A DNA stretch of 64,000 nt from an uncultured Verrucomicrobiae bacterium (lineage in GTDB: Bacteria; Verrucomicrobiota; Verrucomicrobiia; Chthoniobacterales; UBA10450): assembly GCA_963798305.1 (NCBI GenBank), contig CAWCST010000004.1, positions 21,425-85,424 on the forward strand, in the 5' to 3' direction. This document shows, piece by piece, positions 1-64,000 of this stretch (positions are counted from its first letter, which is position 1; each line of letters opens with the position of its first letter). The translations under genes were made by a program, and so were the position numbers. A model generated the notes under the pieces. The model was not told where the DNA came from. It did not search any database and saw only the letters and a program-made list of their open reading frames with translations.

Positions 1-1575
1 GGAAATTAACAAATCCGCTGTGCGACTCGCGCGCAAAGCCGCGCGGGGCAAAAATGTTTGCATCGCGGGAAGCGTTGGTCCGCTCGGGATCAGCGCACAT
101 GAAGCGGAAGAACGCGGGATTGATCGGGCGGAATGTTTTCGGGAGCAGATCGCGGCCCTGATCGAGGAGGATGTCGATCTGATTTTCTTGGAGACGTTCA
201 TGAATTTTGAAGAGATGGAGATCGCCCTCCGGTCAAAACCAAAAAGCGATTGCATCGTGGCATCTTTGTTCGCTTGCGAGCCGGATGGACGATTGCAATC
301 GAGCATGCCGCTCGTCGATGCATTTGCGCGATGTCGCGAGCTCGGCGCCGCAATTGTTGGTGCCAATTGTTTGAATGGTCCTCGCGCGATGGTGCAGTTG
401 TTCGAGAAACTTCCGGCCGGCGATTTGCTCGCGGCTTATCCCAACGCCGGTTATCCACGCTACGCCGAAGGACGTTACGTTTATCCAACTGCACCGGATT
501 ATTTCGCCAAAGCCGCACGCGAAATGGTCGCGCAAGGCGCGCGATTGATCGGCGGCTGCTGCGGAACCACCCCGGCGCACATCGCGGCAGTCGCGAAAGA
601 AATTGTCGATCTTCGTCCGGTAAAATCGAAATCGGTTCGGGCCATTTCTCAACCGAGGGTCGGGCCGGTGCCGCCGAGCACAAAGCCGAGGAGAGTTTGC
701 TCGACAAGATCGCCGGTGGGCAGCGCGTTGTCATTTGCGAGCTCGATCCGCCAAAAACGCTGGCCCTCGAGAAGTATTTCGCTGGCGCACGCGCGCTGGT
801 CGATGCTGGCTGCGACGCGATCACCTTAGCGGATAATTCGCTGGCGATCTTGCGAGTGAGCAATCTGGCCGTGGGCGCGATATTGAAGGAGCGTTTCGAC
901 ATCACGGCACTGCTGCATTTGAGCTGTCGCGACCGGAACGTGCTGGGACTGCAAAGCGAATTGCTCGGGATGGCGGCGCTCGGGATGCGGCATGTATTGC
1001 CGCTCACCGGCGATCCCGCGCGCGTGGGCGATCATCCCGGCGCGGCGTCGGTTTACGATGTAAATTCGGTCGAGTTGATTTCGATTATCAACCAGCTAAA
1101 CGCGGGCTTCACTTATGCGGGCAAACCGCTGAAAGCTTCGACAAACTTCGTGATTGGTTGCACCTTCAATCCTAACGCCAAGAATCTTGAGGCGCAGGTG
1201 CAGCGGCTCGAGCGCAAAGTGGCTGCGGGCGCGCGATTCGTGATGACTCAGCCGGTGTTCGATATCGATCTTGTCGCGGAGATGCATCGTCGGACGCAAC
1301 ATTTGCCGGTGGCGATTTTCACCGGTGTGTGGCCGTTGCTGGGCGCGCGGCAGGCCGAATTTCTCCATCACGAGGTACCAGGAATCATTGTTCCGGATTC
1401 CGTGCGAGCTGAATTGACGGCGCTCGATGAGCAAGGAGCACGAGCGCGAGGGGCGCGGTTGGCGGAGGAGATAATCGCTGCAGCGCTGGAACATTTCCCG
1501 GGTGTTTACCTAATTACGCCGTTTTTGCATTACGAAATGACGACGGAGCTGGCGAAATTTGCGCGAAGTCTGTGA
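1..1575 (+). CDS. bifunctional homocysteine S-methyltransferase / 5,10-methylenetetrahydrofolate reductase (YitJ-like); 5' end cut by window edge; one frame break at ~650-700
   Basis: ORF 20..829 reads as a homocysteine S-methyltransferase domain (GANCLNGP, GGCCGTTPAHI). ORF 250..1575 from about aa 150 reads as an MTHFR domain (CELDPPK, LHLSCRDRN, FVMTQPVFD). The halves are contiguous but in different frames. Confidence 0.8.
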
Positions 1576-1593
1576 AACGACCAGAATCTCGGG

Positions 1594-2349
1594 ATGTTGA
1601 AAAGCCAGCGCGCGCCTTATCTGCAGTTCGCAATCTTCGCGATAGCGCTTGGGGTATTTGCGTTGTTGTCGCGATTCCTTCCGATTGTTGATCTTATCGG
1701 TTCGCTTCAACAGCGAGTGGTCAAGTTGGGACCTTGGAGCGCGGTCTCTTACCCACTGCTTTTCGCGGGCTGTAACCTTTTGCTTTTGCCAGGTGGAATC
1801 TTGAGCGTCGGCAGCGGTTTTTTCTTCGGCCTTTGGTGGGGTTTTTTCATCGTCCTCCTCGGGAACAGCATCGCGGCGGCGATTTCATTCGCGTTGAGCC
1901 GGTGGCTGGGACAGCGTTGGCTGCGCCGAAAGCTTTCACAGAATCCCACGCTAAAGATGCTGGAGCCAGCGGTTGAGCGCGAAGGATGGAAAATCATTTT
2001 TTTGAGCCAGCTACATCCACTTTTTCCCACGAGCCTCCTGAATTATCTTTATGGCCTAACAACTATTCGATTCCGCACATACATGTTCTGGACTACGCTT
2101 GGACGAGCGCCGGGACTTTTCTTGTATGCCTATCTTGGCACGCTGGGCCAACTCGGTTTGAATCTGACGCGTGGTAAGAGCCACCCGCGAGTGATCGAGT
2201 ATTGGACCTGGATTAGTGCGTTTCTTACAACCGCGCTTTTGTTTATTTTGCTGACCCGAATGGCCGTTCATAAGATGCAAGAGAAACGGAATGGGCCCCG
2301 ACAACCAGCAAGTAAAAAACGTCCAGCTGAGCGAATATTTATTATATAA
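1594..2349 (+). CDS. TVP38/TMEM64 (DedA/SNARE-associated) family membrane protein
   Basis: Intact 251-aa ORF with several hydrophobic helices and family-typical stretches (LLLLPGGILSVGSGFFFG, FLSQLHPLFPTSLLNYLYGLT). Confidence 0.8.
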   Translation: MLKSQRAPYLQFAIFAIALGVFALLSRFLPIVDLIGSLQQRVVKLGPWSAVSYPLLFAGCNLLLLPGGILSVGSGFFFGLWWGFFIVLLGNSIAAAISFALSRWLGQRWLRRKLSQNPTLKMLEPAVEREGWKIIFLSQLHPLFPTSLLNYLYGLTTIRFRTYMFWTTLGRAPGLFLYAYLGTLGQLGLNLTRGKSHPRVIEYWTWISAFLTTALLFILLTRMAVHKMQEKRNGPRQPASKKRPAERIFII

Positions 2350-2484
2350 ATGCCACAGCATAAGTAATTTATGAAAGAACGATTTGATTAGGTTGGCTGG
2401 ATCGGCGACCGGTGCAGCAGCAATTCAGCCCAAGAAGGTCCTGCTACCGCTGTTTGAGCAAGTCCGTTTCGATCTGATTTCAAA

Positions 2485-4334
2485 ATGTTTAAACTTCCCA
2501 CTGAATACGACGTTATAGTGGTCGGCAGCGGGCACGCTGGAATTGAAGCCGCCCTTGCCGCAGCCCGGCTCGGTTGCCGAGCTCTGATGTTGACCCAAAA
2601 CCTGGATACAATCGGCCAAATGTCTTGTAATCCAGCAGTAGGTGGCCTGGCTAAGGGACATATCGTACGCGAAATCGATGCTTTGGGCGGCGCGATGGGT
2701 CTTAACGCTGATGCCACGGGAATCCAGTTTCGAATGTTGAACAGGTCAAAGGGTCCATCTGTTCGGGCGCCGCGGGTTCAGTGCGATAAGAAGGCGTACC
2801 AGTTTCGAATGAAAGCGGTCCTGGAGCGTGCGCCCAGCCTAGATCTCAAGCAAGCGACCGTTTCAAGAATTCTTGCGAAGGATGGAGCAGTGACCGGGGT
2901 CGAAACGGATCTTGGGTTGATGATCATTGGGCGCAGCATTGTAATCACCTCCGGGACGTTTTTGCGCGGTCTCCTTCACGTCGGCGAGAGCAGTAAACCG
3001 GGCGGGCGCATGGCGGATGCGAGCTCGACTTTGAGCGAGAACATTCGGCAGCTTGGCTTTGATGTCGGACGGTTCAAGACCGGGACGCCGTGCCGACTTA
3101 ACGGCCGTTCCATTGATTTTTCGAAGTGCCAGGTACAGCTGGGCGATGAGCCGCCTCCAAGGTTTTCGTTTTTTAGCGATGACGACACGGTTTTGGAAAA
3201 TGACGTTTTCAGCCTGAACAATGTTGGCACTGGCGAGTTCCACGTGGAACAACTCCCCTGCTGGGTAACCCAAACCACTGCCCAAACACACGAGATAATT
3301 CGTTCAAACCTCTATCGTTCGCCTCTTTATGCTGGTCGCATCAGAAGTACCGGGCCCGCGGTATTGCCCGTCAATCGAAGACAAGGTCGTCAGATTCGCC
3401 GATCGCAGCGCACACCAGTTGTTCCTTGAGCCGGAGGGTCGTCACACTGAAGAGTATTATGTTAACGGCATTTCTACGAGCTTGCCTTACGATGTGCAGC
3501 TTGAATTTGTGCACTCAATTCCGGGACTCGAACGGGCGGAAATAATGCGCCCTGGATACGCCGTCGAATACGATTTCTTTCCGCCAACTCAACTTTTCCA
3601 CACGCTCGAGACGAAGCACATCCAAGGACTCTATTTCGCGGGGCAAGTAAACGGGACCTCAGGCTATGAAGAGGCCGCGGCCCAAGGACTGGTGGCAGGC
3701 GCGAATGCGGCATTGAAAGTTCGAGACCAGGTGCCGTTTAGTGTTGGCGAGAAGCGAAGCTTATATCGGTGTGCTCATCGACGACTTCGTAACCAAAGGG
3801 ACGGAAGAACCGTACCGGATGTTTACTAGTCGCGCGGAGGAGCGATTACACCTTCGACAGGATAACGCCGACCAACGCATTACAAGAATCGCGTACCAAA
3901 CAGGCCTTGTTGACAAGAGTCGCTGGATCGCATTCGATGCGAAAATGGAGCTGCTAAATAGAGTAAGAATCATTTCGAGACAGTCCAAAATTAATGGTGA
4001 ATCGATCTCGCAGCTGTTGAAGCGGCCGAATTTCAATCGTGACACTCTGCCGAGGGAAATGGCCTCGTCGGCCCCAGCCGAAGTTTGGGACTTAATCGAG
4101 ACCGAACTTAAGTATGAGGGATATGCCGCCCGCCAGGCCGATCAAAACCGCGATATCGCCCGAAGATCGCATCAGAAAATTCCAGATGGATTTGACTTTG
4201 AAAAGATCGCCGGACTGAGCTCGGAGACGAGGCAGAAGCTATTGAAGGTTCGCCCGACTACGGTGGGGCAAGCCGCGCGGGTCAGTGGAGTCACACCCGC
4301 CGATGTGGCTATCTATATCTATATGGCTTGCTAA
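2485..4334 (+). CDS. mnmG: tRNA uridine-5-carboxymethylaminomethyl(34) synthesis enzyme MnmG/GidA; frame breaks at ~3345 and ~3740
   Basis: FAD fold [21 protein letters not shown], then [30 protein letters not shown], and a C-terminal YEGYAARQ. Spread over ORFs 2485..3429, 3329..3829 and 3741..4334 in three frames. The ~3345 break looks like a 1-nt insertion (atc-a-gaa). Confidence 0.9.
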
Positions 4335-4401
4335 GAACTACTTATGCACGACGAATTCACATTCCTAGTTTCGGCGCGGTCGTCCAGCCGCAAGTAAAGA
4401 C

Positions 4402-5029
4402 GTGTTTGCTCTCGTTATTGTCGCGCTAGTCAGTTATCTGGTTGGATCTGTGCCGGCCGGATATCTTGCCGGTCGCCTGGCCGGTATCGATATTCGCAAG
4501 GCTGGCAGCGGCAATATCGGCGCGACTAATGTCGTCCGCGTGTTAGGCAGGCGATTATGGCTATCCGGTTTTCTTGTTCGACTTTTTGAAAGGCCTGGCG
4601 GCCGTGGAGATATCCATCTTATTGTTCGATCAGAGTCATTCGGCACAATTCAGCCGCGAACTATTCGGGGTCATCGCAGGGGTATGTTGTGTGATCGGAC
4701 ACGAGTTTCCGGTGTGGCTAGGATTTAAAGGCGGCAAGGGTGTGGCTACATCCGGCGGCGTGATCTTTGGACTAATGCCGCTGGCCGCATTCATAATGGC
4801 CATCGTCTGGATGATCACATTTCGAATGACTCGATACGTCTCAGTTGCTTCGGTCACAGCTGCGCTCGCTCTGCCCGTCCTTGTGGGTGTAATGCTTTAC
4901 TTTAAGGAGTTGGAGCGCCCGTTCTTCTTTACTTTTCAATCTGCTCTGGCAGCCATCGTGGCTGCGCGCCATCGCGCAAATTTTTCTCGTCTCATCCACG
5001 GCGTCGAACCACGCTTTCAGCGAAAGTGA
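4402..5029 (+). CDS. plsY: glycerol-3-phosphate acyltransferase PlsY; frame break at ~4555
   Basis: ORFs 4402..4728 and 4574..5029 carry GSVPAGYLAGR...GSGNIGATNV, then IGHEFPVWLGFKGGKGVATSGG. GTG start. Membrane protein. Confidence 0.85.
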
Positions 5030-6030
5030 AATTTCGGAAAACGGCGATTCTCGGGCGCAGGCGGCTGGGGTACGGCTTTGTCGGTTTTGTGGGCCAAGCG
5101 AGGTCACGACATCCTGCTTTGGGGAAATAACCCGTCACGTGTTGAGCGACTTCGAGAAAACCGTGAAAACAGCGATTATCTGCCGGGAATAAGACTTCCG
5201 GACACGATTGGCCTAACGAGCGATCTAAAAGATTGCGCCGGAGCTGATCTCATTGTGTTCGTCACTCCATCGACAGCATTGCGGACGATTGCCAAGCATT
5301 CTGCGGGAAGTCATAAGGAACGATCAGGCGCTGCTCCTCAGTTGCACGAAAGGAATCGAGCACGGCACCGGCATGAGAATGAGCGAGATCCTGCACGAAA
5401 TTTTTCCTGGCCACGCGATCGCCGTTATGTCGGGCCCAAATTTAGCGGCCGAAGTTTCGCGCGAACTTACCCACCGCAACAGTTCTGGCTTGCAACAAAC
5501 CGGAATGCGCTGCCGGGCTTCAGAGCTATCTTGGCAGTGCACGATTTCGAGTTTATACCGGTAATGAGCTTGCGGGCATCGAGTTGGGAGGCGCATTGAA
5601 AAACGTGTTCGCGATCGCGGCCGGGGCCAGCGATGGGCTCGGATTGGGCGATAATTCCAAGGCGGCATTGGTCACGCGTTCGCTTGCCGAGATGATTCGG
5701 CTCGGAATACCAATGGGCGGAGAGCTGGCGACATTTTATGGATTGAGTGGCGTCGGCGATCTCATCCTGACCTGTTTCAGCAATTACAGCCGGAATCGGC
5801 GCGTCGGCGAACAACTCGGTCACGGCCGGTCGCTTGTGCAAATCACGTCTTCGATGCAAATGGTGGCCGAAGGAATTCCGACCGCGAAAAGCGCTTATGA
5901 ATGCGCGCGTAAACTCAAGGTCGACACCCCGATCATTGATCAGATCTATGCGCTGCTTTACGAGAACAAAACGCCAGCGCAGGCAATTCAGGAATTGCTC
6001 AGACGCGATCAAAAGGCAGAACAGATTTGA
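5026..6030 (+). CDS. gpsA: NAD(P)H-dependent glycerol-3-phosphate dehydrogenase GpsA; at least 3 frame breaks (~5055, ~5290, ~5470)
   Basis: GTG at 5026 overlaps the plsY stop (GTGA). ILGAGGWGTALSVLWAKRGHD is restored by removing 1 nt. Also LLSCTKGIE, SGPNLAAEV, ELGGALKNVFAIAAG and MVAEGIPTAKS. The pieces lie in ORFs 5078.., 5253.. and 5584..6030. Confidence 0.85.
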
Positions 6031-6039
6031 AGTGCATCC

Positions 6040-6618
6040 TTAACGCTGGCAAAGTTTTGCGACTGCCGTTGGATACAGCTCGTGCTCTGCAACTTGGATC
6101 CGCGCATGCAAACTCTCCGGCGTGTCGTTAGGCAGAATTGGAACTTCGCGCTGCGCGATGATATCACCGTGATCGATTTTCTCATCGACATAGTGCACCG
6201 TGCACCCGGTCACCTTCTCGCCGGCAGCGAGCACCTGCTTCCAAGCTTCTAGCCCGGGGAATTTTGGCAACAGCGAGGGGTGAATGTTGATAATCCGTCG
6301 CGGAAAGGCCTTCAGCATTGGTGACTTAAGGATGCGCATAAATCCAGCCAGAATCACAAGCTCGGTACCGGCGTCGCGCAGCATTTGTACAAGTTCGATC
6401 TCCACTTTTGGTTCGAATCGGGTCCGAAACTCTCCCGCTGGCAGATAGGCGTTCGGGATGCAGAACTCGCGCGCAATGTCCAGGATCGGCGCGTCCAGGA
6501 CATCGGAAATTACGATGCGCGCTTCGGCAGGCAACGCGCCTGACCGAATGCTTTCGAGGATCGCGCGGCAGTTTGATCCTTTGCCGGAGCCGAGTATTCC
6601 AAGCGCAAGCGGTTTCAT
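6040..6618 (-). CDS. purN: phosphoribosylglycinamide formyltransferase
   Basis: Intact 192-aa ORF with GILGSGKGSN, ILAGFMRIL, NIHPSLLPKFPGL and GCTVHYVDEKIDHGDII. Confidence 0.9.
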   Translation of the reverse strand: MKPLALGILGSGKGSNCRAILESIRSGALPAEARIVISDVLDAPILDIAREFCIPNAYLPAGEFRTRFEPKVEIELVQMLRDAGTELVILAGFMRILKSPMLKAFPRRIINIHPSLLPKFPGLEAWKQVLAAGEKVTGCTVHYVDEKIDHGDIIAQREVPILPNDTPESLHARIQVAEHELYPTAVAKLCQR

Positions 6619-7103
6619 TTTGAAAGGTTGCGGATTTGCTCGATCAAGCGCGACGTAGAGTAGCCTTCTGCAAATGGGATGATCTCGATCTTTGCGCCGA
6701 TTCTTTGCAAAGTTGCGCGCTCCTCCTGGTCCAGCGTCTCGGCGGTGTAGTCGCCGCCTTTGGCGTAGATTGCCGGGGCCGCCGCTTCAAGGAAGTGCGT
6801 TGCGCGTGGCTCGGGAAAAATCGTGACGAAGTCCACATACTCGAGCGCTGCCAGCACTTCGGCGCGATCTCTTTCATTATTGAGCGGGCGTCCCCGACCC
6901 TTTAGTTCGCAGACTGACTCGTCGCCATTCAGGCCCACGATCAAAGCATCTCCCAGCGCGCGGGCGGCCTGCAGGTAGCGCACATGCCCCACGTGCAACA
7001 AGTCGAAACATCCGTTTGTGGCGACTATTGTTTTGCCGGCGGTACGCAACTCCTTTGCCCGCGCAACCACCTGCGGCATATCGATAATCTTCTTCCCGTT
7101 CAT
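6615..7103 (-). CDS. rfaE2: D-glycero-beta-D-manno-heptose 1-phosphate adenylyltransferase (RfaE domain II-type cytidylyltransferase)
   Basis: Intact 162-aa ORF with the cytidylyltransferase motif NGCFDLLHVGHVRYL and ERDRAEVLAALEYVD. Overlaps purN by 4 nt. Confidence 0.8.
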   Translation of the reverse strand: MNGKKIIDMPQVVARAKELRTAGKTIVATNGCFDLLHVGHVRYLQAARALGDALIVGLNGDESVCELKGRGRPLNNERDRAEVLAALEYVDFVTIFPEPRATHFLEAAAPAIYAKGGDYTAETLDQEERATLQRIGAKIEIIPFAEGYSTSRLIEQIRNLSK

Positions 7104-8062
7104 CGCTTATTCAGGACAAAGTTTAGCGTGCGTGGTACAACTTGAAACATCGCCGGCGCGTTTCCGACCAGTTCTCCATCGACATTGAACCACATTCCGG
7201 GACGCGACCGCACCGCGATTTTCTTCGCCCGGCGAAAAATAACCGCATTGTTGGAAAGATGCTTGCCCAAAAGTATTTCCGCCGCGAGCACTGCCATCTC
7301 CGGCGCCGGACGTTTGGGAATCAAGACCACGTCGAGCAATCCATCGGCAAGGTCAGCATCCGGCGTGATCGGTAATCCGCCGGCGACGAAGCGGCCATTC
7401 CCAATTACGACGTTGTAAAGCTCAATCGACAACTCTTCTTCGTCATCAAAAACGAGTTGGGTGCGGTAGGCGCGTAGTTCCGGCAACGCCGCAGCTGCGC
7501 TCCGCAGGTAAGCTAGCGGGCCCCAGGTTCGTTTGATCTCCGGTGTTAATTTTTCATTGACGATGCCGCTGAAGCCGCCGGCCGAAACATTCACGAAATA
7601 GCGAGTCCGATCGCTCTGTACCCGCACTAGATCCACTGGCATCCCTTTTCTCGAAGCCAGGATGTCGATGTTGTCCTCGATTCCCGCCGGAAGGCCGAGC
7701 GCGCGGGCAAAATCATTGCCGGTCCCGAGCGGCACAAGCCCCACCCAAGCCTGGCGCGAACGCCTTCCGATTCCATTGACGACTTCATTTAGCGTCCCAT
7801 CACCGCCAGCCGCGACAATGTAATTGCATTTTTTTCTGAGCGCTTCGCGCGCGAGCTTCTCTGCATCGCCGCATCGTCGGGTTACGCACAGCGCTGCGGG
7901 ATTGAGCTGCCGTAATTTCGCAAGTATCGCTTCGACGTTTGTAACCGAGCCCGCAGTAGGATTGAAAATAATGCAGGGTTTCATGCGACTCCGAAAGCAG
8001 TTCGCCGGCCCCGAATATTTCGGCGCTGTCGAATTTTTGCGCGCTTGAGAGATTTGCGCCAA
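7100..8062 (-). CDS. diacylglycerol/lipid kinase family protein (YegS/BmrU-like); true start probably the MKPCIIFNP Met at 7984
   Basis: Intact ORF with IIFNPTAGS, VAAGGDGTLNEVVNG and PLGTGNDFARALG. Overlaps rfaE2 by 4 nt. Confidence 0.8.
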   Translation of the reverse strand: MAQISQARKNSTAPKYSGPANCFRSRMKPCIIFNPTAGSVTNVEAILAKLRQLNPAALCVTRRCGDAEKLAREALRKKCNYIVAAGGDGTLNEVVNGIGRRSRQAWVGLVPLGTGNDFARALGLPAGIEDNIDILASRKGMPVDLVRVQSDRTRYFVNVSAGGFSGIVNEKLTPEIKRTWGPLAYLRSAAAALPELRAYRTQLVFDDEEELSIELYNVVIGNGRFVAGGLPITPDADLADGLLDVVLIPKRPAPEMAVLAAEILLGKHLSNNAVIFRRAKKIAVRSRPGMWFNVDGELVGNAPAMFQVVPRTLNFVLNKR

Positions 8063-8082
8063 CTTGTAGGCGCGAGTTTGCC

Positions 8083-8872
8083 ATGACCAGAGAAAAAAAC
8101 AAAAACAACGACGCGCCTCAATCCGACGCTCAGTCCGGGTTTCGCGTTTCGGCCGGGCCCGTCGTGCGGCTCGTCAGTGGCGGCGAGCGCAGGTTTGAGC
8201 TCGACGACGTGGTCGAGCTGCCGCGCGTTTACGGGCCGCCAATGTTGTTTGCAATCGCCCGTGACCCGCGCACGATTTTCACCTATTGGAACATCGATTG
8301 GCCGTCGATCTTTGCGAAAACTGCGCCGATTGATCGCCAGGTTCATCTTCGCGTTCGCCGAAGCGACGGCGTGGAAGAGACCAGTGCCGCAGCCGAGCCG
8401 ATGGCCGGCAACTGTTACCTGACGGTTTCACAACCGCGCGGCGCTTATCGCGTCGAGATCGGATACTATCGGCCTGAAGGCGTTTGGAACTCGGTCGCGA
8501 CCTCCGATGAGGTGAGCATGCCGCCCCAGAGCGTCGCTCAAAGCGTAGATGTCGATCTTGCTACCATTCCGTTCCATTTGAGTTTTCAACGGTTGATCGA
8601 TCTTTTCCGCGCATCGAACAGCGGCGCGCTCACCGAAATCATTTCACGTTTGCAAAAGCGAGCGGTTACCGATGAGGATCGCGCGCTGATTGAGCGCAGA
8701 AGAATGGGAAATTCTTCGCGCAATGAATTTGTCTCTAGATGAAGTTGACGCGGCTCGGCGCGCATTCATGGAGCGGGCGAACAACGAAGCATTGCGCAAA
8801 CGCGCCGAAGCCGTCCTCGGTTTTGGATCGACCAGTCCCGCGCGAGGATTCGGCGAAAGCAGCTGGAGCTAG
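8083..8872 (+). CDS. DUF4912-like protein; frame break at ~8695
   Basis: ELPRVYGPPMLFAIARDPRTIFTYWNI matches the DUF4912 signature as I remember it. The C-terminus continues in ORF 8690..8872. Confidence 0.55.
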
Positions 8873-8898
8873 GCGAGCTTTCGAAAAGCGCAGCGGAG

Positions 8899-10404
8899 CT
8901 AGCGGCTCAGCTTCATTCCCTCCGGCATTTCCGGCGGTGGTGCATTGATGCGGCTGTGGCGCTTCCCGTAACTGAAGTAGAAGACGAGCCCAATCAGCAG
9001 CCAAACGATCAACCGCATCCAATTCGTCCACCCGAGACCATAGATCATCGCGCCGCAGACGATGATCCCGAGAGTCGAGACGACCGGCACGGCCGGCACG
9101 CGGAATCCTCGTTCTAGATCAGGACGCCGGACCCGCATGATCCAAACCCCTGCGCAGACGAGAATGAAAGCGAATAGCGTTCCGATGCTGGTCATTTCAC
9201 CGGTGACGTCCGCGGGAACGAAGGCGGCCAGTGAGCCGGTGAAAACAAAGAAAAGCATGTTCGATTTGTAGGGTGTCCTAAACCGCGGGTGCACATCGGA
9301 AAAAACTCGTGGCACCAGTCCGTCCCGGCTCATTGAAAAGAAGACGCGCGATTGCCCGAGCAACATCACGAGAATAACCGACGAAAAGCCGGCGAGAATC
9401 GCAACCGTAACCGATTTCGATAGCCACTCGTAACCGGTCATGTATTTCGTGATCGCGAACGCGACTGAGGCTTCACGGCCAGCCGACCGAAAGTCCTGCA
9501 CCGTTGCAACGCCGCTCAGCACATAAGCGAAAAGTACGTAGAGAACGGTGCAAAAGGCCAGCGATCCAAGAATGCCAATCGGCATGTCGCGCTTTGGATT
9601 TCTTGCTTCCTGCGCGGCGGTCGAGACGGCATCGAAACCGATGTAAGCGAAAAAGACGACACCCGCCGCCCCGAGAATGCCAAGGATTCCGCCGTAGGCG
9701 TGGGTGATCCCTTGCGGTGTAACGTAAGTAGCTGCCGTGGGAATAAACGGTGTGTGGTTCGCCGGATTGATGAATCCCCACCCGATGCCGATGAAGAGCA
9801 ATACAATGCTCACCTTCAAAACAACGATTAGACCATTGACGAAAGCCGATTCCTTCGTGCCGCGGATAAGCAGCAGCGTGAGAAGAAGGAGAATGAAAAC
9901 CGCTGGGATGTTCAACATCCCATGTATCCCGGTCGGGTCATGCTCGAAAGGCGAATGGGTCCATTGGTATGGGAGCCGCAGCCCGAACCAATCGAGCACC
10001 CGATTCGCATATTCGCTCCAGGCAATGGCTACGGTCGACGCCGCGACCGCGTATTCGAGGATCAAATCCCAGCCGATGATCCACGCAACAAACTCGCCCA
10101 TCGTTGCGTAGGAATAGGTGTAGGCGCTGCCCGCAACCGGAATTAGCGAAGCGAATTCTGCGTAACAGAGACCCGCAAACGCGCAACCAATTCCGGCGAC
10201 GATGAACGCAAGCACAACCGATGGGCCCGCGCGATCAGCAATAGCGGCAGCGGTGCGCACAAACAGACCGGCGCCGATGATTCCCCCAATGCCGAGCGCC
10301 ACGAGGTTTACCGGCCCGAGCGAGCGTTTCAGGCTGTGTTCGCCGACCTCCTGCGCCTCTTCCATCAGCCTCTCGAGAGGCTTCCTTGCGAATAGATTTG
10401 CCAT
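8899..10404 (-). CDS. APC-superfamily amino acid permease (cationic amino acid transporter-like)
   Basis: Intact 501-aa polytopic ORF with the N-terminal LKRSLGPVNLVALGIGGIIGAGLFV and AGLCYAEFASLIPVAGSAYTYSY. Confidence 0.85.
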   Translation of the reverse strand: MANLFARKPLERLMEEAQEVGEHSLKRSLGPVNLVALGIGGIIGAGLFVRTAAAIADRAGPSVVLAFIVAGIGCAFAGLCYAEFASLIPVAGSAYTYSYATMGEFVAWIIGWDLILEYAVAASTVAIAWSEYANRVLDWFGLRLPYQWTHSPFEHDPTGIHGMLNIPAVFILLLLTLLLIRGTKESAFVNGLIVVLKVSIVLLFIGIGWGFINPANHTPFIPTAATYVTPQGITHAYGGILGILGAAGVVFFAYIGFDAVSTAAQEARNPKRDMPIGILGSLAFCTVLYVLFAYVLSGVATVQDFRSAGREASVAFAITKYMTGYEWLSKSVTVAILAGFSSVILVMLLGQSRVFFSMSRDGLVPRVFSDVHPRFRTPYKSNMLFFVFTGSLAAFVPADVTGEMTSIGTLFAFILVCAGVWIMRVRRPDLERGFRVPAVPVVSTLGIIVCGAMIYGLGWTNWMRLIVWLLIGLVFYFSYGKRHSRINAPPPEMPEGMKLSR

Positions 10405-10457
10405 GCGTTCGCTTTCTTATTGGTTGTTCATCGTTTCGAGTTTCGGTTTCAATCGCG

Positions 10458-11934
10458 CTAGTCGCCTGACGGCGCACCAGCGTTTGATTTTCGCCAAAGA
10501 AAATAAATCGGCACGCCGGTCAACACGATGATGAGACCGGGCCATGTCGTCGCCGTCTGGTAGATGAAAAGCACGAAGAGGATTACGCCCGCGCCGACGA
10601 TATAGAGCGCAGGCACGATCGGGTAACCAAATGCTTTATATGGGCGCTCGGCGTCGGGTCGTTTCCAGCGCAGCAAGAAGAGCCGACGATCGTCAGAATG
10701 TAGAAGATAAGCGCGGCCGAAATGACGTAGTCGAGAAGGTTGCCGTAAAGATTTCCGTAACCGGTGACATTGCCGACGGCATCTGTCTTCACAGTGCGCG
10801 GCAAAACGAGGACGCCGGCCCAAATGCCTTGAATGATGAGGCCCCACGCGGGCACGTGATTCTTATTCAACTCGCCCACGCGACGGAAGAAGAGACCGTC
10901 GCGCGCCATCGCATAATAAGCGCGTGCCCCGCTAGAATCAGTCCGTTGTTGCAGCCGAAGGTCGAGACCATGATCGCGACGGCCATGATGGTGGCGCCGG
11001 CACCGGGAAAGATTACGTTCGCCGTCTCAGAGGCAACGCGGTCACTGGGCGCGTTCTGAATCGCGGCGAAAGGTAGCGCGGCCAGATAAGCCACGTTGGC
11101 GAGCAGATAGAGACCAATGACGAGAATCGTGCCAAGTGCCAGCGAGAGCGGAACGTTGCGGCGCGGATTTATGACTTCGCCAGCCGTGAACGTGATGTTG
11201 TTCCACGCGTCCGCAGAGAAAAGCGAATTAGTTTGAGCCACGCAAATGCCGACGAAGAGGCCAAAGGCGGTCGCGGCGGTCAAGCCTTCGCCAACATCCT
11301 GCAAACCGCCGCGCAGGCTCCAGAAGTCGCTGAAGTTCGCCGCGCCAGCGCCCGACCTCACGCCGACAATGATGCCGAGCAGGATAAGCGCGATGAGCGC
11401 ACCGGTCTTCGCTGTCGTGAAGATGTTCTGCACGAGCTTGCCGAGCTTCAAGCCACGCGTGTTCATGAACGTCAGCAGCGCGATCATCGCCAGGCCGACT
11501 GCCTGGGCGGTTGAGAGGGAGAGCGCGTAGCTGCCAAAACGAGCGGGCGCGATCAGGTAATTCGACTCCGACACCCATGGAATGAGCACGCCCATGTAGC
11601 GCGCGAAGCCGACGGCAACCGCCGCGATTGTGCCGGTCTGAATAACGAGAAAGAGCGTCCAGCCGTAGAGGAAGCCCCAGAGCGGCGAAAATGCTTCGCG
11701 CAGGTAAACATATTGGCCGCCGGCCTTCGGCATCATGGCCGCCAACTCGCCGTAAGAGAGCGCTGCCATGAGCGTGAGCAGTCCAGTAACGAGCCAAACG
11801 ACAAGTAACCAGCCGGGCGCGCCGACCTGCCGGGCAATGATTGAAGAGACGATGAAAATGCCGGAACCGATCATCGAACCCGCAACGAGCATGGTCGAAT
11901 CGAGCAGTCCGAGTCCCCTGACGAATTCTGTCAT
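10458..11934 (-). CDS. APC-family amino acid permease, second copy in tandem; frame breaks at ~10920 and ~10685
   Basis: ORFs 10867..11934, 10583..10909 and 10458..10847 join into one permease (GLLDSTMLVAGSMIGSGIF, YGELAAMMPKAGGQYVY, ARDGLFF, RPYKAFGYP). Confidence 0.8.
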
Positions 11935-12156
11935 CGGCTACGGGCGGCGGAGTCATTGGGCGCTTGTCAGTTTGAGTCGTTCGGAATTGGCGGAGAGTTA
12001 ATCATCGCTTGGCATAACGGGGCAACGCCAAAATGCCGCATGCTCAACCTTTGATGATTCGCTAGTCGCTCTCTCGGCTGTTCTGCGCAATTCCAACAGT
12101 CTCGCCAAACTGAGACGGATGACGAACGAGAATGTCAATGAAATCTTGGACGCCGG

Positions 12157-13167
12157 ATGAACTGTGCTATTCTCCGGCGCTTCATGGCCCGGCCTTCTTT
12201 CTCATTCGATCAAAGAACGTTGTCGATCTTGCTTGCGGGCATGCTCAGCGCCGGCGGAATTTTCGCTGCCGCCCAAGCCGGGGCGCATAGTTCGACCCAG
12301 TCGATCCCCCGGTTCGAAGCGCTCCCCCTAGGCCGGTCGCTCCAGAATCATTTGCTCGTTCGCGCTTATATTAACGGCAAGCCCGCGTTGCTCGGCGTGG
12401 ACACAGGCGCGCCGGTTAGTGCGATTGCGTTAAAACGGCGCGATCATTTCCGGTTAAGCGGAATTCCCGGCGCTTCGAAATTGCCCGCGCGTCTCCAAAT
12501 CAACGGCGCATTTAACAATGTGGCCATCGCGCATAACTTTCGGCTCGGCGCGCTCAACTTGTTGGACGAACCGGTCGTCGTTGTCGATCTTAGCGCTTCT
12601 GGTCACGCCGCACGGATGCTTCGCGAGCAAGAGATCGATGGAATTCTCGGCGCCGACATTCTCTTTCCCACCGAAGCGGTCCTCGATTGCCAAACGCAGA
12701 CGCTGATTCTGAAAATTGATCCGGACGCTGGCGGGAGTCCCCCGGGTGTGGAGTATAGTGGCTTCCGCAAGGTCCCGATTCGGGTCAGCGATAGCTACAA
12801 CCTCTATGTCGATGGGGCGATAAACGGTGCGCCGGCCCGGCTCATGGTCGATACGGGTGCATTCGCGACGCTGCTCCATCGCGGATTCGTTCGCCGATTG
12901 CGGATCCCCTTGCGTGAAACGTCGTTCAGCTCCGCAGCAGTGAATCTGAGACAGCGTGGGGTCGAGCTCGCTCGCATTAGGCGGTTGTCGGTTGGTTCGG
13001 TCGATATTTTGGGCAAAGATGTGGGCGTGGTTGATCTGGAAGGCTTGATTCACGACGATTTGCTGCGAGGCGCACATCCGGTCGCTGGCTTGCTCGGCGC
13101 CGAAATCTTGCGGTCGCATCATGGTATTATCGACTTCAGGACGCGCACGCTTTACCTGAAGCGCTAA
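12157..13167 (+). CDS. secreted tandem retropepsin-like (clan AA) aspartic protease with two DTGA domains
   Basis: Intact 336-aa ORF with an N-terminal hydrophobic signal/anchor. Two repeats each carry a catalytic-type motif (LLGVDTGAPVS; LMVDTGAFAT) followed by GILGADIL / GLLGAEIL. Confidence 0.7.
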   Translation: MNCAILRRFMARPSFSFDQRTLSILLAGMLSAGGIFAAAQAGAHSSTQSIPRFEALPLGRSLQNHLLVRAYINGKPALLGVDTGAPVSAIALKRRDHFRLSGIPGASKLPARLQINGAFNNVAIAHNFRLGALNLLDEPVVVVDLSASGHAARMLREQEIDGILGADILFPTEAVLDCQTQTLILKIDPDAGGSPPGVEYSGFRKVPIRVSDSYNLYVDGAINGAPARLMVDTGAFATLLHRGFVRRLRIPLRETSFSSAAVNLRQRGVELARIRRLSVGSVDILGKDVGVVDLEGLIHDDLLRGAHPVAGLLGAEILRSHHGIIDFRTRTLYLKR

Positions 13168-13237
13168 GGCACCGGCTGCGGGCCGAACAGCCGCCGCCCG
13201 CGGCATATTCAAGCTGCTCGCAGGACACCACTGTCTC

Positions 13238-13262
13238 TTGACATGCAACCATGTGGTTGCAT
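13238..13262 (+). promoter_or_regulatory. candidate ArsR operator overlapping a -35-like TTGACA
   Basis: TTGACA at 13238, immediately followed by the perfect inverted repeat ATGCAACCA-TG-TGGTTGCAT (13243..13262), just upstream of or overlapping the ArsR start region. Confidence 0.45.
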
Positions 13263-13596
13263 GTGTCCCGTTGTGAATGTTATTTTTAAGGCGTTGGCTG
13301 ATTCCAGCCGACGTGCGCTGCTGGATCAGCTGCACAATAACAACGGCCAAACTTTGGGCGAACTTTGCCGGCATTTGGATATGACACGCCAGGCAGTTAC
13401 TAAGCATCTCGGCATTCTTGCGAAAGCGGATCTGGTCATCCCTCTCTGGCAGGGCCGCCAGAAGCTGCATTACCTAAACCCAGCTCCTCTCAAACAGATC
13501 TCCGAGCGTTGGATCGATAAATATGAAGGCGCCTGTCTCCGCGCGCTGAGCGATTTGGAAAGAGGCCTCGAAGAACTCAAACCCAAATCAAAATGA
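13243..13596 (+). CDS. ArsR/SmtB family transcriptional regulator (real start likely ATG 13261 or GTG 13273)
   Basis: FKALADSSRRALLDQL...LGELCRHLDMTRQAVTKHLGILAKADLV is a typical ArsR winged HTH. Confidence 0.85.
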   Translation: MQPCGCMCPVVNVIFKALADSSRRALLDQLHNNNGQTLGELCRHLDMTRQAVTKHLGILAKADLVIPLWQGRQKLHYLNPAPLKQISERWIDKYEGACLRALSDLERGLEELKPKSK

Positions 13597-13620
13597 AAAC
13601 CTTAAACTGCTTATGACTAG

Positions 13621-14041
13621 CTATTCGACGTCGATTTCGCGGACGCCTTTCTGTGCGCGAATGGCCTCGACCTGGTTCCGGATTTTATCGGCCAGGCCAA
13701 CTGTCGATGGGATCGCTTCGAATAAAAATGAATGGTGATGAAGTGTCCGACGTATTCAACTGCATGTTCTCGATGCCGACCAGCCGATAAAGAAACGGCT
13801 GTCGCGTCTCCAAGTCTTTCACGCGATACAATTCCAGCGTGTCAGTCACTTTGCTGAAAATGCCCTCGGTGGTTTTCAGCCGCTCCGTCGTCAGTTCGTA
13901 GATTTTATTTTTCGTTTGGAGATACCGGGCAAGCGCAATAAAGATCGGCACGATGAGCCAGCAAAAGAGTCCGCACAAAATGAAAAGGCCGAGATTCTTC
14001 CACTGCGACGATGCGCCGCGCCAAACAGTTTGTTCCGCCAT
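13621..14041 (-). CDS. bacterial PH-domain (bPH_2/YdbT-like) membrane protein; frame break at ~13715
   Basis: WRGASSQWKNLGLFILCGLF... two TM segments, then YELTTERLKTTEGIFSK...ELYRVKDL. After a frame change the C-terminus reads GLADKIRNQVEAIRAQKGVREIDVE-stop at 13621. Confidence 0.7.
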
Positions 14042-14058
14042 GCGGAATTGTTAGCCCG

Positions 14059-15018
14059 ATGCCTTTAATCACACAAGCATTCGTCCTCGGTGCCGGACTT
14101 GGGAAACGCGTTTGCGACCGCTCACGGACGATTTGCCCAAGCCGCTCATTCCGATTTTCCAAAAGCCGCTCATCACCTTCGCGCTCGATCATTTAGATCG
14201 ACATCGGCGTGGAGTCTTTCATCATAAACACACACAAGTTGCCGGACTCTTTTCGAGCGATTTTTTTCGGACGAACGACTACGCGGGTCATCCGATCACA
14301 CTGGTGAACGAGCCCGATCTCCTCGAGACCGGCGGCGGCATCAAGAACGTCGAATCCCAACTCGGAGTCGAAACCATTCATAACCTATAGCGGCGACATC
14401 CTCACTGATGTCGATCTGCAACCATTGATTGATGAGCATTTCCGCTGCGGAAACGATGTCACGCTGGCGTTGCGCGAAACCGGTCTTGGCAGCAGCCGTC
14501 GCTTTCCGCGATGGTCGCGTGGTCGACATCCCGAAGCGTTACGGGGTATGCAGGCGACTGTGACTTCGCCAATATCGCGGTTTGGAATCCCGAGATTTTC
14601 GAGCGAATTCCACCAAACAAGAAACTTTCTTTCATTCCGATCATCGCGGATTGGATCGGCGCAGAGCGGCAAAATCGGCGGCGTTGTCCTCAATGAGGGC
14701 AAATGGTTCAACATTGGTTCGCGGACTGAATATCTCGAAGTGCATCGGATGATCTCGAGAGAAAGGTGGAAACCACGTTATGTAAAAACGGGCGGATGGC
14801 CTGAGCAAATCGCTGCCAGCGCCATCGTCGATCCGAGCGCGCAGTTACGCGGCTGCTCGGTCGTTGGCGCAGATTGCCAGGTCGGGAGCAGACGCGATTC
14901 TCGAGGACACAATTTTGTGGCCAGGTGCACAAATTGCTTCCCGAAGCGAGTTGTTCAAGGTTGTATTGTCCGCTCCCGCCAAAAAGCCAGCGGCACTCAT
15001 CGCAACATCGACATCTGA
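14059..15018 (+). CDS. sugar-1-phosphate nucleotidyltransferase, MurU-like (N-acetylmuramate-1-P uridylyltransferase type); roughly 8 frame breaks
   Basis: The reconstructed reading is MPLITQAFVLGAGLGKR / RPLTDDLPKPLIPIFQKPLI / IDIGVESFIINTH / EPDLLETGGGIKNV / YSGDILTDVDL / ANIAVWNPEIF / KWFNIGSRTEYLEVH, scattered over all three forward frames. Confidence 0.6.
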
Positions 15019-15022
15019 GCCC

Positions 15023-16000
15023 ATGAGAACCGATCTCCTTCTTCGCCAAACGCGAATCGTACTTCCCGCGCTTCGATGTCGACAAAGTAAAAATCGCGCC
15101 GATCGAAAAAGGCGGCTCGGACCGGAAATTTTATCGAGTGCGTTGTTCGCCGGAGCAGACGTTAATTCTGGTTAAATACAATCTCGAGCGCGAAGAAAAT
15201 CGGCACTACGTCCAGATCGCGACAGTTCCTTGCCGAGCATGGCATTCGGGCGTTCCGAAGATTTATTATCACGATCCGGACGAGGGATTGATCTGGCTCG
15301 AAGATCTGGGCGAGAGAGGATTTGTTCAGTTATCGGCGAGGAAAGCTGGCTGGTGCGCCGAGCGTTTTACGAATCGGCCTTGGATGAAGTCGCCAGATTG
15401 CACGGTTTGCCGGAATCGGTTTGCGTAGAAATGCGGGAGCATTTGCCGGCTGAGTTCAATGCCGCGCTTATATGTTTGGGAACAGAACTATTTTTTCGAG
15501 AACTGCCTCGGCCGGCTATTTCAAAATCGGCAGTCGGAAAGAAGCGAACTCGCCAGTTTGCCCGCTTTGCGCGAAATTGCAGAGCGCCTCGCGACGCTTG
15601 CCGCGAGTTTTGGTGCATCGCGATTTTCAATCGCAGAACATTCTCGTCCGCAACGGCCAGGCATACCTGATCGATTTTCAGGGCATGCGGCCCGGCCTGG
15701 CGGAGTACGATCTTGGGTCGCTGCTTTTGATCCCTATGTCGACCTTTCAAGCGAGGAGCGCATCGAGCTGATTGATTATTACCGAAGATCCGGGCGGCAA
15801 ATGGAAGCATCGTAAATGGCGAGTTCGACGAGAAGCTGCGATTGTGCGCGATGCAGCGGCTGATGCAGGCACTGGGCGCATATGGCTTCCTCGGCTGGGT
15901 CAAAGGCCACAAGCATTTTCTCAAACACATCCCGGCGGCGATGAGTTCGCTGAGGTCGATCGTTGAAATTGACGGATCTCGCCGGTTTGGAGAAACCTGA
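15023..16000 (+). CDS. aminoglycoside-phosphotransferase-fold sugar kinase, AmgK-like; many frame breaks
   Basis: Fragments read IEKGGSDRKFYRV, PKIYYHDPDEGLIWLEDLG, PRVLVHRDFQSQNILV, AYLIDFQGMRPG, and a C-terminal QRLMQALGAYGF...-stop at 16000. It lies directly downstream of the MurU-like gene, as in the known amgK/murU salvage pair. Confidence 0.55.
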
Positions 16001-16019
16001 ACTCAGACTATACTCGCGC

Positions 16020-16634
16020 TTAACTGACGAACGGATTCGTTAGCCGTTCGGTCCCGATTTTCGTCGGCGGCCCGTGACCTGGTAGGACGGTCACGTTGTC
16101 GCCGAGGGGAAATAGTTTCTTTCTGATCCCCTCGAACAAAAGATCGGCATCTCCGCCGGGCAAATCCCAGCGGCCGACGCCGCCCGCAAAAAGAACGTCG
16201 CCGCCGATGAGCAATTCGTCTTTGCGCGAAAAGAAGCAGAGGCTGCCGGGGCAATGTCCGGGAACTTCAAGCACTTGCATTTCCAGACCGAGAAAGTTCC
16301 GGGCCGGCGTTTCTTCGATCAAAAAAATCTGGCGTCGACCGGTTCGATTTCCAATTCAAAACCGAAATTGCGAAAGAAGTCCGGATCGGAAATCATCGGC
16401 GCGGTTTCGGGATGACAGCCGATCTGACAATCGAAACGCCGCTTGATCTTCGCAACGTCCTGGACGTGATCGATGTGTCCATGGGTGAGCAGCAAGAGTC
16501 TTCAGATCGAGATCGCGAGATTCGAGCCACTGGCAGGCGCCATCGGGCGCGTCGAACAAAATCCAACCCTTCGGGGCCGCAATGAGATAGCAGTTAGTCT
16601 CGAAAATGCCGCCGCAGAAAGCCTCGTAAATCAT
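16020..16634 (-). CDS. MBL-fold metallo-hydrolase (glyoxalase II-like); 2 frame breaks
   Basis: MIYEAFCGGIFETNCYLI, then (after a frame change) LLTHGHIDHV, then LEVPGHCPGSLCFF, GDVLFAGGVGRWDLPGG and LPGHGPPT. Confidence 0.75.
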
Positions 16635-16868
16635 CGTTGCTGTTGCTGTTTCAAGTCGAACGTAGCAATATTCTTTTCCCAATGTTTTCGGCCCAAAACG
16701 CGCATCCGCATTTTAGGCGATCTGGAACGGAAGCTGCATGACGCGGGAATCTTTTCCCCATTTTTGAATGTTCATGCGCCGTCGGTTGTCTCACCTCCTC
16801 ACATGTGATAAGGGCTGTTGTTTGCGTTTCAGGCTGAAATCTGCGAACATGGGGGCCCGCTTTTTCCG

Positions 16869-19095
16869 ATGAAATCACGTTTTGGTCTATTGCTGGCAGT
16901 TTCCGTCGTCGCTCTTTTCGTTGCTGCGGGGCCACAACCGCTTCAGGCGAAGTCGGATGCGGAGCAGATTTGCGTCTCAGTCGGCCGGCTCCTTGAAGAG
17001 GGACACTACACTCGCCAGCCGCTCAACGACCAGATGTCGCAGAAGTTTCTGCGCAGACTTATCTCGAGCTGCTCGATTTCAGTCACCTTTTTTTCACCCA
17101 GAAAGATGTCGATGCTTTGACTGCGAAATACGGCACTGCGTTGGATGATGACGTTCTGCTGGGAAATCTCAAGCCCGCCTACGAAATCTACGATCTCTAT
17201 CAGAAGCGTGTTGACGAGCGCGTCGCTAAAATCAAGGAGCTGCTCAAACAGCCGATGGATTTCAAAGACCGATGCCAGCATCGAGTTGAGCCGGCAAAAA
17301 GCGCCGTGGCCGAAGGATGAAGCGGAAGCGGATCAGCTTTGGCGCGGCCGCATCGCCAGCGAATTGCTTCAGGAGAAGTTGAGCGAGCACCCGATTGAGC
17401 CCGGTCCGCAACTGGTGGCCCGCCGTTATGATCGCATCGCGCGCAACGTGCACGAAGAAGACAGGGACGAGCAAGTGAAGCTTTACCTCGACGCGCTAGC
17501 GCAAACTTACGATCCGCACTCGGAATATCTCGAGCAAAGCCGACTTTAAGAATTTCAACATTCAGATGGGCCTCTCGCTGGTCGGTATCGGCGCGATGCT
17601 GCGGACCGAAGATGGTTACGCGAAGATCGAGAGCCTGGTGCCAGGCGGTCCGGCCCAGGCAGATGGACGATTGAAAGGTGGGCGATCGAATCACCGCCGT
17701 TGCGCAGGGCCAAAATGAATTTGTCGATGTTCGCGACATGCGGCTCGACAAAGTGGTGGAAATGATTCGCGGCAAAAAAGGGACGCACGTGCGCCTGCTC
17801 GCGATTCCGGCCAACGCGCCAGATCCTTCTCAACGCAAGAGTGTCGAGCTCGTGCGCGATGAAATTAAACTGAAGGACCAGGAAGCGCGCGCTGACATCA
17901 TTATTAAGAAGGATGAAAACGGCGACCCGGTGAAGCTCGGCTGGCTCACGCTCCCGTCATTTTACGCCGACATGGACAGCACCAGAAGAGTACCACTCGC
18001 GATGTCCTTGCGCTGCTCAAGCGGCTAAAGAAGGAAAACATCGCCGGGCTGGTTGTCGATCTTCGCCGCAACGGCGGCGGCTCACTCGAGGAAGCGATCT
18101 CGCTTACCGGATTATTTTTGAAATCGGGGCCGATCGTGCAAACGAAAGAGTTCCAACGGGAACATCATTATTTCGAACGATCCCGATCCGGGTATCGCTT
18201 ATTCGGGCCCGCTCGTGGTGTTGACCAGCCGGCAAAGCGCTTCGGCCAGCGAAATCTTTGCCGCTGCGCTTCAGGATTACGGACGCGCGGTCATCGTCGG
18301 CGACAAGAACACTTTGGTAAAGGCACGGTGCAAACCATCCTCCCGATCGGCCGGTTCACTTCGCTGCTTAGGCAGCCGTTCCGACGATGACGGCGAGCTG
18401 AAGTTGACCATCCAAAAATTTTATCGCGTTGCCGGCGGGTCCACCCAACTCCACGGTGTCGCCTCCGATATCGTGCTGCCGAGCTTGACCGATCTGCCGG
18501 AATTCGGCGAAGGCGCGCTTGAAGAATTGCTTGCCCTACGACGAAGTGCCGAAAGCTCGTTACACGAAGTGGTCGGACACGCATCCGCTCTTCATCGAGG
18601 AATTGAAGCGGCGCTCGTCGGAACGCGTCCAGAACAATCCGGAGTTCCATTACGTGATGGAGGACATGGAGCGGCTGCGTCACAAGCTCGACGATAATCG
18701 CATTTCCTTGAACGAAGATGCGCGACGCAAGGAACTCCAGGACGACAAACTTCGGAAAGAAACGCGTTCAAAGGATCGGCTCGCCCGCCACGACGAAGAG
18801 CCGAGCATTTATCGGCTTACTCTCGACACCGTCGACAAGCCGAATCTCCAATTGATCATGTTCCCGGGCAAACTGGCAGCCGCTAAGGCGAACGGCGTCC
18901 CCACAAAGGTTTCACCGGAAGCTGCGCCCGACGATGAATCGGACGTGATCGGCGCGCGACGACGACACGAAAGAACCCGCGATCGATCCCGAGCGCGACG
19001 AGACCTTAAATATCTTGGCCGATCTTGTCGATCTTTCCCGCGGGCCAAAGACGGCCAGCACGAACGTCAAGAAATCAGCCGAGCAGCGGCCGTAA
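16869..19095 (+). CDS. prc: S41 tail-specific / C-terminal processing protease; many frame breaks
   Basis: Signal peptide MKSRFGLLLAVSVVALF. Also LDFSHLFFTQKDVD, a PDZ region (GIGAMLRTEDGYAKIESLVPGGPA), DLRRNGGGSLEEA, LVVLTSRQSASASEIFAAALQDYGRAVIVG, and a DUF3340-like tail. The pieces sit in at least 8 ORF fragments. The stop is inferred at 19095. Confidence 0.8.
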
Positions 19096-19169
19096 GTTCT
19101 CTGTCGGGTGAGCGCACGCGCGTCCGTGTTGGTAATCGGCGCCTCGCCGATCAACTTTGAATCACCGGC

Positions 19170-19927
19170 TCACGGATAAACCGGACGCGACTCGTAAATC
19201 TGAGTGCGCGGTTCGTAGTGCGGACCGATCGGCTGCCTGAACCACGGCCAGGGTCCGCGTTGCGGCTGCGGACCAAATCTAAAAAACTGATTTGCTCCTG
19301 GCGTGCGGCCGAAAACAGTAACCGGCGTGCCCACTTCCACTGCTTGATAAAACGCGATCGCCAATTGTTCGGGCATGCGAACACAACCATGTGACGCCGG
19401 ATAACCAGGTAAGTAACCCGCGTGCATTCCATCGGCGCCGTGAAACCGCATGAAATAGCGCATCGGCGCCGGAATGAATTTGCCGCCGCGCGGAACTTTC
19501 ATATCGACGTCGGCATCTGCAACAACGGTGCGGCCGCTGCGCGTCGACGATCTTTCCGTAAATGCTCGAATAATGATTTAGCTCTTTCTCGATCACTTTG
19601 AACGAGCCGGTTGCCGTGAGGTGTCCATAGCGACCGCTTGAAATTGGCGACTGCATGACGACGCGACCGTCCACGAATCAGATAGGCGGTCTGTTGGCTC
19701 AGATCGATCTCGACTCGATACGGGCTCTCAGTTTGCGCCGACACCGAATGATCGCGACCGAAAGCACAGATTAGTGCTCCCCAGACTACGCCTTCACACT
19801 TTCTTTCAACCCGCGCGCGGTGAAATCTCAGAAAGTCGCAACTGTGGTGGCAGCCGTCCTCGGCTGCGTGTTTTGTTTTTGCAGGCGAGACGCCTGCCTC
19901 CAGAAATCGCATGCCTGTCGCACGCAA
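19170..19927 (-). CDS. L,D-transpeptidase (YkuD domain); 2-3 frame breaks; N-terminus uncertain
   Basis: VEIDLSQQTAYLI, SPISSGRYGHLTATGSFKV, MRYFMRF and the catalytic SHGCVRMP motif, across ORFs 19499..19927, 19279..19674 and 19170..19502. Confidence 0.75.
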
Positions 19928-19990
19928 TCTTCACGGCGATACGCGTGCAACTGTCTAATGAGCGCTTGGCTCGACGATCGTTTGCGACGA

Positions 19991-20786
19991 TCAAACCGCG
20001 ATCGGCGCTTTGATCGACGGATGCGGGTCGTAATCGACCAGCTCGAAGTCTTCGAACTTGAAGTCGCGAATGTTTTTCACCGCGGGATTCAGTTTCATCC
20101 GCGGCAAAGGCCGGCATTCACGGGTCAGCTGTTCGCGCGCTTGGTCGAGATGGTTTTGGTAAAGATGCAGGTCGCCAAAGGTGTGGACGAAATCGCCAGG
20201 CGTCAGATCGACAACTTGCGCGACCATCAACGTAAGCAGCGCATAGCTCGCGATGTTGAACGGCACGCCGAGAAATAGATCGGCGCTGCGTTGGTAAAGC
20301 TGGCAGCTCAGCTCGCCGTCCTGGACGTAAAACTGAAAGAGCACGTGACACGGCGGCAACGCCATCTTGCTCGATCTCGGCCGGATTCCACGCGCTCACG
20401 ATTAAACGCCGGCTGTCCGGATTTTTTTTGATCTGCGCGATCACATTGTCGATCTGATCGACGCGCACGCCATTTTCGCCGCGCCAATCGCGCCATTGCG
20501 CGCCGTAAACGCGGCCGAGATCGCCATTTTCATCCGCCCACTCGTCCCAAATCGTCACGCCGTGCTCGTTGAGATAATTGATGTTGGTGTCGCCGCGCAA
20601 GAACCAGAGCAGCTCGTAAATGATCGATTTGATGTGCAGCTTTTTCGTCGTCAGCAGCGGAAATTTCTCGCGCAGATCAAACCGCGCTTGCGCGCCGAAG
20701 ATCGACAACGTGCCGGTGCCGGTGCGATCGGCTTGCGGTTGGCCTTGTTCGAGAACGAGTCGAAGAAGATCGTGATATTGCCGCAC
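19991..20786 (-). CDS. thyA: thymidylate synthase; one frame break at ~20365
   Basis: MRQYHDLL...[26 protein letters not shown] then [34 protein letters not shown]. ORFs 20118..20786 plus 19991..20365. Confidence 0.9.
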
Positions 20787-20958
20787 GCGAAAACGTTAAC
20801 GTCGCCGCGACATTTTCGCCAAAACAAAAAGTTGCGCGTCCGGCAGCGAGTCTGCGTCGCGCGATGTTAATTTAGTGGCGGCTGCAGCCGCCATTATTGG
20901 CATCGAGGTCCCGAGCCTGACGGGCAGAAGGGACTGCTCGATTCACTGTCGATTCTCG

Positions 20959-21318
20959 CTAGCTCTTCAGCGAGGCGAGTTTTTTCGAGCTGCTGCTTTG
21001 CGCTCGTTCAACGTTTGCAGACGCAACTGCCAGCGATGCAATTGAATGCTGAGCTGATTGATGTAACCGGTGATTTCGGTCCGTTGCGATTCGTTCTCCT
21101 TTAAGTGCCGCTGAATTTCTTGCGACTGTGCGATGGTGTCCGCGGTCGGCTCGGCCGGCTTTCGGAACGAAGGTTGGCTTACCGCAACGTTGGCAACTCA
21201 AAGTCATTCCCGCAGCCGATCGATTCACCACCAGCGTGCTTTGCAGTGATCGCAATGGAAGAAGATGTCGGGATCGTTTTTACTTAGTGTCGGAATGTTT
21301 CCTGCGGCGTTTGCATCA
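20959..21318 (-). CDS. hypothetical small zinc-ribbon plus coiled-coil protein; frame breaks; boundaries uncertain
   Basis: Reverse-strand pieces read FFHCDHCKA...LSCQRCGKPTFVP (CxxC...CxxC), then in another frame IAQSQEIQRHLKENESQRTEITGYINQLSIQLHRWQLRLQTLNERK. Confidence 0.3.
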
Positions 21319-21522
21319 GCACTAACCAACGAGCAGACGCTATACCAAATCCCGGCCAACCCGGAAGCCGGACGCGACTTTAGAACAGGCGTGGCGCATT
21401 GGCTCTGATGCCATGGTTTAAGGTGGTTAAACCGAGACGCATTGTCTCTTTTTGACGCCTGCAGAGATAGATGGCTGATATCGCGTTAACTTCTTATTAG
21501 CAACGGCTTAACCTATAATTGA

Positions 21523-23558
<2,036 letters not shown>

Positions 23559-23645
23559 ACGAAACAATTTGCCGGCGGCTGATCGCAACGATTGACAGTC
23601 GCCGGCTCAACCCAAAAAAACCAGAAGGAGCAAAGACAACAACTT

Positions 23646-23941
23646 ATGGCAACAGTTAACGTAAAACCGCTCGGAGATCGGGTGCTGGTGCAGCCGATTG
23701 AAGAGCAGGAAGTGAAAAAGGGCGGGATCATTATTCCCGATACCGCGAAAGAAAAACCGCAGGAGGGCAAAGTGGTCGCTCTCGGCACCGGGAAAATCGA
23801 CGACAACGGCAAGGAGTCGATTTCACCGTGAAGAAAGGGGACAAGGTGCTGATTTCGAAATACGGCGGCACCGAAATCAAGATCGACAACGAGACATACC
23901 TGATCATGCGCGAGGACGACATCCTCGGCATCATCGGTTGA
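23646..23941 (+). CDS. groES: co-chaperonin GroES; one frame break at ~23825
   Basis: [47 protein letters not shown], then [20 protein letters not shown]. The break fits loss of one T in a T run. AAGGAG RBS upstream. Confidence 0.9.
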
Positions 23942-23944
23942 TGA

Positions 23945-25630
<1,686 letters not shown>

Positions 25631-25677
25631 ACCCCGAAGAATTTCGGGGCTAAGCCGAAACAACAAATGAATCACAG

Positions 25678-25713
25678 CAGCCGGGTCAGAAATGGCCCGG
25701 CTGTTTTGTTTTT
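25678..25713 (+). terminator. rho-independent terminator after groEL
   Basis: Stem CAGCCGGG (25678..25685) pairs with CCCGGCTG (25696..25703), followed by TTTTGTTTTT. A smaller hairpin CCCCGAA/TTCGGGG lies at ~25632..25650. Confidence 0.7.
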
Positions 25714-25724
25714 GAAGCTGAAGA

Positions 25725-26567
25725 ATGGAAATCGACGCAAATAGTAAAACCGACGATTCCGCGGAACTCCTTGCGGATGCGTTTAGCGCTGAACTCGCGA
25801 AGCTGGAACCTACTCGGCAGCAGCGCGTGCTTCGCAAGTTTGTTCTGGCGGCGTTAGGAAGTATCCCATGGGTGGGTGGGTTTATGTCGGCACTCGCAAC
25901 TATTAAGGATGACGAAGCTCAGGCAAAAACCGATAACCTACAGAAGCAGTGGCTTGAGGAACACGCGCGCAAAATTAAAGAACTCGCGAGCACCTTATTT
26001 CAGATGATCAGTCGCCTCGAATCGTTCGGCGATGATGTAAAAAAGCGAATCGAGAGTGAGGAATATCTAACTCTGATCCGAAAAGGATTTCGACAATGGG
26101 ATGAAGCGGACACACAGGAGAAAAAGAAACTGATCGCCAACCTGCTGATCAATTCGGGCGCGACCCAGCTGACGAGCGATGATGTGATTCGATTGTTTCT
26201 CGATTGGATTAATCTTTACCACGAGATCCACTTTTCAGTCATCAAAGAGGTTTATCGTAAACCAGGCAGCACAAGGGCCGCGATTTGGCGCAACATCCAT
26301 GGTGAGTTTCCGCGCGAAGATTCGGCGGAGGCCGATCTTTTTAAGCTGCTCATTCGGGACTTAACTATGGGGGGCGTCATTCGACAGCATCGCGAAACAA
26401 CGTACGATGGTAAATTTATTGCGAAAAAACCATCGAGAACCGGAATAGCAACAGGAACGATGAAGTCCGCATTCGATGACCAAGAGCCCTACGAACTGAC
26501 TGAGTTGGGCAGGCAATTTGTCCATTATACAATGGAGGAGGTCGTTCCGCGTATTGCGGGGCGATAG
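25725..26567 (+). CDS. hypothetical protein (280 aa, intact, no family recognised)
   Basis: Long intact ORF that begins right after the groEL terminator. One hydrophobic segment (FVLAALGSIPWVGGFMSALATI), coiled-coil-like middle, possible winged-helix-like C-terminal half. More A/T-ending codons than its neighbours, by eye. Confidence 0.6.
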   Translation: MEIDANSKTDDSAELLADAFSAELAKLEPTRQQRVLRKFVLAALGSIPWVGGFMSALATIKDDEAQAKTDNLQKQWLEEHARKIKELASTLFQMISRLESFGDDVKKRIESEEYLTLIRKGFRQWDEADTQEKKKLIANLLINSGATQLTSDDVIRLFLDWINLYHEIHFSVIKEVYRKPGSTRAAIWRNIHGEFPREDSAEADLFKLLIRDLTMGGVIRQHRETTYDGKFIAKKPSRTGIATGTMKSAFDDQEPYELTELGRQFVHYTMEEVVPRIAGR

Positions 26568-26573
26568 GCTGGC

Positions 26574-26975
26574 GTGAGTTTTGTCGGCGTTCTATTAGAT
26601 TCACAAATGTTACCGAGCTACTACGATTTCTTGATCAAGCGCTTCGAGCAGCCGGATGACGTGCGCACATTCGAAAAAGGAAAATTCGAAACGGTGAAGA
26701 TCGGATCGATGACAATCGGTCGGGCGAGCTACCAACCGGGATGGAAATGGTCGGCACATGTGGGAGCGGCGGCCGGCGCCACTTTCTGTGAGGTGGAACA
26801 TGTCGGTATGGTTGTGTCCGGTAGCGCTGCCTGCCAGATGAGGGACGGCCGATATTACGAAATGCGGGCCGGAGATTTGTTTTACATCGGCCCCGGCCAC
26901 GACAGCTGGGTCGTGGGCGATGAGCCGTATGTGTCGCTGCATTTTCTGGGCGCGGAACATTACGCGCAGCGCTAA
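26574..26975 (+). CDS. cupin domain protein (start may be the Met at 26607)
   Basis: Intact ORF with a cupin-like core: FCEVEHVGMVVSGSAACQMRDGRYYEMRAGDLFYIGPGHDSWVVGDEPYVSLHF. Confidence 0.65.
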   Translation: MSFVGVLLDSQMLPSYYDFLIKRFEQPDDVRTFEKGKFETVKIGSMTIGRASYQPGWKWSAHVGAAAGATFCEVEHVGMVVSGSAACQMRDGRYYEMRAGDLFYIGPGHDSWVVGDEPYVSLHFLGAEHYAQR

Positions 26976-26999
26976 GCAGCTGCGCCGACTTTATTTGAC

Positions 27000-27277
27000 T
27001 CTCGGATCTCGACCGCGGATTGCGCGGATTACGCAGATGAAATAATTGCGGCGAAATGCCCGCTTTTTTCCTGTTTTGAAACTCGCCCGACTCCCTGTCG
27101 CGTTCCCCGCTGCCCTCGCAGCTCTGCGTTCTATGTCGCTCGTCCCGCTCGCTCCATTCCTGGGTTCATAATTGAAAGTCTCAAACCGCCTTGCTCGGTG
27201 ACCTCTGTGTGCTCTGTGGTGAAGTCATGGGTCGCGGTTGCTGACACGGTAGTTTTCTGCCAAGGTTCACGCCACCT
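27000..27277. repeat. non-coding spacer packed with short junk repeats
   Basis: Contains CGCGGATTGCGCGGATTACGCAGATGA (27013..), a 27-nt element ATGTCGCTCGTCCCGCTCGCTCCATTC (27133..27159, also at 50460..50486), and GACCTCTGTGTGCTCTGTGGTGAA (27200..27223). No credible ORF. Confidence 0.6.
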
Positions 27278-28639
27278 GTGGAAAATTACATTTCAAACTT
27301 AATGGCCGGAGTGAAAGCGAAGAATCCGGCCGAGCCTGAGTTTCATCAGGCAGTCTATGAAGTCACCGAGTCGCTGACGCTGGCACTCGATCGGCATCCT
27401 GAGTTTCGGAAAAACAAAATCCTCGAACGGATCATCGAACCTGAGCGGGTGATCATGTTTCGGGTTCCTTGGCAGGACGATCATGGCGAAATGCAGGTCA
27501 ATCGCGGATTCCGAATTCAGATGAACAGCGCGATCGGCCCGTACAAAGGAGGTCTGCGATTTCATCCGTCAGTCAATCTTGGGATTTTGAAATTCCTCGC
27601 GTTCGAACAGGTTTTTAAAAATGCTCTAACGACTCTGCCAATGGGCGGCGGCAAAGGCGGCGCGGATTTCGATCCCAAAGGCAAAAGCGATCAGGAGGTG
27701 ATGCGTTTTTGTCAGGCGTTCATGTGCGAGCTATTCCGGCATATCGGGCCACAGACGGACGTGCCAGCGGGCGACATCGGAGTGGGCGCGCGCGAGATCG
27801 GTTTTTTGTTCGGCATGTACAAAAAGCTGAAGAACGAATTCACCGGCGTCATGACCGGCAAGGGTTTGACCTGGGGCGGGTCGGTCATTCGACCGGAAGC
27901 GACGGGTTATGGCGCGGTTTATTTCGCGGAAGAAATGTTGAAAACGCGCAAAGAGGATTTGAAAAGTAAGGTCGCGCTCGTTTCGGGTAGTGGAAATGTG
28001 GCGCAGTACACCGTCGAGAAGCTGATCACATTAGGCGCGAAGGCGGTCACGCTTTCAGATTCGACCGGATACATTTACGACGAGGAAGGAATCACGCGCG
28101 AGAAACTCGGATTCGTAATGGAACTCAAGAACGTCCAGCGCGGCCGGATCTCCGAATACGCGGGCAAATTCAAAGGCGCGACGTTTACGAAGCTTGATCC
28201 GAAACTCGATTACAACCCGCTTTGGGATCACAAGGCGCAGTGCGCGTTTCCGAGTGCGACCCAAAACGAAATCAATGGCAAAGACGCGGACAATCTTTTG
28301 CGCAATGGCGTCTATGTCGTCTCCGAAGGCGCGAACATGCCGTCCACAATCGAGGCGGTTAACAAATTTCTCGACGCCAAAATTCTTTTTGGGCCGGGCA
28401 AAGCGGCAAACGCTGGCGGTGTTGCCACTTCCGGTTTGGAAATGGCGCAAAACAGCATGCGGATTTCATGGACGCGGGAGGAAGTGGATGCGCGGCTGTT
28501 CCGAATTATGAACAGCATTCACGCCGTTTGTCATCGCACGGCCGAGAAATACGGCACTCCGGGCAATTACGTGAACGGCGCGAACATCGCGGGCTTCCTC
28601 AAGGTCGCCAACGCGATGATGGACCAGGGGCTGGTATAA
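27278..28639 (+). CDS. gdhA: NADP-specific glutamate dehydrogenase
   Basis: Intact 453-aa ORF with GPYKGGLRFHPSVN, LPMGGGKGGADFDPKGKSD, DVPAGDIGVG, GSGNVAQY and EGANMP. Confidence 0.95.
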   Translation: MENYISNLMAGVKAKNPAEPEFHQAVYEVTESLTLALDRHPEFRKNKILERIIEPERVIMFRVPWQDDHGEMQVNRGFRIQMNSAIGPYKGGLRFHPSVNLGILKFLAFEQVFKNALTTLPMGGGKGGADFDPKGKSDQEVMRFCQAFMCELFRHIGPQTDVPAGDIGVGAREIGFLFGMYKKLKNEFTGVMTGKGLTWGGSVIRPEATGYGAVYFAEEMLKTRKEDLKSKVALVSGSGNVAQYTVEKLITLGAKAVTLSDSTGYIYDEEGITREKLGFVMELKNVQRGRISEYAGKFKGATFTKLDPKLDYNPLWDHKAQCAFPSATQNEINGKDADNLLRNGVYVVSEGANMPSTIEAVNKFLDAKILFGPGKAANAGGVATSGLEMAQNSMRISWTREEVDARLFRIMNSIHAVCHRTAEKYGTPGNYVNGANIAGFLKVANAMMDQGLV

Positions 28640-28673
28640 TTGGTGCAGATTATCGCGATCGATTCATTTTCGC

Positions 28674-29099
28674 ATGGATACGTGTCCGAGAAGCCCAAGG
28701 GAGAAGACGCGCGGAATGATGTATTTCCCGCGGATGCTCGACAAGATTCGGTTCCATGCGCGCGGCGAGTTGCACGAGGATTATCAAAAGAACCTTGGTG
28801 CGGTGAAAGCCGCTGACGGGGTCTGCTGCAATTTTCTGCGCGTTCATTATCGCGACCTGCGTGAGCGCGTGCAGCAAGGCGGCACCGACGAAGAAATCCT
28901 TGATTGGTGTTTTGAAAAAGGTCGGCGACTCAATGAAGGCGATCTCGTGGTCTGGAATGGTTTCGCATCGAAACTCGGCTGGCACGATTTTGCGACACCA
29001 GTGTTGGAGGAGGCGAAGCGCAAACACGGCATCGCGGATCGTACTGATATTGCGACCATCCCCGACTTGATCGATTTCGACGAAGGGCGAAAAAGCTGA
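28674..29099 (+). CDS. DUF5069 domain protein
   Basis: Intact ORF. PRSPREKTRGMMYFPRMLDKIR...GTDEEILDW matches my memory of the DUF5069 family pattern. Confidence 0.6.
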   Translation: MDTCPRSPREKTRGMMYFPRMLDKIRFHARGELHEDYQKNLGAVKAADGVCCNFLRVHYRDLRERVQQGGTDEEILDWCFEKGRRLNEGDLVVWNGFASKLGWHDFATPVLEEAKRKHGIADRTDIATIPDLIDFDEGRKS

Positions 29100-29109
29100 A
29101 CGAAGCCTC

Positions 29110-29544
29110 GTGAGCAAGATAATCGTTTCGGTCGGTCTTTTCTTTCTGCTTAGCCTGAGTGCTGAGGCGGGCGACGCGGTCGCTGTCGGATACAATTCCG
29201 GAGGGATTTGGACCGCTGTGACCTACAATCGCTCGTCAACGCCGAAGGCAGGCACACATTATCGGAAGGCGACCGACGCTTGCATTGCTGCCTTGCGCGA
29301 TCTTCGCGTCCGCGCTGCTGAAAATCTGGCAAAGGCGAGCATCCTCGCCGCTTCAGATTTGACCGGCTATGTGGCGGTCGCCCGGGGCAAGGCTGTTTCG
29401 GGAACGGACGTGAACGTCGTTGACTACGGAAAGTCCCAGGCACAAGCCGATAAAAAAGCTTTAGCTGATCTGAACCGCGATCACGCCACCGCGAACGAAA
29501 AGATCGTTTACCGCTATTTCTCATACGGCGCTGATTCTGAATGA
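29110..29544 (+). CDS. secreted hypothetical protein (possibly DUF4189-like)
   Basis: GTG start, signal peptide KIIVSVGLFFLLSLSAEA, 144 aa. Overlaps the next gene by 4 nt. Confidence 0.5.
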   Translation: MSKIIVSVGLFFLLSLSAEAGDAVAVGYNSGGIWTAVTYNRSSTPKAGTHYRKATDACIAALRDLRVRAAENLAKASILAASDLTGYVAVARGKAVSGTDVNVVDYGKSQAQADKKALADLNRDHATANEKIVYRYFSYGADSE

Positions 29545-31007
29545 GAGCCGTTGGTCATTGCTGTGCCGCCTCGATTTCGGTTTGCACCGGCCTTTTGATT
29601 CTCTGTGTCTCACGATCTAATGCGCAGGGGGTGACGCCGTCGCCAACGTCGACGCCGATTGTTTTCTCGGCCCGGACGCTGGCCGATCTGAAACGGTTGC
29701 AGCAAGCGGCGCTGAATAGCGACTATGCATATCGGCAAGTCGCGCATCTGGCGAACAACATTGGGCCGCGCTTGACCGGATCGGCGCAAGCGGAGAAGGC
29801 GGTTGAGTACGTCGCGAACGAATTGAGAACGATCGGCTGCGAGGTGCAGTTGGAAAAAGTAATCGTGCCGCACTGGGTGCGTGGCGACGAAACAGCGGCT
29901 CTTGTGCAATTTCCCGGCCAGGCTGAGAACACAACACAAAAGATTGTGCTTTGCGCTCTTGGCGGCAGCGTTGCCACTCCACCACGGGGGATTACGGCCG
30001 AAGTCGTCGCCGTTAAGACTTTCGACGAGCTAAAAGCGCTCCCTCGCGAAAAGGTGTCGGGCAAGATTGTGCTGTTCAATAATCCCTTCGACAAGCAAAT
30101 GGCGGCAGAAGGTCGCGGCGGCGAAGCCTACGGTGAAGCGGTTGTTTATCGGAGCGATGGTCCCAGCGTAGCGGGGCGGCAAGGCGCGGTCGCCTGTTTA
30201 ATTCGTTCAGTTGGCGGCGCGGACTATCGAATTCCGCATACCGGACAAACCCATTACGAAGACGATGCGCCAAAAATTCCGGCAGGTGCAGTTACCGCCG
30301 AAGACGCAGATCTAATTGTCGATCTTGTCCGGCAAGGCCCAGTAACGATGAAACTGGTGCTGACGCCGCAAACATTGCCCGAGGTGGAGAGCGCAAACGT
30401 GATCGGGGACATCAAAGGCAGCGAACATCCGGAACAAGTCGTAATTGTCTCCGGCCACCTTGATTCGTGGGACTTGGGAACGGGCGCGATCGACGACGGC
30501 GCTGGTGTCGCCGTGTCAATGGAAGCGGCAAATCTCGTGCAAAAACTTCATTTGAAACCGAAACGCACGATGCGCGTGATCGCGTGGATGAATGAAGAGA
30601 ACGGGCTCGCCGGTTCAAAACAATACGCAAAAGATCACGAGAAAGAATGGACTAATCACTTCGCGGCGATGGAAACCGATAATGGCGCAGGTCATCCTCT
30701 TGGGCTTAACATTAAAGGAAAGCGCGAAGTGAAAACGATGCTCACACCGGTGGCGGCGATCTTGCAGGAGTCGGGCGCAGGGATGCTCACCATGGTCGAG
30801 CATTGCGGCGCGGATATCGAGCCGATGGAAGATGCCGGCGTGCCCGCCTTCAGTCCTATTCAGGACAGCCGGTTCTATTTCAATTATCATCACACCGCAG
30901 CCGATACGCTGGATAAAATTGTGCCGAAAGAATTGGCGGAAAATTCGGCGGTTGTCGCGGTTTGGGCGTACGCAATTGCAAACAGCGAGCAGCCGTTGCC
31001 GCGCTGA
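29541..31007 (+). CDS. M28 family metallopeptidase with PA domain
   Basis: Intact 488-aa ORF with a signal peptide, VSGHLDSWDLGTGAIDDGAGV, WMNEENGLAGS and YHHTAADTLD. Confidence 0.85.
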   Translation: MRAVGHCCAASISVCTGLLILCVSRSNAQGVTPSPTSTPIVFSARTLADLKRLQQAALNSDYAYRQVAHLANNIGPRLTGSAQAEKAVEYVANELRTIGCEVQLEKVIVPHWVRGDETAALVQFPGQAENTTQKIVLCALGGSVATPPRGITAEVVAVKTFDELKALPREKVSGKIVLFNNPFDKQMAAEGRGGEAYGEAVVYRSDGPSVAGRQGAVACLIRSVGGADYRIPHTGQTHYEDDAPKIPAGAVTAEDADLIVDLVRQGPVTMKLVLTPQTLPEVESANVIGDIKGSEHPEQVVIVSGHLDSWDLGTGAIDDGAGVAVSMEAANLVQKLHLKPKRTMRVIAWMNEENGLAGSKQYAKDHEKEWTNHFAAMETDNGAGHPLGLNIKGKREVKTMLTPVAAILQESGAGMLTMVEHCGADIEPMEDAGVPAFSPIQDSRFYFNYHHTAADTLDKIVPKELAENSAVVAVWAYAIANSEQPLPR

Positions 31008-31035
31008 AGCGGAAGTGAATGGTGATAGGTGATCA

Positions 31036-31809
31036 GTGAATGGCTTCGGCGGTCCTCGGTTTCGCCAAGGCTCTAGCGCGATAAGTAGTTCACCACTACG
31101 GACGAGAGAAGATCGATGTCTCCCTTCGGGCTCGCGCATCCGGGCTGCATTTGATAGACGCGAGATTGTGTTTCCAAATCGAGCTGAAGCCGGCCGGCTA
31201 CTCGCGGAGAAACTCAGGAAATATGCCGGTCGTGATGACGTAATTGTGCTCGGCCTTCCGCGCGGCGGCGTGCCGGTCGCTTACGAGGTGGCCCGGGCGC
31301 TTGGCGCGCCGCTTGATGTTTTCATCGTGCGCAAGCTCGGCGTGCCCGGTTTCGAAGAGCTCGCGGTAGGCGCAATCGCCTCGGGCGGTGTGCGCGTTTT
31401 GAACGAAGACGTCATGCGTGCGTTGCCAAATGCTGCCGAGATCATTGAAGAGGTGACGGCGCGGGAAACAGCGGAGGTGGAACGACGCGAACAAAGTTAT
31501 CGCGACGGACGACCTGCGCCCAAACTACGCGATCGCGTGGTCATCTTGGTCGATGATGGACTGGCGACTGGTGCGACGATGCGGGCGGCGGTCGCAGCAT
31601 TGCGGCAGCGCGGGGTCGCGAAGATTGTAGTCGCGGTGCCCGTAGGCGCACCGGATACGTGCCGCGAATTCGAGGATGTGGCAGATGAAGCCGTCTGTGC
31701 AACTGCGCCAGAATTTTTCCAGGCGGTGGGTCAGTATTACGAAGATTTCTCGCAGACGAGCGATGACGAAGTGCGGGAGCTACTCATCCGAGCCGCTCAA
31801 GAACGCTGA
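31036..31809 (+). CDS. phosphoribosyltransferase family protein (COG1926-like); true start probably internal
   Basis: FPNRAEAGRLLAEKL...VIVLGLPRGGVPVA and the PRPP-binding loop VILVDDGLATGATM. Confidence 0.75.
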   Translation: MNGFGGPRFRQGSSAISSSPLRTREDRCLPSGSRIRAAFDRREIVFPNRAEAGRLLAEKLRKYAGRDDVIVLGLPRGGVPVAYEVARALGAPLDVFIVRKLGVPGFEELAVGAIASGGVRVLNEDVMRALPNAAEIIEEVTARETAEVERREQSYRDGRPAPKLRDRVVILVDDGLATGATMRAAVAALRQRGVAKIVVAVPVGAPDTCREFEDVADEAVCATAPEFFQAVGQYYEDFSQTSDDEVRELLIRAAQER

Positions 31810-31887
31810 GTCGGGTCGATGAGTGCGCATCCCAGGCAATCGCGCGCAGCTTGAAAAAGTGCGACCGTGCCTAGGATCGGTCAAAAG

Positions 31888-32274
31888 TTATTTCTGGCGC
31901 CAGGGCATGAGCACGTTTTTCTTGCGCAGTTTGCAGGCGTCCTTGACCAGTGTGAAAGTCAGATTCTTTTCGTCAATGCGGCTGAATTTGTAAACGCCCA
32001 ATCCATCGCAGCCTTTCGGCTTTATTCCGCCGGTCCGTTGAAGCGTCACGGTGTCACCCGATACCGTGTAGGTGCCCCACGCATCGGGTTTGCCATCCTT
32101 ATTAAGATCGGCATCCCACGTGCCATCGGCCTTGATCATCCAAACGGTGCCGAGGGAGTTTGTCCATGTCCCAACGAGCGCCGCTTGTCCAGACTTCGGA
32201 TAGGTAGCGCAGGCGTTCAACAGCACGAGTAGAATACCAGCGAGAACAATTCGGAGAGAGGATTGTATCTTCAT
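31888..32274 (-). CDS. small lipoprotein, hypothetical
   Basis: Intact ORF with a signal peptide and lipobox (LLVLLNAC). Confidence 0.6.
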   Translation of the reverse strand: MKIQSSLRIVLAGILLVLLNACATYPKSGQAALVGTWTNSLGTVWMIKADGTWDADLNKDGKPDAWGTYTVSGDTVTLQRTGGIKPKGCDGLGVYKFSRIDEKNLTFTLVKDACKLRKKNVLMPWRQK

Positions 32275-32388
32275 AACGCGCACCTTCACTGGCTGCGGTC
32301 AAAGGTGCAAGTGTAGGGCGCGTCGCCGGTCGCCCTGTCGAGTCCCGTCAAATCTTTACTCGCTTCGCCGCCTCGGTAATTTCTACTG

Positions 32389-33433
32389 ATGTCGATTTCG
32401 GAGGAACAAATTCGGGACGCGCTCAAGGCTGTGAAGTATCCGGGCTTTAGCCGCGACATTGTTTCTTTCGGTCTGGTTAAGTCGGTCAAGATCGACAATG
32501 GCGAAGTCAAGGTTCAGCTCGCGCTGGCCACCAACGACCCGAATATTCCCGCGGCCATCAAAAACGACTGCGGAAAAGGTTTTGCGCGCGATTGATGGAA
32601 TTCGCAGCGCGAAAGTATTGATCGACATCCATGCGCCGCCCGCCGGCGCAGGCGCAGGCGTTGGCGCGAACGCGGATTCCGGGAATCAAGCACGTCATCG
32701 CGGTGGCAAGCGGAAAGGGCGGCGTGGGCAAATCAACCGTCGCAGCGAATCTCGCCGTCGCGCTCGAGCAAACCGAAGCGCGCGAATTGGCCTTTGCGAT
32801 TGCGACATCTACGGCCCGAGCATTTCGCTCATGTTCGGCACGCGCGAACGGCCGATGGCGACGGAAGAAAACCAGATCGTCCCGATCGAGCAATACAATT
32901 TGAAGCTGATGTCGATGGGTTTCTGCTCGACGACGCCTCGCCGGCGATTTTGCGCGGGCCGATGGTCACGCGTTACACTCAACAATTTTTGCGACAGGTC
33001 GAATGGGGCGAACTTGATTATCTGGTTCTCGATCTACCGCCTGGCACCGGCGATATTCAGCTCACGATTGTGCAAACGGTCGCGCTCTCCGGCGCGATCA
33101 TCGTGACCACGCCGCAGGAAGTGGCCCTGATCGATGCGCGCAAAGCCGCGACCATGTTCGAGAAGGTGAACGTACCCGTGCTCGGGCTCATCGAGAACAT
33201 GAGCTACTTCGTTTCTCCGTCTGACAACAAGCGCTACGACATCTTCGGCAGCGGCGGGGGCGAACGTGAAGCAAAGCGGTTGCGGGTCCCGTTGCTCGGC
33301 CAAATCCCAATCGACATCGCGACGCGCGAGGCCGGCGACCGCGGGATGCCGATCGTCGCCGAAGATCAACAATCATCTGTGGCAGTCGGAGTTCAACAAA
33401 ATCGCGCGCCGAATTCGGGAGACGCTGGCCTAA
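32389..33433 (+). CDS. apbC: Mrp/NBP35-type iron-sulfur cluster carrier ATPase (ApbC); at least 4 frame breaks
   Basis: An N-terminal DUF59-like part (IRDALKAVKYPGFSRDIVSFGLV), the Walker A motif AVASGKGGVGKST, CDCDIYGPS, LDYLVLDLPPGTGD and LGLIENMSYF. Distributed over ORFs 32389.., 32459.., 32631.. and 32794... Confidence 0.85.
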
Positions 33434-33533
33434 CGAAACTAATTCTCAGCGGGTTGGTTAAATAGGTATGGCCGATGCTACGTCATACATTATCCAGGAC
33501 TTATTCACTTTTGATTGACTGATTCTCGTTTTT

Positions 33534-33782
33534 ATGGAAAAAAGTGGCCCAATGCCGCTTGTGCAAGAGGAGAAGAAGTCTCAGTTCGTTAAGAACTCCG
33601 TGCTCTACAAGGAGTTCCTGGCCGAGCGCGAAGAAATTTTGAAGCACAAGTGGATCGAGAGTGAGAAAGCCGGCAAAGACATCGGCTTCGAGAAAGCGCT
33701 GCTCGATTGGATCGTGAAACATCGCTCCAATTGGCGGGAGCGGCGAATGAAGGAGGCGCGCACAGAAAAGGCCGCCTCCTAA
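33534..33782 (+). CDS. small conserved hypothetical protein (82 aa)
   Basis: Intact ORF with the motif KHKWIESEKAGKDIGFEKALLDWI, which I recall from small conserved bacterial proteins. I cannot name the family with confidence. Confidence 0.5.
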   Translation: MEKSGPMPLVQEEKKSQFVKNSVLYKEFLAEREEILKHKWIESEKAGKDIGFEKALLDWIVKHRSNWRERRMKEARTEKAAS

Positions 33783-33790
33783 TTTTATCG

Positions 33791-33827
33791 GTTCCTTTAA
33801 AGCGATCCCGCGAGGTCGCCAAGGAAC
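33791..33827 (+). promoter_or_regulatory. candidate PyrR-binding RNA hairpin that sequesters the pyrR ribosome-binding site
   Basis: Outer stem GTTCCTT (33791..33797) pairs with AAGGAAC (33821..33827). Inner stem GCGA/TCGC has the loop TCCCGCGAGG, resembling the PyrR recognition loop UCCAGAGAGG. The 3' arm contains the AAGGA Shine-Dalgarno 4 nt before the pyrR ATG. Confidence 0.55.
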
Positions 33828-33830
33828 GCA

Positions 33831-34386
33831 ATGAAACAAACAAAACAGAATTCTGGCGTCCCAATCATGGACGCGGAAGCGATTCGTCGCGCGCTGCGGC
33901 GCGATCGCGCATGAAATCATTGAGCAGAATGCCGATCTCAAATCCGTCGTGCTGGCAGGAATTCCATCGCGTGGCGTGGAGATCGCGCGGCGGATTGCCG
34001 AGTTCATCAGCGCCATTGAGAAGATCGACATCGAGACGGGCGTTATCGACGTGGCGATGCACCGCGACGACGTCGGTACGCGCGCGGAGTTGCCGGTCGT
34101 GCACGAATCAAAGCTTCCGCTGCCGCTCGAAGGTCGCACCGTCATTATCGTGGACGACGTCCTTTTCACTGGTCGCACCGTGCGCGCGGCAATGGATGCG
34201 ATCAGTTCGTTCGGGCGCCCGGCTCGAATTCAACTCGCCGCGCTGATCGATCGCGGCCACCGCGAGCTGCCCATCCGCGCCGATTACGTCGGCAAAAATC
34301 TGCCGAGCGCCGCCAGCGAGAACGTGCGTGTCCGGCTTGAGCAAACCGACGACGAACCGGACGCAGTCTGGTTATTGAAAGAATGA
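33831..34386 (+). CDS. pyrR: bifunctional pyr operon regulator / uracil phosphoribosyltransferase PyrR; frame break at ~33900
   Basis: MKQT..MDAEAIRRALRR, then IAHEIIEQNADLKSVVLAGIPSRGVEIA, VIIVDDVLFTGRTVRAAMDA and DRGHRELPIRADYVGKN. Confidence 0.9.
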
Positions 34387-35315
34387 GCACGCGCTGGAAC
34401 CGCAAAGACTTGCTTGGACTGCGTGAGCTGGCCGCGCGATGAGATCAATCTAATTCTGGAAACAGCGGACGCTTTCAAGCAGGTCGGCACCCGCGAGATC
34501 AAAAAAGTGCCGGCACTCCGCGGGAAGACGCTGGTAAATTTCTTCGTCGAGCCGAGCACGCGCACTCGCACGTCGTTCGAACTAGCCGCCTCTCGATTAA
34601 GCGCGGACGTGATCAACATTTCCGCAAGCACATCGAGCCTGACGAAAGGCGAAACACTGAAGGATACCGCGCAAAGTTTTGGAAGCGATCCACGCGGATA
34701 TCATCGTTCTGCGTCACAGTTCCGCCGGGGCGCCGCAGTTTCTCGCGCAGCGATTGAAATCGAGTGTCATCAATGCCGGCGACGGCGCGCACGAACATCC
34801 GACACAAGCGCTCCTTGATCTTTACACAATTCGCGAGAAACGCGGCAAAATCGAGAATCTCCACGTTGTTATCGTTGGCGACATTCTGTTCAGTCGCGTT
34901 GCTCGTTCGAATATTTTTGGCCTGACCAAACTTGGCGCACGGGTCACGCTCGTCGGTCCGAGCACACTGGTTCCGCGTCGAATTCGAGAAACTCGGCGCG
35001 AAGGTTTCGCACAAGATCGACGACGTCCTTCCCGACGCGGATGTGGTGAATCTCCTTCGCATTCAGCACGAGCGTCAGCGCAAAGAATATTTCCCGGGGA
35101 TTGGCGAATACACCGCGCTCTTCGGCCTAACGAAAGAGCGCGCCAAGCTTTTAAAGCCGGATTGCCTGATCATGCATCCCGGCCCGATCAATCGCGGCGT
35201 CGAGATCGACAGCGAAGTCGCTGACGGACTGCATAGCGTTATTCTCGAACAGGTCACCAACGGCCTCGCCGTCCGGATGGCTGTTCTTTATCTCTGCGGA
35301 GGAATCGCGACGTGA
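34383..35315 (+). CDS. pyrB: aspartate carbamoyltransferase catalytic subunit; at least 3 frame breaks
   Basis: The ATG overlaps the pyrR stop (ATGA). [59 protein letters not shown] and [13 protein letters not shown]. ORFs 34414.., 34679.. and 34932..35315. Confidence 0.9.
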
Positions 35316-36596
35316 GCGTGACGATTATTCGCAACGGACGCGTGATCGATCCGGCAAACAGGCGGGATGAAGTTGTCGATCTTGCAATCATCGATGGTCG
35401 GATCGCCTCTCAATCCGTAATCCGCGATCCGCAATCCGAAATTGAAGAAATCAATGCCGCCGGGTTAATTGTTGCTCCTGGTTTGATCGATATGCACGTG
35501 CATCTGCGCGAGCCGGGATTCGGTCACAAGGAAACGATTGGATCGGGCGCGCGCGCAGCAGCGGCCGGCGGGTTCACCACGATTGTCTGCATGCCGAACA
35601 CTTCGCCGGCCGCGGATAATCCGAGCACAATCGCGTGGATCAAAGATCGTGCCGCGGCAACGGCCTGTGTGAATGTTTTGCCGACCGGCGCCATCTCGAA
35701 AAATATTGCGGGTGAAGAATTGGCGCCGATCGGTTCGCTAGGGCAGGCCGGGGTCGTCGCAATCACGGACGACGGCCATTGCATTCAGAATCACGAGCTG
35801 ATGCGACGCGCGGTTGAATATGCGCGGATGGTCGGTTTGCCGGTGCTCGATCATTGCCAGGATTACAATTTGGTCGGCAACGGCGTAGTGCACGAAGGCT
35901 ACTGGAGCACGCTTACTCGGATTGCCCGGCTGGCCGAGCGCGGGCGAGGAAGCGATCGTGATGCGCAACATTTTACTAGCGGAACTTTGCGATCATCAGA
36001 TCCATTGCCAGCACGTCAGCGCCGCGGGAAGCGTCCGTTTGATTCGCGAAGCGCGCACGCGGGGCGTGAAAATCAGTGGCGAAGTTTGTCCGCACCATAT
36101 CGCCTTGACCGACGAAGCAATCCAAAATTTCGACACCAATTACAAAATGAATCCGCCGTTGCGCTCGCAGCCAGACGTCGATGCGCTTCTGGAAGGAATT
36201 GCCGATGGCACCTTGGCGATCCTGGCGAGCGATCACGCGCCGCACGCGGGTTTTGAAAAGGAAGTTGAGTTCGACGCGGCGCCGTTTGGAATCATCGGAC
36301 TCGAAACGGAACTGGGATTGTTTCTCGATCTGCTCGTGCACAAACATCGCAAGATCGACATCGCGCGTTTGATCGAGATGTACACGATCGAGCCAGCGAG
36401 ACTTCTCAAACTGGATGCCGGAACTTTATCGGTTGGCGCGCCGGCCGACGTGACATTGATCGATCCGGATCTGGAATGGACGGTCAAGATCGACAAGTTC
36501 GAATCGGCGTCGCGCAATTCGCCGTTCGATGGGTGGAAATTAAAAGGTCGAGCGGTGCGGACAATTGTCGGTGGAAAAACGGTCTGGAAATTGTAG
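35312..36596 (+). CDS. pyrC: dihydroorotase; one frame break at ~35915
   Basis: The GTG start overlaps the pyrB stop. GLIDMHVHLREPG, GGFTTIVCMPNT, HVSAAGSVRLIREA, CPHHIAL and SDHAPH. Confidence 0.9.
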
Positions 36597-36658
36597 CGGC
36601 GGTCTATGACCGCCGAGTCAAATAAATTTCGGCGCTCACAGAGCGCCGCTACAAGAGA

Positions 36659-37112
36659 TTATCCCGAGTATCCGCCGCTGATGTAGTTTTCCAAATGCTC
36701 AATGGTGGCGCTTTGGCAGGAGATGACGTGCTTGACCAGGTCGCCGATTGAAATCACGCCGACGACTTTCTCCGCATCGAGCACCGGCAGATGGCGAAAA
36801 CGTTTGTCGGTCATGACCCGCAGACATTCTTCCACGCCTTCGTTTGGGTGAGTGACGGTCAGGTTTGTTGACATAATCTCGGAGACTTTCGTGTCGGACG
36901 GATCTCTTACCGCGCAACATGACTTTCCGGGTGTAATCGCGCTCCGACAGCATTCCCACGAGTTTCTCGCCGCTTCATGACAAGAAGCGCGCCGACGTTC
37001 TTCTCGTCCATCATCGCAACGGCGTCGTGTACGCTGTCGTCTCTGGCGAAACCGAAAAAATCTCGCCACTTTTTTGACTGAGAATCGCGCCGATGTTTCC
37101 GCTTACGTCCAT
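36659..37112 (-). CDS. CBS domain pair protein; 2-3 frame breaks
   Basis: Pieces read MDVSGNIGAILSQKSGEIFSVSPETT, VYDAVAMMDEKNVGALLVM, LVGMLSERDYTRKV, SEIMSTNLTVTHP, RFRHLPVLDAEKVVGVISIGDL. Confidence 0.75.
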
Positions 37113-37326
37113 AGGTTGGCAATTACGAGATAATGGGGAAATCCAAAATACAACAGCCCGGCTTAGCGATGCAAAAGAATTTTCAATGCCAGCAAATCGA
37201 ACCATTTTCCAAATTATGCTGCATCGTCGGCGGTCCCTGATGCCCGGGTTATTTATGACAACTACGATGGCAACTCGACTCAATTACTTAAGAGCTACGT
37301 TGAGCCTAACGTCAGTCGCCTCCAGC

Positions 37327-38650
37327 TTACGCGGCGAATTTCTCTTCGATTAATTGATGCAAATGGGCTGCGATCGCTGGTTGATCGAGGCGTTGAATGA
37401 CTTCATTCAAAAAGCCAGTGACGAGGAGGCGTTGGGCAACTGAAATCGGAATGCCGCGCGAACGGAGATAGAACATTTCGTCCTCGTCGATTTGGCCGGA
37501 AGTGGCGCCGTGGGTGCAGCGCACGTTGTCGGCGAGAATTTCCAGCCCGGGCATCGAGTTGGCTTCGGCGTCGTCGCTCAAGAAGAAGGTTGCGCACCTT
37601 TTGGTAGGCGTCGGTGAAATGGGCGTGCGGCTCGACCCGGATGAGGCCGCCGAACGTGCAGCGGGCGCGGTCGTTGAGCGCATTCTTATAAAGAAGATCG
37701 CTGGCCGTATGCGGCGAAACGTGGTCCTGCAAGGTGCGCGCGTCGAATTCCTGTTCGCCGTCAGCGACGGAGACGGCGAGCAGATCGCTGCGCCCGCCTT
37801 CGCCGGTGAGCCGGCTCAGACTTTCGAATCGCGAATATTTCGCGCCGAGGTGCAGGTTCAGACTCAAGGCCGAGGCGTCATGATCGACCGTGGTCGAGTT
37901 CATTTGCAAGGCGCGCACGTTTTCACCCCAGTTCTGCGCGCAAACGTAAGTGACTTTCGCGCCCGGACCGGCGATCAGGTCGTTCACTCCGCAGGCAAAG
38001 CCGGCGACTTGTCGATCTAACGAGCGGAAATGCTCGATGACGGTCACTTTGGCCAGTTCATCGGTGACAAGAAGCAGATGCGGAAACACAGAAGCGTTCT
38101 CGCCGGGCAACCAATGGAAAATCTCAATCGGCAATTCGATTTCGACGCCGCGCGGCACATAAAGAAATGTTCCGGATGAAACCAACGCCTTGTGCAACGC
38201 GGCAAATTTCGCTGAACCGAGAACCGCCGGCTGCGACATGAAATGTTTCCGGAAAAGATCGGTATGCTCGACCATGGCGCGATCGAGCGGCTGAAAAATG
38301 ACGCCGCGCTTTTTCAGCTGCTCGGAGATGACGTCGCGTTCGATGAGCTGATCGCCAGCAAAAATCAAACGCGCCGCTACATCATCGAGGCCCGACGATT
38401 GTTCTAAAATCACGTCGCGATCTTTGTCCGATAATTCTCCGCCGACCTTGAACGATTTGAGATCAAGAAGATCGACGTTGGAAAATCGCCAGAGTTGATC
38501 TTTTCGCGTCGGCGCAGGAAGTGACTCGAATTGTTTCCAGGCTTCCTGTTGCTGCTCGCAAAACCACTCCGGAAAATCGTGCGACTGGAGCGGGCCGGAA
38601 AGAATCGATCCAGTTTTGCTCACTTCATCAAGGGCAACTGACGATGACAT
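37327..38650 (-). CDS. sufD: Fe-S cluster assembly protein SufD; one frame break at ~37590
   Basis: ORFs 37403..38650 plus 37327..37683. The C-terminal part reads GLEILADNVRCTHGATSGQIDEDEMFYLRSRGI. Located downstream of sufB. Confidence 0.85.
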
Positions 38651-38713
38651 TGTCGATCTTGAACAAGAACGGCGGTCCTAGACCGCCGCTACAGTTTCAA
38701 ATTGGGCGGAAAG

Positions 38714-40124
38714 TTATCCGACCGAGCCTTCCATCTCGAGCTCGATCAGGCGTTTGAGCTCGACTGAGTATTCCATCGGAAATTGGCGGACGAGATCGTT
38801 GACGAATCCGTTGACGCTCAAGCTCATCGCCTGCGCTTCGCTCAGGCCGCGCTGTTGCATGTAAAAAATCTGCTCCGCGCTCACCTGGCTGACACTGGCC
38901 TCGTGCTGCACCGAATTTCCGGTGCCGCGGACGGTGATGGCCGGGTAGGTGTCAGTTCGCGAGGTTGCATTGATGAGAAGCGCGTCGCACTCGGTGTTGT
39001 TCTTGCAATTTTTCAGGTGCTTCGGAATGTGGACAAGGCCGCGATAAGTGGCGCGGCCAGTGCCGACGGAGATCGATTTCGAAATGATGTTCGAGGTTGT
39101 TTCGTCGGCGGCGTGAATCATTTTCGCGCCGGTATCCTGGTGCTGGCCGTTGTTGGCGAGCGCGATGGAAAGAACTTCGCCGCGCGATTTGCGGCCTTTC
39201 AAGACCACGCCCGGATATTTCATGGTGAGTCGCGAGCCGATGTTGCAGTCGATCCATTTTACCTCGGCATTTTCGTGCGCAAGACCGCGCTTCGTCACCA
39301 AATTGAAAACGTTGGCCGACCAGTTTTGCACCGTGATGTATTGAATCTTCGCGCCTTTGAGCGCGACCAGCTCGACCACCGCGCTGTGCAGCGTGGCGGT
39401 GTTGAACTTCGGCGCGGTGCAACCTTCCATGTAGGTTACTTCGCGAGCCTTCGTCGGCGATAATGAGGGTGCGCTCGAATTGTCCAAAGTTTTCGGCGTT
39501 GATCCGGAAGTAGGCCTGAAGCGGATGCTTCACTTTCACGCCGGGCGGCACGTAAATGAATGAGCCGCCGCTGAAGACGGCGGAGTTGAGCGCGCTGAAT
39601 TTGTTGTCGCCGATGGGGATGACTTTGCCGAACCATTTTCGGAAAATTTCCGGGTGATTTTTCAGGCCTTCGGTCGATCCAACGAAAATGACGCCCTGTT
39701 CGCCAACCGCTTTCTTGATGTTTGAGTAAACAGCTTCGCTGTCGAACTGCGCTTCCACGCCGGCGAGAAATTTTCGTTCCTGTTCGGGAATGCCGAGTCG
39801 CTCAAACGTGCGCTTGATGTCCTCCGGGACTTCATCCCAACTGCGCTTCGCGCCCGTGCCGGGCGAGAGGTAATAGCGGATTTTGTCGAAATGGATTGCT
39901 TCGAGATCTTTGCTTGCCCAATGCGTCGGCAACGGTTTCTCGAGAAATGTTTTCAGACCCCGTAAACGAAATTCGCGGACCCAATCGGGATCCTCTTTGA
40001 CGTCGGAAATATAATGAATCGTTTTCTCGCTCAAGCCGGTACCCGCATCGCGCACGTGCACCTCGGGGTAAGCGAAATCGCCGATGTTGCGATTGATATC
40101 GACGGCTTTGGTTTCAGTTTTCAT
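38714..40124 (-). CDS. sufB: Fe-S cluster assembly protein SufB; one frame break at ~39450
   Basis: [40 protein letters not shown], then [30 protein letters not shown] and [10 protein letters not shown]. Confidence 0.9.
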
Positions 40125-40149
40125 TTGTCGATGTAGTTGATTGTCGATC

Positions 40150-40918
40150 TTATCTGGTTAGCGCCATCTCACCCTCCGCTTCACGCGCCCAATCGTAGCC
40201 CCTTTCTTCGAGCTCGAGGGCCAGTTCCTTGCCGCCGCTGCGCACGATTCGGCCCTGCACCATCACGTGCACGTGGTCGGGAACGATGTAATTCAGGAGG
40301 CGCTGATAATGCGTAATTAACAATATCCCAATGTTCGGTCCCCGCAACGAATTCACGCCGTGGGCGACAGTCTTGAGCGCGTCGATATCCAGGCCGCTGT
40401 CGGTCTCATCGAGAATCGCGTACTTCGGCTCGAGCATGGCTAACTGCAAAATTTCGGTGCGCTTCTTCTCGCCGCCGGAAAAACCTTCGTTTACCGCGCG
40501 CGACGTAAATGAACGATCCATACCGAGCAGTTCCATTTTCTCGTAAAGCTTTGCGTAATAATCGGTCGCTTCAAGTTCTTCGCCCTCAGGCAGTCGGGAC
40601 TGCACGGCCGCCCGGAGAAAATTGGCGATCGTTACGCCGGGAATTTCGCTCGGATATTGGAAAGCGAGGAAGAGGCCCTGCCGGGCCCGGTCGTCCGGCT
40701 CGAATTCGAGAAGGTTCTTGCCGTCCATCGTGATTTTGCCTCCGGTTACCTGATAATCAGGGTGTCCGGCGAGCACTTTGGCGAGGGTGCTTTTGCCGGA
40801 GCCGTTTGGGCCCATGATGGCGTGCACTTCACCCTGCGGAACGACCAGGCTGAGACCACGGACGATTTCTTGGTCCGCCGATCGTCACTCGGAGATTATC
40901 GACACGAAGTTCCTTCAT
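40150..40918 (-). CDS. sufC: Fe-S cluster assembly ATPase SufC; one frame break at ~40870
   Basis: MKELRVDNL.., then the Walker A motif [10 protein letters not shown], the ABC signature [11 protein letters not shown], and Walker [12 protein letters not shown]. Confidence 0.9.
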
Positions 40919-41090
40919 AAAGGGGGATCCGCAATATAAACGCGTTTGCCTCGATTGCGAAACGTATTTCGAGAGAGCTGAGTCGGGTGTCGATCCTGGC
41001 CAGTGTGCCGATTTGGCACAGATTCGCTTCGCGTTTTTCGACAAATGGGAGCTGCAAAAGGCATCGCGAATGCTGTGAAGGAATGCCGAG

Positions 41091-41831
41091 ATGAATTCTG
41101 ATTCGGAGAGCAAATCTTTCCCCGCAGCTTCGAGCGAATCGGTCCCCAAGGAATCGGTGTCCAAGGCTACGAGCGAACTGAATAATTTGTTGCAGATCAT
41201 TTCAGGCACGAGCACCGAAATCGAAAATCTTTGGGAAGGCAGCGATGGCTCGGAAAAGTACCTGGCCATACTGCGCGAAAGCATTGAGCGCGCAGAGACG
41301 GTGGCCGCGCAGCTGGCCAAACAAGCTGGCGGCGCCGACGAGAAGATGCTGATGCATCCGGAGCTGGCCGCTTTTATCAAGCCAAAGACGGTAACGCAGA
41401 TGCCGGTTCCCAAACCTCGCATCCTCGTTGTCGATGACCAAGAAGCGGTGGTACTCCTAGTGAAGCAGCTTTTGTCCGCGTCAGGATACGATGTGACCAC
41501 GGCCCAATCCGGTTTCGAATGTCTTGACCTTTTCCGGCGTCGTCCGCTGGCCTATCAACTGGTGCTTCTGGATTTAACGATGCCGTTCATGGATGGTGAG
41601 GAAACCTTCCAGCGCCTCCGCGAGATTCGCCCGGACGTGCCGATCGTGCTTTGCACCGGCTTTATTCAAGGTGAACGTCTTAATCGACTAATGACAGCCG
41701 GCTTAACCGGTTTCCTGCGAAAACCGCTGTCGCCTGACGAGATCGTCAGTAACGTCCGCTCGATCCTGGAAAGCCTGAAGTATGCGAGCGCCAGCGGCGG
41801 ACAGAGCGACGGCTCGTCACTAGCGAGTTGA
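41091..41831 (+). CDS. response-regulator receiver protein with an N-terminal H-box-like segment that lacks the histidine
   Basis: Intact 246-aa ORF. The C-terminal REC domain reads ILVVDDQ...LVLLDLTMPFMDG...LRKP. The N-terminal KATSELNNLLQIISGTSTEIE resembles a DHp H-box (..AHDFNNLL..) with Ser at the His position. Confidence 0.75.
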   Translation: MNSDSESKSFPAASSESVPKESVSKATSELNNLLQIISGTSTEIENLWEGSDGSEKYLAILRESIERAETVAAQLAKQAGGADEKMLMHPELAAFIKPKTVTQMPVPKPRILVVDDQEAVVLLVKQLLSASGYDVTTAQSGFECLDLFRRRPLAYQLVLLDLTMPFMDGEETFQRLREIRPDVPIVLCTGFIQGERLNRLMTAGLTGFLRKPLSPDEIVSNVRSILESLKYASASGGQSDGSSLAS

Positions 41832-41841
41832 AGATTAGCCT

Positions 41842-43026
41842 GTGAGCTCAGCCCGGCGCGCACAAACTTTCGAGCGGTTCTCCGAAAACTGCCTTTTCGA
41901 AGGAGTCGACACTCAGGTCCTTAAAAAGATTGCGCCACAGATCAGTGTGCGGCGGGTACGGACCGGCGAAGTGATTTTCCGCGAGGGCGATCTGGCCGAT
42001 TCGCTTTACCTCGTAGGCGAAGGCGCCGTAAAAATCTACAAACCCGCGACCGCGGACGACCAGGGAATTATCAGTTATGTCGACCAGGGAAACTTTTTCG
42101 GCGCCACATCGCTCTTGTCCGGCGAGCCGCACTCGGCAACGGCCACTGCGATTGAGCCGGCGCTAATCGGCGCCGTTAAAGAAGAGAGCTTCCAACAAAT
42201 TCTCGAGCTGGCACCCAGCCGCCTCCACATCAACTTCTTCCGTGCTGTTACGAACCGCATTCGAAGCGCAAACGCGCACTTTATGCGGGAAACCCTCCGA
42301 GTTGAGCGGCTCCGGGTAGCGGGCGCGCTCGCTAATGCGATGATCCAGGACCTGAAGAACCCAGTTTGCATCGCGCGCTGCTGCTCGGACTTGATCAGCA
42401 ACGAGTCCACCGATCCACAATTGCGCGAATTGAGCAAGCTGCTCACCGAAGCGGTCAACGGTATTCTCGGGACGACTCTCGACCTGCTTGATTACGCGCG
42501 CGGTTTGGTTTCTATCAGCAAAAGGTCCGTGTCAATCTGGCGGCTGCTCGATGAAGTGAATCGGCGATCACTGCATCTTCTGCCTGCCAGGAAAATCGAG
42601 TTCATAAAGCACATTCGTTACCAAGGCAACATCGAGCTCGACCTCGGCCGGGTAGTGCGGGCGCTGGGCAATGTCATCGACAACGCCATCCACGCCATGC
42701 CCGGGGGCGGCAGGCTCACTCTCACGATCGACCTCGTGCAAGACCAGGTCGTTCTGCGAATCTCGGATTCCGGCGCGGGAATCTCGCCCGATCTTTTGCC
42801 GAGATTGTTTGAGCCATTCGGGCGACACGACAATGCGCACGGCGCGGGAACTGGCCTCGCCGTTGCGAAGGCGATTTTCGAAGCGCACGGCGGCAAGATT
42901 TCCATCGCCAGCGTACTCGGGAAAGGCACAACCGTGGATATCCGGCTGCCCAAACCTTCGCCGACTAATCAGGCGCATTCTGCGTGCGCCAACTTTAATT
43001 CGCCGATTTTGCCGATTGCGATTTAA
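41842..43026 (+). CDS. cyclic-nucleotide-binding domain / histidine-kinase-like protein with degenerate H-box (His replaced by Gln)
   Basis: Intact 394-aa ORF with a GTG start. The cNMP-binding domain reads GEVIFREGDLADSLYLVGEGAVKI...FFGATSLL. The DHp reads GALANAMIQDLKNPV (Q where the His is expected). The HATPase boxes are intact (NVIDNAIHA, DSGAGI, GAGTGLAVAK). Confidence 0.8.
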   Translation: MSSARRAQTFERFSENCLFEGVDTQVLKKIAPQISVRRVRTGEVIFREGDLADSLYLVGEGAVKIYKPATADDQGIISYVDQGNFFGATSLLSGEPHSATATAIEPALIGAVKEESFQQILELAPSRLHINFFRAVTNRIRSANAHFMRETLRVERLRVAGALANAMIQDLKNPVCIARCCSDLISNESTDPQLRELSKLLTEAVNGILGTTLDLLDYARGLVSISKRSVSIWRLLDEVNRRSLHLLPARKIEFIKHIRYQGNIELDLGRVVRALGNVIDNAIHAMPGGGRLTLTIDLVQDQVVLRISDSGAGISPDLLPRLFEPFGRHDNAHGAGTGLAVAKAIFEAHGGKISIASVLGKGTTVDIRLPKPSPTNQAHSACANFNSPILPIAI

Positions 43027-43060
43027 TCCAAAATCGCGAATCTAAAATCCGAAGCGAAGA

Positions 43061-43134
43061 TACCCCGTGGTGTAACGGTAACACAGCGCCCTTTGGAGGC
43101 GTTATTCTTGGTTCGAATCCAAGCGGGGTAGCCA
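43061..43134 (+). tRNA. tRNA-Gln (anticodon UUG), CCA encoded
   Basis: Manual cloverleaf. Acceptor TACCCCG/CGGGGTA. D arm GTGT-AACGGTA-ACAC. Anticodon arm GCGCC-CTTTGGA-GGCGT (anticodon TTG). T arm CTTGG-TTCGAAT-CCAAG. Discriminator G plus CCA. Confidence 0.95.
43098..43134 (+). repeat. attL-type core: 37-nt 3' end of tRNA-Gln, repeated exactly at 62019..62055
   Basis: GGCGTTATTCTTGGTTCGAATCCAAGCGGGGTAGCCA is identical at both positions. Confidence 0.9.
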
Positions 43135-43414
43135 AGCTCTCAAGCGGGGATTTACCCATGAAGATTGGTGATTTTCTGAATGCGCAGCGATCCGAACCAA
43201 AACGCCAAAATCCGCAGTCTATTTGTCAAGTATTCGTCAAGCAGAGTCTTCTCAATTAGCCGCACGCTCGGCTTCAGTCGCGCGGCGCTGTGAGGCGTAA
43301 CTGGCAGGCGAGACTCTTATCAGGCTTCAATTCTTAGCTTTTGGCGTGTTCTCAGGCGACTTTTTGCCGGGCCTCAAGGGACTAAAACGAAGTTGCCTGA
43401 TTTGTAATCGAGAA

Positions 43415-43548
43415 AGCCATTTTTGCCGGCTTTAGCTATCGTTAGCTATCTATTGTAAATTAGCAACTTAGATGGATTTTCTGCATTTGAGTTTTAGCCA
43501 AGATTAGCCATTTTTGGCCCTTTTTTCGAGCTAGCGTATACAATTGCG
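43415..43548. repeat. cluster of iteron/arm-site-like short direct repeats in an AT-rich non-coding stretch
   Basis: TTAGCTATC at 43432 and 43442. TTAGCAAC at 43460. TTAGCCA at 43494 and 43504. AGCCATTTTTG at 43415 and 43506. Tandem GTATACAATT at 43526 and 43539. Confidence 0.6.
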
Positions 43549-43606
43549 GTATACAATTTCGATGATCCGCTTGGCCGCTAAAGTTTCGCCGCGTGCTCCC
43601 GAGAAA

Positions 43607-43657
43607 TCAGAACCGCGTCGTCTCAAGTTTCTCGATGAAGTCCCCGCGACCGATTAC
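43607..43657 (-). pseudogene. remnant of the 3' end of an XRE-family gene (paralog of 56310..56561)
   Basis: The reverse strand reads ..VIGRGDFIEKLETTRF-stop. The intact XRE gene ends ..NRIHDFIEKLETTRF-stop. About 36 nt are roughly 90% identical (TCAGAA.CG.GTCGT.TCAAGTTTCTCGATGAAGTC). Confidence 0.6.
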
Positions 43658-43675
43658 CAAAACAGTGGGTTCGAG

Positions 43676-43704
43676 CCCTGTAGGCTCCGAGGTTTTTGTA
43701 TTAC
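43676..43704. repeat. dispersed short repeat, copy A (CCYGTAGGCTCCGRGG...TGTATTAC family)
   Basis: CCCTGTAGGCTCCGAGGTTTTTGTATTAC. Related to the copies at 46481 and 49788. Abuts the XRE remnant. Confidence 0.6.
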
Positions 43705-43894
43705 AAAAAGTCTCGCGCAGCACCCTCGGATGCCGCTCGAAATGTTCGGCGTGTTTGCCGAACAGCTTTCTCTGACAAATCTTGAATCTTTAGATACGAC
43801 CACAATTTCCAATCCGGCCTTTTGCAGCCTCGGGTGTGAGAGGCGGTAACCGCCAAGCGCACCCCGACCGAAGGCGCTCAGCTTGTTCGATTAG

Positions 43895-46327
43895 TTATTC
43901 CGTGTGCAATGCTTGCACCGGATCGACCATCGTTGCTCGGCGCGCGGGAATGAGGCAGGCGATCAGCGATATCGCGCTCATGATTGCGGCAGTGCCGAGG
44001 AGGATCGTTAAGTGAAGTGGCGGCACGTCAAACAAAACAGTTTGCATGGCTTTGCCGGCCAGCCACGCCCCGAACAAACCGACGATAGTTCCGGCGGCGA
44101 GCAGGCGCAGGCCTAACGAGAGGAATTGCGCTCCGATCTGCTCGCGTTGCGCACCGAGCGCCATGCGAATGCCGATCTCACGCGTCCTTTGTGCGACCGC
44201 GTAACTCAACACGCCGTAGGTTCCGATGGCCGCGAGCAGCAAAGCGACGCCGGCGAAAATTCCAGCGAGTAATGCTGGCGAGCGTCGCGTGATCAAGCTG
44301 TCCGCGATGCGCGTGTCCATCGAACGAATGTTATCGACCGCCAGTGCGGGATGCGCTGCGCGCACCAGCTTGCGCAGCGTCTCGGCGAACGCTTCCGGGC
44401 GCTGGCTTGTACGGGTGACGATGAAAATACTCTCCTTGTCGCGATAAGCGTAAGGCAGGTAAACCGCGCCTTGCCCCTGCACTTCGGTGAGCGCGGCTTG
44501 CTTCACTGCGCCGACGACGCCGACAACTGTAAACAGCTGCGCGTCGTCTTTTTCGTCCCCGAGCGCGATCCTTTGGCCGAGCGCGCCGCCGTTAGGCCAG
44601 TAACGCCGGGCCAAATCTTCGTCCACTACACAGACGCGTTCCGCGCGGTGGGAATCTGCCGAGGTGAGGAAGCGTCCTTCGCGCAGGTCAATACCGAGGG
44701 CCGAGAAGTACTCGCCGTGAACGGCATAGGAATAATGGCCGTGCACTGATTGCCCCGGAGGTGGCACATAGCCCTTAGGTGTGACTGCGGTTTTGCCGCT
44801 GTCGCCGCTTAACGGAATGTTCGTGATCGTTCCGGTGGCGGCGATTCCCGGTTGCTGGCGGATGGATTCGAGCAAGCGATCGACGATGCCGACTCGCTCC
44901 CGCTGCAGATCCCATGAGACGGTGCACTCGCCGGTAAGAACGTGATCTGAGCGAAATCCTGGCGAAACCGCCATCGCTTTTTTCAGGCTCAGGCCGAGCA
45001 GAGCCGCACCCGCGAGCAAGACAAATGCGAGCGCAATCTGCGCGACGATGAATCCGTGGCGCAGCCGTTGCGCGGCGCGGCTAATTGTGCCGCTGCGCGA
45101 TTCCGATTGGAGCGCATGCGCCAGATGCGTGCTCAGGTTGAACCAGGCGATAGGTAACGCGATGACGACTCCGAGAACCACGGCGCCAGCGAGGCCGATG
45201 GACGCCAGCCAGCCATTGAACGCGATATGCGCGCCGAGCGGCAAGCGATCTGCCCCGAGAACTTCGAGCAACCGAATTCCCCACGCGCCTACCGCCAGGC
45301 CGAGCAATCCGCCGACGAAAGTCAGAAGAACGGTTTCGATGATTACTTGTCTCACGACATGCACGCGACTCGCGCCCATCGATCGCCGAATCGCCATTTC
45401 TTTCGCCCGCCCGCTCGCACGAATCAAAAGAAGATTGACCAGATTTACCGCGCCGATGAACAAGAGAAAAAATACTCCGGCTTGCATTAGCCACAGGGTT
45501 GGACGAATGGAGCGGACGTGCTCTGCGTGCAATGGCCTAACGAGTGATCGGAAGCCGGCTTCGGCCATCATTTTCGCTTCAGGATTATCTTCCTCGACGG
45601 CGGCGTTGTGCGCATCGATCTGGGCTTGCGCTTCCGCGATCGTCGCGCCCGGTTTCAATCGCGCGATCATGTGCGTGACGCCGCCGCCAGAGTGACGCGC
45701 TTTCGGCCCACGCTCTTCCATATCGGATTTTATCGGAAGAAAAACGCGCGCCTCGGACGATAGAAAACGAAAAGCAGGAGGCAAGACGCCAACGATCTTT
45801 CTTGGGATACCGTTTATGCGGGTATCACGACCCAGAATGTTTGGATCGGAATTGAAACGCTCCCGCCAGAATTCATCCGTCAGGATAATCACGTTCGTAT
45901 GGGGGTCGGTCTCTTTATCGGTGAAGTTGCGACCGATGGCGGGCTTAACACCAAGCGTCGTGAAAAATTCCGGCGAGATGCGCACGATTTCCTCCTGTTG
46001 CATGGAGCCCGGATCACCGACGGTTTCGGCTCTCTCCATATACATGGAAAGGCTCGAGAAGGCCGGGATGTTGCCACGACGCTCGTAGTAATTGGTGATC
46101 GACGAACCATCATTCTCGATTCCGGCTTTCGGATAGGTGTTGAAGATCGTCACCAGCCGATCGGATTGCGGAAACGGAAGCGGCCGGAGCAAAATTGAAT
46201 CGATCACAGCGAAGATCGCGAGGTTCGCGCCGAGACAAATCGCAATCGTGGCCAGTGCGGTGACAGTGAACGCCGGTGCTTTGCCAAGTTGGCGAAGGGC
46301 GAATCGCAGGTCAGTAATCATAACCAC
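43895..46327 (-). CDS. ADOP-type duplicated FtsX/MacB-like ABC transporter permease (orphan permease)
   Basis: Intact 810-aa ORF. The N-terminal DLRFALRQLGKAPAFTVTALATIAICLGANLAIF is typical of this family. Two MacB_PCD/FtsX halves. No adjacent ATPase or PadR gene. Confidence 0.85.
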   Translation of the reverse strand: MVMITDLRFALRQLGKAPAFTVTALATIAICLGANLAIFAVIDSILLRPLPFPQSDRLVTIFNTYPKAGIENDGSSITNYYERRGNIPAFSSLSMYMERAETVGDPGSMQQEEIVRISPEFFTTLGVKPAIGRNFTDKETDPHTNVIILTDEFWRERFNSDPNILGRDTRINGIPRKIVGVLPPAFRFLSSEARVFLPIKSDMEERGPKARHSGGGVTHMIARLKPGATIAEAQAQIDAHNAAVEEDNPEAKMMAEAGFRSLVRPLHAEHVRSIRPTLWLMQAGVFFLLFIGAVNLVNLLLIRASGRAKEMAIRRSMGASRVHVVRQVIIETVLLTFVGGLLGLAVGAWGIRLLEVLGADRLPLGAHIAFNGWLASIGLAGAVVLGVVIALPIAWFNLSTHLAHALQSESRSGTISRAAQRLRHGFIVAQIALAFVLLAGAALLGLSLKKAMAVSPGFRSDHVLTGECTVSWDLQRERVGIVDRLLESIRQQPGIAATGTITNIPLSGDSGKTAVTPKGYVPPPGQSVHGHYSYAVHGEYFSALGIDLREGRFLTSADSHRAERVCVVDEDLARRYWPNGGALGQRIALGDEKDDAQLFTVVGVVGAVKQAALTEVQGQGAVYLPYAYRDKESIFIVTRTSQRPEAFAETLRKLVRAAHPALAVDNIRSMDTRIADSLITRRSPALLAGIFAGVALLLAAIGTYGVLSYAVAQRTREIGIRMALGAQREQIGAQFLSLGLRLLAAGTIVGLFGAWLAGKAMQTVLFDVPPLHLTILLGTAAIMSAISLIACLIPARRATMVDPVQALHTE

Positions 46328-46391
46328 TTCGTGTGGCAGGACACTTCCTCAGTATTATTCAGTGCGCAACGCCGGGACCGGATCGACAAGT

Positions 46392-46424
46392 GTCAAAAAG
46401 GTTCGGACCCCTCGGCTTCAAGGG
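46392..46424. repeat. dispersed short repeat, degenerate copy B-prime
   Basis: GTCAAAAAGGTTCGGACCCCTCGGCTTCAAGGG compared with GACAAAAAGGTACCGGACCCCGTAGGCTCCGAGG. Confidence 0.45.
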
Positions 46425-46480
46425 CTCGACCCAGGAGAAATCACCCGTTTCCGGTTGCCGTTTCTGGCGCAATTTAGCCT

Positions 46481-46516
46481 CAAATGACAAAAAGGTACCG
46501 GACCCCGTAGGCTCCG
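46481..46516. repeat. dispersed short repeat, copy B
   Basis: CAAATGACAAAAAGGTACCGGACCCCGTAGGCTCCG. This 36 nt is identical to 49788..49823. Confidence 0.8.
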
Positions 46517-46589
46517 AGGAATTTCTGTAATACGCAAAGTATTCCTGGACGCCGTGCTTGTTAGGCCAAAGCGGCATGATCGAAAGAAA

Positions 46590-47192
46590 TCAATCAACTT
46601 TGTACACGCGGCCGGTTTGCGCCCCCAAGATAGCGCGTTTGTAGGCTTGTCCAACTTTCCATCCTTCGACCGGAATCATGCCGATGAAGAACTGGGCAAA
46701 TTGAGATTCGGATTCTTTTAGCATCGTGGGACTCACCACATTGATACGCAATCCCTTAGGAAGCTCAATTGCGGCAGCCCGAACAAAAGCTTCCAACGCG
46801 CCCGAGACAGTTGAAGCCGCGACGCCGGCAAAGATCGGTTCGTCATTGAGAATGCCCGAAACCAAAGTGAAGGATCCTTTTTCTTTGATGAACGGGATCG
46901 CCTCCTGAACCAGATTGATTTGACCCATGAGTTTGCTTCCCAACGAAAACTGCCACTTTTCAGCGGTGAGTTCCGAAAGCGGAGCAAATGCGACTTCGCC
47001 TGCTGCAATGGCCACGGCATCAAACGAGCCGACGGCTTGATAAAGCTTCCTGAAACTTTCGCGGTTCTCGATCTCGACTTGAAAATCGCCAGATTTGTGA
47101 CCGACCTTGACTATCTCATGGCCAGCACCCGCCAATGCCTTTTGAACCAGTTCCCCGATCTTTCCGTTTGCGCCAATTAAAATAATTTTCAT
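46590..47192 (-). CDS. short-chain dehydrogenase/reductase (small, atypical SDR)
   Basis: MKIILIGANGKIGELV.. Rossmann start. Intact. The upstream Met at 47231 is less likely. Confidence 0.75.
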   Translation of the reverse strand: MKIILIGANGKIGELVQKALAGAGHEIVKVGHKSGDFQVEIENRESFRKLYQAVGSFDAVAIAAGEVAFAPLSELTAEKWQFSLGSKLMGQINLVQEAIPFIKEKGSFTLVSGILNDEPIFAGVAASTVSGALEAFVRAAAIELPKGLRINVVSPTMLKESESQFAQFFIGMIPVEGWKVGQAYKRAILGAQTGRVYKVD

Positions 47193-47259
47193 AAAAACTC
47201 CATTCTGCCTGCTTAGGGCTTGTTGTGTCATTCGATCACTTCGTTACTCCGATTGCATG

Positions 47260-47275
47260 TCAGTTAACTAACTCA
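47260..47275. promoter_or_regulatory. candidate TetR operator, copy 1 (upstream of SDR 46590..47192)
   Basis: GTCAGTTAACTAACTC contains the palindrome AGTTAACT. An identical 16-mer lies at 49613..49628, next to the TetR start. Confidence 0.5.
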
Positions 47276-47366
47276 CTAACGCGATGCGCATTTTACGATG
47301 CTCCCTTTCAGGCTTTGCCGTGTGAGCCTGCGGGTTCAGGCCGCCTGGCGTCTCACAAGCTTCGAA

Positions 47367-48146
47367 TTAATCGTGTGTTCTGAACATACGATCGACCGAT
47401 CGGCTCATTTGTTTCAAAATAAATCCAGGCGCCACGCGACTCATCATTTTGAGTTGATTCGCCTGACCTGGACGAATTTCAAATCGATCGGTTTGCATTC
47501 CTTTGACAGCGACTTTGACCATGTCTTCCACCTTCATGATAGAAGCGCCTTTCATGTCTTCAGCATCAAAGTCACCCAAGAGTTCGGTTTGTGTCGCAGG
47601 CGGTGCCAGGTCAAATACCTTCACTTTGGTGTTTTTCAGTTGCACACGAAGAGACTCGGTGAACGAATGCAGACCGGCCTTGGTGGCGCAATAAACCGGT
47701 GAAATGGGCAATGGAACAAATGCCAAACTCGATGAAACGTTCATGATTGCCGCCTCTGATTTTGTTTTCAAATGCGGCAAGAATTGTTTCACCATGCGAA
47801 TCGGCCCGCTCAAATTGATTTCAATCTCTCGAGTGATGTCTTCGAGGTTGCCAGCTTTGTCGTGAACATTGATCTTACGCATGATGCCGGCGTTGTTGAT
47901 CAAAATGTTGAGCTCGGGAAATTGTTTGGTGACCTCTTCGTAAAGAGTGGCGATCGCTTCCGGATCGGAAACGTCGCTTTGAAAGGTGTGAATTTTTGGA
48001 AAGGCCGCTTTCGCACGGTCCATCTTAGCCTGATCGCGGCCCGTGATAAGAACCGTGTTACCAAGTGCCGCGAGTTGTTTGGTGAGTTCGTAACCGATGC
48101 CGCTGGCACCGCCGGTGATCAAAATCGTATTGCTTGTGAGTTTCAT
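47367..48146 (-). CDS. SDR family oxidoreductase (DltE-like)
   Basis: ILITGGASGIGYEL, NNAG, and the YCATKAGLHSF catalytic YxxxK. Intact. Confidence 0.85.
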   Translation of the reverse strand: MKLTSNTILITGGASGIGYELTKQLAALGNTVLITGRDQAKMDRAKAAFPKIHTFQSDVSDPEAIATLYEEVTKQFPELNILINNAGIMRKINVHDKAGNLEDITREIEINLSGPIRMVKQFLPHLKTKSEAAIMNVSSSLAFVPLPISPVYCATKAGLHSFTESLRVQLKNTKVKVFDLAPPATQTELLGDFDAEDMKGASIMKVEDMVKVAVKGMQTDRFEIRPGQANQLKMMSRVAPGFILKQMSRSVDRMFRTHD

Positions 48147-48162
48147 AATTGCTTGCTCATTC

Positions 48163-48990
48163 TCAGGCCTCCGCCCGAGCGATTGCCGGCGCGGGCGTGC
48201 TCGCGAGCGCTTTACCAATCATGTCCGCCTCCATCTTCCGCGCAAGAGAAGCGGGCACGAGGGCGTTCATGATCCGGTTCAGCCGGCCCGGAACTATTCT
48301 GGACCGGTTTTCCCGCAGCGCGTTAAGGCCCTCGGATACGCACTGCTCCACGCTCAACGGCTTCATCGGCATGGTCCGCGGGTCGAATCCGAACTTTTCG
48401 AGCACCTCTGTGTTCGTAATCCCGACTGCCAGTACAGTGACGTAGACACCTAGAGGTTTGAACTCATAGTGAAGCGCCTCGCCAAGGCTGTGTACATACG
48501 CCTTCGCGCCTCCGTCATTCGCTATACGGGGAATACCGTTTTCCGCACCCATTGCCCCCACGAGGATCAAGCCGCCCCGCCTCCGCTTGGCGAGTTTCGC
48601 GCCGAAATGGTGACTGATGTCCAAATGCGCCATCGTATTGAGCCGCAAAGTCGCCTGAAGCAACAGCCGATCGAGCTTCAGGAACTCGCCCGGATTTGCG
48701 GTGCCGGCATTGGAGACGACAAGCCCGATGTCGATATCGTGCGTAGCGTCGGCGAGTCCCGCTATGAATCCCTCTTGTGAGAGGTCCATAGCCAAGGCGC
48801 GGTGCTGAACATCAAACTCCTGTGAGATGGCGCGTCCCAGTTCGGCAAGCAATGCGTCTCGCCTGGCCACCAGCACTACGTTGATCCCCGACGCTGCGAT
48901 TTGCCGCGCGAACTCCTTACCGATTCCCGACGAAGCGCCCGTGACGAGTGCCCAGGGTCCGAACTGTCCTTTATCAAGCGTTGCTTTCAT
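48163..48990 (-). CDS. SDR family oxidoreductase
   Basis: ALVTGASSGIGKEFA, SNAG. Intact. Confidence 0.8.
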   Translation of the reverse strand: MKATLDKGQFGPWALVTGASSGIGKEFARQIAASGINVVLVARRDALLAELGRAISQEFDVQHRALAMDLSQEGFIAGLADATHDIDIGLVVSNAGTANPGEFLKLDRLLLQATLRLNTMAHLDISHHFGAKLAKRRRGGLILVGAMGAENGIPRIANDGGAKAYVHSLGEALHYEFKPLGVYVTVLAVGITNTEVLEKFGFDPRTMPMKPLSVEQCVSEGLNALRENRSRIVPGRLNRIMNALVPASLARKMEADMIGKALASTPAPAIARAEA

Positions 48991-49037
48991 CGTTTCGTTC
49001 CTTCTGTCGATTGCACCTGTTGCTCGATTGTTCGGTC

Positions 49038-49607
49038 TCACAGCGTGCCGATCCAATCTTTCAGGCGTTTTACCTCCATCACCACCAAGTCGGGGTCATT
49101 AGCGGCGTGTGCCACCGCAGCAATACCCTGAAAAGCACAGAAGAGATGCGCGGAAAGTTCTCGTGCATCCTCTTCATGGCCGGCCGCGCGGAATTGCTCC
49201 TCGAGCCAACCCATTGGCTCGGTGAAGAGTGCCGCGGATTTCTTTGCGAGAGCGCCGCCCTCCTTGTGCAACTCGGAACACAAGCCACCCAGCGGACATC
49301 CCCCACGCGCAAGCTGCTCCCGGTTCCCATGAACGGTTTCCACAAAAGCAAACAGCCGCTCCTTCGGAGAACTCAACCGGTCCATCTCCTCCCGCAATTC
49401 TCGAAATTGCGCCAAGCGCCGCTCCACAACGGCCTCGCCAAGTTCTTCCTTGGTCTTAAAGTAGTAGTAAACGTTCCCTACCGGAACATGGGCGGCTTCG
49501 GCGATGTCCGCCAGGCTCGTCTCTCTGAAACCGTTCCGATACGCCAGCTTCATGGCGGTCTCAATCAGCCGTGTCCGTTTGTCTGGTTGTGGTTTATCCT
49601 TGCCCAT
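49038..49607 (-). CDS. TetR/AcrR family transcriptional regulator
   Basis: RLIETAMKLAYRNGFRETSLADIAEAAHVPVGNVYYYFKTKEEL. Intact, 189 aa. Confidence 0.9.
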   Translation of the reverse strand: MGKDKPQPDKRTRLIETAMKLAYRNGFRETSLADIAEAAHVPVGNVYYYFKTKEELGEAVVERRLAQFRELREEMDRLSSPKERLFAFVETVHGNREQLARGGCPLGGLCSELHKEGGALAKKSAALFTEPMGWLEEQFRAAGHEEDARELSAHLFCAFQGIAAVAHAANDPDLVVMEVKRLKDWIGTL

Positions 49608-49612
49608 TTTGA

Positions 49613-49628
49613 GTCAGTTAACTAACTC
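49613..49628. promoter_or_regulatory. candidate TetR operator, copy 2 (6 nt upstream of the TetR start codon)
   Basis: Exact repeat of GTCAGTTAACTAACTC. Confidence 0.5.
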
Positions 49629-49787
49629 TAAGCTCGTTTCCCCCGTGTTGTCAATCCCCACCGCGTGCCAATTTGTGCCTGACGCGCATCATGCCGCCTT
49701 CGTCGATACGCTTGGCCCGGAGCCAGATCGCTCTCTCGTCATGCTCCAGAGCATTTGGGGATGCCGCAGCCGGCTAAAGAAAAGCCG

Positions 49788-49823
49788 CAAATGACAAAAA
49801 GGTACCGGACCCCGTAGGCTCCG
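49788..49823. repeat. dispersed short repeat, copy C
   Basis: Identical 36 nt to copy B, followed by GGATTCTTGTATTAC. Confidence 0.8.
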
Positions 49824-49939
49824 GGATTCTTGTATTACATTAATTATTTATTCGACGACTATCCTTATCAACCTCACACAAACTCGACTCTCGTTAGGCC
49901 AATTTGGGTTCAAGGCCTAGCATCTGATTCATCCACAAA

Positions 49940-50410
49940 CTAACGTTTCGGCCACGCACGCAGTGCGATATCCGCAACTCGCCGTAGTTGATCCTGATTA
50001 GCTCCATCGGCTCCATGGACGGCCATTCCGTGCAGCACCGTCATCACATAACTGGATAGTTCGGCTGGGTCGGCGTTTGGCGGAAGATCGCCTTCCCGCT
50101 TTGCTCGCTGAAGGCGGCGACGTAACGCAGCTTTGGCTGCGGCGCGGCGCGCGCCTATTTCCTTCCGAACAGATCCGGCCGCATCTCCGCACGCCAGCGC
50201 ACCCTGGACCACAAGGCATCCTGCTGGAGTCCGCGGGTCACTCGCCATGTTGGCCGGCGCCGAGGAAAATTTGTTCGATAACATCCCGCGCCTTCCGCGC
50301 CGCCAGAGCTTTCTGAAAATAAGCGAGCGGTCCGTTCATGTACCGATCAAGAACTTTGCGGAAGAGCTGCTCCTTGTTCCCGAAAGCTGCATAAAGACTC
50401 GGCCAATTGC
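49940..50410 (-). pseudogene. TetR family regulator fragment (N-terminal HTH lost, one frame break at ~50285)
   Basis: ORF 49940..50284 is a TetR C-terminal ligand domain. Upstream in another frame reads ..PSLYAAFGNKEQLFRKVLDRY.., the end of a TetR HTH. There is no start and no helix 1-2. Confidence 0.65.
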
Positions 50411-50415
50411 CCGAT

Positions 50416-51405
50416 CTAATCCGCGCTCGCGCCCGTGATGAGGACGACCGTGTCCTCCAATGTCGCTCGTCCCGCTCGCTCCATTCTATCTGCTACTTTC
50501 ACTCTTCTTTCCTTTTGGAAACACGAGCGACCAACTCGTCCAATCTCGAAAGCAAAAGCTTTAGGATAGGAGACTTGTTCGACTTTTTTGTACCCGAAGA
50601 CCAGATCGACAGTCGGCGTCTTTCCCTTGAGCGGACGACTCGTTACAGACCGAGTGAGAAAGTTCTGTGCGTAAGCAGGTAACAGCCCGACGCCGCGCGT
50701 CGACGCTATTACGGTCATTCCCATGACGACGTGGTCAATCTCGTGAGCTGGCGTGAGATGAAATCCGGACCGCTTCAGGTAATTGTCGATGACCCCACGC
50801 AGGACGGGAGCCGAGTGCGCAACGGTCACGAATGTCTCGCCGACTAGATCCGCCGGACTGATGGATTTGAGCGCAGCGAGACGATGGTCACTGGGCAAGA
50901 CCACTACCAAGGGCTCCTTGACGAGAGGACGGAACGCCAACTCCGGAAATCCTTTTTCCCGTCGAAGAAAAGCTGCATCAACGGTTCCCTTCACAAGAGC
51001 ATTCGCGAGCGGTGGCGAGTATTGACTCGATATCATCACGTCGATGTTCGGCAGTTCATCGCGCAAAATGCGAAAAGCTTCCGGCATCCACGTCAATTCG
51101 TGGTTCGTCAGAAAGCCCAGGACAAAGCATGGCTTGGCGGGATGAGCGACCCCGCGGGCGGCTCCGGTTGCCGCTTCAACCTGCGCTAGCGCCACGCGGG
51201 CGTGATCGAGAAAGGCTCGACCCGCTGGCGTCAGTTCGATGCCGCGAGCGCCGCGCGTCAGGAGTTGAGCGCCCACCTCGGCCTCAAGATCTCGAATCTG
51301 CCGGCTCAACGAGGGTTGCGACGTGTGCAGTTTTCGCGCTGCGGCCACCGTCAGACTTCCGGCGTCGGCGACTGCGACGAAGTAACGGAGATGTCGTAGT
51401 TCCAT
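50416..51405 (-). CDS. LysR family transcriptional regulator (C-terminal ~30 aa run through a junk repeat and may not be native)
   Basis: MELRHLRYFVAVADAGSLTVAAARKLHTSQPSLSRQIRDLE plus a substrate-binding domain. An alternative upstream Met is at 51429. Confidence 0.85.
   Translation of the reverse strand: MELRHLRYFVAVADAGSLTVAAARKLHTSQPSLSRQIRDLEAEVGAQLLTRGARGIELTPAGRAFLDHARVALAQVEAATGAARGVAHPAKPCFVLGFLTNHELTWMPEAFRILRDELPNIDVMISSQYSPPLANALVKGTVDAAFLRREKGFPELAFRPLVKEPLVVVLPSDHRLAALKSISPADLVGETFVTVAHSAPVLRGVIDNYLKRSGFHLTPAHEIDHVVMGMTVIASTRGVGLLPAYAQNFLTRSVTSRPLKGKTPTVDLVFGYKKVEQVSYPKAFAFEIGRVGRSCFQKERRVKVADRMERAGRATLEDTVVLITGASAD
50460..50486. repeat. 27-nt short repeat (second copy of 27133..27159)
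   Basis: ATGTCGCTCGTCCCGCTCGCTCCATTC is exact at both sites. Here it lies inside the 3' end of the LysR ORF. Confidence 0.8.
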
Positions 51406-51410
51406 TCCGT

Positions 51411-51433
51411 GCCCATGCCTGTGAGGCATGGGC
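51411..51433. promoter_or_regulatory. perfect 10-bp-arm palindrome in the LysR/SDR divergent region (candidate LysR box)
   Basis: GCCCATGCCT-GTG-AGGCATGGGC. It contains a T-N11-A-type core (TGCCTGTGAGGCA). Confidence 0.4.
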
Positions 51434-51487
51434 GCAGAGCAAACAAAGCATTATTCAGCGGCGCCACAAGAGGCCGACCTTTACGAT

Positions 51488-52264
51488 ATGAAAACAACAA
51501 GCAGAGAACTCGAAGGGAAGATTGCCCCAGTTGTTTTAATTACAGGCGCACTGACAGGAATCGGTCGCGCCGCCGCAGAAATCTTTGCGCGCGAAGGGGC
51601 ACATATTGTTGTCTCCGGTCGTCATGATAAAGAAGGACAAGAGTTAGCTGCAGAGCTACAAGCGCTCGGAGCAGAGGCCATTTTTGTCCGGGCCGATGTC
51701 CGCAAGGAAGAGGACGTGCGCGACCTTGTGGACCAAACGGTCAAGCGTTTCGGCCGCCTGGATATTGCAGTCAATAATGCCGGGACCGAAGGATTGAAGG
51801 GTCTCGTAACCGAACAGACCGCAGAGAGCTACGCGGCTACCTTTGATACCAACGTACTTGGCGTGCTGTTAAGCATGAAGCACGAACTGCGGGTGATGCT
51901 GCCACAGGGAAGCGGGAGCATCGTCAACGTCTCATCGGCCTATGGAAGCGTCGGCGCTGCCGGCGCATCCGTTTATGTTGCCAGCAAACATGCGGTGGAA
52001 GGACTGACAAAGTCCGCTGCCTTGGAAGTCGCGGGGACCGGTGTGCGCGTAAATGTGGTGGCTCCGGGCACTACGGATACGGGCATGCTGACGCGGTTCA
52101 CCAACACAGATGAAAACAAGGCTGCCCTCGTCTCGACCGTGCCCGTCAAACGTCTCGCAACGCCGGAGGAGATCGCTCATGTGATCGTCTTTGTAGCCTC
52201 CGCAAACGCCTCATACATGACCGGTGCGTCCATCCCAGTTGATGGAGGAATGCTGGCTGACTAA
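51488..52264 (+). CDS. SDR family oxidoreductase (FabG-like)
   Basis: VLITGALTGIGRAAA, NNAG, YVASKHAVEGLTKS. Intact. Divergent from LysR. Confidence 0.85.
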   Translation: MKTTSRELEGKIAPVVLITGALTGIGRAAAEIFAREGAHIVVSGRHDKEGQELAAELQALGAEAIFVRADVRKEEDVRDLVDQTVKRFGRLDIAVNNAGTEGLKGLVTEQTAESYAATFDTNVLGVLLSMKHELRVMLPQGSGSIVNVSSAYGSVGAAGASVYVASKHAVEGLTKSAALEVAGTGVRVNVVAPGTTDTGMLTRFTNTDENKAALVSTVPVKRLATPEEIAHVIVFVASANASYMTGASIPVDGGMLAD

Positions 52265-52304
52265 ACCCTCCGATTTGCCTGGTTCCGTGAAAGACTCAAA
52301 TACT

Positions 52305-52769
52305 ATGAAAACTCAATCAAAAACTCCCACCATGGCTAACGTGGTGACGAAACACAGTATCTCTTCTGAGCTAGCGCAGAAAATGGTTGATGAAGCGGTG
52401 GCGAAAGCCAGAGAACTTGGCGTTACCGAGAACGTGGCGATTCTCGATGACGGCGGCAATCTCAAGGCCTTTAGCCGGATGGACGGGGCCTCGATCCCTA
52501 CCATCGAGATTGCGCAGAACAAGGCTTACACAGCGCTGTTCGGCGTTTCCACGCAGGAATTGTTCAACTTTATTCAGGGCGACCCGTCGCTTTTGGCCGG
52601 CATGCCGACGCTTCCGCGTATGGCGGCGTGGGGTGGAGGGTTTCCCATTAAGGTGAACGGAGAAATTGTCGGGGCGATCGGGTTGAGCGGGGCGCCCACG
52701 GTACAGAACGACGTCGATTGCGCGATGGCAGCCTTGGCGCTCATATCCGAGGCGGTGCCGGCTGACTAA
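52305..52769 (+). CDS. GlcG/HbpS-like heme-binding protein (DUF336)
   Basis: AILDDGGNLKAFSRMDGA, IAQNKAYTA, GGFPIKVNGEIVGAIGLSGA. Confidence 0.8.
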   Translation: MKTQSKTPTMANVVTKHSISSELAQKMVDEAVAKARELGVTENVAILDDGGNLKAFSRMDGASIPTIEIAQNKAYTALFGVSTQELFNFIQGDPSLLAGMPTLPRMAAWGGGFPIKVNGEIVGAIGLSGAPTVQNDVDCAMAALALISEAVPAD

Positions 52770-52800
52770 TTCCAGGACTACCACCACAAGGAGATTTATT

Positions 52801-53652
52801 ATGAGTAACTACACACACCAGACCGCGCCGACACAGTTCGTAGAGGCTAACGGAATCCATTTCGCCTATCGCCGCTTCGGCAAGACCGGAGGAGTGCCGC
52901 TCGTCTTTAGCCAGCACTACATCGGCACCATGGATTATTGGGACCCAACGGTGACGGATGGCTTGGCTCGCGACCGGGAGGTGATCTTGTTCAACAACGC
53001 GGGCGTCTCCAGCAGCTCCGGCGAGGTCGCGACGACGTTCGAGCGGATGGGAGCTGACGCCATCGCCTTCATCAAGGCGCTGGGCCTGAAGCAAGTTGAC
53101 CTATTTGGCTTCTCGATCGGCGGCATGGTCGTGCAGGAAATCACTTTGCAGGCGCCCGATCTCGTTCGCAGGTTGATCGTCGATGGCGCAGGTCCGCGCG
53201 GCGGTCAGGGAATGGAGTTGATAGTCCAGGCTACAGGGCGGCTCTTTGGTGCCCACCCCCACGATCCGCCCGAGAGTGTCTGGCTCGCGGTCAAATTCAG
53301 TCCGTCCGCGGCGGGCCAGGCGGCGGGACGGGAGTTCCTGAAGCGCACGCATCGTCGGCAAGAGGGCCGCGATCCCGAAGTGAACGACAGGGTGTCGCCC
53401 GCCCAGGTCGAAGCGATTGGCAAGTGGGGCGTCCAGCAAAAGGGGTCCTACGACTATCTGAAGACGATCAAGCAGCCAACACTCGTCGTGAACGGCAGTA
53501 ACGACGTGAACATACCCACGGTGAACTCTTTCATCATGCAGCAGAACATGCCGTATGCGCAGCTGATCATCTACCCCGACTCCAATCACGGCGCGCACCA
53601 CCAATACCCAGAGCTGTTTGTTGAGCATGTCACGCAGTTCCTGAAGGGCTGA
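52801..53652 (+). CDS. alpha/beta hydrolase
   Basis: Nucleophile elbow GFSIGG, and a C-terminal PDSNHGAHHQYPE. Intact, 283 aa. Confidence 0.85.
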   Translation: MSNYTHQTAPTQFVEANGIHFAYRRFGKTGGVPLVFSQHYIGTMDYWDPTVTDGLARDREVILFNNAGVSSSSGEVATTFERMGADAIAFIKALGLKQVDLFGFSIGGMVVQEITLQAPDLVRRLIVDGAGPRGGQGMELIVQATGRLFGAHPHDPPESVWLAVKFSPSAAGQAAGREFLKRTHRRQEGRDPEVNDRVSPAQVEAIGKWGVQQKGSYDYLKTIKQPTLVVNGSNDVNIPTVNSFIMQQNMPYAQLIIYPDSNHGAHHQYPELFVEHVTQFLKG

Positions 53653-53672
53653 GCGGAAAAAAAACCAAGAAC

Positions 53673-53740
53673 ATGAAAACAAAGCAGATCGAAATTCCAG
53701 GTCCAGATCACCCGATTTCCATCCAGCGCAATCCCGCACG
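53673..53740 (+). pseudogene. 5' fragment duplicate of the DUF427 gene
   Basis: MKTKQIEIPGPDHPISIQRNPAR compared with MKTKQIKLPGPDHPISIQPNPAR at 54639. About 67 nt are roughly 88% identical, including 4 nt before the ATG. The sequence then diverges. Confidence 0.7.
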
Positions 53741-53820
53741 CTTCGCGCCGCAGCCGACTGACGTATGGGCGTTAAACATGACAGAGAACTCTAGCTCACC
53801 CGAATTGAGAGCTACGTAAG

Positions 53821-54591
53821 ATGGCTACACTTCAAGGCAAGACTGCTTTGGTGACGGGCGCGTCGCGGGGAATTGGGCGCGCCATCGCGTCCGCGCTTGC
53901 TGAGGCCGGCGCTCATGTCCTGGTTCATTACGGCCGCTCCAGGCAGGAAGCAGAATCTCTCGTCGCGTGCTTCCACTCAAAAGGGGGACGCGCGGATGCG
54001 ATCGGGGCGGATTTGCTAGCTCCAGATGGCGCAACACTACTGGCGAAACAGGTGCGCTCAATCCTCGTCGGCAATCGGTTGGATGTGCTTGTGCTGAACG
54101 CCGGAATCACCAAGGCGGCACGCATCGCGGATTACACGGTAGAGGATTTTGACAATCTCTTTGCGATAAACGTCCGAAGCCCGTTCTTCCTGGTGCAGCA
54201 GCTGTTGCCAGTTCTTGTTGAGGGCTCAAACATCATTGCTATCTCTTCCGCTCAAGCCCGTACGGTGGCGGGCAAGCCCGGTTTGGAAAATCCTTCGATT
54301 CTCGCTTACGCCTCTACCAAAGGAGCAATCGAGACTTTGGTTAAGAATTGGGCCGCCATTCTCGGGCCGCGCGGCATACGCGTAAATGCTGTCGCACCAG
54401 GAGTAATTGACACGGATATGTCGAATTTTACGAAGACAGAAGCGGGTCGCGAGGTCGCGCTCGGAATGCAGGCATTGAAGCGAATCGGCAAACCGGAAGA
54501 TGTTGCGGATGTAGTTGCGTTCCTGGCGTCCGATGCGGCGCGTTGGATTACAGGTGCGAGTATTCCAGTCGATGGCGGGTCGAAGCTTTAA
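53821..54591 (+). CDS. SDR family oxidoreductase
   Basis: ALVTGASRGIGRAIA, NAG, YASTKGAIETL. Intact. Confidence 0.85.
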   Translation: MATLQGKTALVTGASRGIGRAIASALAEAGAHVLVHYGRSRQEAESLVACFHSKGGRADAIGADLLAPDGATLLAKQVRSILVGNRLDVLVLNAGITKAARIADYTVEDFDNLFAINVRSPFFLVQQLLPVLVEGSNIIAISSAQARTVAGKPGLENPSILAYASTKGAIETLVKNWAAILGPRGIRVNAVAPGVIDTDMSNFTKTEAGREVALGMQALKRIGKPEDVADVVAFLASDAARWITGASIPVDGGSKL

Positions 54592-54638
54592 CGCGGGCGC
54601 GCGAACGACTGAATAAGCGCAAAAGGGGGAGCCTGAAC

Positions 54639-55022
54639 ATGAAAACAAAGCAGATCAAACTTCCAGGTCCGGATCATCCGATTTCCATCCAGCCCAATCC
54701 GGCTCGCGTTGTCGTATCCGTCGCGGGCCGTGTGGTTGCCGATACCCGCAACGCCCTGACGCTCCGCGAAGCGTCGTATCCGCCCGTTCAATACATTCCA
54801 AGTGAGGACGTGGATTTTTCCCAGTTGGAACGGTCGGATCACGCAACTTACTGTCCTTATAAAGGCGACTGCAGTTATTACCACATTCCTGCTGGAGGAA
54901 AGAAGTCCGTCAATGCGGTGTGGTCGTATGAGGATCCGTTTCCTGTCGTAGAGCAGATCAGAGAGCACGTCGCGTTCTATCCCGATCGCGTCGATGAGAT
55001 AGCAGAGCAACCCGCAATGTGA
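54639..55022 (+). CDS. DUF427 domain protein
   Basis: VVVSVAGRVVADTRNALTLREASYPPVQYIP...YCPYKGDCSYY...AVWSYEDP...VAFYPDRV. Confidence 0.8.
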   Translation: MKTKQIKLPGPDHPISIQPNPARVVVSVAGRVVADTRNALTLREASYPPVQYIPSEDVDFSQLERSDHATYCPYKGDCSYYHIPAGGKKSVNAVWSYEDPFPVVEQIREHVAFYPDRVDEIAEQPAM

Positions 55023-55054
55023 AGAATCAGCAACAGACTAAGAGGACAAATTCA

Positions 55055-55457
55055 ATGAACCCAACCCAACAAGAAACAAATAAGGCACTCGTTCTTGAGG
55101 CTTTTGACACCCTTTTCAACAAACGTGACTACGCAGCGGCTGAGCGCTATTGGTCGCCCAACTACATACAGCACAGCGATCACATCGCCCCCGGACGTGA
55201 AGGTCTGTTTGATTTAATCAAGAGCATGCCGTCGGAGTTCAAGTATGAACCGGGCATGATTGTGGCCGAGAAAGACTTGGTGATCGGTACACGGGCGATT
55301 TTCCGGCTTTGGCCAGCCCGTGAACTGGATTGCAGCGGACATCCTTCGCATCAACGACGGCCTTCTGGTCGAGCACTGGGATGTCATCCAGGACGAAAAG
55401 ACACGCGCGCAGTCCAAGAGCGGCCTTCCTATGTTCGGCGACAAGTTTCGTGAGTGA
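55055..55457 (+). CDS. SnoaL-like / NTF2-fold protein; one frame break at ~55290
   Basis: NKALVLEAFDTLFNKRDYAAAERYWSPNYIQHS. After the frame change it reads ..NWIAADILRINDGLLVEHWDVIQDE..-stop at 55457. Confidence 0.7.
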
Positions 55458-55475
55458 GCACGCGGATTTGAACCG

Positions 55476-56192
55476 ATGAACGACCTATTGAACCTCGCTA
55501 TCAAAGCGCACGGCGGCCTCGAACGTTGGAGGCAAGTGCGAAGTCTGCAAGCCAAGGTCACGTTGAACGGTACTCTTTGGCGGATCAAGGGACGGCCCAA
55601 CGGCCTGCCTGGTGTACTCATGCGGGCTGACACGAGGCAGCCCGCACTGACAATGACTCCTTTCCCAAGTCCCGGCAGCGTCGGGCATTTTACAACGGAT
55701 CGCGTGTGGATTGAGGGCGAGAATCATAAGCTTGTCAGCGAACTCAACAAGCCACGAGACTCATTCACCGGTGCCGTCCTCACGACGAAGTGGAACGAAC
55801 TCCAGGAACTCTACTTCGCTGGCTACGCATTCTGGAATTACTTCACGACTCCGTTCCTACTGGCTCAGCCTGGCGTTGAGGTCGAAGAGATTGAGCCTCA
55901 TAAGGAGGATGGTGAAATCTGGCGACCGCTCAGCGTAATCTTCCCACCTGAGATTCCCACCCACTCCGCTCACCAGACATTTTATTTCAATGACAAGGGC
56001 CTTCTTCAGAGGCATGACTACGCCACTGACGTGGCAGGCGGTGTGGCCTCTCACTATTGTTTTGATCATGTCACATTCGACGACATCGTCGTCCCAACTT
56101 TCCGCCGGGTGGTCAAACGCCGAACCGACGGCCCCGTTATCCATGGTCCGACCGCAGTGCTTATAGTGATAAGCGACGTTTCGCTGAGCTGA
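55476..56192 (+). CDS. conserved hypothetical protein (238 aa)
   Basis: Intact ORF in a co-directional run with the preceding genes. No family recognised. Confidence 0.55.
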   Translation: MNDLLNLAIKAHGGLERWRQVRSLQAKVTLNGTLWRIKGRPNGLPGVLMRADTRQPALTMTPFPSPGSVGHFTTDRVWIEGENHKLVSELNKPRDSFTGAVLTTKWNELQELYFAGYAFWNYFTTPFLLAQPGVEVEEIEPHKEDGEIWRPLSVIFPPEIPTHSAHQTFYFNDKGLLQRHDYATDVAGGVASHYCFDHVTFDDIVVPTFRRVVKRRTDGPVIHGPTAVLIVISDVSLS

Positions 56193-56309
56193 GTTGGGGG
56201 ACTCTCAAGGGTTAGCGATCTTCTGCAAAACAACGTTCGGAGGTCACGCACGTGCCTTTACCCGGGGGAGCGCCAGTTTGTGTGCTGGTGTTGCAGACGG
56301 CCTGATCTA

Positions 56310-56561
56310 TCAGAAGCGAGTCGTTTCAAGTTTCTCGATGAAGTCGTGAATTCGATTGCCAGGTGGGCGGGACGGAAAAAGTTCCTGCACAGCCATTTTG
56401 AGAACTTCCGCTAAGTACAGCAGTGTCTTGTCGTCCACATACGAAAGGCGCGCCTCGATTTTGGAAACACCGCTCCTGCTGATGTCGAAACCGGCAAGCT
56501 GAAGCTTGGTCGCAAGATCTGATTGCGACCAGCCCAGCGCGTATCGCCGCGGGCTTACCAT
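56310..56561 (-). CDS. XRE family HTH transcriptional regulator (short)
   Basis: LGWSQSDLATKLQLAGFDISRSGVSKIEARLSYVDDKTLLYLAEVL. Confidence 0.75.
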   Translation of the reverse strand: MVSPRRYALGWSQSDLATKLQLAGFDISRSGVSKIEARLSYVDDKTLLYLAEVLKMAVQELFPSRPPGNRIHDFIEKLETTRF

Positions 56562-56587
56562 GTGAGTCTCTTATAGCTAGTGGTTTA

Positions 56588-56607
56588 CGATTTTGACCGA
56601 TTTTGAC
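56588..56607. repeat. perfect tandem 10-mer (CGATTTTGAC x2) upstream of the XRE gene
   Basis: Seen directly in the sequence, 27 nt upstream of the XRE start. Possible operator. Confidence 0.4.
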
Positions 56608-56798
56608 GGTGCCCCGCTGATCTCCGCCAAACTGGTGGGCTTGGACGCTACTTGGACGTTTTTCAGCCTCGAATGGCCGCAACACGGGCGGGGTTACAAG
56701 CATGCGCGGTGAAACAATCGTCGATGTCAGACTGCAAGTTGCGGTAGTGCCAGGCCACCCCTGATTTCGCAGAAACCGATCTCGCGACGACGCGACTA

Positions 56799-57344
56799 TT
56801 AGGGAGCTGGGGTCGAAGAAACCTGGCCTGCCTTCTCCAGCTCCGAGATGGTCGCACGCAACTCGGCAGTGCGTTCGCGGACTGCATCCTCAAGGGCGGC
56901 GCGTTGATTATCGAGAAGCAGGTGCGCCCGGCGGCTCTTGAGGAGATTGCGAATACGCAAAGCGACCTCGATGTGATCGAGCGGCTTAAGCAGAAAGTCC
57001 GTTGCTCCCGCTTCGAGTGCGCGGCGCTTCGTTTCCTCATTTGTGTCCGCGGTTAGAACAACGACCGGTAGAAAGCTTTCGTCCCACTCGGTACGAAGCG
57101 AATCGAGAATGGCGAAGCCATCCGGGGGTGGCATCATCAAGTCGAGCAGGATCAGGTCCGGCTGAAAGTTCTTGCAGATGTTGAGCGCGAGTTTGGAATC
57201 CGTGACCGATTCCAGGCGAGTGTAACCGTTCTCAACCAGGATGTCTTCGAGCAGCTCGACATTCACCGGCTCGTCGTCGATCAAGAGGATTTTCATTTTG
57301 GCGAGTTCCGCCGAATCATCATGCCACCGGTTTGCCGTATTCAT
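56799..57344 (-). CDS. response regulator (REC plus C-terminal coiled coil)
   Basis: KILLIDDEPVNVELL, LILLDLMMPPPDG, DFLLKP. The start overlaps the upstream kinase stop by 4 nt. Confidence 0.85.
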   Translation of the reverse strand: MNTANRWHDDSAELAKMKILLIDDEPVNVELLEDILVENGYTRLESVTDSKLALNICKNFQPDLILLDLMMPPPDGFAILDSLRTEWDESFLPVVVLTADTNEETKRRALEAGATDFLLKPLDHIEVALRIRNLLKSRRAHLLLDNQRAALEDAVRERTAELRATISELEKAGQVSSTPAP

Positions 57345-59620
57345 GATCGAACTTCGGTCAGATGCCCGTCAGAACGAGCGGCCGTAGTGGAGCATTTTCC
57401 ATTGTTGGCCGCAGTCGTTCTGTCCAACACGCGGAAAAACTCGTCCACATCCAGTGGCTTGGTCAGATAAGCATCCGCTCCCGCCGTCATCAGCCGGTTG
57501 ATCTGATGCGTGGTGGCGTCGGCACTGATGACAACGACCGGAATATCGCGAGCAGTCTCGGACGACTTCAACTCCGAAATCACTTCGCGCCCATCGATAT
57601 CCGGCAGGTGAACGTCGAGCAGGATGAGATCTAGTGAATGCTGGCGCGCCAAATCAAGGCCGACCTTACCTTGCATGGCTGTCAGCAATTCGATCTCGGG
57701 CCGTTCCTCGAGCATTTGCTCGATCAACGTCAGATTGGAAAGGTTGTCCTCGATGTAGAGAATCTTGCGATTCGCGGACTTGGGACGCGCTCCGCGGCCG
57801 TTGCCGTTTTTCTTGGGCGACGAACCCTTTTGCAACGGCGATTTGGTCCGGGGAAGTTCAAACCAGAAGGTGCTGCCTTTGCCAACTGTGCTTTCGACGC
57901 CGATCGAACCGCCCATCGCCTGCATCAGGCGCTGCGAAAGAGCGAGGCCGAGGCCAGTTCCCTCCACAGTCGACTGTTCGGCACCGAGACGCTCGAATGG
58001 TGTAAACAACCGCTCGAGTTTTTCGTTCGGAATTCCAGGGCCAGTGTCGCGCACAACAATCCGGACGTTCTCATCGCCGTTAGCGTTGTGGGAGACGCTG
58101 ACGGTTCCTGAAACCGGCGTGTACTTCAGCGCGTTCGTCAGCAGATTGAGCAAGACTTGCTTCAACCGCTGCCGATCCGCCAGCACGAACACCGAATCGT
58201 CGAATGACGCTGGCGTCGAAAGCTGTATACTGCGCTCGGCAGCGAGTGGACGTATCAAGTCGAGCGCCTCGGTAAGGGCATCGGCGGCACAAACGGGCTC
58301 CAGCGAAAGTTGCATCCTGCCTGATTCGATGCGGCTGATATCGAGGACTTCGTTGATCAGCTCAAGAAGATGTTTTCCGGCGCTTAAGATGTGATGAATG
58401 CGTGTGCGCTGCGTTTCGGTCGGATTTTGCCGTTCCAGCAATTGCCCGAATCCGATAATCGCATTGAGCGGCGTGCGGAGTTCGTGACTGACACGCGAGA
58501 GGAATTCACTTTTGGCTTTGTTTGCCCGCTCTACTTCCTCAACACGCTTCCGTTGAGTTATGTCTTCGACGGTGCCCTCGTAGTACAGGATCGCTCCGGT
58601 CGCATCCCGGACGGCGCGGGCATTTACGCAGAGCCAAATCTTGCTGCGATCCTTGCGGTAGCTCTCGTACTCAAACAGCTCCACAAATCCCTTCGCCTCA
58701 ATTAGCCGCTTGAACTCGTTCCGACGCTCGGAATCCACATATAGGATCTGGCCGATGTCACTAATCGTCATGAGCTCTTCCGGCGAATCGTATCCGTACA
58801 TTCGTGCCAGCGCCGGATTTGCGCTGAGACACTTTCCGTCAGGAGTAGTCTGAAACATGCCCTCGATGGCGCCTTCAAATATGAGTCGATATTTCTCTTC
58901 CGCTTTGCGCAGCGCGCTGTCTTGGGACTGAATCCGGGCCAACATTCGATTGAAGGCATCCGTCAGAGCGCCCACTTCGTCGCTGCACACTTTGTTTGCA
59001 CGGACGGAGTAGTCGTTATGGTCTGCGACCGTACGCGCGGTGCCAGCGAGCCGAAGGATCGGATCGGTAATGAAACGCAGAAATTGACTGGAAAGAACGA
59101 ACGCGACAAGGAGCGAGGCGACGAGAACCAGAGCAAAGATGCCGCCGTACAGTTTTAGCAGCTGCGATGTCAGGGCATGCAAATCGGCCAAGAGGTAGAG
59201 AGTTCCCTCGCGCGCGTCACTCAGCATCACTGGCTGCGCCAGGAGGATGCGATCCCGGTCGATGCGGAAACCCGATCTCAATCGCGCTGCTTTGATTTCG
59301 GTCTCATCCTGTGCGGTTCCAAAAAAAGCCAGCCGCTGCTGGTCCACGAGCTCAAGCCGTGCACTAACAAGCTGCGGCATGGTCCTAAGTCCCCCAAGGA
59401 TCTGGGCGGCGGCATCCTCATCCTTGAACATGACCGCTGCGGCACAGTTGTGGGCCGTGATCTCGCCCACGACGGCCAGTTCGTGGGCGGAGTGCTGTTT
59501 TAAGGTGTAGGCTTGGAAATAGAATAGGGCCGCAAATGCAAGGAGCAGCACTGCGCCCGTGATCACCATGATCACGAAGGTGATTTTTTGCCGGATAGGT
59601 CGATCGCGCAGGTTTTGCAT
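57341..59620 (-). CDS. hybrid sensor histidine kinase (CHASE8-like N-terminal sensor, HAMP, PAS, HisKA, HATPase, REC)
   Basis: Intact 759-aa ORF with a canonical H-box FLSRVSHELRTPLNAIIGF, DTGPGI, GTGLGLALS, and a C-terminal REC (ILYIEDN...LILLDVHLPDIDG). Confidence 0.9.
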   Translation of the reverse strand: MQNLRDRPIRQKITFVIMVITGAVLLLAFAALFYFQAYTLKQHSAHELAVVGEITAHNCAAAVMFKDEDAAAQILGGLRTMPQLVSARLELVDQQRLAFFGTAQDETEIKAARLRSGFRIDRDRILLAQPVMLSDAREGTLYLLADLHALTSQLLKLYGGIFALVLVASLLVAFVLSSQFLRFITDPILRLAGTARTVADHNDYSVRANKVCSDEVGALTDAFNRMLARIQSQDSALRKAEEKYRLIFEGAIEGMFQTTPDGKCLSANPALARMYGYDSPEELMTISDIGQILYVDSERRNEFKRLIEAKGFVELFEYESYRKDRSKIWLCVNARAVRDATGAILYYEGTVEDITQRKRVEEVERANKAKSEFLSRVSHELRTPLNAIIGFGQLLERQNPTETQRTRIHHILSAGKHLLELINEVLDISRIESGRMQLSLEPVCAADALTEALDLIRPLAAERSIQLSTPASFDDSVFVLADRQRLKQVLLNLLTNALKYTPVSGTVSVSHNANGDENVRIVVRDTGPGIPNEKLERLFTPFERLGAEQSTVEGTGLGLALSQRLMQAMGGSIGVESTVGKGSTFWFELPRTKSPLQKGSSPKKNGNGRGARPKSANRKILYIEDNLSNLTLIEQMLEERPEIELLTAMQGKVGLDLARQHSLDLILLDVHLPDIDGREVISELKSSETARDIPVVVISADATTHQINRLMTAGADAYLTKPLDVDEFFRVLDRTTAANNGKCSTTAARSDGHLTEVRS

Positions 59621-59874
59621 GGTACCTCAACTCCCGATTTCGGGGGTTTAAGAGCTACTTTCGAGCCGAGCGGAAGAAAGAAATTCCGCCGTGTGCCAAC
59701 GGGTTCTCAAGCAAGCAAAACTCATGCGACCGCGGCACCTGCTGGAGTGCGGTGGTAATGGAACGTATTTTGCTTCGCAAGGGCCGGGCGGACGGCCCCT
59801 CCGCAACACCTGCACTGGCAGCCTGACTTCTCAAACTCAAGAAAATACAAGATCAGCATCTTCGGAATTACTTC

Positions 59875-61797
59875 ATGAATCTATACACACCCGAGGTCGA
59901 GAACCCGCAAGAGCCGGCACAGCTCAAGCGCGAAACACCAAAACAGTTTGCAAGCGCGCATGGTTCTTTGGAATCCGGACGTAAGAGTAATGGCCTCTTG
60001 ACTGCCGCTCTACTGGTTGCGGTGGCGATAGCTATGGGCTTGGGGTTCTGGAAACTATCACGTCAGTTAGCGCCTCAGCTAGTCAGTTCGCCCACATCGA
60101 CACAGGACGGCAATGCGACGTTGCTGCCGGAAAGGAGTGTCGCGGTGCTCCCTTTCGAGAATCTTGGCGAGGATAAGGAAAATGCGTTCTTGGCCGACGG
60201 TGTGCAGGACGACATTCTCAGTGCACTTTCTAAAGTCGCCGATCTCAAAGTCATCAGCCGCACTTCAGTCAACACTTACACTACTGGCACGCCGCGCAAC
60301 CTACCCGAGATCGCCAAAACCCTGGGAGTTGCTTACGTCTTGGAGGGAAGTGTTCGCCAAGTCAGTGAAAAGGTACGCATCACCGCTCAACTAACCGATG
60401 CTCGCACAGACACTCATTTGTGGGCCGAAAGCTACGAGCGCGATTTGGGCAACGTCTTCGCAATCCAGAGCGAGATCGTGCAGCGAATTATCTCGCAACT
60501 CCAAGCCACAGTCTCATCCAAAGAGAAAGCCGCGATTGCAGAACGCCCGACCAAGAATCTCGCCGCCTACGGGGTTTATGTGCGAGCGAAGGCGCTCATC
60601 GCGACCATTTCTCTCAATGCTCAAATCAACGAAAAACTACGCGAAGCCGTTCAGTTGCTCGATAAAGCGATCGCGCGCGACCCGGATTTCTATCTCGCGT
60701 ACTACGAGTTATCCGCCGCGCACGACTACCTGTATTTCTTTGGTCTGGATCACACGCCGGCCCGTCTTGCGTCGGCGGAGGCTGCGCTGAATGCTGTCGT
60801 TCGCCTGCGCCCTGATGCGGCCGAGACGCACCTCGCTCGAGCCAACTTTTTCTACCGCTGCTATCTTGATTATGATCATGCGCGCACGGAGCTCGCCCTT
60901 GCCCAGCGCGCTTTGCCGAACAATTCGGAAATCTTCGAGTTAACCGGCTACATGGATCGCCGCCAAGGACTATGGAACGAATCTGCTCGGAGTTTGCAAA
61001 GAGCTCTCGAACTCGATCCGCGCAACTTTTTTATGCTCCAGCAGATAGCGCTAAGTTACCAGGAATTCCGGCAGTTTGGGGCGATGGCTGCTGCCTTAGA
61101 CCGTGCTCTTGCCTTGATTCCTCGTGATCTCGACACGCGCGTGACTCGCGCTCTGGTCGATTTGGAGTGGAAGGCCGACCCGCGGCCTTTGCACGAGATT
61201 GTCAGAAGAATCTCGGCCGAAGATCCGGCAACGGCGGCAGATCTGGCGGCTCAATGGTTCTATGTTGCGCTTTGCGAACGCGATCCGGCCGCAACCGCGC
61301 AAGCTCTGGCTGCGATGCCGGCAAGCGGCACATCCGTTGACCTGAACTTTCCACGCTCGTGGTGCGAAGGGTTCGCCGCCCGCGTCAGAGGTGATGCTGC
61401 TGCAGCGCAAACCGCTTTCCTCGCAGCGCGCGCCGAAGTCGAAAGAACGGTGAGCGAGCAACCTAATTATGGTCCGGGTTTCGCCGTGCTCGGACTAATT
61501 GATGCCGGACTCGGCCGCAAAGAAGAAGCACTTCGCGAGGGGCGTCACGCTGTTGAGCTACTGCCTATTACCAAAGATTCTATCGACGGCGCAGAGCTGG
61601 TGAAATATCTCGGCGTTATCTATGCCTGGTGTGACGAGAAGGATCTTGCCATTCAGCAAATAGCGGCGACGCTGCGGATCCCAAGTACTTTAAGCTATGG
61701 CAACTTGAAACTGCATCCCTATTGGGATCCGCTGCGCGGTGAACCGCGTTTCGAGAAAATTGTGGCTGACCTGGCACCGAAGAAGCCCGAGAAATAG
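59875..61797 (+). CDS. membrane-anchored TolB-N-like / TPR repeat protein
   Basis: Intact 640-aa ORF with one TM helix. SVAVLPFENLGEDKENAFLADGVQDDILSAL and ..VAYVLEGSVRQ.. (a TolB-N-like module), then TPR-like repeats. Confidence 0.75.
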   Translation: MNLYTPEVENPQEPAQLKRETPKQFASAHGSLESGRKSNGLLTAALLVAVAIAMGLGFWKLSRQLAPQLVSSPTSTQDGNATLLPERSVAVLPFENLGEDKENAFLADGVQDDILSALSKVADLKVISRTSVNTYTTGTPRNLPEIAKTLGVAYVLEGSVRQVSEKVRITAQLTDARTDTHLWAESYERDLGNVFAIQSEIVQRIISQLQATVSSKEKAAIAERPTKNLAAYGVYVRAKALIATISLNAQINEKLREAVQLLDKAIARDPDFYLAYYELSAAHDYLYFFGLDHTPARLASAEAALNAVVRLRPDAAETHLARANFFYRCYLDYDHARTELALAQRALPNNSEIFELTGYMDRRQGLWNESARSLQRALELDPRNFFMLQQIALSYQEFRQFGAMAAALDRALALIPRDLDTRVTRALVDLEWKADPRPLHEIVRRISAEDPATAADLAAQWFYVALCERDPAATAQALAAMPASGTSVDLNFPRSWCEGFAARVRGDAAAAQTAFLAARAEVERTVSEQPNYGPGFAVLGLIDAGLGRKEEALREGRHAVELLPITKDSIDGAELVKYLGVIYAWCDEKDLAIQQIAATLRIPSTLSYGNLKLHPYWDPLRGEPRFEKIVADLAPKKPEK

Positions 61798-61807
61798 GCA
61801 GTCGGAA

Positions 61808-61880
61808 ACCGCCGTCCGTGAAGAATGCGTTCTCCTGATTTGCGCTCAGATTTTCGAATGGAAGCAATTCCAGCGGGGAA
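61808..61880 (-). pseudogene. short fragment of a TolB-N-like module gene (paralog of the 59875 gene), reverse strand
   Basis: The reverse strand reads ..LLPFENLSANQENAFFTDG.., then breaks off. Confidence 0.45.
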
Positions 61881-62020
61881 TCTTTCAACGAAGTCACGAT
61901 TTCGTTCGCGAGAGCGGATTGTTCGACGTGCAAATCACATTTATGATGCCGTTTCCTGGCACGCCGCTCTGTGCGCGGCTGCGCAACGAAGGCCGAATCC
62001 TGGAAGAAGAAGCGTGGGGG
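61865..62020 (+). pseudogene. C-terminal fragment of a radical SAM (B12-binding-type) protein
   Basis: ..DFVRESGLFDVQITFMMPFPGTPLCARLRNEGRILEEEAWG.. has no N-terminal part and runs straight into attR. Confidence 0.5.
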
Positions 62021-62055
62021 CGTTATTCTTGGTTCGAATCCAAGCGGGGTAGCCA
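62019..62055 (+). repeat. attR-type core: displaced 3' end of tRNA-Gln
   Basis: Exact 37-nt copy of 43098..43134. No tRNA 5' half is present upstream. Confidence 0.9.
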
Positions 62056-62063
62056 GCCCCGGT

Positions 62064-63452
62064 CTAACGAGCCGGTGAGGTCTCTGGCGATGGCAGCGGG
62101 CTTTCATTCAGGCTCGGACTTGCGATTGGAAAGGCAAAAGTCGCCCCAGGCGATGCCGATGGAGTTGTTGATATGCCGGGCGCAGTCGGCGTCGGAGTTG
62201 GACTGGCAGTGATTGTCGATGTTGGTGTTGGCAGAGGCGGAATAATGTTTTCCCAATGGTGCAACGGCGCGGCCGCACCGCCGATTTCGTCCACGAGGGT
62301 TTGGCAGCGCGCTTGAATTTTGTCCAAATCGGGCGGGCCGAACGGGGTTTCGGCTGTTCCCGGGAAAATTAAGTAAGTCACTTTGAGATCACTCACGGGT
62401 CGATTATACGGCGTGGATTGCGGGTTAATTTCTTTGGCGACCCGAAACGATGCTTCGCCAACTTTGTCGTTAGGTCCAATGTCTCCGACGATGGCCGGAT
62501 AGATCGCTCCGCCGAAAACGACCAGCGCGTAATCGCCAGTCTTCGCCGCTTCATGGCCATGCGTGAACGCGCCGGGAATTACGATGTAGGGATCGGTTGC
62601 GCCGATGAGGAAGCTGTATTTTTGGAGGGTGGAGACCTCGGCGCGGAGTTGCGTGATCGCGTTGCGCAAGTCGCGTTTGCGGTCCGGCGTGATCGTCCTC
62701 AGGGCGAACTCATCTTCCGCGCGCTTCAATCGCTCTTCCGTCGGTGGTAGATATGGATTGGGCGCTGCCGTCTTCTTGAGCCAGCGATAGCTTGTAAACG
62801 GTTTGAAATTTGTGGGTGCGCCGTTCCCAATCGGCATCCTGTCCGCGTCCGAACCGTCGGCATCGACATCCATGTCCGCCTGGAGCAGTAGCGCCCTCCG
62901 ATGACTCTGTGGGTGCAGCAGTTGCAACACGGTCTGGCAATCGTAAAAATTGTGCCGGGAAAGAAGTAGATCGAGGCGAACAAGATTTTCCCGCAACATT
63001 CTTACCTTTGTATCGTAGAGCTGCCCAAAGAGGGGCGAAACTGGATCGGCCATGAGGATTGCGGCCAAGCCGGGCAGTAATGTCGGCAATTGCGGACTCA
63101 CTTTGGCCAGTTCCTCGATCGTCTTGTTCGGCGTGGGCACACGCACCTGCAATTTTAGATCGAGAACATAGCTTTCCGGGTCGACACGCTCCGTCGTCGC
63201 GTCGGCGCCGGGTTGCGTGTCGACGGTGGAGTGAAGTGTGATACCGGTGAACAACTTGCCGGTGTCCAGTTTTCCGGTTATCGCCGGAGGTCGAGTAAGC
63301 GTCGGTTCTGGTGACGGCGTCGCTGCGACTTCCGCGGGCGCGAAATGCTGGAGGCGTTCAAGCGAAATCCAGCGATAAACAATCGCGACAAATATCACGA
63401 TCAACGAGAGCAGCACGAGTCGCCACCACGTCCGGAGACGAATTTTTTCCAC
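62064..63452 (-). CDS. membrane-anchored GH75 (chitosanase-like) family protein with a Pro/Thr/Ser-rich C-terminal tail
   Basis: Intact 462-aa ORF with an N-terminal TM helix. ADMDVDADGS, DPYIVIPG, GDYALVVFGGAIYPAIVGDIGPNDKVGEASFRVA and VTYLIFPG align with the fungal GH75 motifs DMDIDCDG, PFIVIP, GILGDSNG..GEAS and VTYIVF. Confidence 0.65.
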   Translation of the reverse strand: MEKIRLRTWWRLVLLSLIVIFVAIVYRWISLERLQHFAPAEVAATPSPEPTLTRPPAITGKLDTGKLFTGITLHSTVDTQPGADATTERVDPESYVLDLKLQVRVPTPNKTIEELAKVSPQLPTLLPGLAAILMADPVSPLFGQLYDTKVRMLRENLVRLDLLLSRHNFYDCQTVLQLLHPQSHRRALLLQADMDVDADGSDADRMPIGNGAPTNFKPFTSYRWLKKTAAPNPYLPPTEERLKRAEDEFALRTITPDRKRDLRNAITQLRAEVSTLQKYSFLIGATDPYIVIPGAFTHGHEAAKTGDYALVVFGGAIYPAIVGDIGPNDKVGEASFRVAKEINPQSTPYNRPVSDLKVTYLIFPGTAETPFGPPDLDKIQARCQTLVDEIGGAAAPLHHWENIIPPLPTPTSTITASPTPTPTAPGISTTPSASPGATFAFPIASPSLNESPLPSPETSPAR

Positions 63453-63458
63453 GCGCGA

Positions 63459-63776
63459 TTACTTTTTCATCCAGGCGACGAGCGCCACGATCAAGCCAAT
63501 CACACTCAAGATCGACATCATCCCTGCGGGCATCGCTTTACCGGTGCGGATAAATTTGGGAATGAACTGCGCGGCGAGAAGAAGGGAGATAATGAATCCG
63601 GTCGCGAGTCCGACTGCGCGATGCGTCGGCAGGAATAATCCGGCGATGAGCAACAAGACGCCCGTGATCGAGCCGGCGATGATAGATGGAAGGCTGCCGG
63701 CCTTCACGTAACCGATGATCCCTCCAGTAATCGTCAGCGCGCCGAAAATGATAAAATAAATTCTGGCCGCATCCAT
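63459..63776 (-). CDS. TMEM14 (UPF0136) family small membrane protein
   Basis: MDAARIYFIIFGALTITGGIIGYVKAGSLPSIIAGSITG.. with four hydrophobic helices. The upstream Met at 63842 is less likely. Confidence 0.7.
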   Translation of the reverse strand: MDAARIYFIIFGALTITGGIIGYVKAGSLPSIIAGSITGVLLLIAGLFLPTHRAVGLATGFIISLLLAAQFIPKFIRTGKAMPAGMMSILSVIGLIVALVAWMKK

Positions 63777-63929
63777 ACTCGCGCCTCGCGCATTGGTAAT
63801 CCAACACTCCGGCACTGTCCAGCGGTCTGATACAAACGCCATCTAAGTCGATATGTCGATCTTCTGATTGTTGATCTTGCAAAAATTTCTTGCACGATCG
63901 CTACCGCAGAGAGAAGCTGCGGACGGCAA

Positions 63930-64000
63930 ATGAACACGATTCCGCGTTCACCAAATAGTGGACGCGCTCTCGTCGGGATTGTTGTTTCGGCGGCCTTTCT
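63930..64000 (+). CDS. 5' end of an unidentified secreted or membrane protein (cut by window edge)
   Basis: ATG at 63930, then MNTIPRSPNSGRALVGIVVSAAF.. open to the window end. Confidence 0.3.
   Translation, partial: MNTIPRSPNSGRALVGIVVSAAF

Follow-up and report, generated by a model that had tools for sequence, protein, structure and literature searches.

Does the 18.9-kb block that separates an intact tRNA-Gln gene from a copy of its own 3′ part in an uncultured Chthoniobacterales genome mark the integration of a mobile element, and, if so, can such an element still move? The preliminary description of the window, by which we mean the whole 64-kb stretch of DNA analysed here, had read the repeat as a scar of site-specific integration into a tRNA 3′ end, and had left two options for the enclosed island, namely, immobilisation through decay or mobilisation in trans.

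The tRNA-Gln gene and its displaced 3′ fragment

A single tRNA was called in the 64-kb window by ARAGORN and Rfam alike, the tRNA-Gln(UUG) at 43061–43134 on the plus strand (RF00005, 62.6 bits), thus bearing out the earlier assignment of an intact gene at this position; its 74-nt sequence is unchanged across 16 related loci. An exact 37-mer that extends from the 3′ strand of the anticodon stem through the CCA end is present in only two copies in the window, one within the gene (43098–43134, +) and the other, as previously reported, 18.9 kb downstream (62019–62055, +). No match to this 37-mer appeared in 100 shuffles, even when 3 mismatches were allowed. The repeat grows to 41 nt (from 43094) with one mismatch, A37 to G, such that the identity of the right fragment to the tRNA starts at T34/G38, inside the anticodon loop. 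A second complete tRNA is not what the right copy belongs to, given the only tRNA call and the relic of a radical-SAM gene lying upstream of the fragment. Both ends of the block are therefore marked in the manner of Islander-type islands, by an intact tDNA (the putative attL core) and by a same-strand 3′ fragment (the putative remnant of the attR core).

Occupied and empty sites in related genomes

The host left flank consists, according to Pfam, of the genes for a response regulator (41091–41831, +) and a cNMP-binding histidine kinase (41842–43026, +). This pair directly precedes tRNA-Gln in every relative with sufficient contig reach, its orthologues (65–80% aa identity) being found directly 5′ of tRNA-Gln in L002–L009, L150, and L151. 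The host right flank (62056–63842, −), delimited by Pfam, synteny, and flank alignment, comprises an 8-nt spacer (from 62056) after the tRNA fragment, a GH75-like gene (62064–63452, −), and a Tmemb_14 gene (63459–63842, −), the latter two recognized by Pfam. In relatives with an empty site, the GH75/Tmemb_14 flank comes straight after tRNA-Gln. In L150, whose histidine kinase is 80% identical at the aa level, the kinase gene is followed by tRNA-Gln, 8 nt, and the GH75 stop codon, exactly the geometry of the right repeat and GH75 in the window, and the 26-nt downstream flanks are homologous (GTTCCGGCCTAACGAGTCGGTGAGGT in L150 vs. GCCCCGGTCTAACGAGCCGGTGAGGT in the window). The tRNA-Gln gene adjoins GH75 also in L004, L005, L006, L008, L009, and L094, so the unoccupied target (attB) with the same flanks is represented by L150 plus six further loci. 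The existence of empty sites with a homologous flank in related Chthoniobacterales, a check proposed in the preliminary description, therefore shows a true insertion in the window and, together with the fragmentary right copy, supports the reading of the tRNA repeat as an integration scar.

Cargo of the island

The block between the repeats, of about 18.9 kb, bears accessory genes only, and the assignments by Pfam agree with the cargo listed earlier, with the addition of a TetR_C-only fragment. The metabolic and regulatory part (43895–56192) includes an ADOP-type MacB/FtsX permease (43895–46327, −), five SDRs (46590–47231, 47367–48218, and 48163–49056, all on the minus strand; 51428–52264 and 53821–54591, both on the plus strand), a TetR regulator (49038–49607, −), the TetR_C-only fragment of a second TetR (49940–50284, −), a LysR regulator (50416–51429, −), an HbpS/GlcG-like protein (52224–52769), an alpha/beta hydrolase (52801–53652), a DUF427 protein (54543–55022), a SnoaL-like protein (55019–55453), and a 238-aa ORF without an assigned family (55476–56192). 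The regulatory part (56310–61797) encodes an XRE helix-turn-helix protein (56310–56561, −), a response regulator (56799–57344, −), a hybrid histidine kinase with the CHASE8-HAMP-PAS-HisKA-HATPase-REC architecture (57341–59620, −), and a TPR protein of 640 aa (59875–61797, +), all identified by Pfam. Thus, the island carries redox/detoxification and signalling genes.

A 65-nt dispersed repeat is confined to the island, as had been stated, with all three copies inside it (at about 43650–43715, 46475–46545, and 49782–49850). The statement that the island has fewer frame breaks than its flanks holds, the contrast being real but modest (1.42 vs. 1.11 ORF pieces per kb), and the island, too, contains truncated genes, namely, the TetR_C-only fragment, the radical-SAM relic, and an XRE relic.

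Search for recombinase and other mobility genes

Pfam found no recombinase among the island ORFs, which together cover about 92% of the island's length, nor, at E ≤ 1, in any of the six frames of the left-end gap (766 nt) or in the other unassigned ORFs. Five integrases of the int091 family (see below) used as tblastn queries had no match in the island or in the rest of the 64-kb window. Excisionase, coupling-protein, or T4SS domains were absent from the island ORFs by Pfam, as were phage structural, packaging, and replication genes from the island, and neither transposase nor relaxase nor other phage genes were found in it. No tandem accretion was seen in the window, and the att 37-mer, the int091-type integrase, and the 22-mer described below had no match in IMG/VR. 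The previously noted lack of recombinase, conjugation, and phage genes is thus corroborated by three negative searches (Pfam on the ORFs, the six-frame left gap, and tblastn): the island has neither the integrase of its own that belongs to an Islander-type definition nor, according to Pfam, the genes that characterise ICEs/IMEs and prophages or phage satellites.

Integrase-bearing elements at the same tRNA and the attL arm

Two other islands occupy the same tRNA-Gln gene in relatives, one of them integrase-bearing (L091) and the other integrase-less (L102); within the order, this gene is a hot spot of repeated integration. In L091, 59 nt separate a tRNA-Gln fragment of 47 nt from the start of a tyrosine integrase gene, and the same arrangement is present in L143. 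Here, we define the int091 family as tyrosine integrases of about 381 aa. The family has 686 matches at E ≤ 1e-10 and is abundant in soil metagenomes; the best 120 of the 686 show 84–98% identity, have a length of about 381 aa, and in most cases contain PF00589. Its members target the anticodon stem-loop of tRNA-Gln or tRNA-Lys and start 50–60 nt from the fragment, and in the intact elements the tRNA identity runs from G28, thereby including both halves of the anticodon stem. The integrase-bearing relatives, compared at the integrase-proximal end only (flanks of ≤10 kb), carry a P4-like primase/helicase (BT4734_N, DUF3987) or ParB_N and no relaxase or T4SS genes. The motif TTGACTAATACTTGACAAATAG is located 27–28 nt upstream of the integrase start codon in 15/15 of the integrase-bearing loci examined.

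In the window, the tRNA gene is followed by a putative element-derived attL (P′) arm (43137–43338, +), recognized by blastn, alignment, and comparison with the regions upstream of the integrase genes. In blastn, this arm aligned over 204 nt, at 78% identity, with the attL arm of L102 (L102 10990–11191), an island of 6.8 kb whose cargo (acyl-CoA dehydrogenase, ETF alpha and beta, Fe-S oxidoreductase) differs from that of the window. Within the arm, GGATTTACC at 43148–43156 mirrors the core-adjacent GTGGATTTACC of the integrase-bearing elements, and a 22-nt tandem 11-mer, TTGACGAATAC TTGACAAATAG (43219–43240, −), a putative arm-type binding site for the integrase, coincides with TTGACTAATACTTGACAAATAG at 21 of 22 nt. 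The 22-mers of the window and L102 are identical (22/22), both being one change from TTGACTAATACTTGACAAATAG. The tandem 11-mer of the int091-type elements is thus present in the window, but on the other arm than in the integrase-bearing loci: it lies in the P′ (attL) arm, 85 nt off the tRNA end, and not in the P arm upstream of an integrase gene. Each locus has a single 22-mer, and the rest of the window shows no enrichment of the 11-mer. The adjoining AT-rich, non-coding left-end region (43340–43894) has no protein family in any frame; it contains short iterated TTAGC-type repeats (GTATACAATT twice) and a relic of the XRE C-terminus (43606–43645, −). With the full tRNA, the P′ arm, and the motif in place, attL looks complete.

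The attR junction

At the right end, the position of the integrase start in the int091-type elements is taken by the relic of a B12-binding radical-SAM gene (DUF4070 region; 61800–62018, +), which spans about 73 codons (~220 nt), is truncated at both ends, and is joined in frame to the tRNA fragment. Homologues of the relic carry PF13282; the relic itself has no match in Pfam. The intact radical-SAM gene of L148 matches it in tblastn with 67% identity over 52 aa (61883–62038). At the codon level, the junction reads TGGG|GGCGTT and falls on the boundary between the anticodon loop and stem: where the native L148 gene has GCA TGG GAG CGG and the tRNA has CTT TGG AGG CGT, the window has GCG TGG GGG CGT. 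The similarity of the native radical-SAM sequence TGGGAGCGG to the tRNA core TGGAGGCGT makes the junction look like a deletion. The fusion of the relic and the tRNA at the loop/stem boundary leaves attR without its left core half (the 5′ strand of the anticodon stem), without a P arm, and without an integrase. The 5′ end of the relic is missing as well, which calls for at least one further event.

An independent Illumina contig, L147, is 96.8% identical to the window over 58007–62526, a segment that comprises the hybrid kinase, the TPR protein, the relic, attR, and GH75; the identity is 96.3–98.5% within the island and 96.8% in the flank. The attR of L147 has drifted, with GGGTAGCCA now in three copies. 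The same junction in a contig with 96.8% identity indicates vertical inheritance.

Discussion

Taken together, these data suggest that the segment 43135–62018 is probably an island placed into tRNA-Gln by a tyrosine integrase, which has since decayed and is now non-autonomous and vertically inherited. In this history, site-specific recombination would have brought the island into the 3′ part of the only tRNA-Gln(UUG) gene of a Chthoniobacterales soil bacterium (Verrucomicrobiota), the acting enzyme being most likely an int091-type integrase of ~381 aa. The gene at 43061–43134 would have been regenerated in the process as attL, and the original tRNA 3′ end displaced by 18.9 kb to the GH75 side as attR; the circular junction of the excised island would read ...GAAGAAGCGTGGGGGCGTT...GTAGCCAAGCTCTCAAGCGGGG.... 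Later, the integrase end would have been lost by a deletion that took the integrase gene and the P arm, through integrase action at a secondary site or through microhomology. The secondary-site reading would draw on a short similarity at the junction (TGG..GCG), and a microhomology deletion fits equally well. An attR without the left core half-site and the P arm makes the island non-autonomous; it would very probably be unable to excise and would be carried as ordinary chromosome. With the integrase and half of one att site lost, the island is most likely an ordinary immobilised remnant. Hence, of the two options put forward at the outset, the defect of attR and the inheritance of the junction in L147 favour immobilisation and decay, and mobilisation in trans is unlikely.

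We doubt, though with some reserve, that the window contains a naturally integrase-less hitch-hiker island (CIME-like or satellite-like) that would have kept no more than its att sites and a P′ arm for integrase binding, and that would be moved in trans by an int091-type integrase from another part of the genome or from an incoming element, possibly after tandem accretion. Such a view would draw on the attL arm and the 22-mer that the window and L102 have in common in spite of their unrelated cargo and the lack of an integrase in both, and on the correspondence of this 22-mer to the sequence upstream of every family integrase gene examined; the shared P′ arm and the conserved 22-mer could also fit a dedicated non-autonomous family. 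Moreover, helpers should be common because the integrase family is abundant and conserved (judging from the best 120 of its 686 matches), and mobilisation of CIMEs in cis by accretion is documented (PMC5704250). However, the att sites speak against it: the window attR has no 5′ anticodon-stem half-site and no P arm, the attR fragment of L102 is cut on its 3′ side, where it abuts a kinase start codon, and that of L147 has drifted. In addition, L147 differs from the window as much in the flank as in the island, which gives no hint of a recent transfer, and a helper integrase is absent from the 64-kb window. A little less probable still is the more specific proposal that the window island and L102 represent undescribed integrase-less cargo islands of soil Verrucomicrobia that keep only a conserved P′ arm of ~200 nt with the tandem 11-mer and are moved in trans from one tRNA-Gln site to another. 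If this were true, the int091 integrase, which also serves tRNA-Lys and non-tRNA sites, would be a shared service for unrelated cargo.

It is very unlikely that the 18.9 kb are ancestral and were deleted in the relatives, or that a local duplication or rearrangement created the repeat with no insertion into the tRNA. The GC content of the island is not distinguishable from that of the flanks, the nearest homologue of its response regulator is encoded beside GH75 in the same clade (L064 and L079; 65–67% aa identity), and the interval between tRNA-Gln and GH75 generally varies across the order from 0.06 to 8.6 kb, all of which would be in line with an ancestral segment. Nevertheless, many lineages would then need independent precise deletions restoring the tRNA, the 8 nt, and GH75; in a survey of about 45 related loci, no gene of the island lay in the interval from the tRNA to GH75, which runs counter to a basal occupied state with syntenic island genes in outgroups; the direct repeat coincides exactly with the tRNA 3′ part, as predicted by integrase-mediated insertion; and the attL arm bears a motif of the integrase family common to another island at the same tRNA. 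Least probable of all is a chimera, joined at the tRNA repeat when error-prone long metagenome reads were assembled, for although the flanking core genes dnaK, groEL, and pyrB have broken frames, a mark of a noisy consensus, and short-read contigs of the locus terminate inside tRNA-Gln, a genuine 37-nt repeat would itself break contigs there, the attR junction (TPR, relic, fragment, GH75) recurs in the independent contig L147, and L102 has a comparable attL junction, the arm of which is homologous to that of the window.

As a decayed and fixed tRNA island, the segment is of a known kind. The anticodon-centred att is one of the two main sublocation classes of tDNA islands in Islander, the filters of which normally require an integrase gene (PMC4383910). 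The window island resembles this class “A” in having the regenerated tRNA at one end and a direct-orientation 3′ fragment at the other, in an identity block that begins in the anticodon region and reaches the 3′ end, in the empty sites of relatives, and in the tyrosine integrases (PF00589) encoded by related elements at the same site. It differs in that it is integrase-less, its identity stops in the anticodon loop whereas that of the integrase-bearing relatives starts at G28, and the fragment is bordered by the relic of a foreign gene. CIMEs are decayed remnants of ICEs or IMEs bounded by attL and attR (PMC5704250) and are listed in ICEberg 2.0 (PMC6323972). Just as in CIMEs, the window island has no genes for integration or transfer, is still bounded by att sequences at a tRNA 3′ end, and has a target used by other elements in related genomes. 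Unlike CIMEs, which by definition have usable attL and attR sites, it has an attR that lost the core half-site and the P arm; furthermore, it shows no conjugation heritage and no tandem accretion, and its integrase-bearing relatives hold primase/helicase or ParB_N genes instead of a relaxase or T4SS.

The lambda gal/bio derivatives stem from secondary-site or aberrant excision of lambdoid prophages and contain hybrid att sites. By analogy, the window would combine a core-resembling sequence of a non-att gene with an authentic att core, the integrase-proximal end of the element being lost. The island differs from those derivatives in having no phage genes, and its junction could equally stem from a microhomology-mediated deletion.

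The current understanding of genomic islands is unaltered by these results. They delineate the att architecture of the int091 elements, with its core in the anticodon stem-loop, the GGATTTACC inverted repeat, and the tandem 11-mer, and the window may serve as an example of island fixation through the loss of the integrase end at a core-like secondary sequence. For the organism itself, 18.9 kb of a metagenome-assembled genome can be marked as horizontally acquired accessory DNA, the acquired cargo being an efflux-type permease, an SDR/TetR/LysR redox cluster, and a two-component system, which aids the reading of strain-level gene content in uncultured soil Chthoniobacterales.

Results

The only tRNA gene that ARAGORN and Rfam detected in the 64-kb window is tRNA-Gln(UUG) at 43061–43134 (+), and the last 37 nt of this gene (43098–43134) are duplicated exactly at 62019–62055, such that both the intact tRNA and its partial copy stand as claimed in the preliminary description. 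The exact repeat begins with the 3′ strand of the anticodon stem, at its first base, and continues to the CCA end; extended without gaps, it reaches 41 nt, the sole mismatch being A37 of the tRNA vs. G at 62018. The 37-mer has no further matches in the window with up to 3 mismatches and none in 100 shuffles. A second complete tRNA at the right copy, a refuting outcome in the preliminary description, was rejected because both programs found one tRNA only; a composite or tandem island with internal att remnants was rejected as well, the window bearing no further tRNA-like fragments. A 12-nt echo, TCAAGCGGGGAT, lies directly past the CCA end and is common to the window and L102, a related locus with another island. 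An empty attB would read as tRNA-Gln followed by GCCCCGGTCTAACGAG, and a hypothetical excised circle as GAAGAAGCGTGGGGGCGTT...GTAGCCAAGCTCTCAAGCGGGG.

The histidine kinase (HK) encoded upstream of the tRNA has orthologues with 65–80% amino acid identity in Chthoniobacterales (Verrucomicrobiota) MAGs and soil metagenomes, and the order response regulator, kinase, tRNA-Gln is kept in 8/8 species-level relatives. The empty site that had been suggested for searching in relatives was found: in L004, L005, L006, L008 and L009, the GH75 gene and Tmemb_14 lie within 60–400 nt past the tRNA, and the best example is L150 (kinase 80% identical), where 8 nt separate the tRNA end from the GH75 stop codon, the same as at the right repeat of the window, with a further 26 nt being homologous (GTTCCGGCCTAACGAGTCGGTGAGGT in L150 vs. 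GCCCCGGTCTAACGAGCCGGTGAGGT in the window). The GH75-anchored survey of 80 metagenome loci showed a variable neighbourhood, often comprising a gene for a protein of 360–400 aa, a Ser/Thr kinase and a small GIY-YIG ORF, and in none of these 80 loci were the island genes of the window found between tRNA-Gln and GH75. Taken together with the empty sites in relatives, this shows that the 18.9-kb segment (43135–62018) is an insertion at the tRNA and not an ancestral region.

A GIY-YIG ORF of about 90 aa is located directly 3′ of tRNA-Gln in L009 (11267–11633), L002 (5442–5717), L065 (about 14700–14920) and L091 (about 8200–8360), and in L009 a 27-nt copy of the tRNA 3′ end delimits the 340-nt insert; the nuclease gene may be a mobile cassette in its own right, targeting the tRNA 3′ end. 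In L064 (1725–3046) and L079 (1700–2215), a response regulator 65–67% identical to that of the island (RR_56799) and a different kinase adjoin GH75 without an intervening tRNA, and therefore the closest relatives of the island signalling genes are found within the same clade.

Extra tRNA-Gln 3′ fragments are present in three related loci. L102 carries a 6.8-kb island without an integrase (acyl-CoA dehydrogenase, ETF alpha and beta, Fe-S oxidoreductase and an HNH-like ORF), whose first 204 nt past the tRNA are 78% identical to the attL (P′) arm of the window (43137–43338). In L091, a tyrosine integrase gene starts 59 nt away from a 47-nt tRNA-Gln fragment. Of the 686 proteins matching the N-terminal 238 aa of this integrase at E ≤ 1e-10, the 120 best are 84–98% identical, about 381 aa long, mostly with PF00589, and nearly all from soil metagenomes; we refer to them as the int091-type family. 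We examined 15 integrase loci (L091, L143–L146 and L153–L162), and the layout was constant in 15/15: host flank, target fragment, GTGGATTTACC, about 18 nt, TTGACTAATACTTGACAAATAG, 27–28 nt and the int start codon, where TTGACTAATACTTGACAAATAG is a 22-mer of two tandem 11-mers. The tRNA identity of the fragments begins at G28, in the 5′ strand of the anticodon stem. The fragment beside the integrase belongs to tRNA-Gln in L091 and L143 and to tRNA-Lys(UUU) in L144–L146, with a non-tRNA site in L153–L162, and the genes downstream of the integrase are function-unassigned, ParB_N, or BT4734_N and DUF3987 (P4-type primase/helicase-like). Integrases that are 84–98% identical adjoin differing targets, namely tRNA-Gln(UUG), tRNA-Lys(UUU) with a similar anticodon stem-loop, and the 5′ end of a gene for a 274-aa protein, and it seems that an integrase can switch targets with very few changes in its protein sequence.

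With one change (TTGACGAATACTTGACAAATAG), the 22-mer occurs once in the window, at 43219–43240 (−), and once in L102, at the equivalent place of the attL arm, while the 11-mer shows no other enrichment in the window. The attL arm also holds GGATTTACC (43148–43156), which, when read outward from the core, mirrors the GTGGATTTACC abutting the core on the integrase side. The 22-mer has a tandem-repeat form, is invariant in the 15 loci, and matches at 22/22 positions between the window and L102 inside an arm that is otherwise 78% identical; we therefore infer that it is a putative arm-type integrase-binding site that would overlap the int promoter on the P arm. The promoter-like −10 element is not kept in the window, which argues for a binding rather than a promoter role of the 22-mer there.

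Pfam annotation of ORFs tiling about 92% of 43135–62018 reproduced the cargo listed in the preliminary description: a MacB/FtsX permease (43895–46327 (−)), five SDR genes, TetR and a second fragment with the TetR_C domain only, LysR, an HbpS/GlcG-like protein, an alpha/beta hydrolase, DUF427, a SnoaL-like protein, an XRE helix-turn-helix protein, a response regulator with a CHASE8-HAMP-PAS hybrid histidine kinase, and a TPR protein of 640 aa. Its statement that the island has no recombinase was borne out too: no recombinase, transposase, relaxase or phage domains were found by Pfam among the island ORFs; the 766-nt left gap (43135–43894, the sole sizeable gap in this tiling) in six frames, along with the unassigned ORFs, gave no Pfam match at E ≤ 1; and tblastn with five full-length int091-family members revealed no integrase remnant in the whole window. 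Weak tblastn matches at 13.1–14.1 kb were taken as noise, being non-collinear and overlapping an Asp-protease/ArsR pair. The island shows no compositional signal (GC 0.50–0.60, same as the flanks) and contains no Rfam families. A phage origin was rejected, as the att 37-mer, the integrase peptides and the 22-mer all had no match in IMG/VR.

The place of the integrase in the window is taken by about 73 codons (61800–62018) running in frame into the tRNA fragment (...FMMPFPGTPLCARLRNEGRILEEEAWGRYSWFES). The closest database proteins of this relic are the DUF4070 (PF13282) C-terminal parts of B12-binding radical-SAM enzymes, and comparison with the intact radical-SAM gene of the related locus L148 gives 67% over 52 aa. 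The junction codons are GCA TGG GAG CGG TGC in the native gene, CTT TGG AGG CGT TAT in the tRNA and GCG TGG GGG CGT TAT in the window. The switch from radical-SAM to tRNA sequence lies between TGGG and GGCGTT, i.e., at position 37/38 on the boundary of the anticodon loop and the 3′ stem strand, inside a short stretch similar in both partners (TGG..GCG), and this accounts for the one mismatch bordering the 41-nt repeat. The junction could have arisen by a deletion in which the integrase joined attR to a secondary site resembling the core, within a radical-SAM gene of the cargo, or by a plain microhomology-mediated deletion; both origins fit equally well, and either would have removed the integrase and the entire P arm from attR. 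The window attR also lacks the 5′ anticodon-stem half-site kept by all integrase-bearing relatives. The relic is cut at its 5′ end too, beside the TPR stop, and therefore at least one further rearrangement took place. The intact gene of L148 belongs to a variable region that follows groEL at a short distance downstream (8600–15000, vs. window 25613–27200) and is absent from the window; in the same locus, a 34-nt stretch (11400–11433) matches the left end of the island (43769–43801) at 91%, inverted and non-collinear with the relic.

A repeat of about 65 nt is present inside the island in three direct copies (43650–43715, 46475–46545 and 49782–49850), two of which are 98% identical over 41 nt. 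Each copy closely follows the stop codon of a gene on the minus strand (the permease, SDR_46590 and the TetR_C fragment, respectively) and bears on that strand a small GC hairpin, CCGGAGCC/GGGTCCGG, then a U-run; a reading as attC-like or tRNA-like sites was rejected. The repeat may tentatively be regarded as a reused terminator-like module, a cautious reading since its folding is no better than that of shuffles (z −0.6 to −1.6). It is absent from all 146 loci compared. A 73-nt, 90% identical copy of the 5′ end of the DUF427 gene (53669–53741 vs. 54635–54707) lies upstream of SDR_53821, which suggests that the DUF427 operon acquired the SDR gene by insertion or duplication. The last 12 or so codons of the island XRE gene are duplicated at the left end (43606–43645 (−) vs. 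56309–56345, 92% over 37 nt), and near this XRE relic GTATACAATT occurs twice in tandem (43538–43562), with an operator-like look.

Window 58007–62526 has a counterpart with 96.8% identity in L147, a JGI Illumina contig of 4557 nt, where the gene order is the same (hybrid kinase, TPR, relic, fragment, GH75). The identity is 97.8–98.5% in two island genes, 96.3–96.4% in the relic and intergenic DNA and 96.8% in the GH75 flank, thus indicating that island and flank diverged together. The L147 fragment has drifted (AAGCGGGG to AAACGGG), and its 3′ end (4020–4065) bears GGGTAGCCA as a three-copy tandem expansion; this drift is what unconstrained DNA would be expected to undergo. The sole relatives above 95% are short contigs, with L147 occupied at attR and L001 and L149 ending inside the tRNA; the short-read contigs L001, L149 and L152 of this locus all stop within the tRNA, exactly as would be expected for a genuine repeat. 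In the left flank, dnaK, groEL and pyrB are split over several frames (21523–25434, 34661–35221); true pseudogenes are not to be expected among essential genes, and the contig therefore probably represents a long-read consensus in which indel errors persist. The island kinase and TPR genes have no indel columns vs. L147, and the less conserved flank genes HK, RR and GH75 are intact. This points to a concentration of the consensus errors in highly conserved core genes, and we infer that such genes draw reads of co-occurring relatives during polishing, the island being population-specific.

Discussion

Most probably, an anticodon-loop-specific tyrosine integrase of the int091-type family would have brought the island into tRNA-Gln, the integrase end would later have been lost, and the island would now persist as a fixed, non-autonomous remnant. 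The main rival explanation places the islands of the window and L102 in one family that has no integrase and is mobilised in trans or, as are CIMEs (PMC5704250), in cis. The P′ arm conserved between the two favours it, but we consider it unlikely in view of the defective attR of the window, the drifted fragment of L147 and the equal divergence of island and flank. An ancestral region, at odds with the empty sites in relatives, and an assembly artefact are both highly improbable.

The island conforms to the Islander principle of tDNA islands whose att site is centred on the anticodon (PMC4383910), apart from being devoid of an integrase. Its likeness to a CIME (PMC5704250) consists in the loss of mobility genes between att repeats; however, a CIME requires both att sites to be usable, whereas the window attR, short of both the 5′ anticodon-stem half-site and the P arm, probably no longer is. 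Remnants of the type to which we assign the island are common, and the lineage of its host, the uncultured Chthoniobacterales, is poorly studied.
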